DNA from: Novakomyces olei
Taxonomy: Eukaryota
Length of the DNA stretch: 64,000 bases
Direction: 5' to 3'
NCBI GenBank assembly: GCA_016906335.1
Contig: JADEYG010000001.1
Coordinates: 186,001 to 250,000 of the forward strand
Shown: piece after piece, positions 1-64,000 of the stretch
Layout of the letters: every line of letters starts with the position of its first letter
Position numbering within the stretch: the first letter of the stretch is position 1
Translations under genes and position numbers: made by a program
The notes under the pieces: model-generated
Told to the model about the DNA's origin: nothing
Databases searched by the model: none
Seen by the model: the letters and a program-made list of their open reading frames with translations, nothing else

Positions 1-657
1 TTCACGGCATATTTGGCAATTGCAACTATGCCGTGAAAAAGACTCAAAGGTTGAAAAAGAATCTTGTCTATTCCTTTCAGAAAAGGTATGGAGAAAGTTT
101 CCAAATATTCCCTCACCCATTCAAGGGTTGCGGAGCGGTTCTAGTTTAGTTTTCAATAAGCAAAAACACGATCTCGGACGAATCCTCACTGATACGCGTA
201 AATGCCCTGCATAAGAATGGAGGAAAAAGAGGACGGCGGGCCACTCTCCTTATATACAATAAAATTAGGGTTAGGGCTCGGAGACTGTAAATTTCGTTGA
301 AGAATTGTTTATTTACTTTCTAATACTTTTAGTGTTGATGGACTAAAGGCGCACAGTAACGACGGAGAAAAGTCCTATTAACTAAATCAGACTATCAGAG
401 AAGAGTCAAGTGACGGAACGAAAGCAGCTCGCGTGTTGGATCATTGAAACCGGTGCAAAGCGCAAGAAAAAATTAGAAATTGGAACATTATAACAAACTA
501 AACACCATTATCTCTCTTCCTATACAAATAAAGAATAAATCGGGCGAGTTGAGATCGGCGAAGACGCATTGAAAGAATTAAAAAGGCCGCATATCCGTTA
601 CTACAGAATCAACCTTTCTGCTGGTGTAATCTCAAAAATTGGCCTTTTGACAATAAT

Positions 658-1100
658 TTACGATAGACCTTGTTCGAATTTGGCCTTCTCTGTCTCATAG
701 CGTGTTTTGTCGGCGGCTGCTTTATCTTCAAACACCTAAAAACTCGTTAGCAATGCTCATGACACTGAACGATGATGATGTTGGTATACCTTTCTCTCGT
801 CAGCAGGCAAATACTTCCATTTTTCACCCAAAAGTCTGCCCACATCGCCTAAACAATCAGTACTCTGAAGAAGAACAAGATAATGGTAAAAGAACTCACC
901 GAAACTGGCGCCCTTGTTGGACTCTCTAATTTTTTCGCGCCACTCCTGAGCGAAAAACATGTAAGCGCTTAAACCACGCTTCGGCGCGTTAGGGTCTATG
1001 AACATTAGCATCTGTAAACAAGCCTTCAAAGCAAACCTTTCTTTGCGCGCGGCTTGCGGCCAGATTCCGGGCGTCCTCGTTTAGATGCTTCCTTGGGCAT
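658..1100 (-). CDS. NHP6: HMG-box non-histone chromatin protein (4 exons)
   Basis: Spliced translation [102 protein letters not shown] introns. Confidence 0.93.
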
Positions 1101-1400
1101 TTTGTTCCCTAGCAGCAAAGTCAGTTTTCCACATCGTGCAGGGTCAGTATGCTCTTTACTTTAATCAAAGTCCGTAGTCTTGATACTCCGTACTATATGT
1201 GCGTGCGCTATAACGCGTCGTTAGCAGAGAAGCAGGACGTATATAAGCTTATACTTATCACTTTGCCCTCAAGCAATGTAGGAAGCGAATAAAAACAATA
1301 GACGGTTGTGCTTGTGCGCGCGTGTGTGTACACCACTTGTTGTAGGCGCTGCTAATAATATGTGCTTATTGACGTAGAAAGACAATATATGGCAGTAGTA

Positions 1401-1470
1401 GTGTGTGTTTGTGTGTGGTGTTTGTGTGTGGTGTTTGTGTGTGGTGTTTGTGTGTGTGCGGATGTGTGTA
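1401..1470. repeat. Imperfect (GT/TGTGTGGTGTT)n microsatellite upstream of NHP6
   Basis: gtgtgtgtttgtgtgtggtgtttgtgtgtggtgtttgtgt read directly. Confidence 0.8.
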
Positions 1471-2980
1471 GGTTTTTTGTATGGTGGCTTAAAGCGCAGG
1501 CTTGCGCTTTTTTCCGTACTTTTCGCACCGCGGAAAGGGATAGGGTTTGCTAGGGTTGAAAATGTGATGCAATTATTATCAAGTACAGTGTATGACGAGA
1601 GCCCAAGTTGTGATTGGCTGGTGTAATTTTTAATTTTGTGCGAAGTATTTTCGATAGCGAACTCGCTGAATAGCGAATGGCGAGAATACGAAACCGTCAT
1701 TATGCATACCGATCGCTATACTTGGCAGGTTGCTTACATCTATATTTCACTGATTTCTGGTCTGGCCTTATCTGTGATTGGTGGATATTAGTATTTGTTT
1801 ATTCTCATACTACGTCACAATATAGATTCTCGTTTGCGTTTTGCGGACGAGCAGCTCCCTTTAATTTGCTCTTCGTTCGTATACGTACGTCGTTGAGCAT
1901 TCGAGGTGACACAAGTAATTGGATATAGTGCATTATGTATGTTTTTGGGTAGTACTGTTTACTGATTTGTATACATTGAATACCCTCCCCAACGATATCG
2001 TTGTCCACTACCTTGTTAATTTGTGTTTAATTCGCAGTATAGTAAACCGTTCAGTATTGTTACAAAGGACGCAGCAGACGTGTCATACTAGACGATTCCT
2101 AATCATGTGGACCCATTACATTTCCCGCTCTTTCTGCTCGAATTTTACGTTTCCTCTAGAACCTATTGTATTTGTAACCCGATCTGTACTTTGTCTCGGT
2201 GTATGGTATTGACTTGTGTTTATGTTCCGTATAATGTAGTCGCATCCCGATCAACTGGCGCGAAATATATACCATAGATAGAAAGTCGAGTATTCCCCGG
2301 ATTTCAAATCCCAGATATTTTCTACAACGGCAGTCGATATTAGTAATTTGAAACCAAACAAGACCTATAATAAAACCCGTTGTCGGTTGATCTACATTTG
2401 CGTTTACTGAGAATAATTTACCAATTTACTCGCTGCGGCTATGAACAAATAAAAGGAGATATCATTGGGACAAAAACATGAACGCCTCAAGCACTCGGCC
2501 TATTTAAAATCTCCACATAGAGCGTCTACCAAAATAAACGTTAAAGTCCTCAAAGAAGCGACGTTCATAATTTAATGACAAGAGTTTGCATGCAAACCCA
2601 TCCTAACAACCAATTATTCTCGCCTTATTCGTAGGAGTTTGGTTGCTCTTTGCCTTACTTCTCTTTACTGGGTTCAGATGCAAAAACGAAGTATGTGGCA
2701 GGGTTATATCTGTAAACAAATTTAACCTAAACCCCGCAGCCGTTCATTCTTGCTATTGATGAGGAAATCATGACGTCTTTACATTATCGAATCTATCTGT
2801 AAAGCGATAATGATACTATGAATGAAACTCACGCTTGATATACTCATTCATGGTTTCAAATGCAGCTATCTAATACTAAAAATACACTATACAAACAGGC
2901 AAAACAGTAATGTAATACATTCCTTTTCTTTTCAGAAAGACTGCCTGACAATTTGCTTCATTATTGCCCGTTGATAGAAA

Positions 2981-4522
2981 TCATTGAGCCGCTGATAAAA
3001 CCAGTTTTTCAACCTCCGCTTCCGTCAAAGGATCCGTAGGAACGCGCGTTTCGAACAATGGCACTGCCCTCGCGTTCTTTTGCACAGCGCGAAGCGTATC
3101 CGTGTCCTTTTGTAAAACTGTCTCTAAAGACGCGGCCATAATATCCGCACTAGCATATCCCGGACCACCGAAAGCACATACGCGTCCAATCACGCCTTGA
3201 ATGAATGGGGCCATACGAGGCATTACTGCATCCCAAGATCGAGCCACTTTTGATACGTAGTCTTGCAGGCGAGCGTCCATTGGAACTCCAAGCGCAGCGC
3301 ACAAATTGGCTGCCTTTAGCAAAGATACCAAAACATACAAGGCCTTGAAAGGGACCCACACTGGGCCTTTGACTATCTTTTCAGTACGGCCAGTGTACAT
3401 TTCTAGAGCCTTTTGGGCGTGAACTACGATGCCTTCAAGGCAGTGCCAAAAATATTGGCCCTGATTGCCTGCTTGCAGGCTCACAAGCATTGCAAATACA
3501 GCATTTTCGTAAAATGCACAGGCCAGAGCGTAAACATCCAGCAGGACTACGTCATGAGCAATAGTGTTGTCCTGTTCTGCCCAACGCAAATGCCCCAAAA
3601 TGTCCTGTTCAAGTCCATAAGCATTATCAGTAAAATCCTGCACCGTATCCCCACTATCCAGAGCCCGTAATCCGGGTGCTTTAAGCTCAATTTGCACCCG
3701 TGACCATAGCCGCGGCCCCGCTGCGGAATCGCACATAAACTGGTCAGCAGTAGAAATGCCCTCAGAGCTGTTGCTGTCTGACCGTACAGCCGCTATACAC
3801 TCATCAGCCTCGCGCGGCCAGGGCGTGACTGGGAGGCAAGATATGTTGAAGCTCATAGAAGCAAAAACACACGAGGCCAGGATCATGGCGCGCTGAGTCT
3901 GGCGATTGCTGCGATCACCATAAGTGCACTGCCAGCGAAACATTTGCTGTAGCAAAGCCACACACCAAACGCGGGAAGCGGCCTCGCGTCGATGATCAGA
4001 GGGCATTGGAACAATGTGCAAGAGCCGTACGAAAAGCACTAGCATCAATGTCGCATCGCTGTCGCCCTGAAAAAGAGCACATTTGCCGATATCCTCGTGC
4101 AAGAGACGTGACAAATCGTGTCCAGAACGTTCTTCCAGCCGCGATGCGGCTACTGTGCAGACGGCTAGAAGCAGTAGCGGCTCAGCCGCCAAAAGAGATT
4201 CAAAAGTGGATCCTTCAGTCCACAATGGGAGCGGCATTTCGGGCAGAATTTCGTTCACAAAGTGAGAAAAGAGCCGTCGGGCAGCAGTATAATCCAAAAC
4301 TTTCTCCCCTAGTGCCCGGCGCATGCCCGGGCCGAGATCATACTCCACTGACGTCGTCCCCGTTTTGGCCGCTGGCGGTACCGCCTGCCGAGGCCGAGGC
4401 CTTGCCGACGTCCTACAGCGAAGGTTTTTCGACAGGCATTTCCGGCAGACATCGCTATTAGAATCGTACACGCACTTGATCTTCCATGTACGGCACCTGT
4501 CGCAAGCCCTGTGCCTTTCCAT
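2981..4522 (-). CDS. Zn(II)2Cys6 fungal transcription factor
   Basis: 513-aa ORF with N-terminal ACDRCRTWKIKC-x7-CRKCLSKNLRC binuclear cluster and a downstream fungal TF middle region. Confidence 0.9.
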   Translation of the reverse strand: MERHRACDRCRTWKIKCVYDSNSDVCRKCLSKNLRCRTSARPRPRQAVPPAAKTGTTSVEYDLGPGMRRALGEKVLDYTAARRLFSHFVNEILPEMPLPLWTEGSTFESLLAAEPLLLLAVCTVAASRLEERSGHDLSRLLHEDIGKCALFQGDSDATLMLVLFVRLLHIVPMPSDHRREAASRVWCVALLQQMFRWQCTYGDRSNRQTQRAMILASCVFASMSFNISCLPVTPWPREADECIAAVRSDSNSSEGISTADQFMCDSAAGPRLWSRVQIELKAPGLRALDSGDTVQDFTDNAYGLEQDILGHLRWAEQDNTIAHDVVLLDVYALACAFYENAVFAMLVSLQAGNQGQYFWHCLEGIVVHAQKALEMYTGRTEKIVKGPVWVPFKALYVLVSLLKAANLCAALGVPMDARLQDYVSKVARSWDAVMPRMAPFIQGVIGRVCAFGGPGYASADIMAASLETVLQKDTDTLRAVQKNARAVPLFETRVPTDPLTEAEVEKLVLSAAQ

Positions 4523-4598
4523 GAACGCGCCAAGTCATGGGCGAATCTGCAGCAATAATACGTAAAACTAGTATCGCAATTAAAAGCTGCTGATAAAG

Positions 4599-4625
4599 GT
4601 AGTAGTAGTAGTAGTAGTAGTAGTA
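4599..4625. repeat. (GTA)n microsatellite
   Basis: gtagtagtagtagtagtagtagtagta. Confidence 0.85.
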
Positions 4626-5369
4626 TAGGTTTGTATGGTGTAATTATGGGGACTGTTCATTTTGCTATATAATTGCATTAAAAACTTTGAAAGAAAAGCG
4701 GCAGCTGAATCGCCCACGGATTTGGGTATTCACTTGATTATACACAACAATAGCTTTTAAACAGAGATCCAATAGAGCTCGAGTCAAGAACAGACACGCA
4801 CGGTGGATTTATCGAATTAGGCGTAGAGTAACAAAGGCTAACATGGGGATAATACAAAGAATCTATATCGACACAAGATGTCAGTGATATATCGGGGGTT
4901 TATTGCGCAAGGGTTTATTTAAACATCATATCGGGCAGACAACAATGTATCGTTAGATAGTTATCAGGCAGATAATTAAAATATCAATCAAATAATTATT
5001 AGCAGTCAGATACAATACATCAGGCAGACAATTATCAGGCAGATACAACGAGGGATTATGATTACAATAGGGCGAAAAGCGAAAAAAATTGGCGGCAACA
5101 GTTGGCAGAATATGCGTGTAGACTCTGGGCTATAGCGATTCTAACCGATTCCGACTCTGTGTAACCCCACTGATTGCAACTTTCTCCGCTACAAAGTCCC
5201 AGAAAACGCTGAAACCAACTCGACGGGCACTACCAAAATAGTCAGGTAGATAATTCAACCAACAATAGTCCACATAATTAGGGTTAGTTAGGGTTAATAT
5301 AGCGATAAGGCAGCAGAAATAATATTTGTGGATTGTTGACGTGCCGGCCAACGAGTCCGTGTGCGCCAT

Positions 5370-7885
5370 ATGACGCACGCTCTTAGAATAAACGGGTTTC
5401 CCAGTGCATTCGGAACAAGCGCGGCAGAGGACGATGTTTTCAGTGTAGGATACGGCACAATCCTGCATTTAGTGGTACATTTAAGCCAATGCGCTTTTAA
5501 GCCAATGCGCTTGCTGACATCAAGACCCAAACTGCCAGGGGACTGAACGACAGGGTATTCTTCGTAAGCGAGGAGCGCGTGGGCCTGCGCGTGCTGAAGC
5601 AATCATTTTCACCACGTAACCAAGCCGGCCACGGAAGGTAGATATTGCTAAAAGAAATAATAATTCATCGTATAGACGGTACCATATCTCTGTACTCCAG
5701 AACGGCTCCTGCTCTGTATCCGTCTTTGCTGGCGATTACACTCTGACAGACAAACTCTCGATATTCGGCAGTCAACGGGTAAAGTGCCATTGACTGGTTT
5801 CAGCTCAAACTGACATTCACCAGCACCGATCTGCCCTTGCCGACTGTCCAGATAATGTTTGGCAGGCTCTTTTGTGTAATGGTTAGTGACTCGTGTCACA
5901 TTTTTGTTTGGCAATTTGCCGCCCTGTCTGCCAATGAAATAGTTTACAGTCGGCCAATGCTTCTTTTCCTCGCTCTTATTCACGCAAATCACGTTCTAAT
6001 TATCAGTGAGCAACGTTTGCTTTACGCTTCCACTAGAATGCGCTGCCTCCCACTGGGGCACTTCGTTTGCGCTCTTTGCAGCTGCTTCCAGTGTATATAT
6101 TTTCCGGTAAAAGCACCTTGAAAACGTTTCTGACGCTTTAAAGATGCGAGCCTGATACTCTGCGGTACGTGAAAAGTATCAATCCGTGCCATAGTCTGCG
6201 GGTACGGTCGCTCGACGCTGTCTTTTGCCCCTCTGACGAGTTTGTTGCTTTTCTGGTAACATCAGACGTGGGCCTGTATGAGGTCTTTATAAGCCAGGAC
6301 GGTAGCGTTCAAGAATCAGTGGTTATCGACGACGCCGGTCGGTGTTGCGGTCTCACTACCTTTTGCGTTGATGTAAGTTCGGATCACTGGATTGGTCTAA
6401 TAATAGAACATGGCTTTCATTGCCGCTGCATATCCATACTGCCTACGTATATTTCGACAAAATAAAAGGCAGGTCGAAGCGGTTGCCTTTTACGATCTAG
6501 ATGTATTGCCTTGTGATTGTGGTAGGTGGTGGTGCAAGATGCTAAGCTGACTTGAAGACATACTGTCTACATGCTCTAGTGCCACAGTCGTGAAGCTGAG
6601 TCTTTATTTCAGTGATGGATCTATTGTGATATTTGACTTTGATGCTACCGATGGGCAACTTGTTGGAACGGAACAAAGCATACGCCAAAAACGCCTTATT
6701 ATACAGACTTTGAAACAGTACGAGGAGGATATTATGAGCTCTGCGTCCACACATGTCCGTGTGTACGGGGCTGTGCAGTTTCAGTATGGAGAATCTGCAG
6801 TTATTGTACAGTATGTCTATTGCTTTGACCTATCATTCTCAAATTTCATCTATTCTGATAACAGTGCGGAGCCTCCAATACGAACGCTGACCCCCGGTTT
6901 CAAACGGTCTCACATAATAACCCTTCCAGCACTTTACTCGTTTGACCAGAGGGTTCGAAATTTGAAGAAGGCAATTGTGGCTGGTATTGACTCGTTGTTT
7001 ATCCTTTCTGACATCCAAATATTGTTTAGTTCCACCAATTTTGCTAACAAAGAGATAAATCCCTTAGCGTTGCGTATCCCGTGAAAGCCCTTCATCGCCT
7101 CGCCCGTGAACACTCGGTGTCAGCCGAGACACTTTCCGAGTTGATTACGGAGTTTGCTTTGCCCATCGATATCGACAGCACCAGTTCTCGGGACAGTACC
7201 AGTGTCCTGTATGTAAGCGTGGACATTGGCAAGGTTTTAACGACAGGACGGAAAAAGATCTGGAAGAAAAGCTTTTGCTTAATACCCGGTTTCGCGCATT
7301 GAGAATTCGGCTGCTGTGGTACTGCTTCGATCATCAGCCGGCGCTCAATAACGAAGCGTCGCCCCCAACATTGCAACAAGAAAGCTTCAAAGAGCTTTTT
7401 GCCCGCTATGTAGAGTTTGTTGTCGGACAGATCTCTCACGATCAGGAGCAGCAAGGAATCTTTGCCAAAGGCCGAGTCACACAGAGGGCATTTACTGTCT
7501 TTCAAACCGTCAGTGGAATATTAGGTCTCCCTTCGCCTGCAAGTAATACGACCGGCAGCGCAGACGGGTCCTTACTGGACTCGCAGTGTCCTGTGTGCTC
7601 TGCGAGTGTCCCATTAACAGATCCTCACCGGGCTCTTTGCCTTAAAAACCATTGTTTTGGTAATAACGCCTTTGACATACAGACTAATGACCGGCAGACC
7701 GGTGCTCATTGACTTTTACTGTTCTAACTGCCACCAACTGCCGACGCTGCAAGACTTGCGGTATGGCGTTCCTCGATCTTGGTGGCAGTAGTGCGCCTGC
7801 GGAAGAGTCAACCGCGAGCTTTTATAGTACACTTGTCCGAACTCTCTCTGACGCCTGCTGTTTCTGGTGCGGATCAATGCTCTAA
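5370..7885 (+). CDS. TFIIIC subunit (Sfc9/tau60/GTF3C4-like, with C-terminal zf-TFIIIC); multi-intron
   Basis: Spliced N-terminus ...SFSPRNQAGHGRRYHISVLQNGSCSV fits the TFIIIC-delta pattern; C-terminus CPVC..CLKNHCF/DRCSLTF..CRRCKTCG..CCFWCGSML* fits the TFIIIC zinc finger; internal exon boundaries uncertain. Confidence 0.75.
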
Positions 7886-8920
7886 GGCCATACAAGAAAT
7901 ACAAATGACTCTACAAAAGACACAAATGGCACAAGACCAATGCGGAATTGACGCGAATTCTGGAAATACTCCGGCACTGGTTACAATCTGCGCAAATTCA
8001 TCCAATCCGCTTTGCATACTTGTTTGTATAAAAGACATATGCCACATCGCTCCAATGCTATACCAGCATATCATTGCGCAGTGAACGGATTGTTTGATAA
8101 TATTTATGTTATTGGGTAAGGATTTAAACGGCAAATGCGGCAGTTCAGATTCGTACCAGACTTGGGTTGAGTGTATAAGATTTATAGAAAACTCAGAGCA
8201 GTATGGTGAGTATAGTGTGTTCAATATCGATAATGATGGAATGGACCGGTGTTGTGAATTGGAGCCCAATATTAGACGAGTTGACAGCTACGGTCTTTGC
8301 TGAATTCCTTGTTACAACTGTCCTATCATTACAACAATGCCCTCGAGGGGCAATTCTCTCGATGTAGAGTTTATTTTGTCAGGGTTAGGGTTAACTTACA
8401 ATCTAATGACTAGTGTTGAAGGTCCGAGACTAAAAGCCATCTTCGAAATTCTGTTTGAAGAGTACGAAATTAAAAAGGTCCAAGAGGGCATCTGTATGAA
8501 AGGAATGATAAAATCGATTAAACTGTTGACAATTCTGCCTTTAACATGTAATCAAACTGAACAGGCGTCTGCCTGTCGTGTATTATCTTATTTCATGTGT
8601 ACTTGCTTGCTTTGATTGAGGAATAATAATATAAATGTTCAATGAGATACCGATGCAATTAAGTATAGTCCGGGCCTATGAATAAGATCTTGTGGCTGCT
8701 ATTCTAATTCAAGGATCCGAGCATTTTACTGCGCCGGACTGCTTATGGCCGATACGTGTCGTCAAGCACTAATATCAAAACCCTAAACCCTAAACCGTAT
8801 CAAACGCGGGCGAAAAGTATTCCGTTGCGTTCAAAATAAATATAGACTAAAATAAAACGCTCTCCATGATGGTATCAATAATATGCTCAATGCTGCTCGT
8901 AATCCGATTCGTCTTGTACA

Positions 8921-11900
8921 TTATATTTTCTTTCGCCTATCTTCAATGTCAACCACAAACCATTTCATGCCTTTCCCAAGACCATAAGGGTCGCGACTAT
9001 TGCTCTTGTACCCGTCGTCTGCCTCTCCCGTATCCCTTAATCTCTCTTGTTTAGCGTTGCCATCGTCCACCGTAATATCCGGCACTTGCCTTGACAACGA
9101 CAGCGCCGTATCTGCGGGCTGAGCACCCTGAACATCATCATCGTCCGGCACCACGTGCTCGTGGATAGCAGATATTCTGGCAATTAGCCATTCCCGTTTT
9201 ATCGGCGGAACACGCAAAAAGTAGTGTGGAGCGCCGACATTAAACGCTGCCCACGGATTGTACTTGTTTTTACTGCGCGTTGGGAGAAACAAGGCCAAGT
9301 CGCCAATTTTGAACGAGCGATACGCAATTCTTTCTGAGGTCTCCTTGACCGCAGTCTGGGACCGTGTACGATACTTGCTGATCTTGTGCTGCTGGTGCTG
9401 TAATAAAACTGCCATATCTGCGAGCTGCTTTGGCAGTTTATCACCCAATTTTGGTATTATACGATCGCCAACAAGCGACTCCACTCGTGCCAATAGAGCA
9501 CGCGACTCTTGCACAGACATAGCCGGCTGCCAAGTAATTTTGCCGGCCCTTGTGAGGGGCACAGAGGCAGTTTTATTGCTATTTACATTATTCTGCAATT
9601 TATTCGAAGCCGAAGCCGTACCAGCCTCTAAAATCGCGAGCCTGTCCTCTACTTGATGGCCCTCTACTTGATGGTATTTGCGCGGCAAAATGCCGTCCAG
9701 TGCCTGGTCCAGTTCGTCGACCATGGCTGCAATATTGTAGACCAAATCAGTCAAAGACTGCAGCTCAAAGGCCTTGCTATCAGGATTAGTTGCATCTGTC
9801 TCCAACACGGCGTTGCTGCAAATTGCCGCCGGTATTGCATTGCCATTGCCATTGCCATGTCGATCGTCGGTTACTGAGCTTTCTGTACGCTGCTCGTACA
9901 GCTCTATCCGGTTCTCTGCATCTCTCAATTGCTCCCTCAGTAATTCAGCCTCTGTTATACTCGTTTTGCGCTGCTGTACTATCTCTCGCGTCTGATCCTG
10001 CAAATTCGCCATTAAATCGTCTTTTGTCTTTCGAAGCTCAGCAATTTCGTCCTCCATTACAGATATCTTTGCCAGCTTTTCATTGAACATGTTCAGTACA
10101 CTATCATGAGACTTTTGTGATTGTTCTAGCGTGCCAGCAAGATCATTGACTTTGGACTTGAGCCTTGCTACCTCGGAGGCAGTTTGACGAGTGCTCCCGT
10201 CGAAGGCTTCTTCTGCGGTTGCAGACTGCTGCTGCTGCTGGACAAGCTTCCCGCTCAAGGAGCGTATGACACTAAGCGGCACTGACGTGTCCCCAATGGG
10301 GTACTGCACTCTTTGCTCCGGACCTGCTGGTTGAAGCGAGGGCGAATGAACGGCAGAGGTAAAAGGAGTGGAGAACGATAGACGGCGATGCAGCATGGAC
10401 TCGAGCCTTTCAATCCGTAACTCATAAGCCTGAGCCTTTTCTGCATCAAAGTAGCCCTGGCTCGGTTTACCTGCGACTGGGGACGTATCCCCAATTTTGC
10501 TAGTGCCTTTTGCCTCCGGCTCCCCGGCTGGAGGGGAATCAAAAGGCAAATGCGAATACTCTTCCGAGCGCAAAAGGGACTGTGACTTTTGAGTGCAAGA
10601 CGAAGAGCTTCCCTCGCTCTGGAGAATCATGTGCAGGGAATCTGCAAGGTCATCGATTACCGGTTTCACTACACCCATTTGATTCAAGACAGATAGTAAA
10701 TTTAACACTTGATCTTGATTCTCCATAGCAGGCGAGTCCCTTTCTTTATTTTTATCATTATCGTTATTACTACTGTTATCAAGAGACTGATTGATGTTGC
10801 GACGCGTATCCGTAATCTGTTCATCCTCAACAAAAACAGTCTCAGGCAAATCCGCTACTTCGAGTCGATCAAGTAATGGATGCTGCTGCAGATCCTTTTG
10901 CAAGATTTCCTTCTCATTTGCTATCGACGCGTTCCATTGCTGCCAGATCTCTTTCTGCCTCGCTCGCATTTGCAGGGACCACTTTTCATGGCGTAAAAGG
11001 CAGATTAATGAAGCTGCATAGTCAACTGTGGCCTTGGTAAAATTTTCACAGCGTCGAACTACAGAATCGGCGTCCCGCAAAAGTAACTGCAGAGCGTTTA
11101 TGCTCTTTCTGATCCCACCAATCTCTGACTGGCGCCGGGCCATTTCTTGCAGAAACGTAAAGCGCGCAGATACAAGTTCATAGTAAACACTGTGCATAAT
11201 ACTTGCATCTTTCCTTACGCTTGAGGCCGATTGGGCAAAGGAAGGTCGTAGCTGTGCATCATGTAACAATTTAAGCCGGGAAAATAATCGGCGCTGATCA
11301 TTGGGGTCTGCAGAATCTATGCTCTGCGCATCTTTGAAATTAGAATCAGGTTGAATAAAGTTTTTTAAAAAAACAGGAGCTAAAAAAAACAAAAATTAGA
11401 AGAATGATATGATAAATAATAAATACTAAAACTATTGGGTAAATACCTCTTTCGAATCGCTCGTAGATTGCGCTGACTTCACCTTTGTTGGTCGCTATTT
11501 CGTGCACAATGTTGTCGATAGTCGATACGTCAAGCGAAAGCTTTGGCAACCTGGCCTGACTTATTTGTTGTAAAGCTAGTGCGATATCATCGCTTAATTT
11601 CTTCATTTCTCTCTGAATACTATTGCAATCGGCCTCTAGTCCGGAAGAGCCTTCAAAAAAGTCAAACAAGCTCGTGTCTTGCACAATAGCACGATACGTT
11701 GGACACTGTCGAAGTAGGAAAAAGACATTATTATCAAACATTTTGCCTTGTGCCTTTTGCACACGTTCATCCAAGGCGTGAGCCGCGTCTTTAGTACGCT
11801 CGAGGATCTCTTCGAGCTGTGCAATATTTGAATTCTGCAGATCCCCGAGTACGATACAATTATCCTTCTCCTGCTTCGCTACAGCAGCTACGCGAACGGC

Positions 11901-12350
11901 AGCATCTTTAACCTTTTTTGCCCAAGACTCTTCAGCCCGGAACGACTCCAAATCGGTTGGGCCTGATTCTGTCACAGACGTCTCCAAGTCTGGCTCATCT
12001 GTTGGAGGGCCGGCAATTGTAGCCAAGAAAGCGTCACGGGAAATACTTCCATCAAAGAGACGCCGGTCGTATACAAACACATCCCCCTAAAATTTATTAG
12101 AAAAATTAGAAAAAGTATTAAAGTACAGAGGATTGTGCGGCTAGATTATGCGGCCGGCTACGGTGATCTGTGACGATTTGGTATCGTACGGGAATACGTG
12201 AAACCTGTTGGATCCATGCGCGCAAGGTATCATTGGTGCTACATTTGTGTCAGACAAAAAAGTAAAGGGAATAGTGCAAAAATACAATTTACTGAATGCA
12301 TCTTCAGGGCAATCTAAAGTCTGGCCGCTTGCACCCTCGACCAACCGCAT
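8921..12350 (-). CDS. ATG11: Autophagy scaffold Atg11 (spliced)
   Basis: Coiled-coil body plus C-terminal RIAYRSFKIGDLALFLPTR...WAAFNVGAPHYFL...PYGL..W Atg11 domain; ORFs 12141-12356, 11346-12080 and 8921-11392 join through introns. Confidence 0.9.
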
Positions 12351-12707
12351 TAACAATAGCTATTCTCGACGGACAAGTGTGATCTGCACATTAATCGTGC
12401 GACGATTGGCTTGGCTGTGACAAATCCGCAGTTAATATACGAGGAAAACCCTGTCCATAATATTTTGTGTCAAACACGCACTGATTGTATGTATATTCTG
12501 GGGTTCTTGAAATCAACATTTTCGAGCCCATTTAGTCATAGATAACCCTAACCCTTCTGTTTGGTTTAGTCATCCACAGTTTCAAGTAAGCCAACGGTCC
12601 AACACGGTACTATTGCTCACTTTGCTTAATATTAAAACAAAATAAATAAATAAATTGATGTTCATTATTTTTGGTCGGCAGATACGAACTACTACATCAA
12701 TCCAAGG

Positions 12708-13994
12708 ATGCATGTTGTCATGTAAGTTTTTGTAATTACAAGTGACAAATGTTCTAAGCGCTGACGTCAGAACGAACGATGATGGGCCGCCGGGAAAGGC
12801 ATCGCCGTACATTCAGCAGTTTGTGCAGACGCTGCGCGAGGAGACCGATTGGAAAATAACGTACGTGTATTAAATAGGCTGCCAAGTACAGCGAGCAAAC
12901 TAAATCTGACTAATTTAGGATAGTGATACCACGAACACAAAAGTCATGGATCGGAAAAGCCTTTGTTATAAACGATACTATCACAACTGCGTACTATGCT
13001 CCTAGCCAAGTTATAGGCCACGAAGGCGAAATGTACCTGGAGTCGCGCAGAGACGAGAATGAACACGAGTGGATCACGCTGGATGGTAAGCAGATTTACA
13101 ATCAAATTTGTACAAATTTAAAGGTCAAAATTTAAGAGATAATAAAATTCAAGAGATATAATGCTCGAAATATTACAGTGTTACTGACGATTGGTTTCTA
13201 GGCACTCCTGCAACCTGCACGAATATTGCAATAAATCATATTTGCAAGGAGGAGAAAGTTGATCTTGTGATTTCTGGTCCGAACTATGGGCGAAATGTGA
13301 GGCTCCGGGATATTTTTTCGCTTTTATCTTTTCCGTTTAAGGTTTCCTGTTATTAATATAGCTTTAGACCTCGGCAGTTTTTTCATTGGGCAGTGGCACA
13401 ATTGGAGGTGCTATGGAGGGGGCTTTGCTCGGTGTTCGGTCAATTGCTCTCTCATTTGCCTTTTTCGAGAAACATACGCGCCCTGAGATTGTTCGGGCGG
13501 GATGTGTACTGGGGATACGTATTATCGAGAATTTGCTACAGAATTGGCACAATGCTCATCTCTATTCAATCAATATTCCCCTAGTGAAATCCCTGCCGAA
13601 TATTCCTGTTCACTACACGAAAATCCTGCAAAATCATTGGGGTGGCGGATTTATTAAATTACCAGAAAAGCTTTCTACAGATCCAGCGTCCCTCGAGTAC
13701 GAGATTCGTGAGCAAGATATTTCTCCCAGTCAGACGCCCGAGAACGGAAGTAGTAGCAGTCCCCGTTTAATATCATCTGAGCGGTACCAATTTCATCCGG
13801 ATTTTAGCGAGCTCGCTAAATTTGTCGAGGAAAAGGGACAGTACGGGGGAGTTGAGGACGGCCGTTTGAGCGACGGATGGGCAGTTAAGGCAGGAATAGT
13901 CTCAGTCACGCCTCTGATTGCAAACTTTGCTCATGCGGATGACTCTTTGAAAGGAGAAATCAAGATCGATTTGCAAGCGAATAGATCCATTTGA
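12708..13994 (+). CDS. SurE-family 5'/3'-nucleotidase (multi-intron)
   Basis: MHVVI/TNDDGPP motif, SWIGKA, DGTPATC, DLVISGPNYGRN, SGTIGGAMEG, VSVTPL. Confidence 0.9.
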
Positions 13995-14235
13995 CCTTTG
14001 CTTTCGACTAATAGAAGCATGAAACAAAGCAATTATTTAAAACAAAAAGAACAGAATGGGGGAGAGAAAACAAAAAATCTGAAAATCAAACATTATTGTT
14101 TTTATTATTTCGAGTTCCTTTAATTTTTTGGAGAAGAAAAGCATACAAGGCAAAAAGGAAAAAATGTATAATAATTGTATATATATTGAAGTCTATTTAC
14201 ATGTACATTTTGATGTCGGCGTGTGGATCTCGAAG

Positions 14236-15645
14236 CTAAAGCTTAAAGTACCCCTTTGCAGATTGCGCAATAAGTTTTGCAATATTGCGGCCAGACAAAG
14301 CACTCGTCTCCATTGTGGATATAAAAGGCTCTATAGCCTCGACGTAAAAAAATTCGTCAGCTACTTCAACAGCTGGCAAAACAGCGCGTGGAACTTCGTA
14401 GGGATAAGCGTTCCAGACTTTGCGATAGATCCATGCATCTTTATCGAGACACTCGAATAGTTGACCAATCACAACGTCATCTAAACGTTCACTTGAAAAA
14501 ATCTTGTATACATTGTCAGTGCCATCGTGCCTGACGCGACTGACGGAATTGAAAAACGGCAAACTGCCATCACTGCCCGGGACAGTGAGAATCATACGAG
14601 ACGGCTCGGCGCCAAAATAAGAGGCGGACAAATTAGAAGCAGTGGCCACAATAGTAACATGGAGCTTGACGTAATCAATGTGGGGCAGTCGACCAAACTC
14701 TGCGGGCAGGTCGATATTTGCCAGTGAGTGAGGAGCAGCAAGAACAACATAATCATAGCTTTGCTTTGTAAATTTTGTAGTGACCAGCCATTTGCTGTTG
14801 TCTTGCAGCGAGACGCTATCAACCGCTGCTAATTGCACAGTCGCGCCACTACGAATAACCCACTCGTTAAATATCTGCCAGTTCCCGCCAACGACAGACC
14901 GAGCGCCATCTGTGCTGAGGCAGACAAGGCCCTCGACTGCGTGGAAGTTGTAGACATTTTGCCCATAGTTTACGCGTGTAGATGCCTGTAGTATCTCGTA
15001 CACAAAGGCATTATCTGCTTTTAGATTCTGAGCCAGTGCGGGCACCGTCATGTTTGTGAGAGTAGCCAGTGAGTATTCGTCGTTGACAAGCAATTTCTTC
15101 AGCGCCTTGTTTAAATTAACGAATGAATAGTCATCATCGTAGAGCCGGAGAAAAGTAGAGACTACTTGCTTTGCGAACCGAGACAGCCGCATTGGTGCCA
15201 GGCCATACCGCCACAAGAGCCTTGGGGTATCGAGAAAGTTTCCATAGTTTCTATAGACAAAGCTGCTTCCGTTCCAAACGTCGAACCGGCCATTGTCCCC
15301 AAAAGTCTGAGTAGTAAACGAGAACTCTTCCGTTGCATTTGCCAGAATAGTATTGGCAGAGACAAAGATACTGGCGCCAATTTCAACGGGTCGGGAGATA
15401 TCGCCACGGACGCCGATAGTTTGAGAACGGCCTCCGATACTGTCCCGCTCGTATACTGTCACATGACAATTAGGCGCGTACTTTGCTAGATGATAGGCCG
15501 CCGACGATCCACCCGCTCCGGCGCCGATAATTGCAACTGTGCACGCTTTGCCCAGAGAAGAAAGGTCTCCGATAACCGTCTGCTCAGACCGCGCCGTAGG
15601 GACTGCGAGCAGCAGCAGTAAAAGTGAGCTCCACAAATTGACCAT
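14236..15645 (-). CDS. Prenylcysteine oxidase/lyase
   Basis: Signal peptide, VAIIGAGAGGSSAAY FAD motif, VEIGASIF, TRVNYGQ, IEPFISTMETSALSGRNIA. Confidence 0.92.
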   Translation of the reverse strand: MVNLWSSLLLLLLAVPTARSEQTVIGDLSSLGKACTVAIIGAGAGGSSAAYHLAKYAPNCHVTVYERDSIGGRSQTIGVRGDISRPVEIGASIFVSANTILANATEEFSFTTQTFGDNGRFDVWNGSSFVYRNYGNFLDTPRLLWRYGLAPMRLSRFAKQVVSTFLRLYDDDYSFVNLNKALKKLLVNDEYSLATLTNMTVPALAQNLKADNAFVYEILQASTRVNYGQNVYNFHAVEGLVCLSTDGARSVVGGNWQIFNEWVIRSGATVQLAAVDSVSLQDNSKWLVTTKFTKQSYDYVVLAAPHSLANIDLPAEFGRLPHIDYVKLHVTIVATASNLSASYFGAEPSRMILTVPGSDGSLPFFNSVSRVRHDGTDNVYKIFSSERLDDVVIGQLFECLDKDAWIYRKVWNAYPYEVPRAVLPAVEVADEFFYVEAIEPFISTMETSALSGRNIAKLIAQSAKGYFKL

Positions 15646-16313
15646 ACTAGACGCGATCTACCAGCGTGAGGGAATAGTACTGACAAACAAAAGCGAGATT
15701 GACAGAGAAAGTGGTAAAAGGCACCGACTGCTTAATAGCCAAATATTGGCAAACGACAAACGGCAAACGGCAATTGCTGTTGAACCGAGTGCAAACGAGC
15801 AACGCCGTAAAAATTGCTCCGAGAATTGAGTGGCGGCAGTACGGCCAGTGGAATCGAGGGGACAGGAAAAGCAGGCGAGCCGAGTTTTATTGCACACAAA
15901 TTAAAGACTATACAGGCTAATGCTCCTTTGATTATAAATAGACTATCAGCTTGAATCAAAGATCCAACTGGCCTACTCGTTTAAGCGTCGAGCTTCTATT
16001 GTGGGGACAGTACCCAATTATCGCCCAATCATTCGCCGATTAAGGTCAAAAGCGTGTATTTAGCGGCGAGACGACTGTCGTCTCACAGGATTTAATGTGA
16101 ACAACATTTCGTCGTCCTTAAGAGGAATGTGAATCACATGGCGCAAAGTAGTATAGAGTCCTAATCGCAACCTGGGTTACGGTAAACTGCGACTAGCGTA
16201 AATCCACGTCTGCAGGGAATTGAACCTTAAATAGCACTGCACTTCTCTGGTGCTCTCTGGTGCCATTACCAAGTTCGTTTCTGAGACATTCAGCAGGCAG
16301 CCATTAGTTGGAA

Positions 16314-17678
16314 ATGGCAGTGGAAAATGGCACAGAGGCCACTGGCATCGCTACTAATGCGGTACACGCCGATCATGGCGTGCCGATTAGCGTAAGTGAC
16401 GTTACACCGCCCATCCATCTCAGCACTACGTACAAATACCCACGCGACATTGATCAGCTTGTAAGCGTGCGCGATCGTAAATCCTGGGATTTCCCTGTTT
16501 ATACGCGATGGGCACACGCAAATGTGGATGGAGTGGAGGCAGTCTTGTCCAGCGTATTGAAATCTAACGCGATCGCTTATAGCTCTGGCCTTTCTGCCGC
16601 CTATGCTTTACTGAGCCATCTAAACCCGAAGACTATAGCTATTACACGCGCTGACGTGGGCGGGTATCATGGCACTCTTGGTGTTGTTAACGCGATTTCG
16701 CGTCTATCTGGATTGGTATCTGACGATATTTATTGAATTGCGCTAACAAGGGTTTAGAAACGCGTAGAGCTCAAGGATGCTCATACCCTTTCTCGAGGTG
16801 ACTGCCTGTGGCTGGAGACGCCGCTCAATCCGCTTGGAACTGCTGCGGGTAAGGCTTTCCACATTCTGTATCTATATGATTTGCTATCAATGTGCACATC
16901 GCCAGTCTAGTATTTCTAGTATTTCTACTATTCTAATTACTTTACTCTGTATTAACCCTAAAACTAATCATTAGATATCGGCGAATACTCTAGGATCGCA
17001 AAGGCCACAGGTGCGTATTTGGTAGTTGATGCCACATTTGCACCTTTTCCCCTTCAGAATCCTTTTGAGCATGGAGCTGATTTTGTTTTGCATTCTGCCA
17101 CAAAATACCTCGGAGGTCATTCTGATGTCCTGGCTGGCGTCATTCTGAGCCGAGATGCCAGTATTCTAGAGCAGCTAAAGCTCGATCGGTCTATGTTTGG
17201 TACGGTGCCAGCGCCCCAAGTAGCGTCACTGCTACTCCGCTCGCTCCGTACTTTTCCCCTACGTATCAAGCAGCACAGCGAAAACTCAAAAACAGTGGTC
17301 CAGTTTTTAAATAAATTAGCGGCAAATAAAAGCTTTGCGGATGAACAGGGGGTAAAGTATGGCTTGCTCCGTAAAGTAACACATACGTCGTTGCAGACAG
17401 AGCCTTTTGTCGCGAAACAAATGACCGGGGGTCATTCACCAACCTTTTCTATTTATTTCGATTTGCCTTTGACTGCAAGGCGGTTTTGCTCTAACGTCGG
17501 CAACCTTAAGCTCTTCGATCATTGCACTTCACTCGGAGGTGCAGAGTCTTTGGTCGAATGGCGAGCAATGTCGGATCCGGAAGTGGATCCTACTCTTGTT
17601 CGTGTCAGCATCGGTCTGGAAGATGCTCAAGATCTTATACAAGACATTGTCGCTGCTCTGCGTCGTATTGACTTTTAG
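16314..17678 (+). CDS. PLP-dependent trans-sulfuration enzyme (cystathionine gamma-lyase/synthase family), 2 introns
   Basis: PPIHLSTTY, YSSGLSA, WLETPLNP, VVDATFAP, HSATKYLGGHSD (PLP Lys), TSLGGAESL, VRVSIGLED. Confidence 0.92.
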
Positions 17679-18039
17679 AATGCTCGTTTTAATGCGTGGT
17701 TGGTTTGCCCGGGTTTGGTATTTGCGTAACATAATTTAAAACTAATTATGCCACAAGTTTCTCTGCGTTTAGTCTTTAATTAAAATTAATTAATTAATTA
17801 TAAATTAATAAATTAATAAATAAATAAATAAACAAACCTAAGCGTTTGTAATAAAAATTAATATAGACAAACCCTAACATTGCGTATCCTACACCAATTA
17901 TGGGTACCATATACGCGGTTTATCTTACACGACAAGTAACCAAGAAATGAGGTAGTATAGTAAAATTGGTCGGTCAAAGACGTCAGTGCTGTGGGAACGT
18001 AAACACCAACTCGGCTTCTGGTCCAAAGTGCGGGTCATT

Positions 18040-19563
18040 ATGGTCAGAGCTAAGCGGGCAAAATTCAAAAAATCGGCTTCTCATACAATATCGCTGAACG
18101 ACAATGACGCAGACGAAGAAGTTGCGCCCGGTGGCGAAGATGTTTCCTCACCGCTAATACAGAGAAACCAGCCAGAAACATTAACAACAGCAACAACAGA
18201 GCAGCAAAGACCAGCAAGCTCGCTCGCGGCGGCTCCTTTGGCACAGACTAATACGCGTGCTGGAAGGGAAACAGTACGGACATTTGACACTCGCGGGCAA
18301 TTAGCAGAATGGGCGCGTGGGAGCCAGAGCGATGCTGGCACCAATAGCACTGGCGTAATTGATATATTATACGAAAATCAGCGAGGGTAATACTGAACTT
18401 CAAGTGACTTTACTAATTTAAATTTAGAGCCTTTGTATGCGGCGCTTGTCTGTTCTCGTCGCAGAGTCTTTTCAGTCTTGATCCTGACGCGTGGACTGAT
18501 CGACATGGCAAGTAGGTCACTCCAAGATCTTTATTCAATTAATTTGTTTACCTCTATGACTTTAGTTAATCATCAATACAGTATTTCTTAGTTTAGTATT
18601 ATTCATTTAATTTTTATTTACTAACTTTATTTGTTTGCTTCTCTATTTTTTCCATCTTCGTTCCACCTTTTTCCCTTCCTTCGTTTCCGCTTTGTGAGAT
18701 GCATAATCACTGATTTGAAGGTACTCTCCGGTAACACCGCAGAGCGCAATTTGCCCCGATCTTACGTGGAAATGGGTAAGTCGTTTTGTTCTGAAATATC
18801 CTCCATTTATATCTGAGTAGGCCTGGCAACGCTGGTTCGTTGATATGACGGGCGATGTAGACGAAGATGGCTGGCAGTACTCGGTATCCTTTAGATCAAA
18901 TCGCTGGCATGGCAGCCATGTCTGGTTTCATTCGTTTGTCAGGCGCCGTCGCTGGCTGCGAAAACGGGTTAAACGGGTTAGTCGATAATCAATTTAAACT
19001 TATCTGAGCAGTAACTGACTCTTTTCTTTTTAGGACTTGGGTCTTCCAGAGAATGTCATTGAAGACCACTTTACACATTATTCAGCAACTATCACGGCTT
19101 CTGTGGCGAACCCCGGCAGTGCTACAGGCTATTCAAACATGGAGGAAACTTCCTTAACGGAAAACATTGAATCTGTTCCAAGTCTATTTGATGTGCTACG
19201 GCAATCTCGCATCGATCGAGAGAGACTTGACGCTATCGCGAACTTTTTAGAGCATGGCGATACTGAAATTGCCGTGCTTAAAGATAGGGTAAGCCATTTT
19301 AAAACTTACATCATACTTACATTTGCAAGATGGGCGAGCTTATGGACATGATGTTTTTCCAAAGTTCAAGATTGAAGGTCGCCTCGATAATGAAAAGAAA
19401 TTATGAGATGGCTGATCAAAAGGCTCAAACTGATACAAAAAAAGGCGATGATACCGAGGTGAAACGCCGATTGATGGTTTTGAGACAATTGTGTGATGCA
19501 AGCGATGCGTACGTGAAGCATTTAGATTTCTGGACGGACAGAATCAAGGCGAATAAAGCCTAG
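18040..19563 (+). CDS. Dysferlin-domain protein, Spo73/Mug65-like (multi-intron)
   Basis: DILYENQRG ... W.W..WFVDMTGDVDEDGWQYS..F...WHG..VWFHSFVRRRRWLRKR dysferlin pattern across exons. Confidence 0.8.
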
Positions 19564-20643
19564 ACGGATAGGGCTCTATACCAGGGTTAGACTTGTCCTC
19601 TTTTATAATTCTATCTTGGATATGGTTTAGGCTCGTTATTTGTTATTTTGACAAGCAACATAACATTGACGTATACTGCGAACAAAAATTATTTTTCCAG
19701 TTGTATTATTAATTGAATGTTTTCTTTTTCAAGAAAGCGTTTTTGTGGTAGTGGCAAGGAGCCTTAGAACCAAACCAGAAGGAGCGTATATTGAACTACG
19801 TGGAATTACGGCAGAATGGATCCTATTTATTAGACCATGGGTCGAGGAGTAAGTGCATCATAAGTTCCCTTTAAACACCATTTTCCTATAAGAATCCCTT
19901 TTTAAGTTAGTGGTTTAATTGACTACAACGAAATAAGCCACGGATAGAGTAATGCTGAGTTGTCTTAATCAAGATAAGGTTTACGGCCCTATCAAATACA
20001 AGTCTATAGAATCTTACAACCTTGTAGCTATTCACTTTGCTCTGTCCCTGTTCAAACTTTTTAGATTTTATTAACTTGTTAATTGATTAATGTCTGCTCA
20101 AACGCAAATATATAGTCTGACTAGGGTTTTCTATATCACTGAATAAATAAATTAAGTTTGAGTGTAGGGACCATATTTATAGCTTATTCCAACAAAACGC
20201 ACAACACTAGATAACATATGTAGTGGATTATTATTATATCAATCATCAAACTCGTATTAAACCCTAACACTATTGCATACTTATCAATCTCATTGTGATT
20301 ACTTTTATGATTCTACGGAGAGTGCACAAAGAATTTCGAGGCACATTTGTTGTGGCAGAGGATTCCAATTTGCTTTATGTCGCTCGTGCTTCAGAAGCAC
20401 GGAAGAGCTGTGGGAAGCAGCGTGTAGAAAAATGGAGACACTGTATGTTTCCCAACAGCACGTACAATAATAGCTTCTATAACATTGCTTAGCTATTGAT
20501 GCGTAACCTCTATGTGCTTCATGGTATACAAGTAAATTTATATGCATTACGTTGCCAGATTGAAGTATATTAATCCGCTATCTACGATAGCTGCTTAATG
20601 AAACAAATGAGAAGCCTTTTGTAACCGACGCCGATCAAGCAAG

Positions 20644-23023
20644 ATGGGGAGTAAAGAGCCTACATCGGAAAAGACAAGACCGCTACCGATCCGCTATGAT
20701 GCACCGGCTCGCGGTAAGAATAATTGAGATCTCTATTTGATGGACAAGCTAACTTTTGGGACAGTGTATTACGGACCGGAAAACAACAATTATCATGCAC
20801 GAGCTCAATCGTTTAATATACATGCACACGACGGCCTTAGTCTTAACCGTCGGTCGATATTTGCTGAAAGGGCACCACGGTCTCGACGCATGTCTCATGG
20901 TAAGTGGTGTCAATATTAAATATAAGACTAACCCAGAAATTAACGTAGACGACTTTGACACTGCAGAGAAAGGCGGAAGGAAGTTCGTCATCAACGTAGA
21001 CGAGACTCTTGAAGATCTACTTGCACAGGAGGATACAGACCGTAATTTCCAAATTACAGTGGATGACAAAGGTCCCAAGGTGATTGCCCTAGGTACTGCT
21101 CGTTCGAACGGCTATTCTACCGTAGAGCTACGTGGCACTTATCCGTTAAGTAATCTGTGTAAGTTTTTACATAATCTATTGAGGATCACGTATACTTATA
21201 ATCGGTTAGTGCAAGAATTGACTCTGGCAAAACACTATGGAAAGAAGACTATTATTCTAGACGAGGAGCGCATAAACGAAAACCCTGTAGACCGGCTACA
21301 TCGCCGAATTCGTGACTCGTTTTGGCACAATTTGACGCGACGCATTGACGCTAGTATGCTAGACAAGATTTGCCGAGATCCGAAGAATAGAGGCAAAAAC
21401 CAAGATCCGCGGTTGTACGTACCTGCTGTGGAGGAAGAAATATATCAATACTATGTCAAGGCGGCCAAAGAGAGGCCAGATTTAAAGCTTATTGTCGAAA
21501 AACTTCCTCATAAAATTACTGCTGAATGGATGAGAGATAAAAATGATTTTCCTGGTCTTTTGGCGCTGGCCATGGAGAAGTACAAAAAGCCTGATGGATC
21601 TATTGATTTACGGGGGCAGCCTTTCGTCGTACCAGGAGGCAGATTCAATGAACAATATGGATGGGACTCATACTTTGAGGCTCTAGGTTTACTTGTGGAT
21701 AATAAGCCTGAATTGGCTAAAGGCATGGTAGAGAATTTTATTTTTGAAATTCGTCATTATGGAAAAATTCTCAATGCGAATCGAAGTTATTACATAATGC
21801 GTAGTCAGCCTCCATTTTTAACAGACATGACAACCCAAGTTTATCGACGATTGAAGGACCAAGAAGGCTCTCTCGATTTTTTGAAGCGTGGAATGACTGC
21901 AGCTATCAAAGAGTACTATACAGTTTGGATGTCTGCCCCACGCTATGATCCCGATTCCGGGCTGTCTTGCTACAGACCAGAGGGTATAGGCATCCCACCT
22001 GAGACAGAGGCGTCACATTTTATTCATATTCTCATGCCGTATATCAAAAAGCACGGGATGGAGTTTGACGAGTTTACTAGGGCCTACAACAATTGTGAGA
22101 TTCATGAACCTGAACTCGACGAATTTTTCCGGCATGATCGAGCAGTGAGAGAGTCGGGTCATGATACAACAGCAAGATTGGAAAACATATGTGCTGATTT
22201 GGCTACAGTGGATCTCAACACTTTGTTATACAAGTATGAAACTGATATCGCCTCTACTATTTTGCACAAGTTTAATGATCATTTTGAGCTGCCAGATGGC
22301 ACAGTTGAGACGAGTGCAGTTTGGGAACGAAGGTCACGTGCACGCAGGGCTGCGGTAAACAAGTACCTGTGGAACGAGGAGAGTGGTATGTATTTTGATT
22401 ACAATACAAAGATCCGTAAGCAGCATGAATACGAGTCTGCTACTACTTTTTGGGCTCTTTGGTCTGGGATTGCTAGCCCCAAAAAGGCCTATCTTATGGT
22501 GGAAAAGGCTCTACCTAAATTCGAAATGCACGGAGGTTTAGTGGCTGGCACTAAAGAATCCCTGGAGAAAATGAGGACCACTGATCTGACTAAGCCTAAT
22601 CGTCAATGGGACTATCCAACTGGGTGGGCACCTCATCAGATAATGGCCTGGCAAGGCTTACTTCGTTATGGGTATGAGGAGGAGGCTCAAAGACTCATTT
22701 ACCGCTGGCTTTATACAATGACCAAGTCTTCCGTTGATTATAATGGCGTTGTAGTTGAAAAATACAATGTCGTTACTCACGGAGATGCTCATATTGTCAC
22801 TGCAGAATATGGGAATCAAGGAGCTGATTTCCGTGGTGTTGCAACTGAAGGCTTTGGATGGGTTAATGCTAGTTATCAGATTGGATTAAAGTATTGCAGC
22901 ACTCAAATGCGTCGGGCTCTGGGTACAATTACGCCACCAAAGGTCTATTTGAAGGGAATTGAAACACATACTGCAGAGCTTAATCTGACGGATACTGTAA
23001 CGCCTTCAGTTTTTCAAGCATGA
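20644..23023 (+). CDS. NTH1: Neutral trehalase (GH37 with Ca-binding motif), spliced
   Basis: [73 protein letters not shown]-type site in N-terminal exon. Confidence 0.95.
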
Positions 23024-23286
23024 ATAAAAATTAATTATTTTTTGGTTTGTCTTTCTCGAGTTTTTATATTTGTATTTTCAACTGTTCAATTTTAAAATTT
23101 CCCTCGCTGTCTTAGCTTGAATTCCTACTGCATGCTTACTTTGCTGTCATGCTTTTTAACGATTTGCCTCTGAGACTCTCGTCTGTTTGATGAACATCAA
23201 AAGACATTTTATGTTTCTAAAGTGCGGGTCACTATGCAATTATCGTGGGCTATCTTGATGAATTTCCATAATGTTTATAAAATGAT

Positions 23287-24774
23287 TTATACAATTTTCC
23301 CCATCCGTGTAATATCTGGGGTATCATCAAAACTTTTCGAATCCCGTGTAAAAGTTGTCATGCCGTTAAACTCGCTTGTATCATAATCGTCCCAATTATC
23401 AAACCCAAGGAACTTTCGACTAATCAGAATTGATACGGCGGCTACCAAAAAAACGAAATGATGCCATCTATCAACGAATTTGATGTCCAGCAGGTATAAG
23501 AGTTGCGAGCCAGTCGCTGACGTGGAAGAAGCAGAAGAGGCAAAAGAAGGCAGGGATTTCTCAAACACTAATACGGCGCTGACCGAGTAAGCTGCCGAGA
23601 CACAGCAAGCTAATAGCATAAAATTGGACGAGACGTTATCGGACTTGCTAACAACTGAACGTAAAAGTCGGGCAAATATTCGAACAATCCCGCTCAGGTA
23701 GCCAGCGACCACGGCACCAGAGAAAACAAAACTGGCCCGTTCAGCCAGCAAATCAGGATCTATACCAGCTCCTCCAAACGCTGTTCCAGCCAAAAGACGG
23801 CGAATGGGATCAAGAGCATTCCGCGCCGGTCCATCGCCAATTGCGGATGGATCAGAAAGCGGTGATGTCAAGGTTGATCCTGTGCCATTACCGGCAGCAG
23901 CCAGCCAGGGTAAAATGAGCAGGCTAAAGGCGGCTAATAAAATACGGTAAAAACAGTAAAAGCTAAACACCCAATTCCATAATCGCATAAGCATTCCGCC
24001 AATTGTTTTACGTGATTGCTGATATTGCATTCTACTTTGTAAAGCTGCCAAATCTTCTTCTGCCAATTGTTTTATTCTCCGCAGTCCGCGAGTGTCTTCG
24101 TCATCGGCCGTGGCAAAACGCGTCGCGACATTGTTCCATTCCGAGGAGGCAACGCGTCGCTGCTGCCTTCGCTGCTGTTCATAACCCCTATTTTGGTTTA
24201 ATTGGTCATCCGTTGCCTGCACTCTAGACTGTGCCTGAATAAGAGCCGCTTCAGAGATCGGCTTGTATGACGCAATCCAAGTATCGTAAACACAGCCGGC
24301 CGAGCCAATGCCTGAGAGCAGGGCCGAGACGTTTATGCCGACAAATGCAATTCGACGCACACACCCAAGGAAACAACGAGCCAACAAAGGAGTAGATAGA
24401 GACTCGTTGCTGCCAGCAAAGGGTTTACCCGCGAGATAGAAGCCCAGGAGAAAAATGCAGTAAATGGGCAATGCAATCTTTGCGTTTTGTGCTCCAGGAG
24501 GGAGATGCCCAAAACTGAAAAAAATTGCCAGAGGAATCAAAGCAACAGTGCAGAGTAAAACAACGCTGAGCAACAGCAAGCCCAGCCATGAAGGCCAGAC
24601 AGTGGAGAAAATGGCGGCATAATGAATCAGCAGCAAACACGACACGACACAGACACTGAAAACTTGGATTTTATACGCGTACACTCGGCCATTTAGAAAC
24701 AGCTTCTTTGACACTGCCCATGCCACTGCGCAGGACAAGGCCAAAGCTAAAATAAACGTTATTAATGCCTTCAT
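23287..24774 (-). CDS. Golgi pH regulator / GPR89 (GTG) family membrane protein
   Basis: Multi-TM protein with RIAFVGINVSALLSGIGS, FSFYCFYRI and DRWHHFVFLVAA motifs typical of GPR89/ABA-GPCR. Confidence 0.8.
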   Translation of the reverse strand: MKALITFILALALSCAVAWAVSKKLFLNGRVYAYKIQVFSVCVVSCLLLIHYAAIFSTVWPSWLGLLLLSVVLLCTVALIPLAIFFSFGHLPPGAQNAKIALPIYCIFLLGFYLAGKPFAGSNESLSTPLLARCFLGCVRRIAFVGINVSALLSGIGSAGCVYDTWIASYKPISEAALIQAQSRVQATDDQLNQNRGYEQQRRQQRRVASSEWNNVATRFATADDEDTRGLRRIKQLAEEDLAALQSRMQYQQSRKTIGGMLMRLWNWVFSFYCFYRILLAAFSLLILPWLAAAGNGTGSTLTSPLSDPSAIGDGPARNALDPIRRLLAGTAFGGAGIDPDLLAERASFVFSGAVVAGYLSGIVRIFARLLRSVVSKSDNVSSNFMLLACCVSAAYSVSAVLVFEKSLPSFASSASSTSATGSQLLYLLDIKFVDRWHHFVFLVAAVSILISRKFLGFDNWDDYDTSEFNGMTTFTRDSKSFDDTPDITRMGKIV

Positions 24775-26095
24775 CACATCATATCGTTTTTGGACTGCGG
24801 TTTTGATAGGGTTTTGTCCTGTCGTCGAGCGAGGGTTTGCGGGTTACCAAACAGTCTTGCCACGTCGGTTGGAATCCGTATGAGTTCATTAGTCTGTTTC
24901 TGGATTCTAACCTTGCAAGCTGCTAATATAATAGTTTACGCGTTGCGCTCCAAGTGCGAACTCTACGTCTCTATATGATCCTGTAAATTTCTGGAATAGA
25001 AAGTTCTTGAGCCAATTGCTCGACAACAAATAACTATCATCAAAATGAGCTGTATTGACTATGCGCAACCGCTTGAGCTTAGGCGCGAACGCTCCTTGAG
25101 CGTGTGTGTATTTTCAGCTGGAGCTTTGAGCCCTAACCCTGGATCTGGAAAATATACCCAATTCATGCTACGTCATGGTAAATGGAATCACTGTGACAAT
25201 ATTTCTCAGTCCATAGTGAAAGAATTGTATTGCACTTTCCTCATTTTATTTCTCTTTTATATCAGATACCAATAGCCATTAAAAACACTTTGCGACAGCA
25301 ATTTCGTTTCAAAATTGCGGTAAAGATTCGTACAATTCATAGTCCGGGCCAAAGATCTGGGGTTAAAATTTCCAAAGACGGCCGAGATAGCGTTGTACTC
25401 AATCGGAGGCTCTTTATTTGAGCTCCTTTAATCACGCGTGGATAGACAAAATTAGGATTGCCAGACAGTAAACGACATTTATGAGAATAAAGCTGGTTGT
25501 CTTGAAGATTTTGCGTAGCACGATCAGCCCAGAGTACAATATACCAATATCTATTATCTCTACTTTGCCGAATTTTCATGTCTGTTTTATGCTAGAAAGG
25601 ATCGCCTTTCCTTCAAATTTTAGTCGGTGCCGGTATTTTGTCCACGTGCGATACTTATATTCCTTGTCCCCGCAAATCATGGCCAACGAGTAATTCGGCT
25701 ACAATCATAAGAAAAACATACCGATTGTGAGATAAAATCGTATCTCGAGCCAGAATCCCCCTGTAATCTCATTAAATTGCTATAATCACTCAATTATCTG
25801 TGTTGTAAACGATTAAGCCCTCCTCACTTTAGACAAGCAGAGCAGGAAAATTATGTCATTAATTTCAGCAGCACTGAAAGAACGCTCCGGATACGTTTGA
25901 TTGAGGTCCCATGCGTATACATAATTACTAATTGCACACACATTACACGTATGGAGTCGCTAGATTACTTGGTTATGATGGTTCCCCAAGGGGCGTGGTG
26001 GAACATGGCAGAAAATTATAGTGGATATAAATTGGCAAGGTTCTCTCAACGCCAATAACTTATCTCCTCGTAACGATAAAGCCGCGTAATCAATC

Positions 26096-26635
26096 ATGTC
26101 AAAGGTCTTTTTCGACGTAGCTGGTACATTACCAAAAAATGGAACGGTTCCGGACTCATACTAATCTGACCTAGCTAATGGCAATCGCCTGGGACGCATA
26201 ACTTTCGGGCTTTACGACCAAGATGTGCCAAAAACGGCCGCAAACTTCCGGGCTCTTTGCACTGGAGAGAAGGGTTTCGGTTACAAACATTCGATCTTCC
26301 ACCGTGTAATCCCACAGTTCATGCTGCAGGGAGGTGATTTCACCAACCATAACGGAACTGGTGGCAAGTCCATCTATGGCGCAAAGTTCCCAGACGAGAA
26401 CTTCAAGCACAAGCACACCAAGCCTGGATTGCTGTCCATGGCCAATGCTGGACCTAACACCAATGGCTCGCAATTCTTCATCACCACTGTTCCCTGCCCC
26501 TGGTTGGACGGCAAACACGTTGTCTTTGGTGAGGTGGTTGATGGACTTGATGTTGTCAAGAAGATCGAGTCATATGGATCTGGAAGCGGCGCTACCAAGG
26601 CTAAAATTGAGATTGTCGACAGCGGTGAGATCTAG
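26096..26635 (+). CDS. CPR1: Cyclophilin A peptidyl-prolyl isomerase (1 intron)
   Basis: MSKVFFDVA/.. [62 protein letters not shown]. Confidence 0.96.
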
Positions 26636-27307
26636 GTTTGGTTTGTTTTCATCAGACATCGAGTTTTACCCTATAGTGACACCAAAAAATTAAAGTTTTT
26701 GTCTCTGTCCCGAGATATTATTTATTTTATTTCATTGCCTCCATACTCCTTCGCTATAACCTATAAATATCATCCGTAGTTTTATCGCTGAAAGGTGTCG
26801 TTTTTTCGATTACAAATTCAATTAGATCACTAGTTGGCACCGCAATCGGTTTACGCCGTTCCTTTATCTATAGGCGAGTAGGTTTAAGTGTAATTAAGAT
26901 TATTTCTCTCACTAACCCTTCTACTTGATTTTGATCACCAACCCAACCCTAACCCTATTAACCCCTAACTCGCGAATATCTTTTGACCGAAGTGAGCCTT
27001 CTATTTAACCTTTTGCAGCTTTGGAATAGAAAATTATAGCGCATCCTGCAATAAGAAAATCGTGTGTATAAATGGTGCACACTCTGAAGAAAAAAATGAT
27101 CAACGTATAGCGAAGTAAATTAATAATGTCGCACATTAATCATATTCGGTCGTATATAACCGCATTTTATTATGTCATTCTAAAAGACATAGAGAGCTAC
27201 AAGGTGCAGCGAATGCGGACAACACATGAGCTAAACGTTGATCTGCCATAGTGTGGATCACCGCGCTTGAATTTGTATATAGTATTATTCGAAAAATATC
27301 GGAGCGC

Positions 27308-28616
27308 ATGTTTATCAAGAGGAAACTTCGCGGCGCGGCCAGACAGAATCGCTCGCAAACGGCGTCACCCTCGCTTGATCTGCTCTCTGATAATGATCCG
27401 CCCACGGCTGATTTAGGGCCTCACTTGGAGCCGGAACTTAGTCTGGCTGTACAGACAAATGAGCAAGAAAGTGCGCGTTTGAGTTCAGACAAATTCGCGG
27501 GCGAGGTCTCTCCGGGTAAGAATTTTCTTTCGTCCTTTATTTCTTTTTCTTCTTTTCCTTCTATTTATTTATGCACTTTTTTTTTTTTTAAATTTCTAGT
27601 TTTGCCTATATCATACTAGGCAGAGTACAATTCTCAATTGTATCAAATTTTTTACTGTGAGGCTGGGTTTAATTTTATATACTCCCTTCTACTTTGCTGG
27701 CTCTGAAAATTTGAATCTCATCTCATGACACTTGCATTTAACTTGTAATATTAATAATTCAGCTCTATCCGGCACAGAACGTTCACGGTCACGTTCGCTA
27801 TCAACAGTAGGAAGTCCCCATGCTCCGCCATCTCCCGCGGCAATCTTTGAGCGTAGCGTCGACGCAGCTGCGATGAATAATGCTCCGTCTGTCCCGTCTT
27901 CAATCAATGGAAACCCAGCAACATTCACATCATCATCATCAGCGACAATAGCAAGCTTAGTACGCCCATCAGACGAAATGGTCCCTTCTGTTTTAGACGC
28001 ATCTCTTTCGACTCTAAACAGTGATGCACTAGATCCAGACCAAGTGGATATTGTGCAATTAGTCCGGTCGCCTTCTTTAAACCATGGAAAGATGCCAGCC
28101 TTGCCTAACCCATGGATTCACGATGCATCAGTGACTTCTGTAGCTAATGAAGACGATCAGGAACCAATTAGAAGCTTGAACGAATCCCCTATCGGCAAGA
28201 GCGCCGATGCAACGGCCCCAGGATCAGCTAAGGAAGAACGTCAGCACTTAAATTTTATCAGCTACCGTGACCTTGTAAACGCAGAAGCAGCAGAAACGTC
28301 CTCGGCTCTAGAGCAGACATACAAGGAGCCAGTGGCTTCTTTGACTGCTGTTGATACTCAGGTTTCTAATAGCAGCAATAGTATTACCGGCGGAATTGTA
28401 CCGGGAGCTAGCCCTCATGTTGAATCGCTCGATCATGTTTTAGCCAGTAACCAGACTGGCACTTCTGTAAACACAGGAGTATCGTCTGTTTTGCCTTCGC
28501 CATCGCAAAAGGTGTCTACAAGCACAGATGCTTCAAGTCCCGAAGTTATACGCTACGCGCTTTCTCAGGCCTTGCTTGCCGATAATCAGTTGGACACGAA
28601 CCCGTGGGCTTTATAG
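27308..28616 (+). CDS. Hypothetical Ser/Pro-rich protein (probably 2 exons)
   Basis: Exon from ATG 27308 to a GTAAGA donor at ~27516, a T-rich intron, then a 294-codon open frame; no family recognised. Confidence 0.6.
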
Positions 28617-28889
28617 CCCCCTAAAATTGTTGCAGGTTTAATTTTATTTCGAAGTACGGACGAAAGGTGGGAATAGCACAAAACGGAAAAACCTAAAAAT
28701 TAAGAGCTAAAAATTAATAGGAAAAGAAATAACCGAGAAAGCTTAGTATGTCTAGCAGCAATATCATTTTTTTCTATTGATACCCATAAACAATAGATAT
28801 CGTGCAGAAAGCTTGTAGCATGTAGTGGTTTGATTACGAATTTATTGTGGCAATATGAAAGTTTTCCCAAAATACCCAAATAAATTCCT

Positions 28890-29997
28890 TCATGCATAAA
28901 GCTTGGCAAACCCCGTCTCATCAGGCTGCAGCCAATTGCGCTCGTCTAAAAACGTTAATTGTTCATATAACAAATAATAAAAAATAGAAAGATAGAAAAA
29001 AATATCACCGCATACCATATTTGTTTACTCCCTCAATCATATGAAATGTATAGATAAATCGACTGATATCGCTTGTGTTCTTTTCACTCTTGTGCAAAAT
29101 ATTTCCGTGGATTAGGACTAACGTGCCAGCAGGACACTCCCCGAGAACAAAGTCCTCGTCTCTCACAGCTGGGTTGCGTGTTTCCTTTATTTTAATAAAC
29201 TCAGTACCAGAACCATTATCCTTTCGAACCATGCGCTGCTCAATATCGTGAGTTTTATGAGACCCCGGCACAAAAGACAAGCAACCATTCTTAACTTTAC
29301 AATCTTCCAAAGCGAACCACAGTCCGACTGCGCTAGGTGGATCGGTGTAAAGGAAAGTAGAATCTTGGTGCGACGGTACTTTGCCTCCTATTTCAGGCTG
29401 TTTACATATAATCATGCTGGACAAATTAATAAAGGCATAAAGTTCAAGTCTCGCGTACCTTTGCAGTATGCGGGGATCCTTGAAACCCAAAGCTTGCGCA
29501 ATGGCCCTTGTGCGGTCGTTTATTGAAATGTCGTGAAATATGGACTCCAGCGAGTGTAGACCATGACCAATTTTGTTTATAGCCAATGCTTTAGGTTTCG
29601 TAAGATTGCCCTGCGCATCGAAGGCATCCTCCTCGAAAAAGTACCGAACCTTGTTGCCAGAGTCTAGAAAGTACTTATTCGTTAGCACGCGTTGGGTATA
29701 TATCTACGTGGCAGCGTACATCATCACCAATGTGCTCGGAAGTGTCACCAGTAGAAAATTTTGTCATGGAATGTTCTTCAGGCTTGAATGATTCGAGAAG
29801 TTCGTGAGAGCGCCATCGGCATTGCTTGACTTGCTGTGGGGAAAGGAAGTCTACAAAAGATTAGCCTTTGCCGGCTCCGCGCATTGCGGAAATAAAGGAA
29901 ATACTCTAAAATAAGTCTTACTGGGCAGTATTAAATATCCATCGCGTTCGAATTGAGCAACTTGATCTTGCGAGATTGTAAATCTCGAGTCAGCCAT
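28890..29997 (-). CDS. Phytanoyl-CoA dioxygenase (PhyH/PHYHD1) family protein, multi-intron
   Basis: QFERDGYL, NKIGHGLH, SMIICKQPEIGGKVPSHQDSTFL (HxD), HGNILHKSEKNTS, final exon NWLQP. Confidence 0.92.
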
Positions 29998-30809
29998 TGC
30001 TGCCTGAGGCATACGATCTGTGGTTTGTCACGCGCTAACACACTTATCTAACGGTAACGTTAATATTACGTAGAAGGATCTAAATATACTAAGCGCTATC
30101 TCGTTGTACGTAAAGTGAGACAAGTAAAACATATAAATGATTGGTCAGGCGAGAAGTCTATCGGTAAAGGATATTGTTAGCATTTTATATTGCAGCAAAG
30201 TTCTTGAAGATAGAATAATTGAATTAGCAACGAACACTAGCTTCAGCTGAATCCCCCAAGAGTTCTGGGAGTTCGCTTGGTCTATATATTTTTATGTATT
30301 GTAAAGTGAGATCCGGTAAACTAAAGTCAAACAACTGACACGCACGTTAGATGTATCTGAATTTGGAAAAGATAAACGAAAGTAGTATGAGGGGATAATA
30401 GGTTCATATTTCAACAGATGTGTTGGCGTTGCCTCTCACCCATACGGGGTTCCTTTTAAAAGTACAAGGCTCTTTCTTGTCTTTGCTGGCGTTGAAAATA
30501 CTCAATTTTAGATTGAATATATATCGAACACCAAAAATAATCATTGAAGCCGAGTTTATTTTTTATCTTATTTGTATAATGTATAAAAGAACGGGATTGC
30601 GAAAAAATCTTCACTCTGAATCATATGGCTCTTTAGCAAAAGCAGCAACGTTGCCAAAAATAGCATTCATTGTTCGGTTATGATTAATTTTCATTTTCAA
30701 GAGGACCAAAATCGCAGATTAACAAGCGCAGAGTAACAAGCGAGCATACAATGCTTTTAGTTTCGCCTTCTGCTTTCTGGATATCCATCGATATCTGAAT
30801 TTGGCTCAG

Positions 30810-32865
30810 CTTGTACTAATATCTTTGTTTCAAAGCCTCATTTTAGAAACAGAAATACAAGAGCAAACCAAATAAACAAGCACAAGAAAGAAGATAGAAA
30901 AACCATTATTTCTAACGATTTCTAGTTTTTAGTGCCTTCAGAGTAACCAGAAATCGCTCTCTCCAGAAAAGTTGGCCAGTTTGCAACTTTTCTAGTGAGA
31001 GGGGTGTTTGGTTACAACACTCCCCGGCCAGCGATGATCGACAGTCACCGCTGACCTACCTTGTATATTTAAAAGAAACAAATCAACAAAGAAACAAAAT
31101 CGTGAAGAACAATCCAAAACAAAAAACAAAAAAAAAAAACACAGATGAAAGTACCGCATGCACAAGGCTAGAAGCACGGGATTTAAAAAAGAGCAAATCT
31201 TTAGAAGTAAAATAAGAACTGAAACCAAAAAAAAAATAAAAAAAATAAAAAAAAATAATAAAATAAAGTAACAACACAACGCCAGAGCAAAAATTGCGTT
31301 TTTATGAACTGTAGTTTGCCTGAATTTGTTTTTGACTTTCGTTGAAGTAATTGTTTTTGTTGTCTTTCGATGTGTGAGATTTTTGTCTTTTTTCTACAGG
31401 CATTATCTTTTTTTATTCGTCGTTTATTTAACAAAAAAGAAATATGCCCATTTCGCCGCCTTTAAGCATCGAACCCAAGCATCCGCATGATCACGAGAGA
31501 GCAATTTGTTGGATTTTTGGATTTTTGGATTTTTGTATTTTTGTATTTTTGGATTTTTGTATTTTTGTATTTTTGTATTTTTGGATTTTTGTATTTTTGT
31601 ATTTTTGTATTTTTGTATTTTTGTATTTTTGTATTTTTGTATTTTTGTATTTTTGTATTTTTGTATTTTTGTATTTTTGTATTTTTGTATTTTTGTATTT
31701 TTGTATTTTTGTATTTTTGTATTTTTGTATTTTTGTATTTTTGTATTTTTGTATTTTTGTATTTTTGTATTTTTGGATTTTTGTATTTTTGTATTTTTGT
31801 ATTTTTGTATTTTTGTATTTTTGTATTTTTGTATTTTTGTATTTTTGTATTTTTGTATTTTTGTATTTTTGTATTTTTGTATTTTTGTATTTTTGTATTT
31901 TTGTATTTTTGTATTTTTGTATTTTTGTTATTTTTGTATTTTTGTATTTTTGTATTTTTGTATTTTTGTATTTTTGTATTTTTGTATTTTTGTATTTTTG
32001 TATTTTTGTATTTTTGTATTTTTGTATTTTTGTATTTTTGTATTTTTGTATTTTTGTATTTTTGTATTTTTGTATTTTTGTATTTCTTGTACTAATATCT
32101 TTCAAAGCCTGATTTCAGAATTAGAAATACAAGAGCAAACCAAATAAACAAGCACAAGAAAAAACATAGAAAAACCATTATTTCTAACGATTTCTAGTTT
32201 TTAGTGTCATCAGATTAACCAAAAATCACTCTCTCCAGAAAAGTTGGCCAGTTTGCAACTTTTCTAGTGAGAGGGGTGTTTGGTTACAACACTCCCCGGC
32301 CAGCGATGATCGACAAATGTCACCGCTGACCTACCTTGTATATTTAAAAGAAACAAATCAACAAAGAAACAAAATCGTGAAGAACAATCCAAAACAAAAA
32401 ACAAAAAAAAAACACAGATGAAAGTACCACATGCACAAGGCTAGAAGCACGGGATTTAAAAAAGAGCAAATCTTTAGAAGTAAAATAAGAACTGAAACAA
32501 AAAAAAAAATAAAAAACAAAAAAACAAAAAAACAAAAAAACAAAAAAACAAAAAAACAAAAAAACAAAAAAACAAAAAAACAAATAAACAAAAAAACATA
32601 AAAACAAAAAAAAACACACACACACAACGACAGAGAAACAAAAATGCACTTTTATGAACTGCATTTTGCCTGAATTTGTTTTTGAATTTCGTTGAAGTAA
32701 TTGTTTTGTTGTCTCTCGATGTGCGTGATTTTCGTCTTTTTTCTACAGGCATTATCCCTTTTTTTTGTCTTTTTATTAAAAAAAGAAACATACCAATTGC
32801 GCCGCGTGAAACGACAATGGCATCGAAGCCGAGCATCCGCATGATCTCGAGAAAACAATTTGTTA
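30810..32865 (+). repeat. Internal direct duplication of a ~700-bp unit (30810-31510 and 32087-32865) separated by a microsatellite
   Basis: Both copies begin cttgtactaatatcttt...gaaatacaagagcaaaccaaataaacaagcacaag and run to gcatgatc.cgaga.a.caatttgtt; only one copy in the right arm (~59160-59850). Confidence 0.9.
31511..32085. repeat. (TTTTTGTA)n 8-bp tandem array, ~70 units, with occasional TTTTTGGA
   Basis: Directly visible. Confidence 0.97.
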
Positions 32866-33429
32866 AACAAAACCTCTTGGCGCTTTTATATTGGTAATTC
32901 AGACATTCAGTTCTTTTTCTTGTAAAATCAGACAGACAATCGTTGCTTTTTGTTGCTTTTCTTTTTTCTTTTTTCTTTTTCCTATTTTGTTTATTTTTGT
33001 TTATTTTTAGTTTTTGTTTTGATTTGTAGACCAGACATTCAGTTTTGTTTTTGTTTTTGTTCTCGTAAAAACAGACCCGCTTTTTTTTTTGGGTTTGTTA
33101 TTCAGACATTTGATTTTTTATTTTTTTATTATTTTTTGTGTTTTAGTTTATTTTAGTTTCATTAATCAGACAGATTTTTGTTTTTGTTGGTTTTTTTTTT
33201 GTTTTTTTTTGTTTTGTTTCTTATTTTGCGTTCTCGGTTTGTTATGCTATTCAGAAAATCTGAATTTTGTTTTGTTTTTTTTTTGTTTTTTTTTGTTTTG
33301 TTGATTTTGTTGATTTTGTTGGGTTATATTTGTTTTTTTTGTCTTTTGTTCGTTTTTTGCATTTTTGCATTTTTTCTATGCTATTTCTTTTTGACTTTTT
33401 GAAATTCTGGTCCCCCTGTTCCCTTTAGT

Positions 33430-36400
33430 TTTATTTCTTTTTTTTTGCGTCTTTATTCTTATGTTTTTTGCTTATTTGCCTCTTTGCCTCTTTGCCTATT
33501 TGCTTCTTTGCTTCTTTGCTTCTTTGCTTCTTTGCTTATTTGCTTATTTGCTTCTTTGCTTCTTTGCTTCTTTGCTTCTTTGCTTCTTTGCTTCTTTGCT
33601 TCTTTGCTTCTTTGCTTCTTTGCTTCTTTGCTCCTTTGCTTCTTTGCTTTTTTGCTTCTTTGCTTTTTAGCTCCTTTGCTTTTATAGTTTTTTTCTTTCT
33701 TTGCTCTTCTGCTTGTTTGCTTTTTTGCTTTTATTGCTTTTTAGCTTCTTTGTTATTTTGCTTTTTTGCTTTTTTGCTTTTTTGCTTCTTTCTTTGCTAT
33801 TTCATTTTGGTTCTTTGTGTTTTTGGTCCCCCTGTTCCCTTCAGTTTAAGTTCTATTTTTTTGCTTCTTAGCTTTTTTGATTCTTTGCTTTTTTGCTAAT
33901 CTTCTTTTTTGCTCCTTTGCTTTCTTTGCTTTTTTGCTTTCTTTGCTCTTTGCTTCTTTGTTATTTTGCAATTTTGCATTGCTTTTTTGCTTTTTTGCTT
34001 TTTTGCTATTTTGCATTGCTATTTTGCTTCTTTGCTTTTTTGTTATTTTGCATTGCTTTTTTGCTTTTTTGCTTTTATTGCTTTTTAGCTTCTTTGTTAT
34101 TTTGCAATTTTGCATTGCTTTTTCGCTTCTTTGCTTTTTTGCTATTTTGCATTGCTTTTTTGCTTCTTTGTTATTTTGCTTCTTTGTTATTTTGCTTTTT
34201 TTCTTTCTTTGCTCTTCTGCTTTTTTGCTTTTTTACTTTTTTTCTTTTGTCGCTTCTTTGCTTTTTTGATTTTTTGGTTTTGCTTTTTTTGCTTTGCTTT
34301 TTTTTTTGCAATACCCTTCTTTGCTTTTTTGCTTCTTTGCTTTTCTGCTTGATTGCTTGATTGCTTTTTTGGTTCTTTCTTTGCTATTTCATTTTGGTTC
34401 TTTGTGTTTTTGGTCCCCCTGTTCCCTTTATGTTTTAGTTCTTCTTTTTGCTTCTTTGCTTTTTTGCTTTTTAGATTCTTTGCTTCTTTGTTATTTTGCT
34501 TCTTTGTTATTTTGCTTTTTTGCTTTTCAGCTTCTTTGCTATTTTGCATTGCTTTTTTGGTTCTTTGCTTTTTTGCTAATCTTCTTTTTTGCTCCTTTGC
34601 TTTTATAGTTTTTTGCTTTCTTTGCTTTTTTGCTTTTCAGCTTCTTTGCAATATTGCTTCTTTGCTTCTTTGCTAATCTTCTTTTTTGCTCCTTTGCTTT
34701 TATAGTTTTTTTCTTTCTTTGCTCCTTTGCTTTCTTTTCTTTTTTGCTTTTTTGCTTTTATTGCTTTTTAGCTTCTTTGTTATTTTGCTTCTTTGTTATT
34801 TTGCAATTTTGCATTGCTTTTTTGCTCCTTTGCTTTTTTGCTCCTTTGTTATTTTGCTTTTCAGCTTCTTTGCTATTTTGCATTGCTTTTTTGGTTCTTT
34901 GCTTTTTTGCTAATCTTCTTTTTTGCTCCTTTGCTTTTATAGTTTTTTTCTTTTTTTGCTCCTTTGCTTTCTTTGCTTTTTTGCTTTCTTTGCTCTTTGC
35001 TTCTTTGTTATTTTGCAATTTTGCATTGCTTTTTTGCTTTTTTGCTTTTTTGCTTTTTTGCTTTTTTGCTTTTTTGCTTTTTTGCTTTTTTGCAATATTG
35101 CTTTTTTGCTTTTTTGCAATATTGCTTCTTTGCTTTTATAGTTTTTTGCTTTCTTTGCTCTTTGGCTTCTTTACTTCTTTGCTTTCTTTTCTTTTTTGCT
35201 TTTTTGCTTTTATTGCTTTTTAGCTTCTTTGTTATTTTGCTTCTTTGTTATTTTGCTTTTCAGCTTCTTTGCTATTTTGCATTGCTTTTTTGGTTCTTTG
35301 CTTTTTTGCTAATCTTCTTTTTTGCTCCTTTGCTTTTATAGTTTTTTTCTTCCTTTCCTCCTTTGCTTTCTTTGCTTTTTTGCTTTTTTGCTAATCTTCT
35401 TTTTTGCTCCTTTGCTTTTATAGTTTTTTGCCTTCTTTGCTCTTTGGCTTCTTTACTTCTTTGCTTTCTTTTCTTTTTTGCTTTTTTGCTTTTATTGCTT
35501 TTTAGCTTCTTTGTTATTTTGCTTCTTTGTTATTTTGCAATTTTGCATTGCTTTTTCGCTTTTTTGCTTTTTTGCTTTTTTGCTTTTTTGCTTTTTTGCT
35601 TTTTTGCTAATCTTCTTTTTTGCTTCTTTGCTTTTATAGTTTTTTGCTTTCTTTGCTCTTTGGCTTCTTTGCGTCTTTGCTTTCTTTTCATTTTTGCTTT
35701 TTTGCTTTTTTGCTTTTTTGCTTTCTTTGCTCTTTGCTTCTTTGTTATTTTGCAATTTTGCATTGCTTTTTTGCTTTTTTGCTTTTTTGCTTTTTTGCTT
35801 TTTTGCTTTTTTGCTTTTTTGCAATATTGCTTTTTTGCTTTTTTGCTCTTTGGCTTCTTTGCGTCTTTTCTTTCTTTTCATTTTTGCTTTTTTGCTTTTT
35901 TGCTTTCTTTGCTCTTTGCGTCTTTGTTATTTTGCAATTTTGCATTGCTTTTTTGCTTCTTTGTTTTTTTGCTATTTTGCATTGCTTTTTTGCTTCTTTG
36001 CTTTTTTGTTATTTTGTATTGCTTTTTTGCTTTTTTGCTTTCTTTGCTCTTTGCGTCTTTGTTATTTTGCAATTTTGCATTGCTTTATTGCTTCTTTGCT
36101 TTTTTGCTATTTTGCATTGCTTTTTTGCTTCTTTGCTTTTTTGTTATTTTGTATTGCTTTTTTGCTTTTTTGCTTTTTTGCTTTCTTTGCTCTTTGCGTC
36201 TTTGTTATTTTGCAATTTTGCATTGCTTTTTTGCTTCTTTGCTTTTTTGCTATTTTGCATTGCTTTTTTGCTTCTTTGCTTTTTTGTTATTTTGTATTGC
36301 TTTTTTGCTTTTTTGCTTTTTTGCTTTCTTTGCTCTTTGCGTCTTTGTTATTTTGCAATTTTGCATTGCTTTTTTGCTTCTTTGCTTTTTTGCTATTTTG

Positions 36401-37460
36401 CATTGCTTTTTTGCTTCTTTGCTTTTTTGTTATTTTGTATTGCTTTTTTGCTTTTTTGCTTTTTTGCTAATCTTCTTTTTTGCTCCTTTGCTTTTATAGT
36501 TTTTTGCTTTCTTTGCTTTTTTGCTTTTCAGCTTCTTTGCTATTTTGCATTGCTTTTTTGGTTCTTTGCTTTTTTGCTAATCTTCTTTTTGGCTCCTTTG
36601 CTTTTATAGTTTTTTGCTTTCTTTGCTTTTTTGCTTTTCAGCTTCTTTGCAATATTGCAATATTGCTTCTTTGCTAATCTTCTTTTTTGCTCCTTTGCTT
36701 TTATAGTTTTTTTCTTTCTTTGCTCCTTTGCTTTCTTTTCTTTTTTGCTTTTTTGCTTTTTTGCTTTTTTGCTTTTTTGCTTTTTTGCTTTTTTGCTTTT
36801 TTGCTTTTTTGCTTTTTTGCAATATTGCTTCTTTGCTAATCTTCTTTTTTGCTCCTTTGCTTTTATAGTTTTTTTCTTTCTTTGCTCCTTTGCTTTCTTT
36901 GCTTTTTTGCTTTTTTGCTAATCTTCTTTTTTGCTCCTTTGCTTTTATAGTTTTTTGCTTTCTTTGCTCTTTGGCTTCTTTACTTCTTTGCTTTCTTTTC
37001 TTTTTTGCTTTTTTGCTTTTTTGCTTTTTTGCTTTTTTGCTTTTTTGCTTTTTTGCTTTTTTGCTAATCTTCTTTTTTGCTTCTTTGCTTTTATAGTTTT
37101 TTGCTTTCTTTGCTCTTTGGCTTCTTTGCTTCTTTGCTTTCTTTTCTTTTTTGCTTTTTTGCTTTTATTGCTTTTTAGCTTCTTTGTTATTTTGCTTCTT
37201 TGTTGTTTTGCTTTTTTTCTTTCTTTGCTCTTCTGCTTGTTTGCTTGTTTGCTTTTTTGGTTCTTTCTTTGCTATTTCATTTTGGTTCTTTGTGTTTTTG
37301 GTCCCCCTGTCCCCTTTATGTTTTAGTTCTTCTTTTTGCTTCTTTGCTTTTTTGCTTTTCAGCTTCTTTGCTATTTTGCATTGCTTTTTTGGTTCTTTGC
37401 TTTTTTGCTAATCTTTTTTTTCGCTCCTTTGCTTTTATAGTTTTTTGCTTTCTTTGCTTT
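33430..37460. repeat. T-rich complex satellite of TTTTTTGC/TTCTTTGC monomers and recurring higher-order modules
   Basis: Recurring modules such as gctaatcttcttttttgctcctttgcttttatag, gttattttgcaattttgcattgc and ttttggtccccctgttccct. Confidence 0.95.
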
Positions 37461-37904
37461 CTTTGCACTTTTTTATTTTTCCGCATTTTTGCGATTTCGT
37501 TTTGTCGCTTCTTTTGCTTTTTTAGCTTTCTTGTTTTTTTGTTTATATTGTTATATTGTTCTGTTGTTGTTTTTTTTGTGTTTTTTGTGTTTTGCCTTTT
37601 CGGCTTGATTTTTATATTCAGACATTCGTTGCTTTTTGTTTTTTTCTTCTATTTTTGTTAGTCATAGGAAACTTACCGTTTTGGTCGCTGCAAGGCAATG
37701 GCATCAAAGCCAGCATTCGCATGATTCTGATAAAAACCATCCTTGACCCAAACCTTTTGGTGTTCTTAAAAGACAAAGAGAGAAAGAAAGAAAGAAAGAA
37801 AGAAAGAAAACCAGCATATCATGGCACAATACACCATTTATCAGCTCGGTTGGCTTTGGTCAAGCCACAAATCGACAAAGCGACAAAAACCAAGCAAGCA
37901 AATC

Positions 37905-38570
37905 AAGCAACCAATAGCAAAGCAGACTCATAACAGCGATTTCAAGGAGCCCAGTTTCTCAAATTTTCATGTAAGCAAGCATCATAGAGCCACCGACGGT
38001 AAGGTTGAAAACATGAACTAAGCAGACAAAACGTGGTCACGTGAGGCTATGGAGGTGAAACTAGCATGATTTAAATACACAGCATCATAGAGAGCACAGA
38101 TCCGATCAAAGAAACGAGAAACAAGCAAACAAAACTGTTAAGCAACCAGTAGCAAAGCAGACTCATAACAGCGATTTCAAGGAGCCCAGTTTCTCAAATT
38201 TTCATGTAAGCAAGCATCATAGAGCCACCGACGGTAAGGTTGAAAACATGAACTAAGCAGACAAAACGTGGTCACGAGAGGCTATGGAGGTGAAACTAGC
38301 ATGATTTAAATACACAGCATCATAGAGAGCACAGATCCGATCAAAGAAACGAGAAACAAGCAAACAAAACTGTTAAGCAACCAGTAGCAAAGCAGTCTCA
38401 TAACAGCGATTTCAAGGAGCCCAGTTTCTCAAATTTTCATGTAAGCAAGCATCATAGAGTCACGGTAAGGTCGAAAACATGAAATAAGCAGACAAAACGC
38501 GGTCACGTGAGGCTATGGAGGTGAAACTAGCATGAAATACACAGCATCATATAGAACACTGATCAAACTA
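37905..38570 (+). repeat. 235-bp tandem repeat, ~2.8 copies (left arm)
   Basis: agcagWctcataacagcg recurs at 37921, 38156 and 38391 (period 235). Confidence 0.95.
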
Positions 38571-40728
38571 AAGGAACACCCGACAATTTGAGATAAAATG
38601 AAAAAGAGGCATAAAGGTAAAGAAAATTCAAAGTGATCAACGCGTAAAATAGTGAAAGAAAAAGAAAAAAACGCGTTCAGAAGTCGACTTTTACACACAG
38701 CCGTGAGTTAAAGACTTGAAGTAGAAAGAAAGATATTGAAAGCGTTTTATAGACGCGTCATGCTGTGAAACGCCCTCTTTAGAGTCGTGATAACTCGAGG
38801 TTATTGTGGCCCTCTGCTTTGTTTTTGGTCAGGAAGAAGTACGCGAAAGCAGCCGCTTTATATATTTTACGCCAGAGAGAAAACCCTTGACACATACGTG
38901 GTGGATAACGCGGTTTTCAAGAATACGTTTCCCGTTTCAGTCGTCATAGCAACGCTACCGTATAAGTGTCATAAGCCCTAAACCATGCTTTTCTGCCAAA
39001 TATCATCTGCCTAAGTTACGCTGGGGGCCGGGCCAATTCGGACTTTATTGTCTGTGGATGATGCAGATGGCACGAAGTATCAGGCCTCCAAAAGACAATA
39101 AGGCGGGAAAATTCCCGTCTGTTGGACACATATATCGTCGCTATACGATAGATTTGATTTCAACACATCTTTCTATATTATCTGCTGTCCAAAAAGTAGC
39201 AACACAAAATACGATAATCAAGTTTGTCCGCCTCTGTCCACCTGTTGCTTAGTACTCGACAATAAGTCTTTGCCCAAAATAATCAAATAAACAATCAATA
39301 CAATTAATTACGTCACGCGTCACGGGCTTAACATTGTAAACACCTTCTTACCTTCCGTTGCTCCGTAGTTGCTCCGTGGTTCGCCTCGACATCAAGAGCC
39401 AAGCATACATGCATAACTGAAGTCCCCAAAGCGTTCTGCATGTACGAGGCGCCTCAATGGATCGCATACTGCACATCTTCAAGCGCATTCAAGCAAATAA
39501 CGGGCTTTGTGTAATCTAGCCAAAAAGTAGCAATCCTGGAAGCCCAACGACTAAACAGGTACTCGTCCTGGGCCAGGTCAATGACGACGCCAGCACGGCC
39601 TCTCCATTGCATAGTGCCGCCCTTATTAAAAGTGCTGCTCAAATCAGTAGACACGTGCACTGCTTCAATGTTCGTTTGCAGCATACAATCTAGAATTTCC
39701 GCTGGAATTTACGCTTTGTTCCAAGGGCGCATCCCAAAAAGCCCACATACAGGCGGCATAAAACCAGAACACTTACAGCAAGGTACAACACAAGACAGAA
39801 GAAAGAGAACAACCTGGTCTAGAAAGCAGTTTCAAGCCATTACCCTTCTAATCTATTCTTTGAGCGTGAAAAGCAAGCCAACTTCGTCGTCTATCTCTGT
39901 TACAAATCAGCAGTAATTGCATTGGTGTTCTGAAATCACGGCTTTCAAAAAAGAACAATTTCTGAATGCCTATGAGTACATTATTTTCGTTTATCTTCCG
40001 CGAGAGCCATTAGCAAAGCATATATATGTTGAATCGAGATTTTACAACAATGACGCTAAACGACATATACAATGTATATCCAGAAAGTCAACCGTATGTT
40101 ATTGTCAATGAAAATATATCAGAGCATTCAGCAAGCTACAACAAAAACAAAGCTTTCCTTCTGATTAAAGTAAAATTTTGATAACCATAACATCTTAAGA
40201 TTTCTTTTTGAAAATTTTCTCAAAAATCTGAAAACGTTCTGCAAATTCAAATATACCCAGGGGGCACGAAGACTGACTGTTGCGAAGTATTGCCCAATTA
40301 TAGCAAACAGCATTATAAAAGGCTAAATACAGGCCGAGAGTTTGAATCGGGACCTCAGTCAAACCAAGACCTTTCAAAGGTAAGAAAGTGACAACAGAAA
40401 AAGGACATTACTGGCAATAAATAGAGTTGAAAGCCTAGTATTTAGAACATTAAAAATGGCCGTGAAAATAAAAATATTGAGAAAAAAATGTTTGAAATTA
40501 AGAGAACACAGAAAACAAGTCAATAAGTTACGAGGAAGAGGTAATGTTTCATAGAGTAAGCATTTAGATAAGCTCAATTTAAGCCTGATATAACGTGGAG
40601 GCTCAAACTGAATCTTTGTGAAACTGCAAATATAAATTCGCGCCCGCAAATAACATTGACTCCTGAGACCAAAAACAATAAAAAGCAAAAATAGAAGCAT
40701 AATCAAAAAATGACAAAAAAAAACAGAA

Positions 40729-40759
<31 letters not shown>

Positions 40760-41243
40760 CAACTATAATGCAGTAATTGAGGCGGATAAGTTCTAGATGA
40801 AAAGACATTTCAATCTTGCCAAGTCCTAGAGCACCTTAACCCTTAAGTTCACAATTTGCCGCGCCACATTGGAATGTCTTCTCTAACGTGTTGCACAAAG
40901 TCGCAAGATATCTTTTAAAACATTGACGTATGAGGGAAAATGCCGCGGAAAAGTCAACTACGAGCGACTTTGCACGGCTTTGGGCCAAAAGTCTCGGCGG
41001 ATCCGTCACGAGTAAGCAAGTTGATTTGGATTTGGATTTGGATTTACTATTTATTTATTTATATTCATATTTCAATAGTACATAATTGTGCTGCTTGCTA
41101 TACTTTTGCTGTAGTATTACACGCTGGCTTTATTTAGTTTTCTAATTACTTTCCTGCTTTTCCCAGTACATTTTGTTGAATTATTTAAGTTATGTTGAAG
41201 TTCGAACGGCTGATTATCTGACTGTAGAAAAGAATGTAAAGGT

Positions 41244-41314
41244 CCCCCCCCCCCCCCCCCCCCCCCCCCAAGGCTCAGAGGCGCTGTCAGGGATATATAT
41301 ATATATATATATAT
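41244..41314. repeat. C26 homopolymer followed by (AT)11
   Basis: C run 41244-41269 and AT run 41293-41314 read directly. Confidence 0.9.
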
Positions 41315-41547
41315 CTTGTAGAGGGAGAATGTAGAATTTAGAGGAGATTTCAGTAAGTAAAGTATAGACAGAATTATCCATTAACGACAGTGATTATTTC
41401 AAATAATAATGGCAAGACACTGCTACCGCGTACCGCGGTACTGGATGGTCCTTATTAATACGAACGAGCACATTATTTCTATTAGTATTATTCATTCATT
41501 ATCTATAATATATCTTCGAGCAGATATGGCGCATGTTTTAACCTGAA

Positions 41548-42580
41548 ATGAAGGGTTGGCGGCGACGTTTGGCTGTAACGGCGCAACCGATCTTGAAAAG
41601 ATCTCATTCGAGCTCAGCGGAAGCGCTTAAACGCCATTTTGCTCAACGTCCTTCGGCGCCCAAAGTAGTGCGCCGAATACAGCCTTTAAAGACGGAGCAG
41701 CCAGTTCAACGCTCACGTCTGGGTTTGGTGTTACTTTTAGTTATGGGTGGCAGTTTTGCGACTTATGCTTCCTATATCATTAGTCGGACTTGGAAAGATG
41801 TAAAGACTTTTGAGGAAGCAGAGCAGATTGAGGCTGCGGCTTATGACCAAAGCAAAGTTACACAAATATATGATGCCAATGCTTCGTCGTTTGACGCTTG
41901 TGTTAGATTCGACGAATGGCTAATGGGGTTAACGCGTCTGCGGGAAAACCTGGTTCAATCTTTGGAGGTAAATTTTGAAAATCGCAATTTTGACGAATTT
42001 CTTTTTGGTTTTGGGTCGAATGTTTTAAATGCTTTGTCGACTCTTGACACTTTAGTATTCTAACGTTTAGGGGTCTGTGGTGGAAGTCGCAGCAGGCACG
42101 GGTAGGAATTTGGAGTTTTACAAGTTTGGGCGTTTAAAGGACCTCACATTGGTTGATGGCTCAGAGCAGATGTTGAAGTGCGCACAATCACGAAGTGAAC
42201 AGATTCCCACTGCTCAGCGTGGTAAAATTCGGTTCATTGCAGCGCCTCTTGAATCATCGGGATTAGAAGAGCATTCGTACGATGCCGTAGTTGACACTAT
42301 GGGTCTCTGCTCGTTTCCTGATTGTTCTCGGGCGCTGGAGCAAATGGCACGGCTGGCCAAACCGGGCGGGAAGCTCGTGTTATTGGAACACGGAAGGTCG
42401 ACATGGTCGATCATAAATCGTGTTCTAGACGCATACGCGACTCGACACAGGGCAAAATATGGATGTACGTGGAACCGCGATATTGAAGGTGTTGTACGCG
42501 CCTATCCGGGTATTGAAATCGAACGGTTTGAGAGGTGTAATTTTGGAACTACATTTATTATTGTTGCACGGGTGCTGTAA
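41548..42580 (+). CDS. OMS1: Mitochondrial SAM-dependent methyltransferase Oms1-like (1 intron)
   Basis: Basic presequence, TM segment, YDANASSFD..V..DEWLMG, VEVAAGTGRN, YDAVVDTMGLCS, LLEHGRS, GCTWNRDI. Confidence 0.85.
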
Positions 42581-42964
42581 TCCTTTTCGCACATAGGCGT
42601 AATTGTTTTGTTAGTTTAATTATGAATGAATACCAGCATTGATTTGCACTGTTTTTGAGTACAGTCCTGCTGCATTTTCAGGTCCTTTTTGAAAAGGTTC
42701 CCTGTGATTAGGATAACTGGGTAGAGCGAGCATGTTTATTATAAAGTGTTCTTCTCCATCACGCAGTATATTAACCCTAATCCTAACAGTAATTATATAG
42801 CAAATTTACTTTAATATATGTCAACGTGAATTGTATCGCTCCTTGCACGTGGTAGATCTGTAACCAACCAACGCTGTAAATATATGTCATAATAGTTCCC
42901 AGAAATTATTAATTAATAAAAAATAATTAATAAAATAGTTGTAGACTACAGCAAACCGTCAGTC

Positions 42965-45007
42965 ATGGAAGGCAATGGTGTAAAACACGATGCTGGTGCG
43001 GAAAGACGGCAGCAAATTGAACGCGTGTTGTTAGGACAATTTCCGGATGAAGCGGATCGATCTTCGGCGGAAACAGAACGGTTAGACTCAAATGAACATG
43101 AAGACGGAGCCACCAACGGTAGCAATAACAATAATAATGATTATGATGATAATGAAGTGAGCGGTGGCAAATGTGCAGAATGTGAGGATGAGCAGGGTGA
43201 AATTTGCTGCGTTCAATGCAACGAAAAATTCTGCCAAGTTTGTTGCCTTTCTGTAATCCATAGAACAGGCAAGCGCCGAAGACACAAGCTGCTTGTTGCA
43301 GAGACTAACGAACCGATCTCGCAAAGGGATCGGGATCAGTTGGAAACAGGGATAACCTTAGCGGCTTTGCGAGGCTCCAAGAAGGAAGAAAGTCACCAGT
43401 CACCGCTAGCTTTGAAAAAATCAAGCCAGAATAAGGAAAAGGACCGAGATAGAGGTCATTCAGGTTCACACAACGCTTCCGAGTCAGACTCTACCGACTC
43501 ATCAGACGACGAAGCTTCGCCTTACATGGACGTTGATTCCGGCGCTGGGATAGAGAAAAACGTGGACGAGACGCTACGATTACGGGTCAAAGAAAGAGCT
43601 GCACATATACCACTTCGTCTTGGATTCGAGGAGAGGAAAGGCATGCGACTGCTCGAAGCGGCTCTCAATGTTTCCGAATACACGGACAAAGTCGATATTA
43701 TTTCATATACTTCAAAAACAAAACGAATAGTAGCTCAGCTCAAGGAGATCTGTTCTGTGCTTAGCGGCTTATTAGTGGCCTCCGACATTAAACGCGGACA
43801 AGAGTTGCTCAATGATCGAGATTTCGCTCAAAATGCTAGTTTTTACCGACACATTTTTGAGTTGGGTCGCCGATACAAGATCATGAACCCGGATCGTATG
43901 CGTGCCTCTTATGGGAAATTAATGTATATGGTCCAGGACTCTTTGCTGCCCGAGGTTGAAGACGTATTAGGCTTTAATCTATACTCCCCCATTGTAACAG
44001 TGGGCCGAAGACTGGCCGAGCTTGGTGTTGAAGATTTATTGGACGATAATCTGATTGTTGCTGCTACAAAGGAAATTATCGCCACCGGCAAATCACGGGC
44101 TACTGTGCAATTAGAGATTAGGGATAAAGAACGGGCTATCGAATCTCTGTGCAAAAAGTTCTCCGCTCGTGTTGCACAGCGTTCGGGGAGCAGCCATTCG
44201 GAAGCACGTGAGTCATTGAGGCAGTGTGTCTATTCTGTCGGTGATAATTCCGCCTTTTTACGATTTAACCGTGATCCTGTTCAGAGGATCCAGGCTTATT
44301 TGCATCGGTACTTTTTGCCCGATCAGCCGGTTGCTAAAGAGTATTCTCTCGCTATAGCGGCCGGACGCAGTGGCGCGAGACTCACGCATTCACATCAAAA
44401 GCAGTTCCAATACGTGAATCAAAGCTTGATTTTATGGAATATGATCATGGACGATATGTTTTTGCTTTGGACTTTGACGGACACAGATCTGCTTTCTAAA
44501 ACAACGACGAGGTACCGTCTAATGGACACCGGCCAAGGATTTAATCGTGTACAAGCTTGCCCCCAAATTTCCAGAGCAATGCATAAAATCTTGTATCGTG
44601 CACAAGCTCGAGCGGGGCATTGGCTGGGTAGTAGCGCTATTCACTTGGGAGATCATAATGTACCAAACGCTTTAATGTTTATCGACAAGTACCTTCAAGT
44701 CCCTCGGATCCTGAATCCTATTGTGCTGGTTATGGAGCAGCTGCCGCAGCTTATGCATGATCCCTTTATTGCAAAGTACATTGAAAGCTCGTTTGGCAGT
44801 TTGATGGACCTAGAGCAAACTATTCTCTCCGACTTCTTCCGGTATGCCTTTGATGGCTCCGGAGCCGACTCGTCGTATGACGCTGGGTCGTGTATAGACG
44901 GACGCCTAACTTCCGCATGGAATTGGGCCAATCAAATCGAAAAGAAACCGTTTTACCGCGTTTTTCTCATGGCTGGGTTTTCGGGCTTTGACGGTTCCGG
45001 ATTTTAA
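42965..45007 (+). CDS. UPF0652/DUF2009 protein with N-terminal B-box zinc finger
   Basis: CAECED..CVQC.EKFCQVC..H..GKRRRH; IPLRL..EERK, RRYKIMNPDRMR, GARLTHSH, AGSCIDGRLTSAWNW. Confidence 0.88.
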   Translation: MEGNGVKHDAGAERRQQIERVLLGQFPDEADRSSAETERLDSNEHEDGATNGSNNNNNDYDDNEVSGGKCAECEDEQGEICCVQCNEKFCQVCCLSVIHRTGKRRRHKLLVAETNEPISQRDRDQLETGITLAALRGSKKEESHQSPLALKKSSQNKEKDRDRGHSGSHNASESDSTDSSDDEASPYMDVDSGAGIEKNVDETLRLRVKERAAHIPLRLGFEERKGMRLLEAALNVSEYTDKVDIISYTSKTKRIVAQLKEICSVLSGLLVASDIKRGQELLNDRDFAQNASFYRHIFELGRRYKIMNPDRMRASYGKLMYMVQDSLLPEVEDVLGFNLYSPIVTVGRRLAELGVEDLLDDNLIVAATKEIIATGKSRATVQLEIRDKERAIESLCKKFSARVAQRSGSSHSEARESLRQCVYSVGDNSAFLRFNRDPVQRIQAYLHRYFLPDQPVAKEYSLAIAAGRSGARLTHSHQKQFQYVNQSLILWNMIMDDMFLLWTLTDTDLLSKTTTRYRLMDTGQGFNRVQACPQISRAMHKILYRAQARAGHWLGSSAIHLGDHNVPNALMFIDKYLQVPRILNPIVLVMEQLPQLMHDPFIAKYIESSFGSLMDLEQTILSDFFRYAFDGSGADSSYDAGSCIDGRLTSAWNWANQIEKKPFYRVFLMAGFSGFDGSGF

Positions 45008-45572
45008 CAGGTAAAGTTTGATCGAGTAAATATAAGAGGATGTGGTATTGGACTGGTACATAAATGTTTAATTGGATAAGGAATGAGATTGCAATATCGC
45101 GGATCATGTATAAGATTATATGCGCACTTGGTCCTTTCTTTATTTTTATGGAAGCAGACGTGTATTTCAAGGACAATCTGGGCTGAACAGGTGCATAATG
45201 ATGAAAAAAGATCTCTATTGCTATTGTTCTTTATGAAAAAAAGCAAATAGAATACTAGACATTAAAATTTAGAGCAAATTGAAATGAGTTCACACCAGTC
45301 CTCCGTCCTTTAAAGACAACTTTCTACAATAATAAATGTGCTTTACTAATTTCGGAATTACAGTGCCAGAGTACTTTAAAGCGACGCTGTTTTGCGGTAG
45401 AAATAATCTGTTACAGTCCTCGATATTCCAAAAGCTTGAGGTGCATTGGACTAATAGTAACAATAAAAATAGTGATGACAATCAAAGAACAGCCTGAGGG
45501 AGAAAAGTTTCTATCAAATCTCTTGTAACAAACCAAAATTCTCCCCCACCTTTTTAAGAAACATGGCCCACT

Positions 45573-47014
45573 CTAACCGTCAACGGCACCGCAAACGGTT
45601 TCGAGCATGACTGCGACAACACGGTAAGGGTCAATGTTGCTAGCAGGGCGACGATCCTCAAAGTATCCCGACTTCTCGAGGTCAACAGAGCGTGGGATAC
45701 GGATTGAGCAGCCACGCTGGGCGACGCCATAAGTAAACTTTTCAATGTTCCCAGTCTCGTGCTTTCCAGTGAGACGCAGATCATTATCCTCACCGTATTC
45801 AGCAATGTGCTCCTTGTGGCGCTTGCTCAGAGCCTCAATTGCCTTGAGGATGACTTGATCACCACCCTTCTCACGCATCTTCTCGGTAGAAACGTTAGTA
45901 TGGCAGCCAGCACCGTTCCAGTCGCCCTGCAGCGGCTTCGGGTGGAAGGAGATCTTTACACCAAACTCCTCGGCGATACGGACGATAAGGAAACGGGCCA
46001 TCCACAGGTCATCGCCCATAGTCACACCCTCACAGGGGCCAACTTGGAATTCCCACTGAGAGGGCATAACCTCAGCATTGATACCAGAGATGTTTACACC
46101 AGAGTACAAGCAGGCCTTGTAGTGGGCCTCCACGATATCACGGCAAAAGACTTTGCCAGTGCCAACACCGCAATAGTAAGGACCCTGCGGGCCGGGGAAG
46201 CCGTTCTTGGGCCAACCGTAGGGGCGGTTATCGTCGCCGAGGAGAGTGTACTCCTGCTCAATACCGAACCAGGTATGGTGGCCCTTGTACTTATCCGAAA
46301 GCTCGGCGGCACGAGCACGGTGATTGCTCTTGTGAGGCTTTCCGTCGGGCGTATATGTGTCGGCAATTACAATGATGTTATCGCCTCGGCGGAAGGGATC
46401 GCGGTAGATAGCGCGAGGCCTTAGCAGAATGTCAGAGCCCTCGGGGCCTTGAATATTAGACAAGGTGATCGATCAATGACGGAATCAAATGCAATTATTA
46501 AATCAAAAGAAAAGTAAAAGCTTCGTGCACAACTTTGAGTAGCACGCACGGAAAAGAGAACATTGAAAGGAACAAGGACGAATGACAAGACAGCGATAAT
46601 GTGAGTGGGCAGAAATAGTGAGCGGGCGGGAATAAAGTCAAACGGTACGAAAACAGGCCATCAATGAATAGAGCAAAAAGTCAAAAAATTAAAAAATAAA
46701 ATAAAAGCAACGTTGCGCAAAGGAATTGAATGATTGAGCGAGTATAGAAAGGCGCTTACCCTCCGAAGTGGCCTGGCCAGTAGAAGAGCCGTCAAAGTTC
46801 CATTCCTTGAGCTGATCAAGAGACGTGATTTTTTTGGGAAAAGTCGTGGTTTTTGAACGGACCTCATTGTCCGCATCAATCCACACATACTCTGCCATAA
46901 TATGGCCTCCCTGGTCCAGATCGATGTATTTCAACAGCTTGATAAAGTCAGTAAAGGGATGGCGCTTAATGAAATTACGTTGGCGGTATTCGAGATGGTA
47001 GTTGATTCTGCCAT
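45573..47014 (-). CDS. GLN1: Glutamine synthetase type II (2 introns)
   Basis: [77 protein letters not shown]. Confidence 0.97.
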
Positions 47015-47358
47015 GGTGAATGAAGCGCGAGCAGCTTAATTGTTTTCTCTAAAGAACAATTGTTGTACTTTAACGTACGAGCAGATGATCCGCGGCAAAC
47101 AAAAGGTTTGCTGTGCAGAGATTCTCTGTGCGCTGTGTGATTGGAGCTTTTTATTGTAGTGCGCCTTCAAGTTTATGGCCAGGAAAATTAAGTATCGGTC
47201 GTGCCCTTTAGGCTTACTTGTCGTATGTGAATTAAATACAATGTAACTTGCAAATATACGGGCGCTATCAATTATCGTTTAGTTTAGGTCCATGTGACTG
47301 ACTAAATTCCAGCAATAATACCGCGGCGACGGCGGAACCCGCATTAAGCGTGAAAATT

Positions 47359-47371
47359 CTTATCGCTTATC
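47359..47371 (-). promoter_or_regulatory. Tandem GATAAG sites upstream of GLN1 (candidate nitrogen GATA-factor sites)
   Basis: cttatcgcttatc ~350 bp upstream of the GLN1 ATG, plus another GATAAG near 47599; GATA control of nitrogen genes is established in fungi, but function here is inferred. Confidence 0.4.
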
Positions 47372-48536
47372 TTTGAAGGGAAAAAATAGGTGACGTCCCA
47401 TTCGACGACAAGGTTTCAACTCAGTCAGTTGCAATATGCGGGTATCCATCTATTTGAAAAAAGGCACAATCTGCGCATTTGTAGCATGGATGTCTGACTT
47501 ACACATCTATGTTTAAGGCCGCAAATTACTTTGTAATTGTCTCTATTTCACTTCAGCCAAACAAGCCTGTGCGGAATAAGTCGGCGGCAGTACAAATAGA
47601 TAAGCGGCATTTTTCGGGACCAGACCTGAATTGCGCATGCCTTACTTGTGCAACCTCCATGTTCTTACGCATCCGGTACCTTAAGAAAAGAGCAGTAAGA
47701 AACTTTCAAGTAATGAGTAAGCATGAGTATGTTATGCTTTACCTCTCTCTGTATATGTGGAGATCTGATAAAGGATTCTCATCATAGCCTATATAATTCG
47801 AATAATTTTGGCTTGGTGCATTTGTCAAGTCAAAAATGAATTTTTTTTTAAAAATCATTCATAATTGGCGCCTAACTACCGTCATGCAGCACCGCATCGT
47901 AATTTGCCTTCTAGACATAAATCTGACCAAAACTCGGTAATTGAGGCAATAATCAAACGTAAAATAGTATTGACAATATTAGAGTTATCAAGCCGGAAAG
48001 GCTCGCCAAAGACTAATATCGATGCTTCTGATGACTTCAAACTATGGCTAACTTGATAATAATGCCCCAGACTAGATTGTGTAGAGTTAATTGGACCATG
48101 AAGAAATTATGTAACTCCGTACGCGTGACTGAAGTGCAATAGCTGGTCTAATATGTCAGTATTACGCGGAGCATTTGAAAGTCAAGGTCACAAATCCAGA
48201 TGACGGCAAAGTTGTCAGAAAGTTCTATTTTGTCTCTCGCCAAATACGTCGCTCACTGCAGTTGAGGTTAATGTACATAATCGAAGCTTATCTCCTATCG
48301 TTATTGAACCAATTTTATCCCCTAATCCTGTGGCTACAGTTACGCATATTTCCATAATCTGGATGCGTTGGTTGTTTATGACAAAATGCGGGTTTTAATC
48401 TAATTCCCCAATGACTCGATGATGTCACTCTAAGCATTCAATAAAATTATGAAAGGAAGCCATAAATGACGACTCGAAGAACAAAGTCGTTTACAGATAA
48501 TCCTGCAAACTACGACAAAGATTTATTGTACGCATT

Positions 48537-48827
48537 ATGCTTTCTATTGGGACAGGAGTTCGTCGAGTGACATCAGCTGGTTGGAGTTTAATGGCCGTTT
48601 CGCGTAAATTTACAGTTGCGGGATGCTTGCGAAATAATGAAGGACCAACGCCACCTGACAAGCGACAAGAAGCGCGTTCTGAAAAAGCAAAATACGTGAA
48701 TGAACGAAGCCATGCGGCACCTACACATGGCTCGGAACAGAACGTGGACCCAAAGGCGGTTGATGGAACGGATAGCTCTGAAGAACAAAAGAATCAAAAA
48801 GTCGACCAGAAATTCTGGAGCACATAG
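48537..48827 (+). CDS. Small hypothetical protein with a mitochondrial-presequence-like N-terminus
   Basis: 96-aa ATG ORF; Arg-rich, acid-free N-terminus followed by a hydrophilic tail. Confidence 0.5.
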   Translation: MLSIGTGVRRVTSAGWSLMAVSRKFTVAGCLRNNEGPTPPDKRQEARSEKAKYVNERSHAAPTHGSEQNVDPKAVDGTDSSEEQKNQKVDQKFWST

Positions 48828-49034
48828 TGCGATTTGTGACTTGTAATCATCCCCCGTTTACGATATTGATATACACTTTACTTTTTTTGGGCGCCAATTT
48901 GACTAGGGCTAGTTATAAAGCCCTGGTATACACATATTCATATAAACATGCCGAATAACAGAGGGTTATGAGCTGCTATGATCAATTTGCTTCAATCATA
49001 GGAAAAATCAATGCTAAATGACTTTATAAATAAT

Positions 49035-49877
49035 CTATTTCTTCATAGTATCTGCCAAAACTGCTGTCTTGGCATCATTGATCAATCGATCTATGCCTTT
49101 CCCCGCTTCTGAATAAACCTTTTCCACATCTCTTTTAAAATCGTTCACTAGATTAGCGCTCACTTTTTTATTTTTAAGTGTGCTCCATGTCTTTTGTACA
49201 GCTTGTCGCTGGTTTCGCAGCCGTGTTCTTAATGTCTCGCCAAACTTTGCGATATCATTGGTTAAAGCAACTCTTGATTCTCTTGTAGGCACCGGGAGAG
49301 GAATGACCAGCCCATTTGGATTTGCAGGCATGGGCTGAGGATTGAATCCTGGTATCTCTGCCACGATTGTGCGGCTAATTGGTTTAACGTAATCAGGATC
49401 ATAGCATGCAAGCTGAATCCTTCGCCCATCCACAGCAGTTATTGACGCCAGAGTCGAAAAGGAATAGACTTTGTCGCCTTGCGGTAATTTAATTGAAAGT
49501 CGCTCCAGTGCTTCTGCCTTGGATGCTGTAGCATTGCGCATTCCTTGCAAATGTTTTTCTCCCTGCTTTAATAAATCATTTGCCTCTGACTCCAACATTT
49601 CCATATTTATGAGCGAGCCAAGATCTACCAGTTCACCCGATTCGTCATCTTCCTTGGTGCTGCTTCCATGTTTTTTCCCGCCCGAACCGCGCTTGTCGCT
49701 TTTTTTAGCGCATGGAGGGCTTATGTGGAGTAAGGCACAATTTGTCATTGAAGTAGAGCTCTCATTTGCCCATCGGAAATTATTTGAATTGTTTGTGTTC
49801 AGCACAGAAAGATTTGCGCCAGCCGGGCTTAGGCTCCTGCAATCTATGCGCAGAATCGGCCTCAGTCGCCTAATCAT
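49035..49877 (-). CDS. RRF1: Mitochondrial ribosome recycling factor
   Basis: Presequence; LASI....GRRI..YDP..VKPI, FNPQP, VIPLPVPTRESR, LRNQRQ RRF pattern. Confidence 0.8.
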   Translation of the reverse strand: MIRRLRPILRIDCRSLSPAGANLSVLNTNNSNNFRWANESSTSMTNCALLHISPPCAKKSDKRGSGGKKHGSSTKEDDESGELVDLGSLINMEMLESEANDLLKQGEKHLQGMRNATASKAEALERLSIKLPQGDKVYSFSTLASITAVDGRRIQLACYDPDYVKPISRTIVAEIPGFNPQPMPANPNGLVIPLPVPTRESRVALTNDIAKFGETLRTRLRNQRQAVQKTWSTLKNKKVSANLVNDFKRDVEKVYSEAGKGIDRLINDAKTAVLADTMKK

Positions 49878-50437
49878 TTTGTGGGCTTCGAAGTTGATGA
49901 CAAAATTTAATGCACTACAGATTGTGTATTCTTTTTACCATAGTATTTTATTTTTTTATCTATTTTTTAATTATTATCATAAACTCGAATAATTATTTAA
50001 CAGCACCTTATAGCATTACCCTTAGGGTTACATCTCTGGCGAAATTGAGCAAGATAAGAGTCTAAACTATGGCAGATCAGAGATAGTAAAATAGTTTCTA
50101 GTAGTTCAAAGGAGTTTGCCGCATTTCATTCTCAAGACTATAAAATATAAGGCAATTTAGGCTAAGCTTTGTTAAAGCAAGCACGTTGTACTATTATTAA
50201 ACTATACGTGGTCTTTGATTCGACGGCGTTTTCCTTGTGAATGCGCCTTGGGCACCTGGCTTTCATCAAACACCAGACTATGTTTGCTCCGCTCACTATA
50301 AGGCGTTGTTAGCGAAAGGCTTGCAGGAGGCATGAATAGTACTCATATAAATAAAAATACATGAAACGTTGAATGTGGATTTTAAAACATGAAAATAAAG
50401 ATAAAAACTCAAATTGTAACATGTATTTGAAGAAGAG

Positions 50438-51800
50438 CTAGTACTTCCTGGTTTTCGTTTCGTGCGAATTGAAATTGCGCGGAAGAAAATGCATTTCTTT
50501 GGGCAAGCATTCCACTGGACTCGCGCTAAAGTAAGTTGAGCGGAGTGCCTGCCCGGCTGTTATCCTCCGGCGCGGATCATATGTCAAAAAGGATTGTAAC
50601 AGATGTACAGCCGCTTCACCATAGGAGCGGAATTTCTTTTCCAAAAGGCTGCTTCGCCGGTTAAAGTTTAATTGTAAGGAACGGCTCCCTGGTAGTAAAT
50701 GAAACCCCGGCCAAATTCCCTCGTGGGGGGCACCAAGTAAAGATGCTATTAAATCAAACTCTTCCCGTTCATTGTCTCCTGGAAATAAAGGATTGCCGGT
50801 CAGTAGCTCCGCCATGGCACAGCCCAAACTCCACATATCGCAAGAACAATCGTACTGATCTGAATCAAGTAACAGTTCCGGCGATCGGTACCAAATTGTG
50901 ACGACGCGAGGCGTCATTCTTTCCTGACCTGCTGTGGGAAACGAACGCGCCATACCAAAATCCGCTAAGACATTTAGAGTCAGGACATTAAATAATTTAA
51001 ATTGCCAAAAATTGATTATGCCAAGAGATTAGAAAAGTCCGTACCAATCTTCAAAGTGCCGTCCATTGTTATTAAAAGGTTTGACATTTTTAAATCGCTA
51101 GAAAATAGTCAACAATACAAGAACAAGATGTACGGGAGAAAACTATACCGATGCACGACTTTATTTTCGTGCAGATATGCTGTACCCAGCAAAAGTTGCT
51201 TCAATAGACATTTTGCTGACGCTCAGTATACACACACAGTTTTCTTGTACCTTCTGAAGCTGTAAACCGGACACGTTCATCATCGAGCAACCGACCCAGA
51301 TCCTATCGGTTTAGTGCATGTGTGCATTCATGCATGACACATACCTGGTAACACCATTCCATAACAAGAGCAATTTCGTCAAGCGACCGGCCACACGCGA
51401 CTTGGGACACGTGCACGATATTCGGGTGTTTAAGAGAACGTAGCAATGAAACTTCCCGAATTGACGTCATAGATATGCCGTTACCACGGCTTTGATCGTG
51501 CGTAGGGATCCTCAGCGCCTTCAGAGCAATAACATTTCCCGATTTTTGCATACGCGCCCGGCTATTTCAGATTCAAAGATCAGAATTGGAATAGGAGTAA
51601 ACGAAATTACTAGACGACACCGTAGGCTAATTAATGCGAGTTTAGTAATTCAATCTAAATGATGTATGACTTTACGTACTGCCTTCGCCTACAACACGCT
51701 TGTCGTAAAAATCGGCGTCCAAATCCAGATTTCCGACTAGAATAGGCTGATCGGATAAGGCACGACGCTCTCCCGTAACAGAGACCATCGTTTGCGCCAT
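50438..51800 (-). CDS. CDK10/CDK11-family cyclin-dependent kinase (multi-intron, with a 16-nt micro-exon at 51611-51626)
   Basis: VGEGT/YGVV/YRAR, GISMTSIRE, WCYQDL, HRDLKMSN, DFGMAR, MTPRVVTIWYRSPELLL. Confidence 0.9.
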
Positions 51801-51988
51801 CACATCAAGCGTATCCTTTACCAACGCCGTATTTCCTCCAGGATACACGTCCTCCCAATATACTGTATATTTTGCATACTTTATTGATATATGCGAGTTA
51901 TATTATATATATTAATAAGAAAAAAAAATAGATAGTTTTAAAATATCATTAGCATTATATAATATAGAGCTGCTGCTGCAAAGACGGT

Positions 51989-52602
51989 ATGGCAAAGACA
52001 CTTAGCGAGAACGTTGGCGAAACAGCAAAAGAGATTAGCGGGGACGATAGGAAAGTTTCGCTCAGTGACATATCTAGCTATAGCGATTTACAAAAAGCTT
52101 GGGCGCGTTCGCCACTTGGCGCGTGGGCTGCCGCCTCGACGTGTAAGTGTCTTGTGCAGTGCATACACGCTTTACGCTAAACTTTAAAGTATTTCTTGGT
52201 TTACCGCGCTCGTTGGTTCCGAGTCTACGTACACCAAGCCAGCCATCGTTTGCGTCTGCGCTTTGCTTTTCTGCAATTTTTGGAGGATCTGGGTAAGGTA
52301 GCGCTAGCTTGCTCACGGTTGTGCTAATGTGATTCTAAAGTTATTTGACGGCCACTGGAGGTAAGGCATGATTATCCATAGTGAAGACTTATGCCACAGA
52401 TTATGAAAATGGCTCAGGTCTAATGTCGGGTATGCCGTATTCTCGGTTTGAGCAACCGCTAATGTAGACAGCCTGGTCAGCGGCATACTTGCTCGTGCAC
52501 GGGAAAAGTGCCGTGAAAGCGTTGAAACCGGTCCCGTTAGCCATGGCGGCGTTAAGTGCGGCTAATGCGACGATGTACGGCCAAGACTACTTTGGATACT
52601 AG
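51989..52602 (+). CDS. AIM19: Aim19-like small mitochondrial membrane protein (multi-intron)
   Basis: Spliced product ...FSAIFGGSG/YLTATG/DYENGSGLMS/AWSAAYLLVHGK..KPVPLAMAALSAANATMYG; GT-AG introns. Confidence 0.65.
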
Positions 52603-52752
52603 GTGCGTTTCGTAGTTACGCCTTGGGCTGTATTGCCTGGAAGGAATGAATAATTATTTAATCAATTACCTTTTGAAGGGTTTGCTGTGCTCATAAACGG
52701 GAAAAGAAATAGAATAGCTCATCAATAGTAAATTACATAAAATGTCGTATGG

Positions 52753-53073
52753 TCATTGCTCTTTTTTCGCCGTGTCGTTGTCACTAGATTCAGTCATCGC
52801 CGCGTAAACCCAACCTCCTAAAACAATATTTGCCACCAACGCAGCAAATATAGCGGCATGCGTTGTCTGGTAAGCTAAGCTTGTCAGCAATCTTCACTTT
52901 TTGGAGTATCGAGAAATATTACGTTCAAACAATAGGGCTAAAGAAGCAAAATAGCATCCGATTGGTAAGACTATCATTGCAATCGTGAACGAGAAAACTT
53001 TGAAAAGAACAGAGGGCGGAACATTAATGCTTTGCCGTGTTTCCACACCGCTGTCTTTGGCCGTCGTATCCAT
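52753..53073 (-). CDS. VMA21: V-ATPase assembly factor Vma21 (1 intron)
   Basis: VPPSVLFKVFSFTIAMIVLPIGCYF...AAIFAALVANIVLGGWVYAAM, C-terminal KKEQ* dilysine ER-retrieval signal. Confidence 0.88.
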
Positions 53074-53338
53074 TAGATCGAATATGAAACTCGACTCGAG
53101 CGCCAAAATACCGTTTGCCCCACGCGCAATATTTCAAATCTTTATGATGCGTCTTTTTGTATATACGAATATATATTGCTTGCCGGATTCTGACATGTAT
53201 TATTGTGCATTTATGATTTCCAGCGATTTATGCTCTACAATATGAAATGTATTGGGAAATGCAAAGTAAATAAAGCCAGCGTGTCATTTGTATAGCAAGC
53301 TGTACAATTATATTTTACTATAGAAATTAATGAATATA

Positions 53339-53339
<1 letters not shown>

Positions 53340-53401
<62 letters not shown>

Positions 53402-53403
53402 AT
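53340..53403. repeat. (TAAA)n microsatellite at the inner edge of the right-arm core
   Basis: Directly visible; the left arm has (GGATTT)n plus a short (ATTT)n at the equivalent position. Confidence 0.9.
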
Positions 53404-53673
53404 CCAAATCAACTTGCTTACTCGTGACGGATCCGCCGAGACTTTTGGCCCAAAGCCGTGCAAAGTCGCTCGTAGTTGACTTTTCCGCGGCATTTTCCCT
53501 CATACGTCAATGTTTTAAAAGATATCTTGCGACTTTGTGCAACACGTTAGAGAAGACATTCCAATGTGGCGCGGCAAATTGTGAACTTAAGGGTTAAGGT
53601 GCTCTAGGACTTGGCAAGATTGAAATGTCTTTTCATCTAGAACTTATCCGCCTCAATTACTGCATTATAGTTG

Positions 53674-53704
<31 letters not shown>

Positions 53705-55864
53705 TTCTGTTTTTTTTTGTCATTTTTTGATTATGCTTCTATTTTTGCTTTTTATTGTTTTTGGTCTCAGGAGTCAATGTTATTTGCGGGCGCGAATTTA
53801 TATTTGCAGTTTCACAAAGATTCAGTTTGAGCCTCCACGTTATATCAGGCTTAGATTGAGCTTATCTAAATGCTTACTCTATGAAACATTACCTCTTCCT
53901 CGTAACTTATTGACTTGTTTTCTGTGTTCTCTTAATTTCAAACATTTTTTTCTCAATATTTTTATTTTCACGGCCATTTTTAATGTTCTAAATACTAGGC
54001 TTTCAACTCTATTTATTGCCAGTAATGTCCTTTTTCTGTTGTCACTTTCTTACCTTTGAAAGGTCTTGGTTTGACTGAGGTCCCGATTCAAACTCTCGGC
54101 CTGTATTTAGCCTTTTATAATGCTGTTTGCTATAATTGGGCAATACTTCGCAACAGTCAGTCTTCGTGCCCCCTGGGTATATTTGAATTTGCAGAACGTT
54201 TTCAGATTTTTGAGAAAATTTTCAAAAAGAAATCTTAAGATGTTATGGTTATCAAAATTTTACTTTAATCAGAAGGAAAGCTTTGTTTTTGTTGTAGCTT
54301 GCTGAATGCTCTGATATATTTTCATTGACAATAACATACGGTTGACTTTCTGGATATACATTGTATATGTCGTTTAGCGTCATTGTTGTAAAATCTCGAT
54401 TCAACATATATATGCTTTGCTAATGGCTCTCGCGAAAGATAAGCGAAAATAATGTACTCATAGGCATTCAGAAATTGTTCTTTTTTGAAAGCCGTGATTT
54501 CAGAACACCAATGCAATTACTGCTGATTTGTAACAGAGATAGACGACGAAGTTGGCTTGCTTTTCACGCTCAAAGAATAGATTAGAAGGGTAATGGCTTG
54601 AAACTGCTTTCTAGACCAGGTTGTTCTCTTTCTTCTGTCTTGTGTTGTACCTTGCTGTAAGTGTTCTGGTTTTATGCCGCCTGTATGTGGGCTTTTTGGG
54701 ATGCGCCCTTGGAACAAAGCGTAAATTCCAGCGGAAATTCTAGATTGTATGCTGCAAACGAACATTGAAGCAGTGCACGTGTCTACTGATTTGAGCAGCA
54801 CTTTTAATAAGGGCGGCACTATGCAATGGAGAGGCCGTGCTGGCGTCGTCATTGACCTGGCCCAGGACGAGTACCTGTTTAGTCGTTGGGCTTCCAGGAT
54901 TGCTACTTTTTGGCTAGATTACACAAAGCCCGTTATTTGCTTGAATGCACTTGAAGATGTGCAGTATGCGATCCATTGAGGCGCCTCGTACATGCAGAAC
55001 GCTTTGGGGACTTCAGTTATGCATGTATGCTTGGCTCTTGATGTCGAGGCGAACCACGGAGCAACTACGGAGCAACGGAAGGTAAGAAGGTGTTTACAAT
55101 GTTAAGCCCGTGACGCGTGACGTAATTAATTGTATTGATTGTTTATTTGATTATTTTGGGCAAAGACTTATTGTCGAGTACTAAGCAACAGGTGGACAGA
55201 GGCGGACAAACTTGATTATCGTATTTTGTGTTGCTACTTTTTGGACAGCAGATAATATAGAAAGATGTGTTGAAATCAAATCTATCGTATAGCGACGATA
55301 TATGTGTCCAACAGACGGGAATTTTCCCGCCTTATTGTCTTTTGGAGGCCTGATACTTCGTGCCATCTGCATCATCCACAGACAATAAAGTCCGAATTGG
55401 CCCGGCCCCCAGCGTAACTTAGGCAGATGATATTTGGCAGAAAAGCATGGTTTAGGGCTTATGACACTTATACGGTAGCGTTGCTATGACGACTGAAACG
55501 GGAAACGTATTCTTGAAAACCGCGTTATCCACCACGTATGTGTCAAGGGTTTTCTCTCTGGCGTAAAATATATAAAGCGGCTGCTTTCGCGTACTTCTTC
55601 CTGACCAAAAACAAAGCAGAGGGCCACAATAACCTCGAGTTATCACGACTCTAAAGAGGGCGTTTCACAGCATGACGCGTCTATAAAACGCTTTCAATAT
55701 CTTTCTTTCTACTTCAAGTCTTTAACTCACGGCTGTGTGTAAAAGTCGACTTCTGAACGCGTTTTTTTCTTTTTCTTTCACTATTTTACGCGTTGATCAC
55801 TTTGAATTTTCTTTACCTTTATGCCTCTTTTTCATTTTATCTCAAATTGTCGGGTGTTCCTTTA

Positions 55865-56765
55865 GTTTGATCAGTGTTCTATATGATGCTGTGTATTTCA
55901 TGCTAGTTTCACCTCCATAGCCTCACGTGACCGCGTTTTGTCTGCTTATTTCATGTTTTCGACCTTACCGTGACTCTATGATGCTTGCTTACATGAAAAT
56001 TTGAGAAACTGGGCTCCTTGAAATCGCTGTTATGAGACTGCTTTGCTACTGGTTGCTTAACAGTTTTGTTTGCTTGTTTCTCGTTTCTTTGATCGGATCT
56101 GTGCTCTCTATGATGCTGTGTATTTAAATCATGCTAGTTTCACCTCCATAGCCTCACGTGACCACGTTTTGTCTGCTTAGTTCATGTTTTCAACCTTACC
56201 GTCGGTGGCTCTATGATGCTTGCTTACATGAAAATTTGAGAAACTGGGCTCCTTGAAATCGCTGTTATGAGTCTGCTTTGCTACTGGTTGCTTAACAGTT
56301 TTATTTGCTTGTTTCTCGTTTCTTTGATCGGATCTGTGCTCTCTATGATGCTGTGTATTTAAATCATGCTAGTTTCACCTCCATAGCCTCACGTGACCAC
56401 GTTTTGTCTGCTTAGTTCATGTTTTCAACCTTACCGTCGGTGGCTCTATGATGCTTGCTTACATGAAAATTTGAGAAACTGGGCTCCTTGAAATCGCTGT
56501 TATGAGTCTGCTTTGCTACTGGTTGCTTAACAGTTTTATTTGCTTGTTTCTCGTTTCTTTGATCGGATCTGTGCTCTCTATGATGCTGTGTATTTAAATC
56601 ATGCTAGTTTCACCTCCATAGCCTCACGTGACCACGTTTTGTCTGCTTAGTTCATGTTTTCAACCTTACCGTCGGTGGCTCTATGATGCTTGCTTACATG
56701 AAAATTTGAGAAACTGGGCTCCTTGAAATCGCTGTTATGAGTCTGCTTTGCTATTGGTTGCTTGA
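55865..56765 (-). repeat. 235-bp tandem repeat, ~3.8 copies (right arm)
   Basis: Paired coordinates sum to 94433 on one side of the array and 94668 on the other, a shift of exactly one extra 235-bp unit. Confidence 0.95.
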
Positions 56766-57179
56766 TTTGCTTGCTTGGTTTTTGTCGCTTTGTCGATTTG
56801 TGGCTTGACCAAAGCCAACCGAGCTGATAAATGGTGTATTGTGCCATGATATGCTGGTTTTCTTTCTTTCTTTCTTTCTTTCTTTCTCTCTTTGTCTTTT
56901 AAGAACACCAAAAGGTTTGGGTCAAGGATGGTTTTTATCAGAATCATGCGAATGCTGGCTTTGATGCCATTGCCTTGCAGCGACCAAAACGGTAAGTTTC
57001 CTATGACTAACAAAAATAGAAGAAAAAAACAAAAAGCAACGAATGTCTGAATATAAAAATCAAGCCGAAAAGGCAAAACACAAAAAACACAAAAAAAACA
57101 ACAACAGAACAATATAACAATATAAACAAAAAAACAAGAAAGCTAAAAAAGCAAAAGAAGCGACAAAACGAAATCGCAA

Positions 57180-58440
57180 AAATGCGGAAAAATAAAAAAG
57201 TGCAAAGAAAGCAAAGAAAGCAAAAAACTATAAAAGCAAAGGAGCGAAAAAGAAGATTAGCAAAAAAGCAAAGAACCAAAAAAGCAATGCAAAATAGCAA
57301 AGAAGCTGAAAAGCAAAAAAGCAAAGAAGCAAAATAACAAAGAAGCAAAATAACAAAGAAGCAAAATAACAAAGAAGCAAAATAACAAAGAAGCAAAGAA
57401 TCTAAAAAGCAAAAAAGCAAAGAAGCAAAAAGAAGAACTAAAACATAAAGGGAACAGGGGGACCAAAAACACAAAGAACCAAAATGAAATAGCAAAGAAA
57501 GAACCAAAAAAGCAAACAAGCAAACAAGCAGAAGAGCAAAGAAAGAAAAAAAGCAAAACAACAAAGAAGCAAAATAACAAAGAAGCTAAAAAGCAATAAA
57601 AGCAAAAAAGCAAAAAAGAAAAGAAAGCAAAGAAGCAAAGAAGCCAAAGAGCAAAGAAAGCAAAAAACTATAAAAGCAAAGAAGCAAAAAAGAAGATTAG
57701 CAAAAAAGCAAAAAAGCAAAAAAGCAAAAAAGCAAAAAAGCAAAAAAGCAAAAAAGCAAAAAAGCAAAAAAGCAAAAAAGCAAAAAAGCAAAAAAGCAAA
57801 AAAGCAGAAGAGCAAAGAAAGAAAAAAAGCAAAATAACAAAGAAGCTAAATAACAAAGAAGCTAAAAAGCAATAAAAGCAAAAAAGCAAAAAAGCAAACA
57901 AGCAGAAGAGCAAAGAAAGAAAAAAAGCAGAAGAGCAAAGAAAGAAAAAAAGCAAAAAAGCAAAAAAGCAGAAGAGCAAAGAAAGAAAAAAAGCAAAATA
58001 ACAAAGAAGCTAAATAACAAAGAAGCTAAAAAGCAATAAAAGCAAAAAAGCAAAAAAGCAAAAAAGCAAAAAAGCAATACAAAATAACAAAAAAGCAAAG
58101 AAGCAAAAAAGCAATGCAAAATAGCAAAAAAGCAAAAAAGCAAAAAAGCAAAAAAGCAAAAAAGCAAAAAAGCAAAAAAGCAAAAAAGCAAAAAAGCAAA
58201 AAAGCAAAAAAGCAAAAAAGCAAAAAAGCAAAAAAGCAAAAAAGCAAAAAAGCAAAAAAGCAAAAAAGCAAAAAAGCAAAGAAGCGACAAAAGAAAAAAA
58301 GTAAAGAAGCGAAAAAGAGAAAAATCAAAGAAGTATAAAATAGAACTAAAACTAAAGGGAACACGGGGATTAAAAACACAAAGAACCAAAATGAAGTAGC
58401 AAAGAAAGAACCAAAAAGGTAAAAATGCAAAAAAAACTCT
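57180..58440. repeat. A-rich complex satellite (GCAAAAAA/GCAAAGAA)n, the shorter counterpart of 33430-37460
   Basis: Reverse complement of the left-arm satellite modules. Confidence 0.93.
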
Positions 58441-58480
58441 AACAAACTAAAAACTAGAAAACAAAGAAGAACAAAAAAAA

Positions 58481-58825
58481 CAAAATCAACAAAATCAACA
58501 AAATCAACAAAATCAACAAAATCAACAAAATCATCAAAATCATCAAAATCATCAAAATCATCAAAATCAACAAAATCAACAAAATCATCAAAATCAACAA
58601 AATCAACAAAATCAACAAAATCAACAAAATCATCAAAATCGACAAAATCAACAAAATCAACAAAATCAACAAAATCAACAAAATCAACAAAATCATCAAA
58701 ATCATCAAAATCATCAAAATCATCAAAATCAACAAAATCAACAAAATCAACAAAATCAACAAAATCAACAAAATCGACAAAATCAACAAAATCAACAAAA
58801 TCAACAAAATCAACAAAATCAACAA
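58481..58825. repeat. (AAAATCAWC)n 9-bp tandem array, ~38 units
   Basis: Directly visible; the left arm has only ~2-3 units at ~33296-33320. Confidence 0.95.
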
Positions 58826-60290
58826 CAAAAAAAATAAAAACAAAGAAACCAGATTGTCTGAATAACAAAACAAAACCAAAACGCAAAAGTATAAACGAAA
58901 CAAAAAACCCAACAAAAACTAAAATTACTGAATTTCTTAATAAAGAAACTCAACTAAACTGAATTAAAATAAAATAAAACCAAAAGAAACAAAAACAACT
59001 GGATGTCTGATTTACAAAGCAAAATAAAAACCAAAAAATTAAAATAAAAACAAAAACAAAATTGAAAAGCAACAAAAGGTAACGAATGTCTGTCTGATTT
59101 TACAAGAGAAAGAACTGGATGTCCGAATTACAAAAAAGTTACTGGGAGGTTTTGGTTAACAAATTGTTTTCTTGTGATCCTGCGGATGCTCGCTTCGATG
59201 CCATTCCTGTTTCAGGTGGCGAAATTGGTATGTTTTTTTTTATTAAAAAGACAAATAAAAAAGGATTATGCCTGTAGAAAAAAGACGAGAATCCCACACA
59301 TTGAAAGAACATTGCTTCAACGAAATCCAAAAACAAATTCAGGCAAACTACAGTTCGTAAAGACGCATTCTTTCGCTGGCGTTGTGTTGTTGTTTTATTT
59401 TGTTTTATTTTTTATTTTTAATTTTTAATTTTTGGTTTCAGTTCTTATTTTACTTCTTGAGATTTTTTTTTTTTAATCCCATGCTTCTAGCCTTGTGCAT
59501 ATGGTACTTCCAGCTGTGTTTTTTCTTTTTTTTTTTTTTGTTTTGGATTTTTCTTCACGATTTTGTTTCTTTGTTGATTTGTTTCTTTAAAATATACAAG
59601 GTAGGTCAGCGGTGACATTTGTCGATCATCGCTGGCCGGGGGAGTGTTGTAACCAAACACCCCTCTCACTAGAAAAGTTGCAAACTGGCCAACTTTTCTG
59701 GAGAGAGCGATTTTTGGTTACTCTGAAGGCACTAAAAACAAGAAATCGTTAGAAATAATGGTTTTTCTATCTTCTTTCTTGTGCTTGTTTATTTGGCTTG
59801 CTCTTGTATTTCTGTTTCTAAAATGGGCTTTGATACAAAGGTATTAGTGCAAGCTTAGCCAAATTCAGATATCGATGGATATCCAGAAAGCAGAAAGCTT
59901 AACTAAAAGCATTGTCTACTCGCTTGTTACTCTACGCTTGTTAATCTGCGATTTGGTCCTCTTGAAAATGAAAATTAATAACCGAGCAATGAATGCTATT
60001 TTTGGCAACGTTGCTGCTTTTGCTAAAGAGTCATATGACTCAGAGTGAAGATTTCTACGCAAACTAACAAACAAAAAACAAAAAACACTGAAAGTCTGAA
60101 TAACAAAACAAACAAAACGAAAACACAAGAAACCAAATGCATGAACTAAAAAACTAAAAAGACAAAAAAATAGTAACAAATGCCTGGATAGAAAACCAAA
60201 CAAAAGGAACACAAAAACCCAAAAAACCCTGACGTGGATTATTATTGTTTATTCACTTCATGATTCAATCTCCAGTGCTTTATACAATAT

Positions 60291-60510
60291 ATTATATTAT
60301 ATTATATTATATTATATTATATTATATTATATTATATTATATTATATTATATTATATTATATTATATTATATTATATTATATTATATTATATTATATTAT
60401 ATTATATTATATTATATTATATTATATTATATTATATTATATTATATTATATTATATTATATTATATTATATTATATTATATTATATTATATTATATTAT
60501 ATTATTATAT
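60291..60510. repeat. (ATTAT)n 5-bp microsatellite, >40 units
   Basis: Directly visible. Confidence 0.97.
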
Positions 60511-60629
60511 TCACAAAACATATCGAAACCTGCCGACTTTGCACGATCTGTGCGTAGAGTAATGTGCGAATTTAAGTAAAGCGTATCCTAAATTAACCTC
60601 TGTCTACCACCAGTCTGGCATGTGCTGGC

Positions 60630-61446
60630 ATGGATTCTATGGTATAAACTAACACCTTTGCTGCCTTTCTAACTCGATATCCAGATATGTATAGCGCATT
60701 TTTGTGAGGTTCATGGCCCTGTTGTGGTGATGACTACGCAATGCGTACAGTCATCATCACCAAAGTCTAACGTGGCAGAGCAGATTGCAGGAGAGAACGA
60801 TACGTCAGTTTCCTCGCCACTGCAGGAGATAAGCCCTCCTGGCTCATGTGCCTCATGCTCCATTTCACTCCCCAAACATTTACGCTCAAATTTTGCTCCT
60901 GTAATGACCACAGACAGCGGTAATGGCTATGTGTGCATAAGTGCACGACATCCTCAGTCTCAGGCGCGCTTTGCCGCTCTAAGGCAAAGCTGTGTGAGGG
61001 CTTTAAATTGCGAAATAATTCCAAAACGTGAAGGCCCTTTGTTTTTTTCGGACCGTGATATTGGTTATGCCACTGCCTACGTTTTCAGTTTGCAGGATAA
61101 ATCTGCCCGTGGCGGTACTCGTAATTATGCTCTGCTTTGTCTCAATCAAGATCCTCTGGCGGCTCTCGCTACTTGGGAAGATACGATTCAACGATTCGAA
61201 AATGTTGCTTTGCATTTGATTGCTGCAAATCAGCGTCAACAGCGTGGAGCGGACATAGAGCATCAGAGACCCACCAGTCCTGGAATTCAGATTAAAGCTC
61301 GCTCACCGGAAGGGTTTTTACGTAAACGCGATGATGTTGGGGTAGCAAAAAATCTGGCAGAGCTTACGTCTCTTTCTGACGTGTATTTACAAGTGCATGT
61401 AGGGTTCTCCTGGCTCTTGTCACTTTGGCAGGATTCTAGCCGCTAG
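60630..61446 (+). CDS. LST7: Folliculin / Lst7 family protein (1 intron near the start)
   Basis: MDSM/ICIAHFCEVHGPVVVMTTQ, CASC, LRQSCVRALNCE, GPLFF.D, F.LQDKSARGGTRNY, KNLAELT, VHVGFSWLL. Confidence 0.9.
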
Positions 61447-61692
61447 GACTATAGTTGCACGGTGGACAGTATGTTATAAGCATCCAGATAACTTTTTTTC
61501 TCCTGATTTTTCCCCGTTTGCTTTGGGTCACAAAGGAAGCAGTGTTGCCATGAAAAATAGCTTGATTATTTTTCAGCTTGTAAATATTCTAGTCTTGGAA
61601 TTGATTTGGAGTTAATTATTGCTTTCGCAAACAGGAACCGTTTGTCATTATTATGTGAACGCGCAAATTTAAACGCCTATACCTTCCAGAAT

Positions 61693-64000
61693 CTAATCCT
61701 CATCCTCCAGGTAGCTGTACATAAACTTGAACTCTGGTTTTTTCCTTTGTATCCACGATCCTTCAAAGTCAAAGTACCTGTAAGTGCCTGACTCGTACTC
61801 ATCTGTAATGATCTTGGGTTCCTCATGGCGCTGGAACCAAGTGAGATATTTTTTGTGGAAACGCCAGCTTTGCTTTTTCAGCTCGTGTGCCGCTAATGAT
61901 CTGAATGTATTAATAAAAGTTCAGATATAACTGCAAGTGATTGAACAATGCAGCTTACAATTGAAAAAAGATAAAAATCAAACGAAAATATTTAATCTGA
62001 ACTAGTTCATATCCTTTGATAAAAAAAACAAAACAAATGAAGTATGTTTAAACAGATCAACAAACAAGAAAACAAAACCCCGTGAATTTGAGCAGATAAA
62101 GCACATCCAAAACCGCAAAATCTAACAAATAAATAAACATAAAAACGACTTACTGTTGATATGTCCCAGGCTGATAGTAAAACATGAAAAACAACGTATC
62201 CGTATCCATTTTCTCTACTGCAAAAGGAGATTCCAGCGAGCGCAATGGGTGCTGAGGGTAATAAGGCGGAACAGTAAAAGGGTTTCGCGGTTTGTAGGGC
62301 GGTTGCAATTCACTATCAGCCGCATCCGTCACATGATGAAATGATGCACTTAATAAAGCACCCGTTTCTGCATAGCTTCTTTGTCCCAAAAATTTTGATC
62401 GCGCGGATTCAAACGACGTAGCCAAATCTTGAATACCTTGCGGTAAATCAGCGGTCAAGCTAGCTGCCTGCTGCACTTGAGTCTTTTGATTAGTATTGAA
62501 ATTATTGTTTTGAACTACAGATGAGACCGTATTGGCCGCAGTCAGTGAGGGCGATGACGCTGTTCCGTCTGTTTCAATGCCTGGCAGTGTCGTCCCCGGC
62601 TGCCTCTGAGAAGGTAAACCTGGTGCTCCAGACCCTGTGGCTCCACTGGGCGTTCTTTGAGCAGAATCTGTGTCTGGTTTTGCTATAGACGAAGACGAAG
62701 ATGAAGCAGCAGCAGCAAATGCATACTGTAAACCTTCTGCACGGGGTTTGGGAGCTGGAGGCAAAGGAGCAATCTTGTGTGCACCACTTCCTCCTGATTG
62801 TGACGAGAAATCACGAGACGGTAATTTCGCAGGAGTAACTGAAGGCTTCCTTGCAGTTGTAGACGGAGCAGCAGGTTGAGCAGTGACGGGTAATGGCCTT
62901 GACGCCAATCCTGCTCCGGTAGGAGCAGTCTCCTTTTTGCTGCTGAGGAGTGAAGGTGAGTTAGAAGCACCTTCATTAGGACCTGCTTTGTCTGGTGAAG
63001 ACGAAGTCTTGTCCTCTTTCTTGTCCTTGCTCGCTTTTTCATCTTCTTTCTCAGTCCTGTTACTTTCGCTATTCAGGTTGTAAATAAGATCGTCTGTAGG
63101 CGGTTCGTCCTCCACTAGCTCCGGCTCTGCGACCAGTTCATCCGAGTCAAGATTTAGATCTTCATAAATGTCATCATCTTCCGCAAAATCAACGTCCTGG
63201 TTCGATTCGACATAGTACGCAACGTCCTCTTTGATCTTATCAACCTGTGAGGGAGAGAGTGAGTCATTCTCAAGCAGCCTTAAAATCTTTTCAAGTCTGC
63301 CTTGATGCCATTTATGTCGATCTATGAAATGCTCAACCTCATGCAGTCGATCCTGCTTTGAAGCATCACGCGATTTCTTCTTGACCGAGCTGTGTAAAGA
63401 ATCTTGTTCTGACTCTAATTGCTCTAACTGCCGATCCAGCTCTTCAATCATAGACGATATCCATTGGCCAATTTCTGATTTTTCTTTCTCTTTGGGATCC
63501 AATTTAGCCGCTGCTGATAAGCCTTCTTTACTAAACGCTTTTGTCTTCATTTCTTTCTCGACCGCCTTGAACTCCTCCATTTTCTGATTGTTAAATTAGT
63601 AAAAAAGACACCTCCAGCCAGAAACCATACCGTTTCAATCAGCCTTCGATTTTCAAGAAGAGGCTTCTTGTCCTTGATATCGCTGCTAGCAGCCCATGTT
63701 TTAATTTGGTCTCGAAGCCGTTGTAACCGTTTGATCTCTTTCTTTAAATCCGATTCGAGCTTTTCCTTTTGCGACTGGTTATTTGAGGCATCTAATTTGA
63801 ACTGAATATCATCAAAAGCCGCAATCTTTGTCAATTTAGCAACCAAGTTATAATCAAAACGATTTTTCTGTTGTGTCAATACCCCTTCTTGAACCTTTTT
63901 GAAGGTCCTGTCTATCTCGGCTAAATATTAAGTTAGCGATCATGAATTTTTCGCTCAGTGAAAGCATGTCATGATCTGTGCTTACCCTGAAGTTTCCGTG
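61693..64000 (-). CDS. NOT3: CCR4-NOT subunit Not3/Not5 (spliced; start codon just beyond the window end)
   Basis: [62 protein letters not shown]-terminal NOT box [31 protein letters not shown]. Confidence 0.95.

Follow-up and report, generated by a model that had tools for sequence, protein, structure and literature searches.

Within the 64-kb window of the Novakomyces olei genome analysed here, two inverted copies of a long sequence, a left arm at 30597-41140 and a right arm at 53263-60062, stand on either side of a 12.1-kb block of intron-bearing genes. Judging from its sequence organisation, the locus is probably a passively invertible, homogenised inverted repeat of the kind found in the flip/flop (FF) region of S. 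cerevisiae chromosome XIV.

Inverted arms around a block of housekeeping genes

The pairing of the two arms is far beyond chance. By blastn, their outermost parts (30597-31510 and 60062-59158) are 88.8% identical and their inner parts (37905-41062 and 56528-53374) 99.6% identical, and a repeat search returned 37905-41046 and 53387-56528 as a pair that aligns over 3142 nt without gaps, with 6 mismatches. Weak inner homology (~85%) continues for ~80 nt beyond an (ATTT)n microsatellite, to 41140 and 53263, with a local score of 85 against a maximum of 39 in 30 shuffles. The sequence-only reading had proposed two homologous, opposite arms between 30597 and 60062, and these ends hold; the core limits that it gave, 41174 and 53244, are about right given the reach of the weak homology, and its arm lengths of ~10.6 and ~6.8 kb agree with the ~10.5 and 6.8 kb measured. 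The difference in length is made up by the 8-bp satellite (4.1 kb on the left versus 1.2 kb on the right), by one 235-bp unit and by the 1.27-kb outer unit, which is doubled in tandem on the left.

The arms enclose, as nearly identical kilobase-scale repeats, a unique block at 41141-53262 with about seven genes of a housekeeping character, at least six of them conserved protein genes by Pfam. At its left end lies an OMS1-like SAM methyltransferase split over two ORFs (41548-42580, + strand), transcribed away from the left arm, followed by a 680-aa DUF2009/UPF0652 protein (42965-45007, +), the glutamine synthetase GLN1 with introns (45573-47048, −), an RRF1-like ribosome recycling factor (49035-49877, −) and a protein kinase of at least two exons (50438-51566, −). 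At the right end, transcribed away from the right arm, is a VMA21-like gene (52894-53133, −), whose Pfam score of 27.8 falls slightly below the cut-off of 29.5. The gene list proposed earlier was recovered by Pfam, except for AIM19 and a small ORF, which had no Pfam match; the kinase, named CDK10-like, matched the Pkinase family, and its likeness to CDK10 is putative. Ordinary genes occupy both outer flanks, with PhyH to the left of the left arm, as had been noted. The DUF2009 protein has its best matches, at 53-54%, in Saitoella, Neolecta and Dipodascopsis, which are early-diverging ascomycetes; ATG11 gave 28 matches, the best at 36%.

Anatomy of the arms

The arms are AT-rich and form the only large gene-free stretches of an otherwise gene-dense 64 kb, with GC falling to 0.29-0.31 in their troughs versus 0.41-0.47 elsewhere in the window. 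Each comprises, from the outside inwards, a 0.9-kb unit, 8/9-bp satellites, 235-bp repeats and 2.5 kb of unique DNA, and this 6.8-kb module order and both edges are common to the two. The left arm is non-coding (29-31% GC over 30001-38000). Its outer unit (30597-31510) has a second tandem copy from ~32086, at a spacing of 1.27 kb, and an array of 73 (ATTTTTGT) units sits between the two (31504-32091). In the assembly, from which alone satellite lengths and 235-bp copy numbers were taken, there follow ~513 units of a degenerate 8-bp satellite, (TTTTTTGC)n, T-rich on the + strand (33464-37541), and 2.8 copies of the 235-bp tandem repeat (37905-38564), with GTCACGTG in two units. The satellite has an 8-nt period and a weak higher-order period of 143 nt, which is not diagnostic. 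Further inwards lies a cluster of three ACGCGT sites (38640-38758), with a fourth at 39315 and mirror sites at 55675-55793 and 55113.

The right arm is the inverted copy of the left. From its outer unit (59158-60062), the blastn partner of the left one, it continues through ~40 units of (AACAAAATC) at 58470-58825, 149 units of (CAAAAAAG)n at 57127-58333, the complement of the left 8-bp array, and 3.8 copies of the 235-bp repeat at 55869-56763, these lengths and copy numbers again being those of the assembly. An (AAAT)20 microsatellite (53324-53403) lies where the near-identical zone ends on its inner side; its left counterpart is merely 16 nt of (ATTT)n (41047-41062).

We found no gene or RNA family in the arm sequences searched. 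Pfam scans of 18 of the 21 ORFs of at least 60 aa in 37545-41062, the three omitted lying within satellite, and of 2 of 25 in 30597-33464 gave nothing above cut-offs, the best E-values being 0.027-0.21, all below cut-off significance. For a 144-aa arm ORF, 0 of 442 candidates scored. A 111-aa ORF had two matches in 1.84 billion proteins, which we rejected as artefacts: both are long tandem-repeat proteins that match one 25-residue stretch repeatedly, at 11 of 25 identical residues. There were no Rfam families in 28000-62000 and no tRNA genes in the 64-kb window. JGI metagenome scans gave 0 matches to a 41-nt arm pattern and, for the DUF2009 protein, 540 pattern stretches, none of them confirmed. 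As the sequence-only reading had observed, no transposase, reverse transcriptase or recombinase was detected in the arm or core ORFs scanned; the arm itself showed no terminal inverted repeats, and the outer ends, 30597 and 60062, lack a target-site duplication. A cargo-carrying transposable element with terminal inverted repeats was therefore rejected, there being neither a transposase or recombinase in the ORFs scanned nor a target-site duplication.

Identity profile and probable exchange between the arms

In an arm-versus-arm alignment, the middle 3.9 kb, at 37150-41033 of the left arm, is ~99.8% identical to its partner, with 4 mismatches in 38570-41033 and indels of 235 nt and 96 nt. In 250-nt bins, identity is 0.996-1.000 over 37150-40899 versus 0.912 in 36900-37149 and 0.883 in 40900-41149; the edges, 77-91% identical as a whole, include the outer unit at 88.8%, the satellite part at 77-84% and the inner edge past the microsatellite at ~85%. 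From a near-identical middle between diverged edges we infer that the arms exchange sequence. A single duplication followed by no exchange would be expected to leave even divergence. The profile points to gene conversion between the arms, more than recent duplication alone, as its cause, although the near-identity could stem from one recent conversion or replacement event rather than from ongoing exchange. The between-strain evidence comes from one shallow run (X2, below), in which G>A changes at 40379 and 40413 lie on a single contig of depth 9.09; strain-specific changes common to both arms, as these appear to be, are a signature of concerted evolution.

Sequencing-run contigs

Short-read contigs were drawn from four sequencing runs, with X1 and X2, from separate studies, supplying the main evidence. 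X1 is possibly the sample behind the window assembly, which makes X2 the only independent run; X2 is shallow (~5x) and resembles a mixed sample. X3 (share 0.18) and X4 (share 0.00) contributed scattered short pieces only, and a lone contig joint in an X4 record, of 12 unrelated letters, was set aside as another organism.

In both main runs the k-mer depth of arm contigs is roughly double that of the core, contig depth not being in itself a copy number. In X1, one contig covers the core from 42780 to 53321 with 0 differences at a single-copy depth of 1139.8, and a contig that matches the window without differences in the arm (40794-40986) reaches 2227.9; in X2, an arm contig (38506-39695) has a depth of 9.1 versus 3.87-5.99 for six core contigs. 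The X1 contigs end at arm-versus-arm mismatches, one record beginning at 39485, just past 39484, and another stopping at 40548, 31 nt ahead of the mismatch at 40579, and both arm versions are therefore in X1. With its right end at 53321, the core contig of X1 links the core to part of the degenerate inverted edge (53263-53321), and does so independently of the assembly. Satellite arrays and near-identical repeats do assemble poorly, and the locus might be a false inverted duplication or a collapsed or expanded repeat, but the doubled depth in two runs from two studies, the breaks exactly where the arms differ, the link into the diverged edge and the structural differences between the arms, unlike the products of fold-back, have already largely refuted such an artefact and leave it barely credible. 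Contigs stop at microsatellites and none bridges an arm or the 3.9-kb identical zone; they are therefore silent on orientation.

X1 also holds diverged sequence: a version of 40794-40986 at depth 1198.2 with 15 differences, beside the version at 2227.9 with none; a version of 39727-39831 at 1345.9 of 3782.9; ~4x depth at 37651-37673 in two variant types; two versions of the OMS1-like region at 41874-41931 (1234.1 of 2469.3); and a loose end after 42836. Variants at 40177-40263 and 41874-41931 are present in X2 too. By k-mer depth, this suggests one or two extra diverged copies of parts of the arm, and some exchange events could for this reason have involved other loci as partners. The 235-bp unit has ~6.5x depth in X1 at 37992, against 6.6 copies predicted from the two arms alone.

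Proposed explanation and alternatives

In the explanation that we favour, a long intergenic region, non-coding and with satellites, would have been duplicated in inverted orientation long ago, its two copies now bordering 12.1 kb of single-copy housekeeping genes. Gene conversion within the chromosome, from arm to arm, would hold the middle 3.9 kb of the arms almost identical, while edges beyond low-complexity tracts drift apart. Some conversion events would resolve as crossovers, occasionally inverting the block; the two resulting orientation isomers would be distinguishable only by their long-range context. Inversion would then be a passive structural flip/flop and no regulated switch. Of the earlier proposal of an invertible segment with non-MAT cargo, "potentially invertible" stands, by inference from the identity profile; nothing suggests a regulated switch. 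Why a genome so compact and dense in genes should keep 17 kb of non-coding satellite DNA is not accounted for by the flip/flop reading.

Rearrangements between long repeats in Candida albicans reportedly include inversions, in a different organism and with different repeat content from the locus described here. More generally, long intrachromosomal repeats of that yeast are described as rearrangement substrates (Todd et al. 2019, PMC6591007). The closest parallel is the S. cerevisiae FF region, a 24-kb block of 15 non-MAT genes, compared with about seven here, between almost identical 4.2-kb inverted repeats, which is described as having re-inverted repeatedly in evolution while being stable in the laboratory (Salzberg et al. 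2022, PMC9731477). In both cases kilobase-scale repeats homogenised within the strain border ordinary genes, and in S. cerevisiae inversion is presented as an unregulated by-product of exchange (PMC9731477); that a non-MAT region of this kind had already been described makes the idea of a flip/flop less new. A tRNA gene marks the start of the Saccharomyces repeats, which contain two sporulation genes (PMC9731477), whereas the present arms, 6.8-10.5 kb long, are AT-rich, largely satellite and devoid of genes, tRNA genes included. Both orientations are documented in S. cerevisiae (PMC9731477), and the present block is known from the orientation of one assembly.

The arms might instead belong to a centromere or centromere-linked heterochromatin, with inverted, satellite-bearing repeats flanking a central domain of active genes, a reading that we regard as rather unlikely. 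The central parts of C. tropicalis and S. pombe centromeres are gene-free, and the S. pombe imr/otr repeats are inverted and satellite-bearing, with a few extra copies of the outer repeats elsewhere. Those of K. phaffii, C. tropicalis and S. pombe share with our locus near-identical inverted arms and a unique middle (Coughlan et al. 2016, PMC5010909). As described there, the K. phaffii middle is polymorphic in orientation through recombination of its homogenised repeats and includes a 1-kb mid inside a non-transcribed, CenH3-bound region, which we interpret as a gene-free central part; C. tropicalis has a 2-10 kb Cse4-binding region, and S. pombe a non-repetitive core, with outer tandem repeats that prolong the inverted symmetry (PMC5010909). 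The symmetric layout of tandem satellites and 235-bp repeats, the deep GC troughs, the restriction of large gene-free stretches to the arms and the few extra copies of arm parts by depth, like S. pombe outer repeats, all fit such a centromere, as would homogenised arms and a flipping core. Against it, the middle consists of 12 kb of conserved genes, GLN1 included, the 64 kb contain no tRNA gene and the arm ORFs scanned no retroelement remains, B-box-like (TFIIIC-like) sites are not in excess (10 versus 6.3 expected, a count reached by 14 of 100 shuffles), and the 235-bp unit has the depth of two arms alone and is therefore not a genome-wide centromere satellite. The presence of genes is not foreign to every centromere: in Pneumocystis, also an early-diverging ascomycete lineage, as the best protein matches suggest for this genome, centromeres of <10 kb are reported to span expressed housekeeping genes between non-genic or heterochromatic flanks (10.1101/2023.05.12.540427). 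They reportedly lack repeats or motifs (10.1101/2023.05.12.540427), however, whereas the flanks of our candidate centromere are large inverted satellite-bearing repeats. A centromere of undescribed architecture in an isolated lineage of early-diverging ascomycetes, with S. pombe-like, probably heterochromatic satellite arms around a flippable 12-kb domain of active genes of the Pneumocystis type, is unlikely.

A further alternative, distinctly unlikely, is that a non-autonomous repeat family inserted twice or left dispersed copies here, or that segments were duplicated recurrently, the two arms lying in opposite orientation by chance and recombining with each other and with further copies. The diverged 1x versions that accompany the 2x window version in X1, the two-version OMS1-like region, the loose end and the variants shared with X2 speak for it, and the earlier suggestion of a dispersed element holds in part, as extra diverged partial copies by k-mer depth. 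Mobile-element features were, however, absent from the 18/21 and 2/25 arm ORFs scanned and from the arm ends, the whole module order with both edges is common to the arms, and the extras seem partial; one of them takes in the neighbouring gene, more in the manner of a segmental duplication than of transposition. Very improbable is a programmed switch in the style of Ogataea and Komagataella MAT loci, in which regulated inversion would alter expression of an end gene by a one-sided position effect. There, nitrogen starvation induces an inversion of 19 kb (O. polymorpha) or 138 kb (K. phaffii) by recombination between inverted repeats, and the MAT locus repressed by a centromere or telomere is exchanged for the other (PMC5720833, PMC5010909). 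The 12-kb block and its repeats fit this geometry, for example that of the 19-kb region (PMC5720833), and the two sides are not fully equivalent in their outer satellite. Yet the end genes are not MAT genes and the cargo is housekeeping; the 17 of 47 core ORFs scanned have no HMG, alpha-box, homeodomain or other MAT-type domain, in keeping with the earlier description of the locus as without MAT genes, and no recombinase or nuclease gene was found near the block among the core and flank ORFs scanned. After a flip, the upstream DNA of OMS1 and of VMA21 would move with each gene, and the 3.9 kb of arm beyond it would be no different from before, so any position effect must reach >4 kb; within 4 kb we see no asymmetric silencer, and the same kinds of repeat lie on both sides.

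Significance

If the block flips, a very distant yeast lineage would supply the second clear case of homogenised inverted repeats around a non-MAT block. In heterozygotes, flip/flop regions of this sort suppress recombination at meiosis; they also mark sites of concerted evolution, the cause of which is unexplained in Saccharomyces too. The arms here are without genes, and selection on duplicated genes therefore cannot explain their homogenisation, which sharpens that question. Within this window, the arms also stand out as the most promising candidates for centromeric or heterochromatic DNA, and the centromeres of this lineage are apparently undescribed; were the centromere reading true, the locus would be intermediate between genic epigenetic and repeat-flanked regional centromeres.

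Architecture of the inverted repeat

Repeat search, blastn and local alignment bore out the large inverted repeat that the sequence-only reading had placed here: the left arm (30597-41140) and the right arm (53263-60062) lie inverted relative to each other, and their inner ends delimit an enclosed block, the core (41141-53262). The repeat search of the window returned a 3142-nt pair without gaps (37905-41046 / 53387-56528), and blastn paired 37905-41062 with 56528-53374 at 99.6% identity over 3159 columns and the outermost parts, 30597-31510 and 60062-59158, at 88.8%. By local alignment, homology of about 85% continues for some 80 nt beyond an (ATTT)n microsatellite, to 41140 and 53263, with an inner-edge score of 85, whereas the highest of 30 shuffles reached 39. 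The outer arm ends are sharp, both beginning with TTGCG..., and the sequences flanking them carry no target-site duplication, as the sequence-only reading had noted. The feature is genuine and has a clean structure. A perfect array of some 44 (TATAT) units (60288-60505) lies a short way beyond the outer end of the right arm, upstream of the folliculin-domain gene.

Each arm comprises four modules, from outside to inside an outer unit, a satellite, a 235-bp tandem repeat and unique sequence. The outer unit measures about 0.9 kb in each arm; its left copy is tandemly doubled at a 1.27-kb spacing, with a (ATTTTTGT)73 array between the two units. The degenerate 8-bp satellite, (TTTTTTGC)n, occupies 4.1 kb in the left arm and 1.2 kb in the right, where an additional 9-bp array accompanies it. 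The 235-bp repeat has 2.8 copies in the left arm and 3.8 in the right arm, and the innermost unique sequence spans about 2.5 kb. GC content is 0.29-0.31 in the satellite parts versus 0.41-0.47 elsewhere, and the T-rich strand is mirrored across the arms (AT skew -0.84 left, +0.34 right).

Two short motifs are enriched in the window. ACGCGT, with 26 sites against 9.8 expected, occurs three times within 120 nt at 38640-38758 of the left arm, with a fourth site 560 nt away at 39315, an arrangement mirrored in the right arm (cluster 55675-55793, fourth site at 55113). These sites resemble MluI cell-cycle boxes, and the clusters could mark a putative promoter of an unannotated transcript, one per arm. 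The motif GTCACGTG, identical to the Cbf1/CDEI-type E-box, has seven sites against 0.64 expected, six of them within 235-bp units (38036, 38502, 55924, 56155, 56390 and 56625).

No part of the arms looks coding or mobile. Among ORFs of at least 60 aa, no Pfam family passed the cut-off in the 18 of 21 scanned in 37545-41062 or the 2 of 25 scanned in 30597-33464, in line with the earlier remark that no transposase, reverse transcriptase or recombinase was seen. A homologue search with a 144-aa arm ORF found none, no tRNA genes were found, and no Rfam family was found in the arms. The only two protein matches of a 111-aa arm ORF were rejected as repeat-driven artefacts.

Genes of the core and flanks

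Pfam supports six of the core genes proposed from sequence alone, namely an OMS1-like methyltransferase, DUF2009/UPF0652, glutamine synthetase (GLN1), RRF, a protein kinase and VMA21, leaving AIM19 and a 'small ORF' unconfirmed. GLN1 further matches eukaryotic glutamine synthetases of known structure, and introns split several core genes. The flanks carry ordinary genes, with ATG11, prenylcysteine lyase, trehalase, a GPHR-like protein and PhyH left of the left arm, and a folliculin-domain protein and NOT3 right of the right arm. A divergent gene pair surrounds each arm: PhyH(-)/OMS1(+) on the left and VMA21(-)/folliculin-like(+) on the right. The best matches of DUF2009, from Saitoella, Neolecta and Dipodascopsis, are only 53-54% identical, and that of ATG11 36%; the host is an isolated, early-diverging ascomycete.

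Within the core, some 200 nt from its left edge and upstream of the OMS1-like gene, the stretch 41244-41315 holds a 26-nt poly-C run (41244-41269) and then (TA)12 (41292-41315).

Short-read support

Short-read contigs of four sequencing runs were compared with the window; X1 and X2 denote runs from two studies. Per-contig k-mer depth serves only as a rough guide, since depths summed over contigs do not give copy number. In X1, one contig at depth 1139.8 covers core positions 42780-53321 with no differences to the window, its end at 53321 including part of the diverged inverted edge, and the depth of an arm contig that matches the window exactly is 2227.9. X1 contigs stop and start exactly at arm-arm differences (39484, 40579), which means that this run contains both arm versions. 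Because the assembly may derive from X1, only X2, a shallow and apparently mixed sample, provides independent support. There the arm contig has depth 9.1 versus 3.87-5.99 for six core contigs, and one contig, at about 2x, departs from the window at two positions (40379, 40413), which fits both arms changing together. An assembly artefact is even so very unlikely. Metagenome scans with the arm and with relatives' loci gave no match.

Three further observations concern the core in these runs. The stretch 41316-41381, just inside the core, occurs once in the window, reaches a depth of about 18x at 41365 in X1 and is left by seven contigs that diverge past 41381; it resembles a small dispersed repeat, possibly a fragment of an LTR or MITE. 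The 43-nt stretch 51925-51968, single within the window, shows raised depth and loose ends on both sides in X1 and X2 alike, and the genome has it in a different context at another place as well. At 41769 and 42594 the window has T versus C in every X1 and X2 contig there, which reflects a difference between strains or, since a paralogue of the region exists, an error in the consensus.

Probable exchange between the arms and further copies

Arm-arm identity is 0.996-1.000 per 250-nt bin from 37150 to 40899, with only four mismatches in 38570-41033 and, as indels of the near-identical zone, one of 235 nt and one of 96 nt. This middle is bounded by low-complexity tracts and then by old, diverged edges: identity is 0.912 just beyond it and 0.883 at the inner edge, with 77-91% in the satellite and outer parts. 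A near-identical middle between diverged edges is the expected outcome of gene conversion between the arms; one duplication merely ageing would not yield this profile.

X1 also holds diverged versions at about 1x next to the 2x window version, at 39727-39831, at 40794-40986 with 15 differences, and at 37651-37673, where total depth is about 4x. The OMS1-like region has two versions at 41874-41931, and a loose end lies past 42836. The variant sets at 40177-40263 and 41874-41931 were found again in X2. The genome therefore carries, at other places, one or two more diverged copies of parts of the arm and of the neighbouring gene. These extra copies, seen by depth, lend partial support to the dispersed element entertained earlier; the arm ORFs scanned yielded no Pfam family of a mobile element. 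The 235-bp unit, at about 6.5x, has the depth that two arms alone predict. Across 39727-42836, X1 and X2 both contain a second, diverged inner arm and whole OMS1-like gene, with variants at about 1x; a paralogue of OMS1, or a segmental duplication, at another genomic site would account for this.

Possible readings: centromere, switch or passive inversion

Within the window, gene deserts and GC troughs are confined to the arms, which are built of satellites and laid out like S. pombe centromere repeats. Pneumocystis centromeres are reported to span expressed housekeeping genes between heterochromatin (10.1101/2023.05.12.540427). We nevertheless consider a centromere improbable. In the inverted-repeat centromeres of PMC5010909 the central parts bind CenH3, and the K. 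phaffii region sits in a transcription coldspot; here, no tRNA genes were found, the arm ORFs scanned yielded no retroelement remains, and B-box sites show no excess. A programmed switch is unlikely because the 17 of 47 core ORFs scanned contain no MAT-type domain, as the sequence-only reading expected of the cargo, because the cargo consists of housekeeping genes, and because the end genes, once flipped, retain their own upstream DNA followed by the same 3.9 kb of arm.

The reading we favour is a block that is flanked by homogenised inverted repeats and could invert passively. Inversion would keep every short-range junction, so orientation isomers are invisible in short-read contigs, none of which bridges the 3.9-kb identical zone. 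The mechanism is of a known kind: K. phaffii centromere cores flip too via their inverted repeats, according to PMC5010909, and the nearest documented parallel is a 24-kb flip/flop region on chromosome XIV of S. cerevisiae. As described in PMC9731477, that region holds 15 non-MAT genes between 4.2-kb homogenised inverted repeats and has re-inverted repeatedly in evolution, yet was stable across about 53,800 mitoses and 950 meioses. The N. olei locus would be a block of housekeeping genes with the potential to flip.
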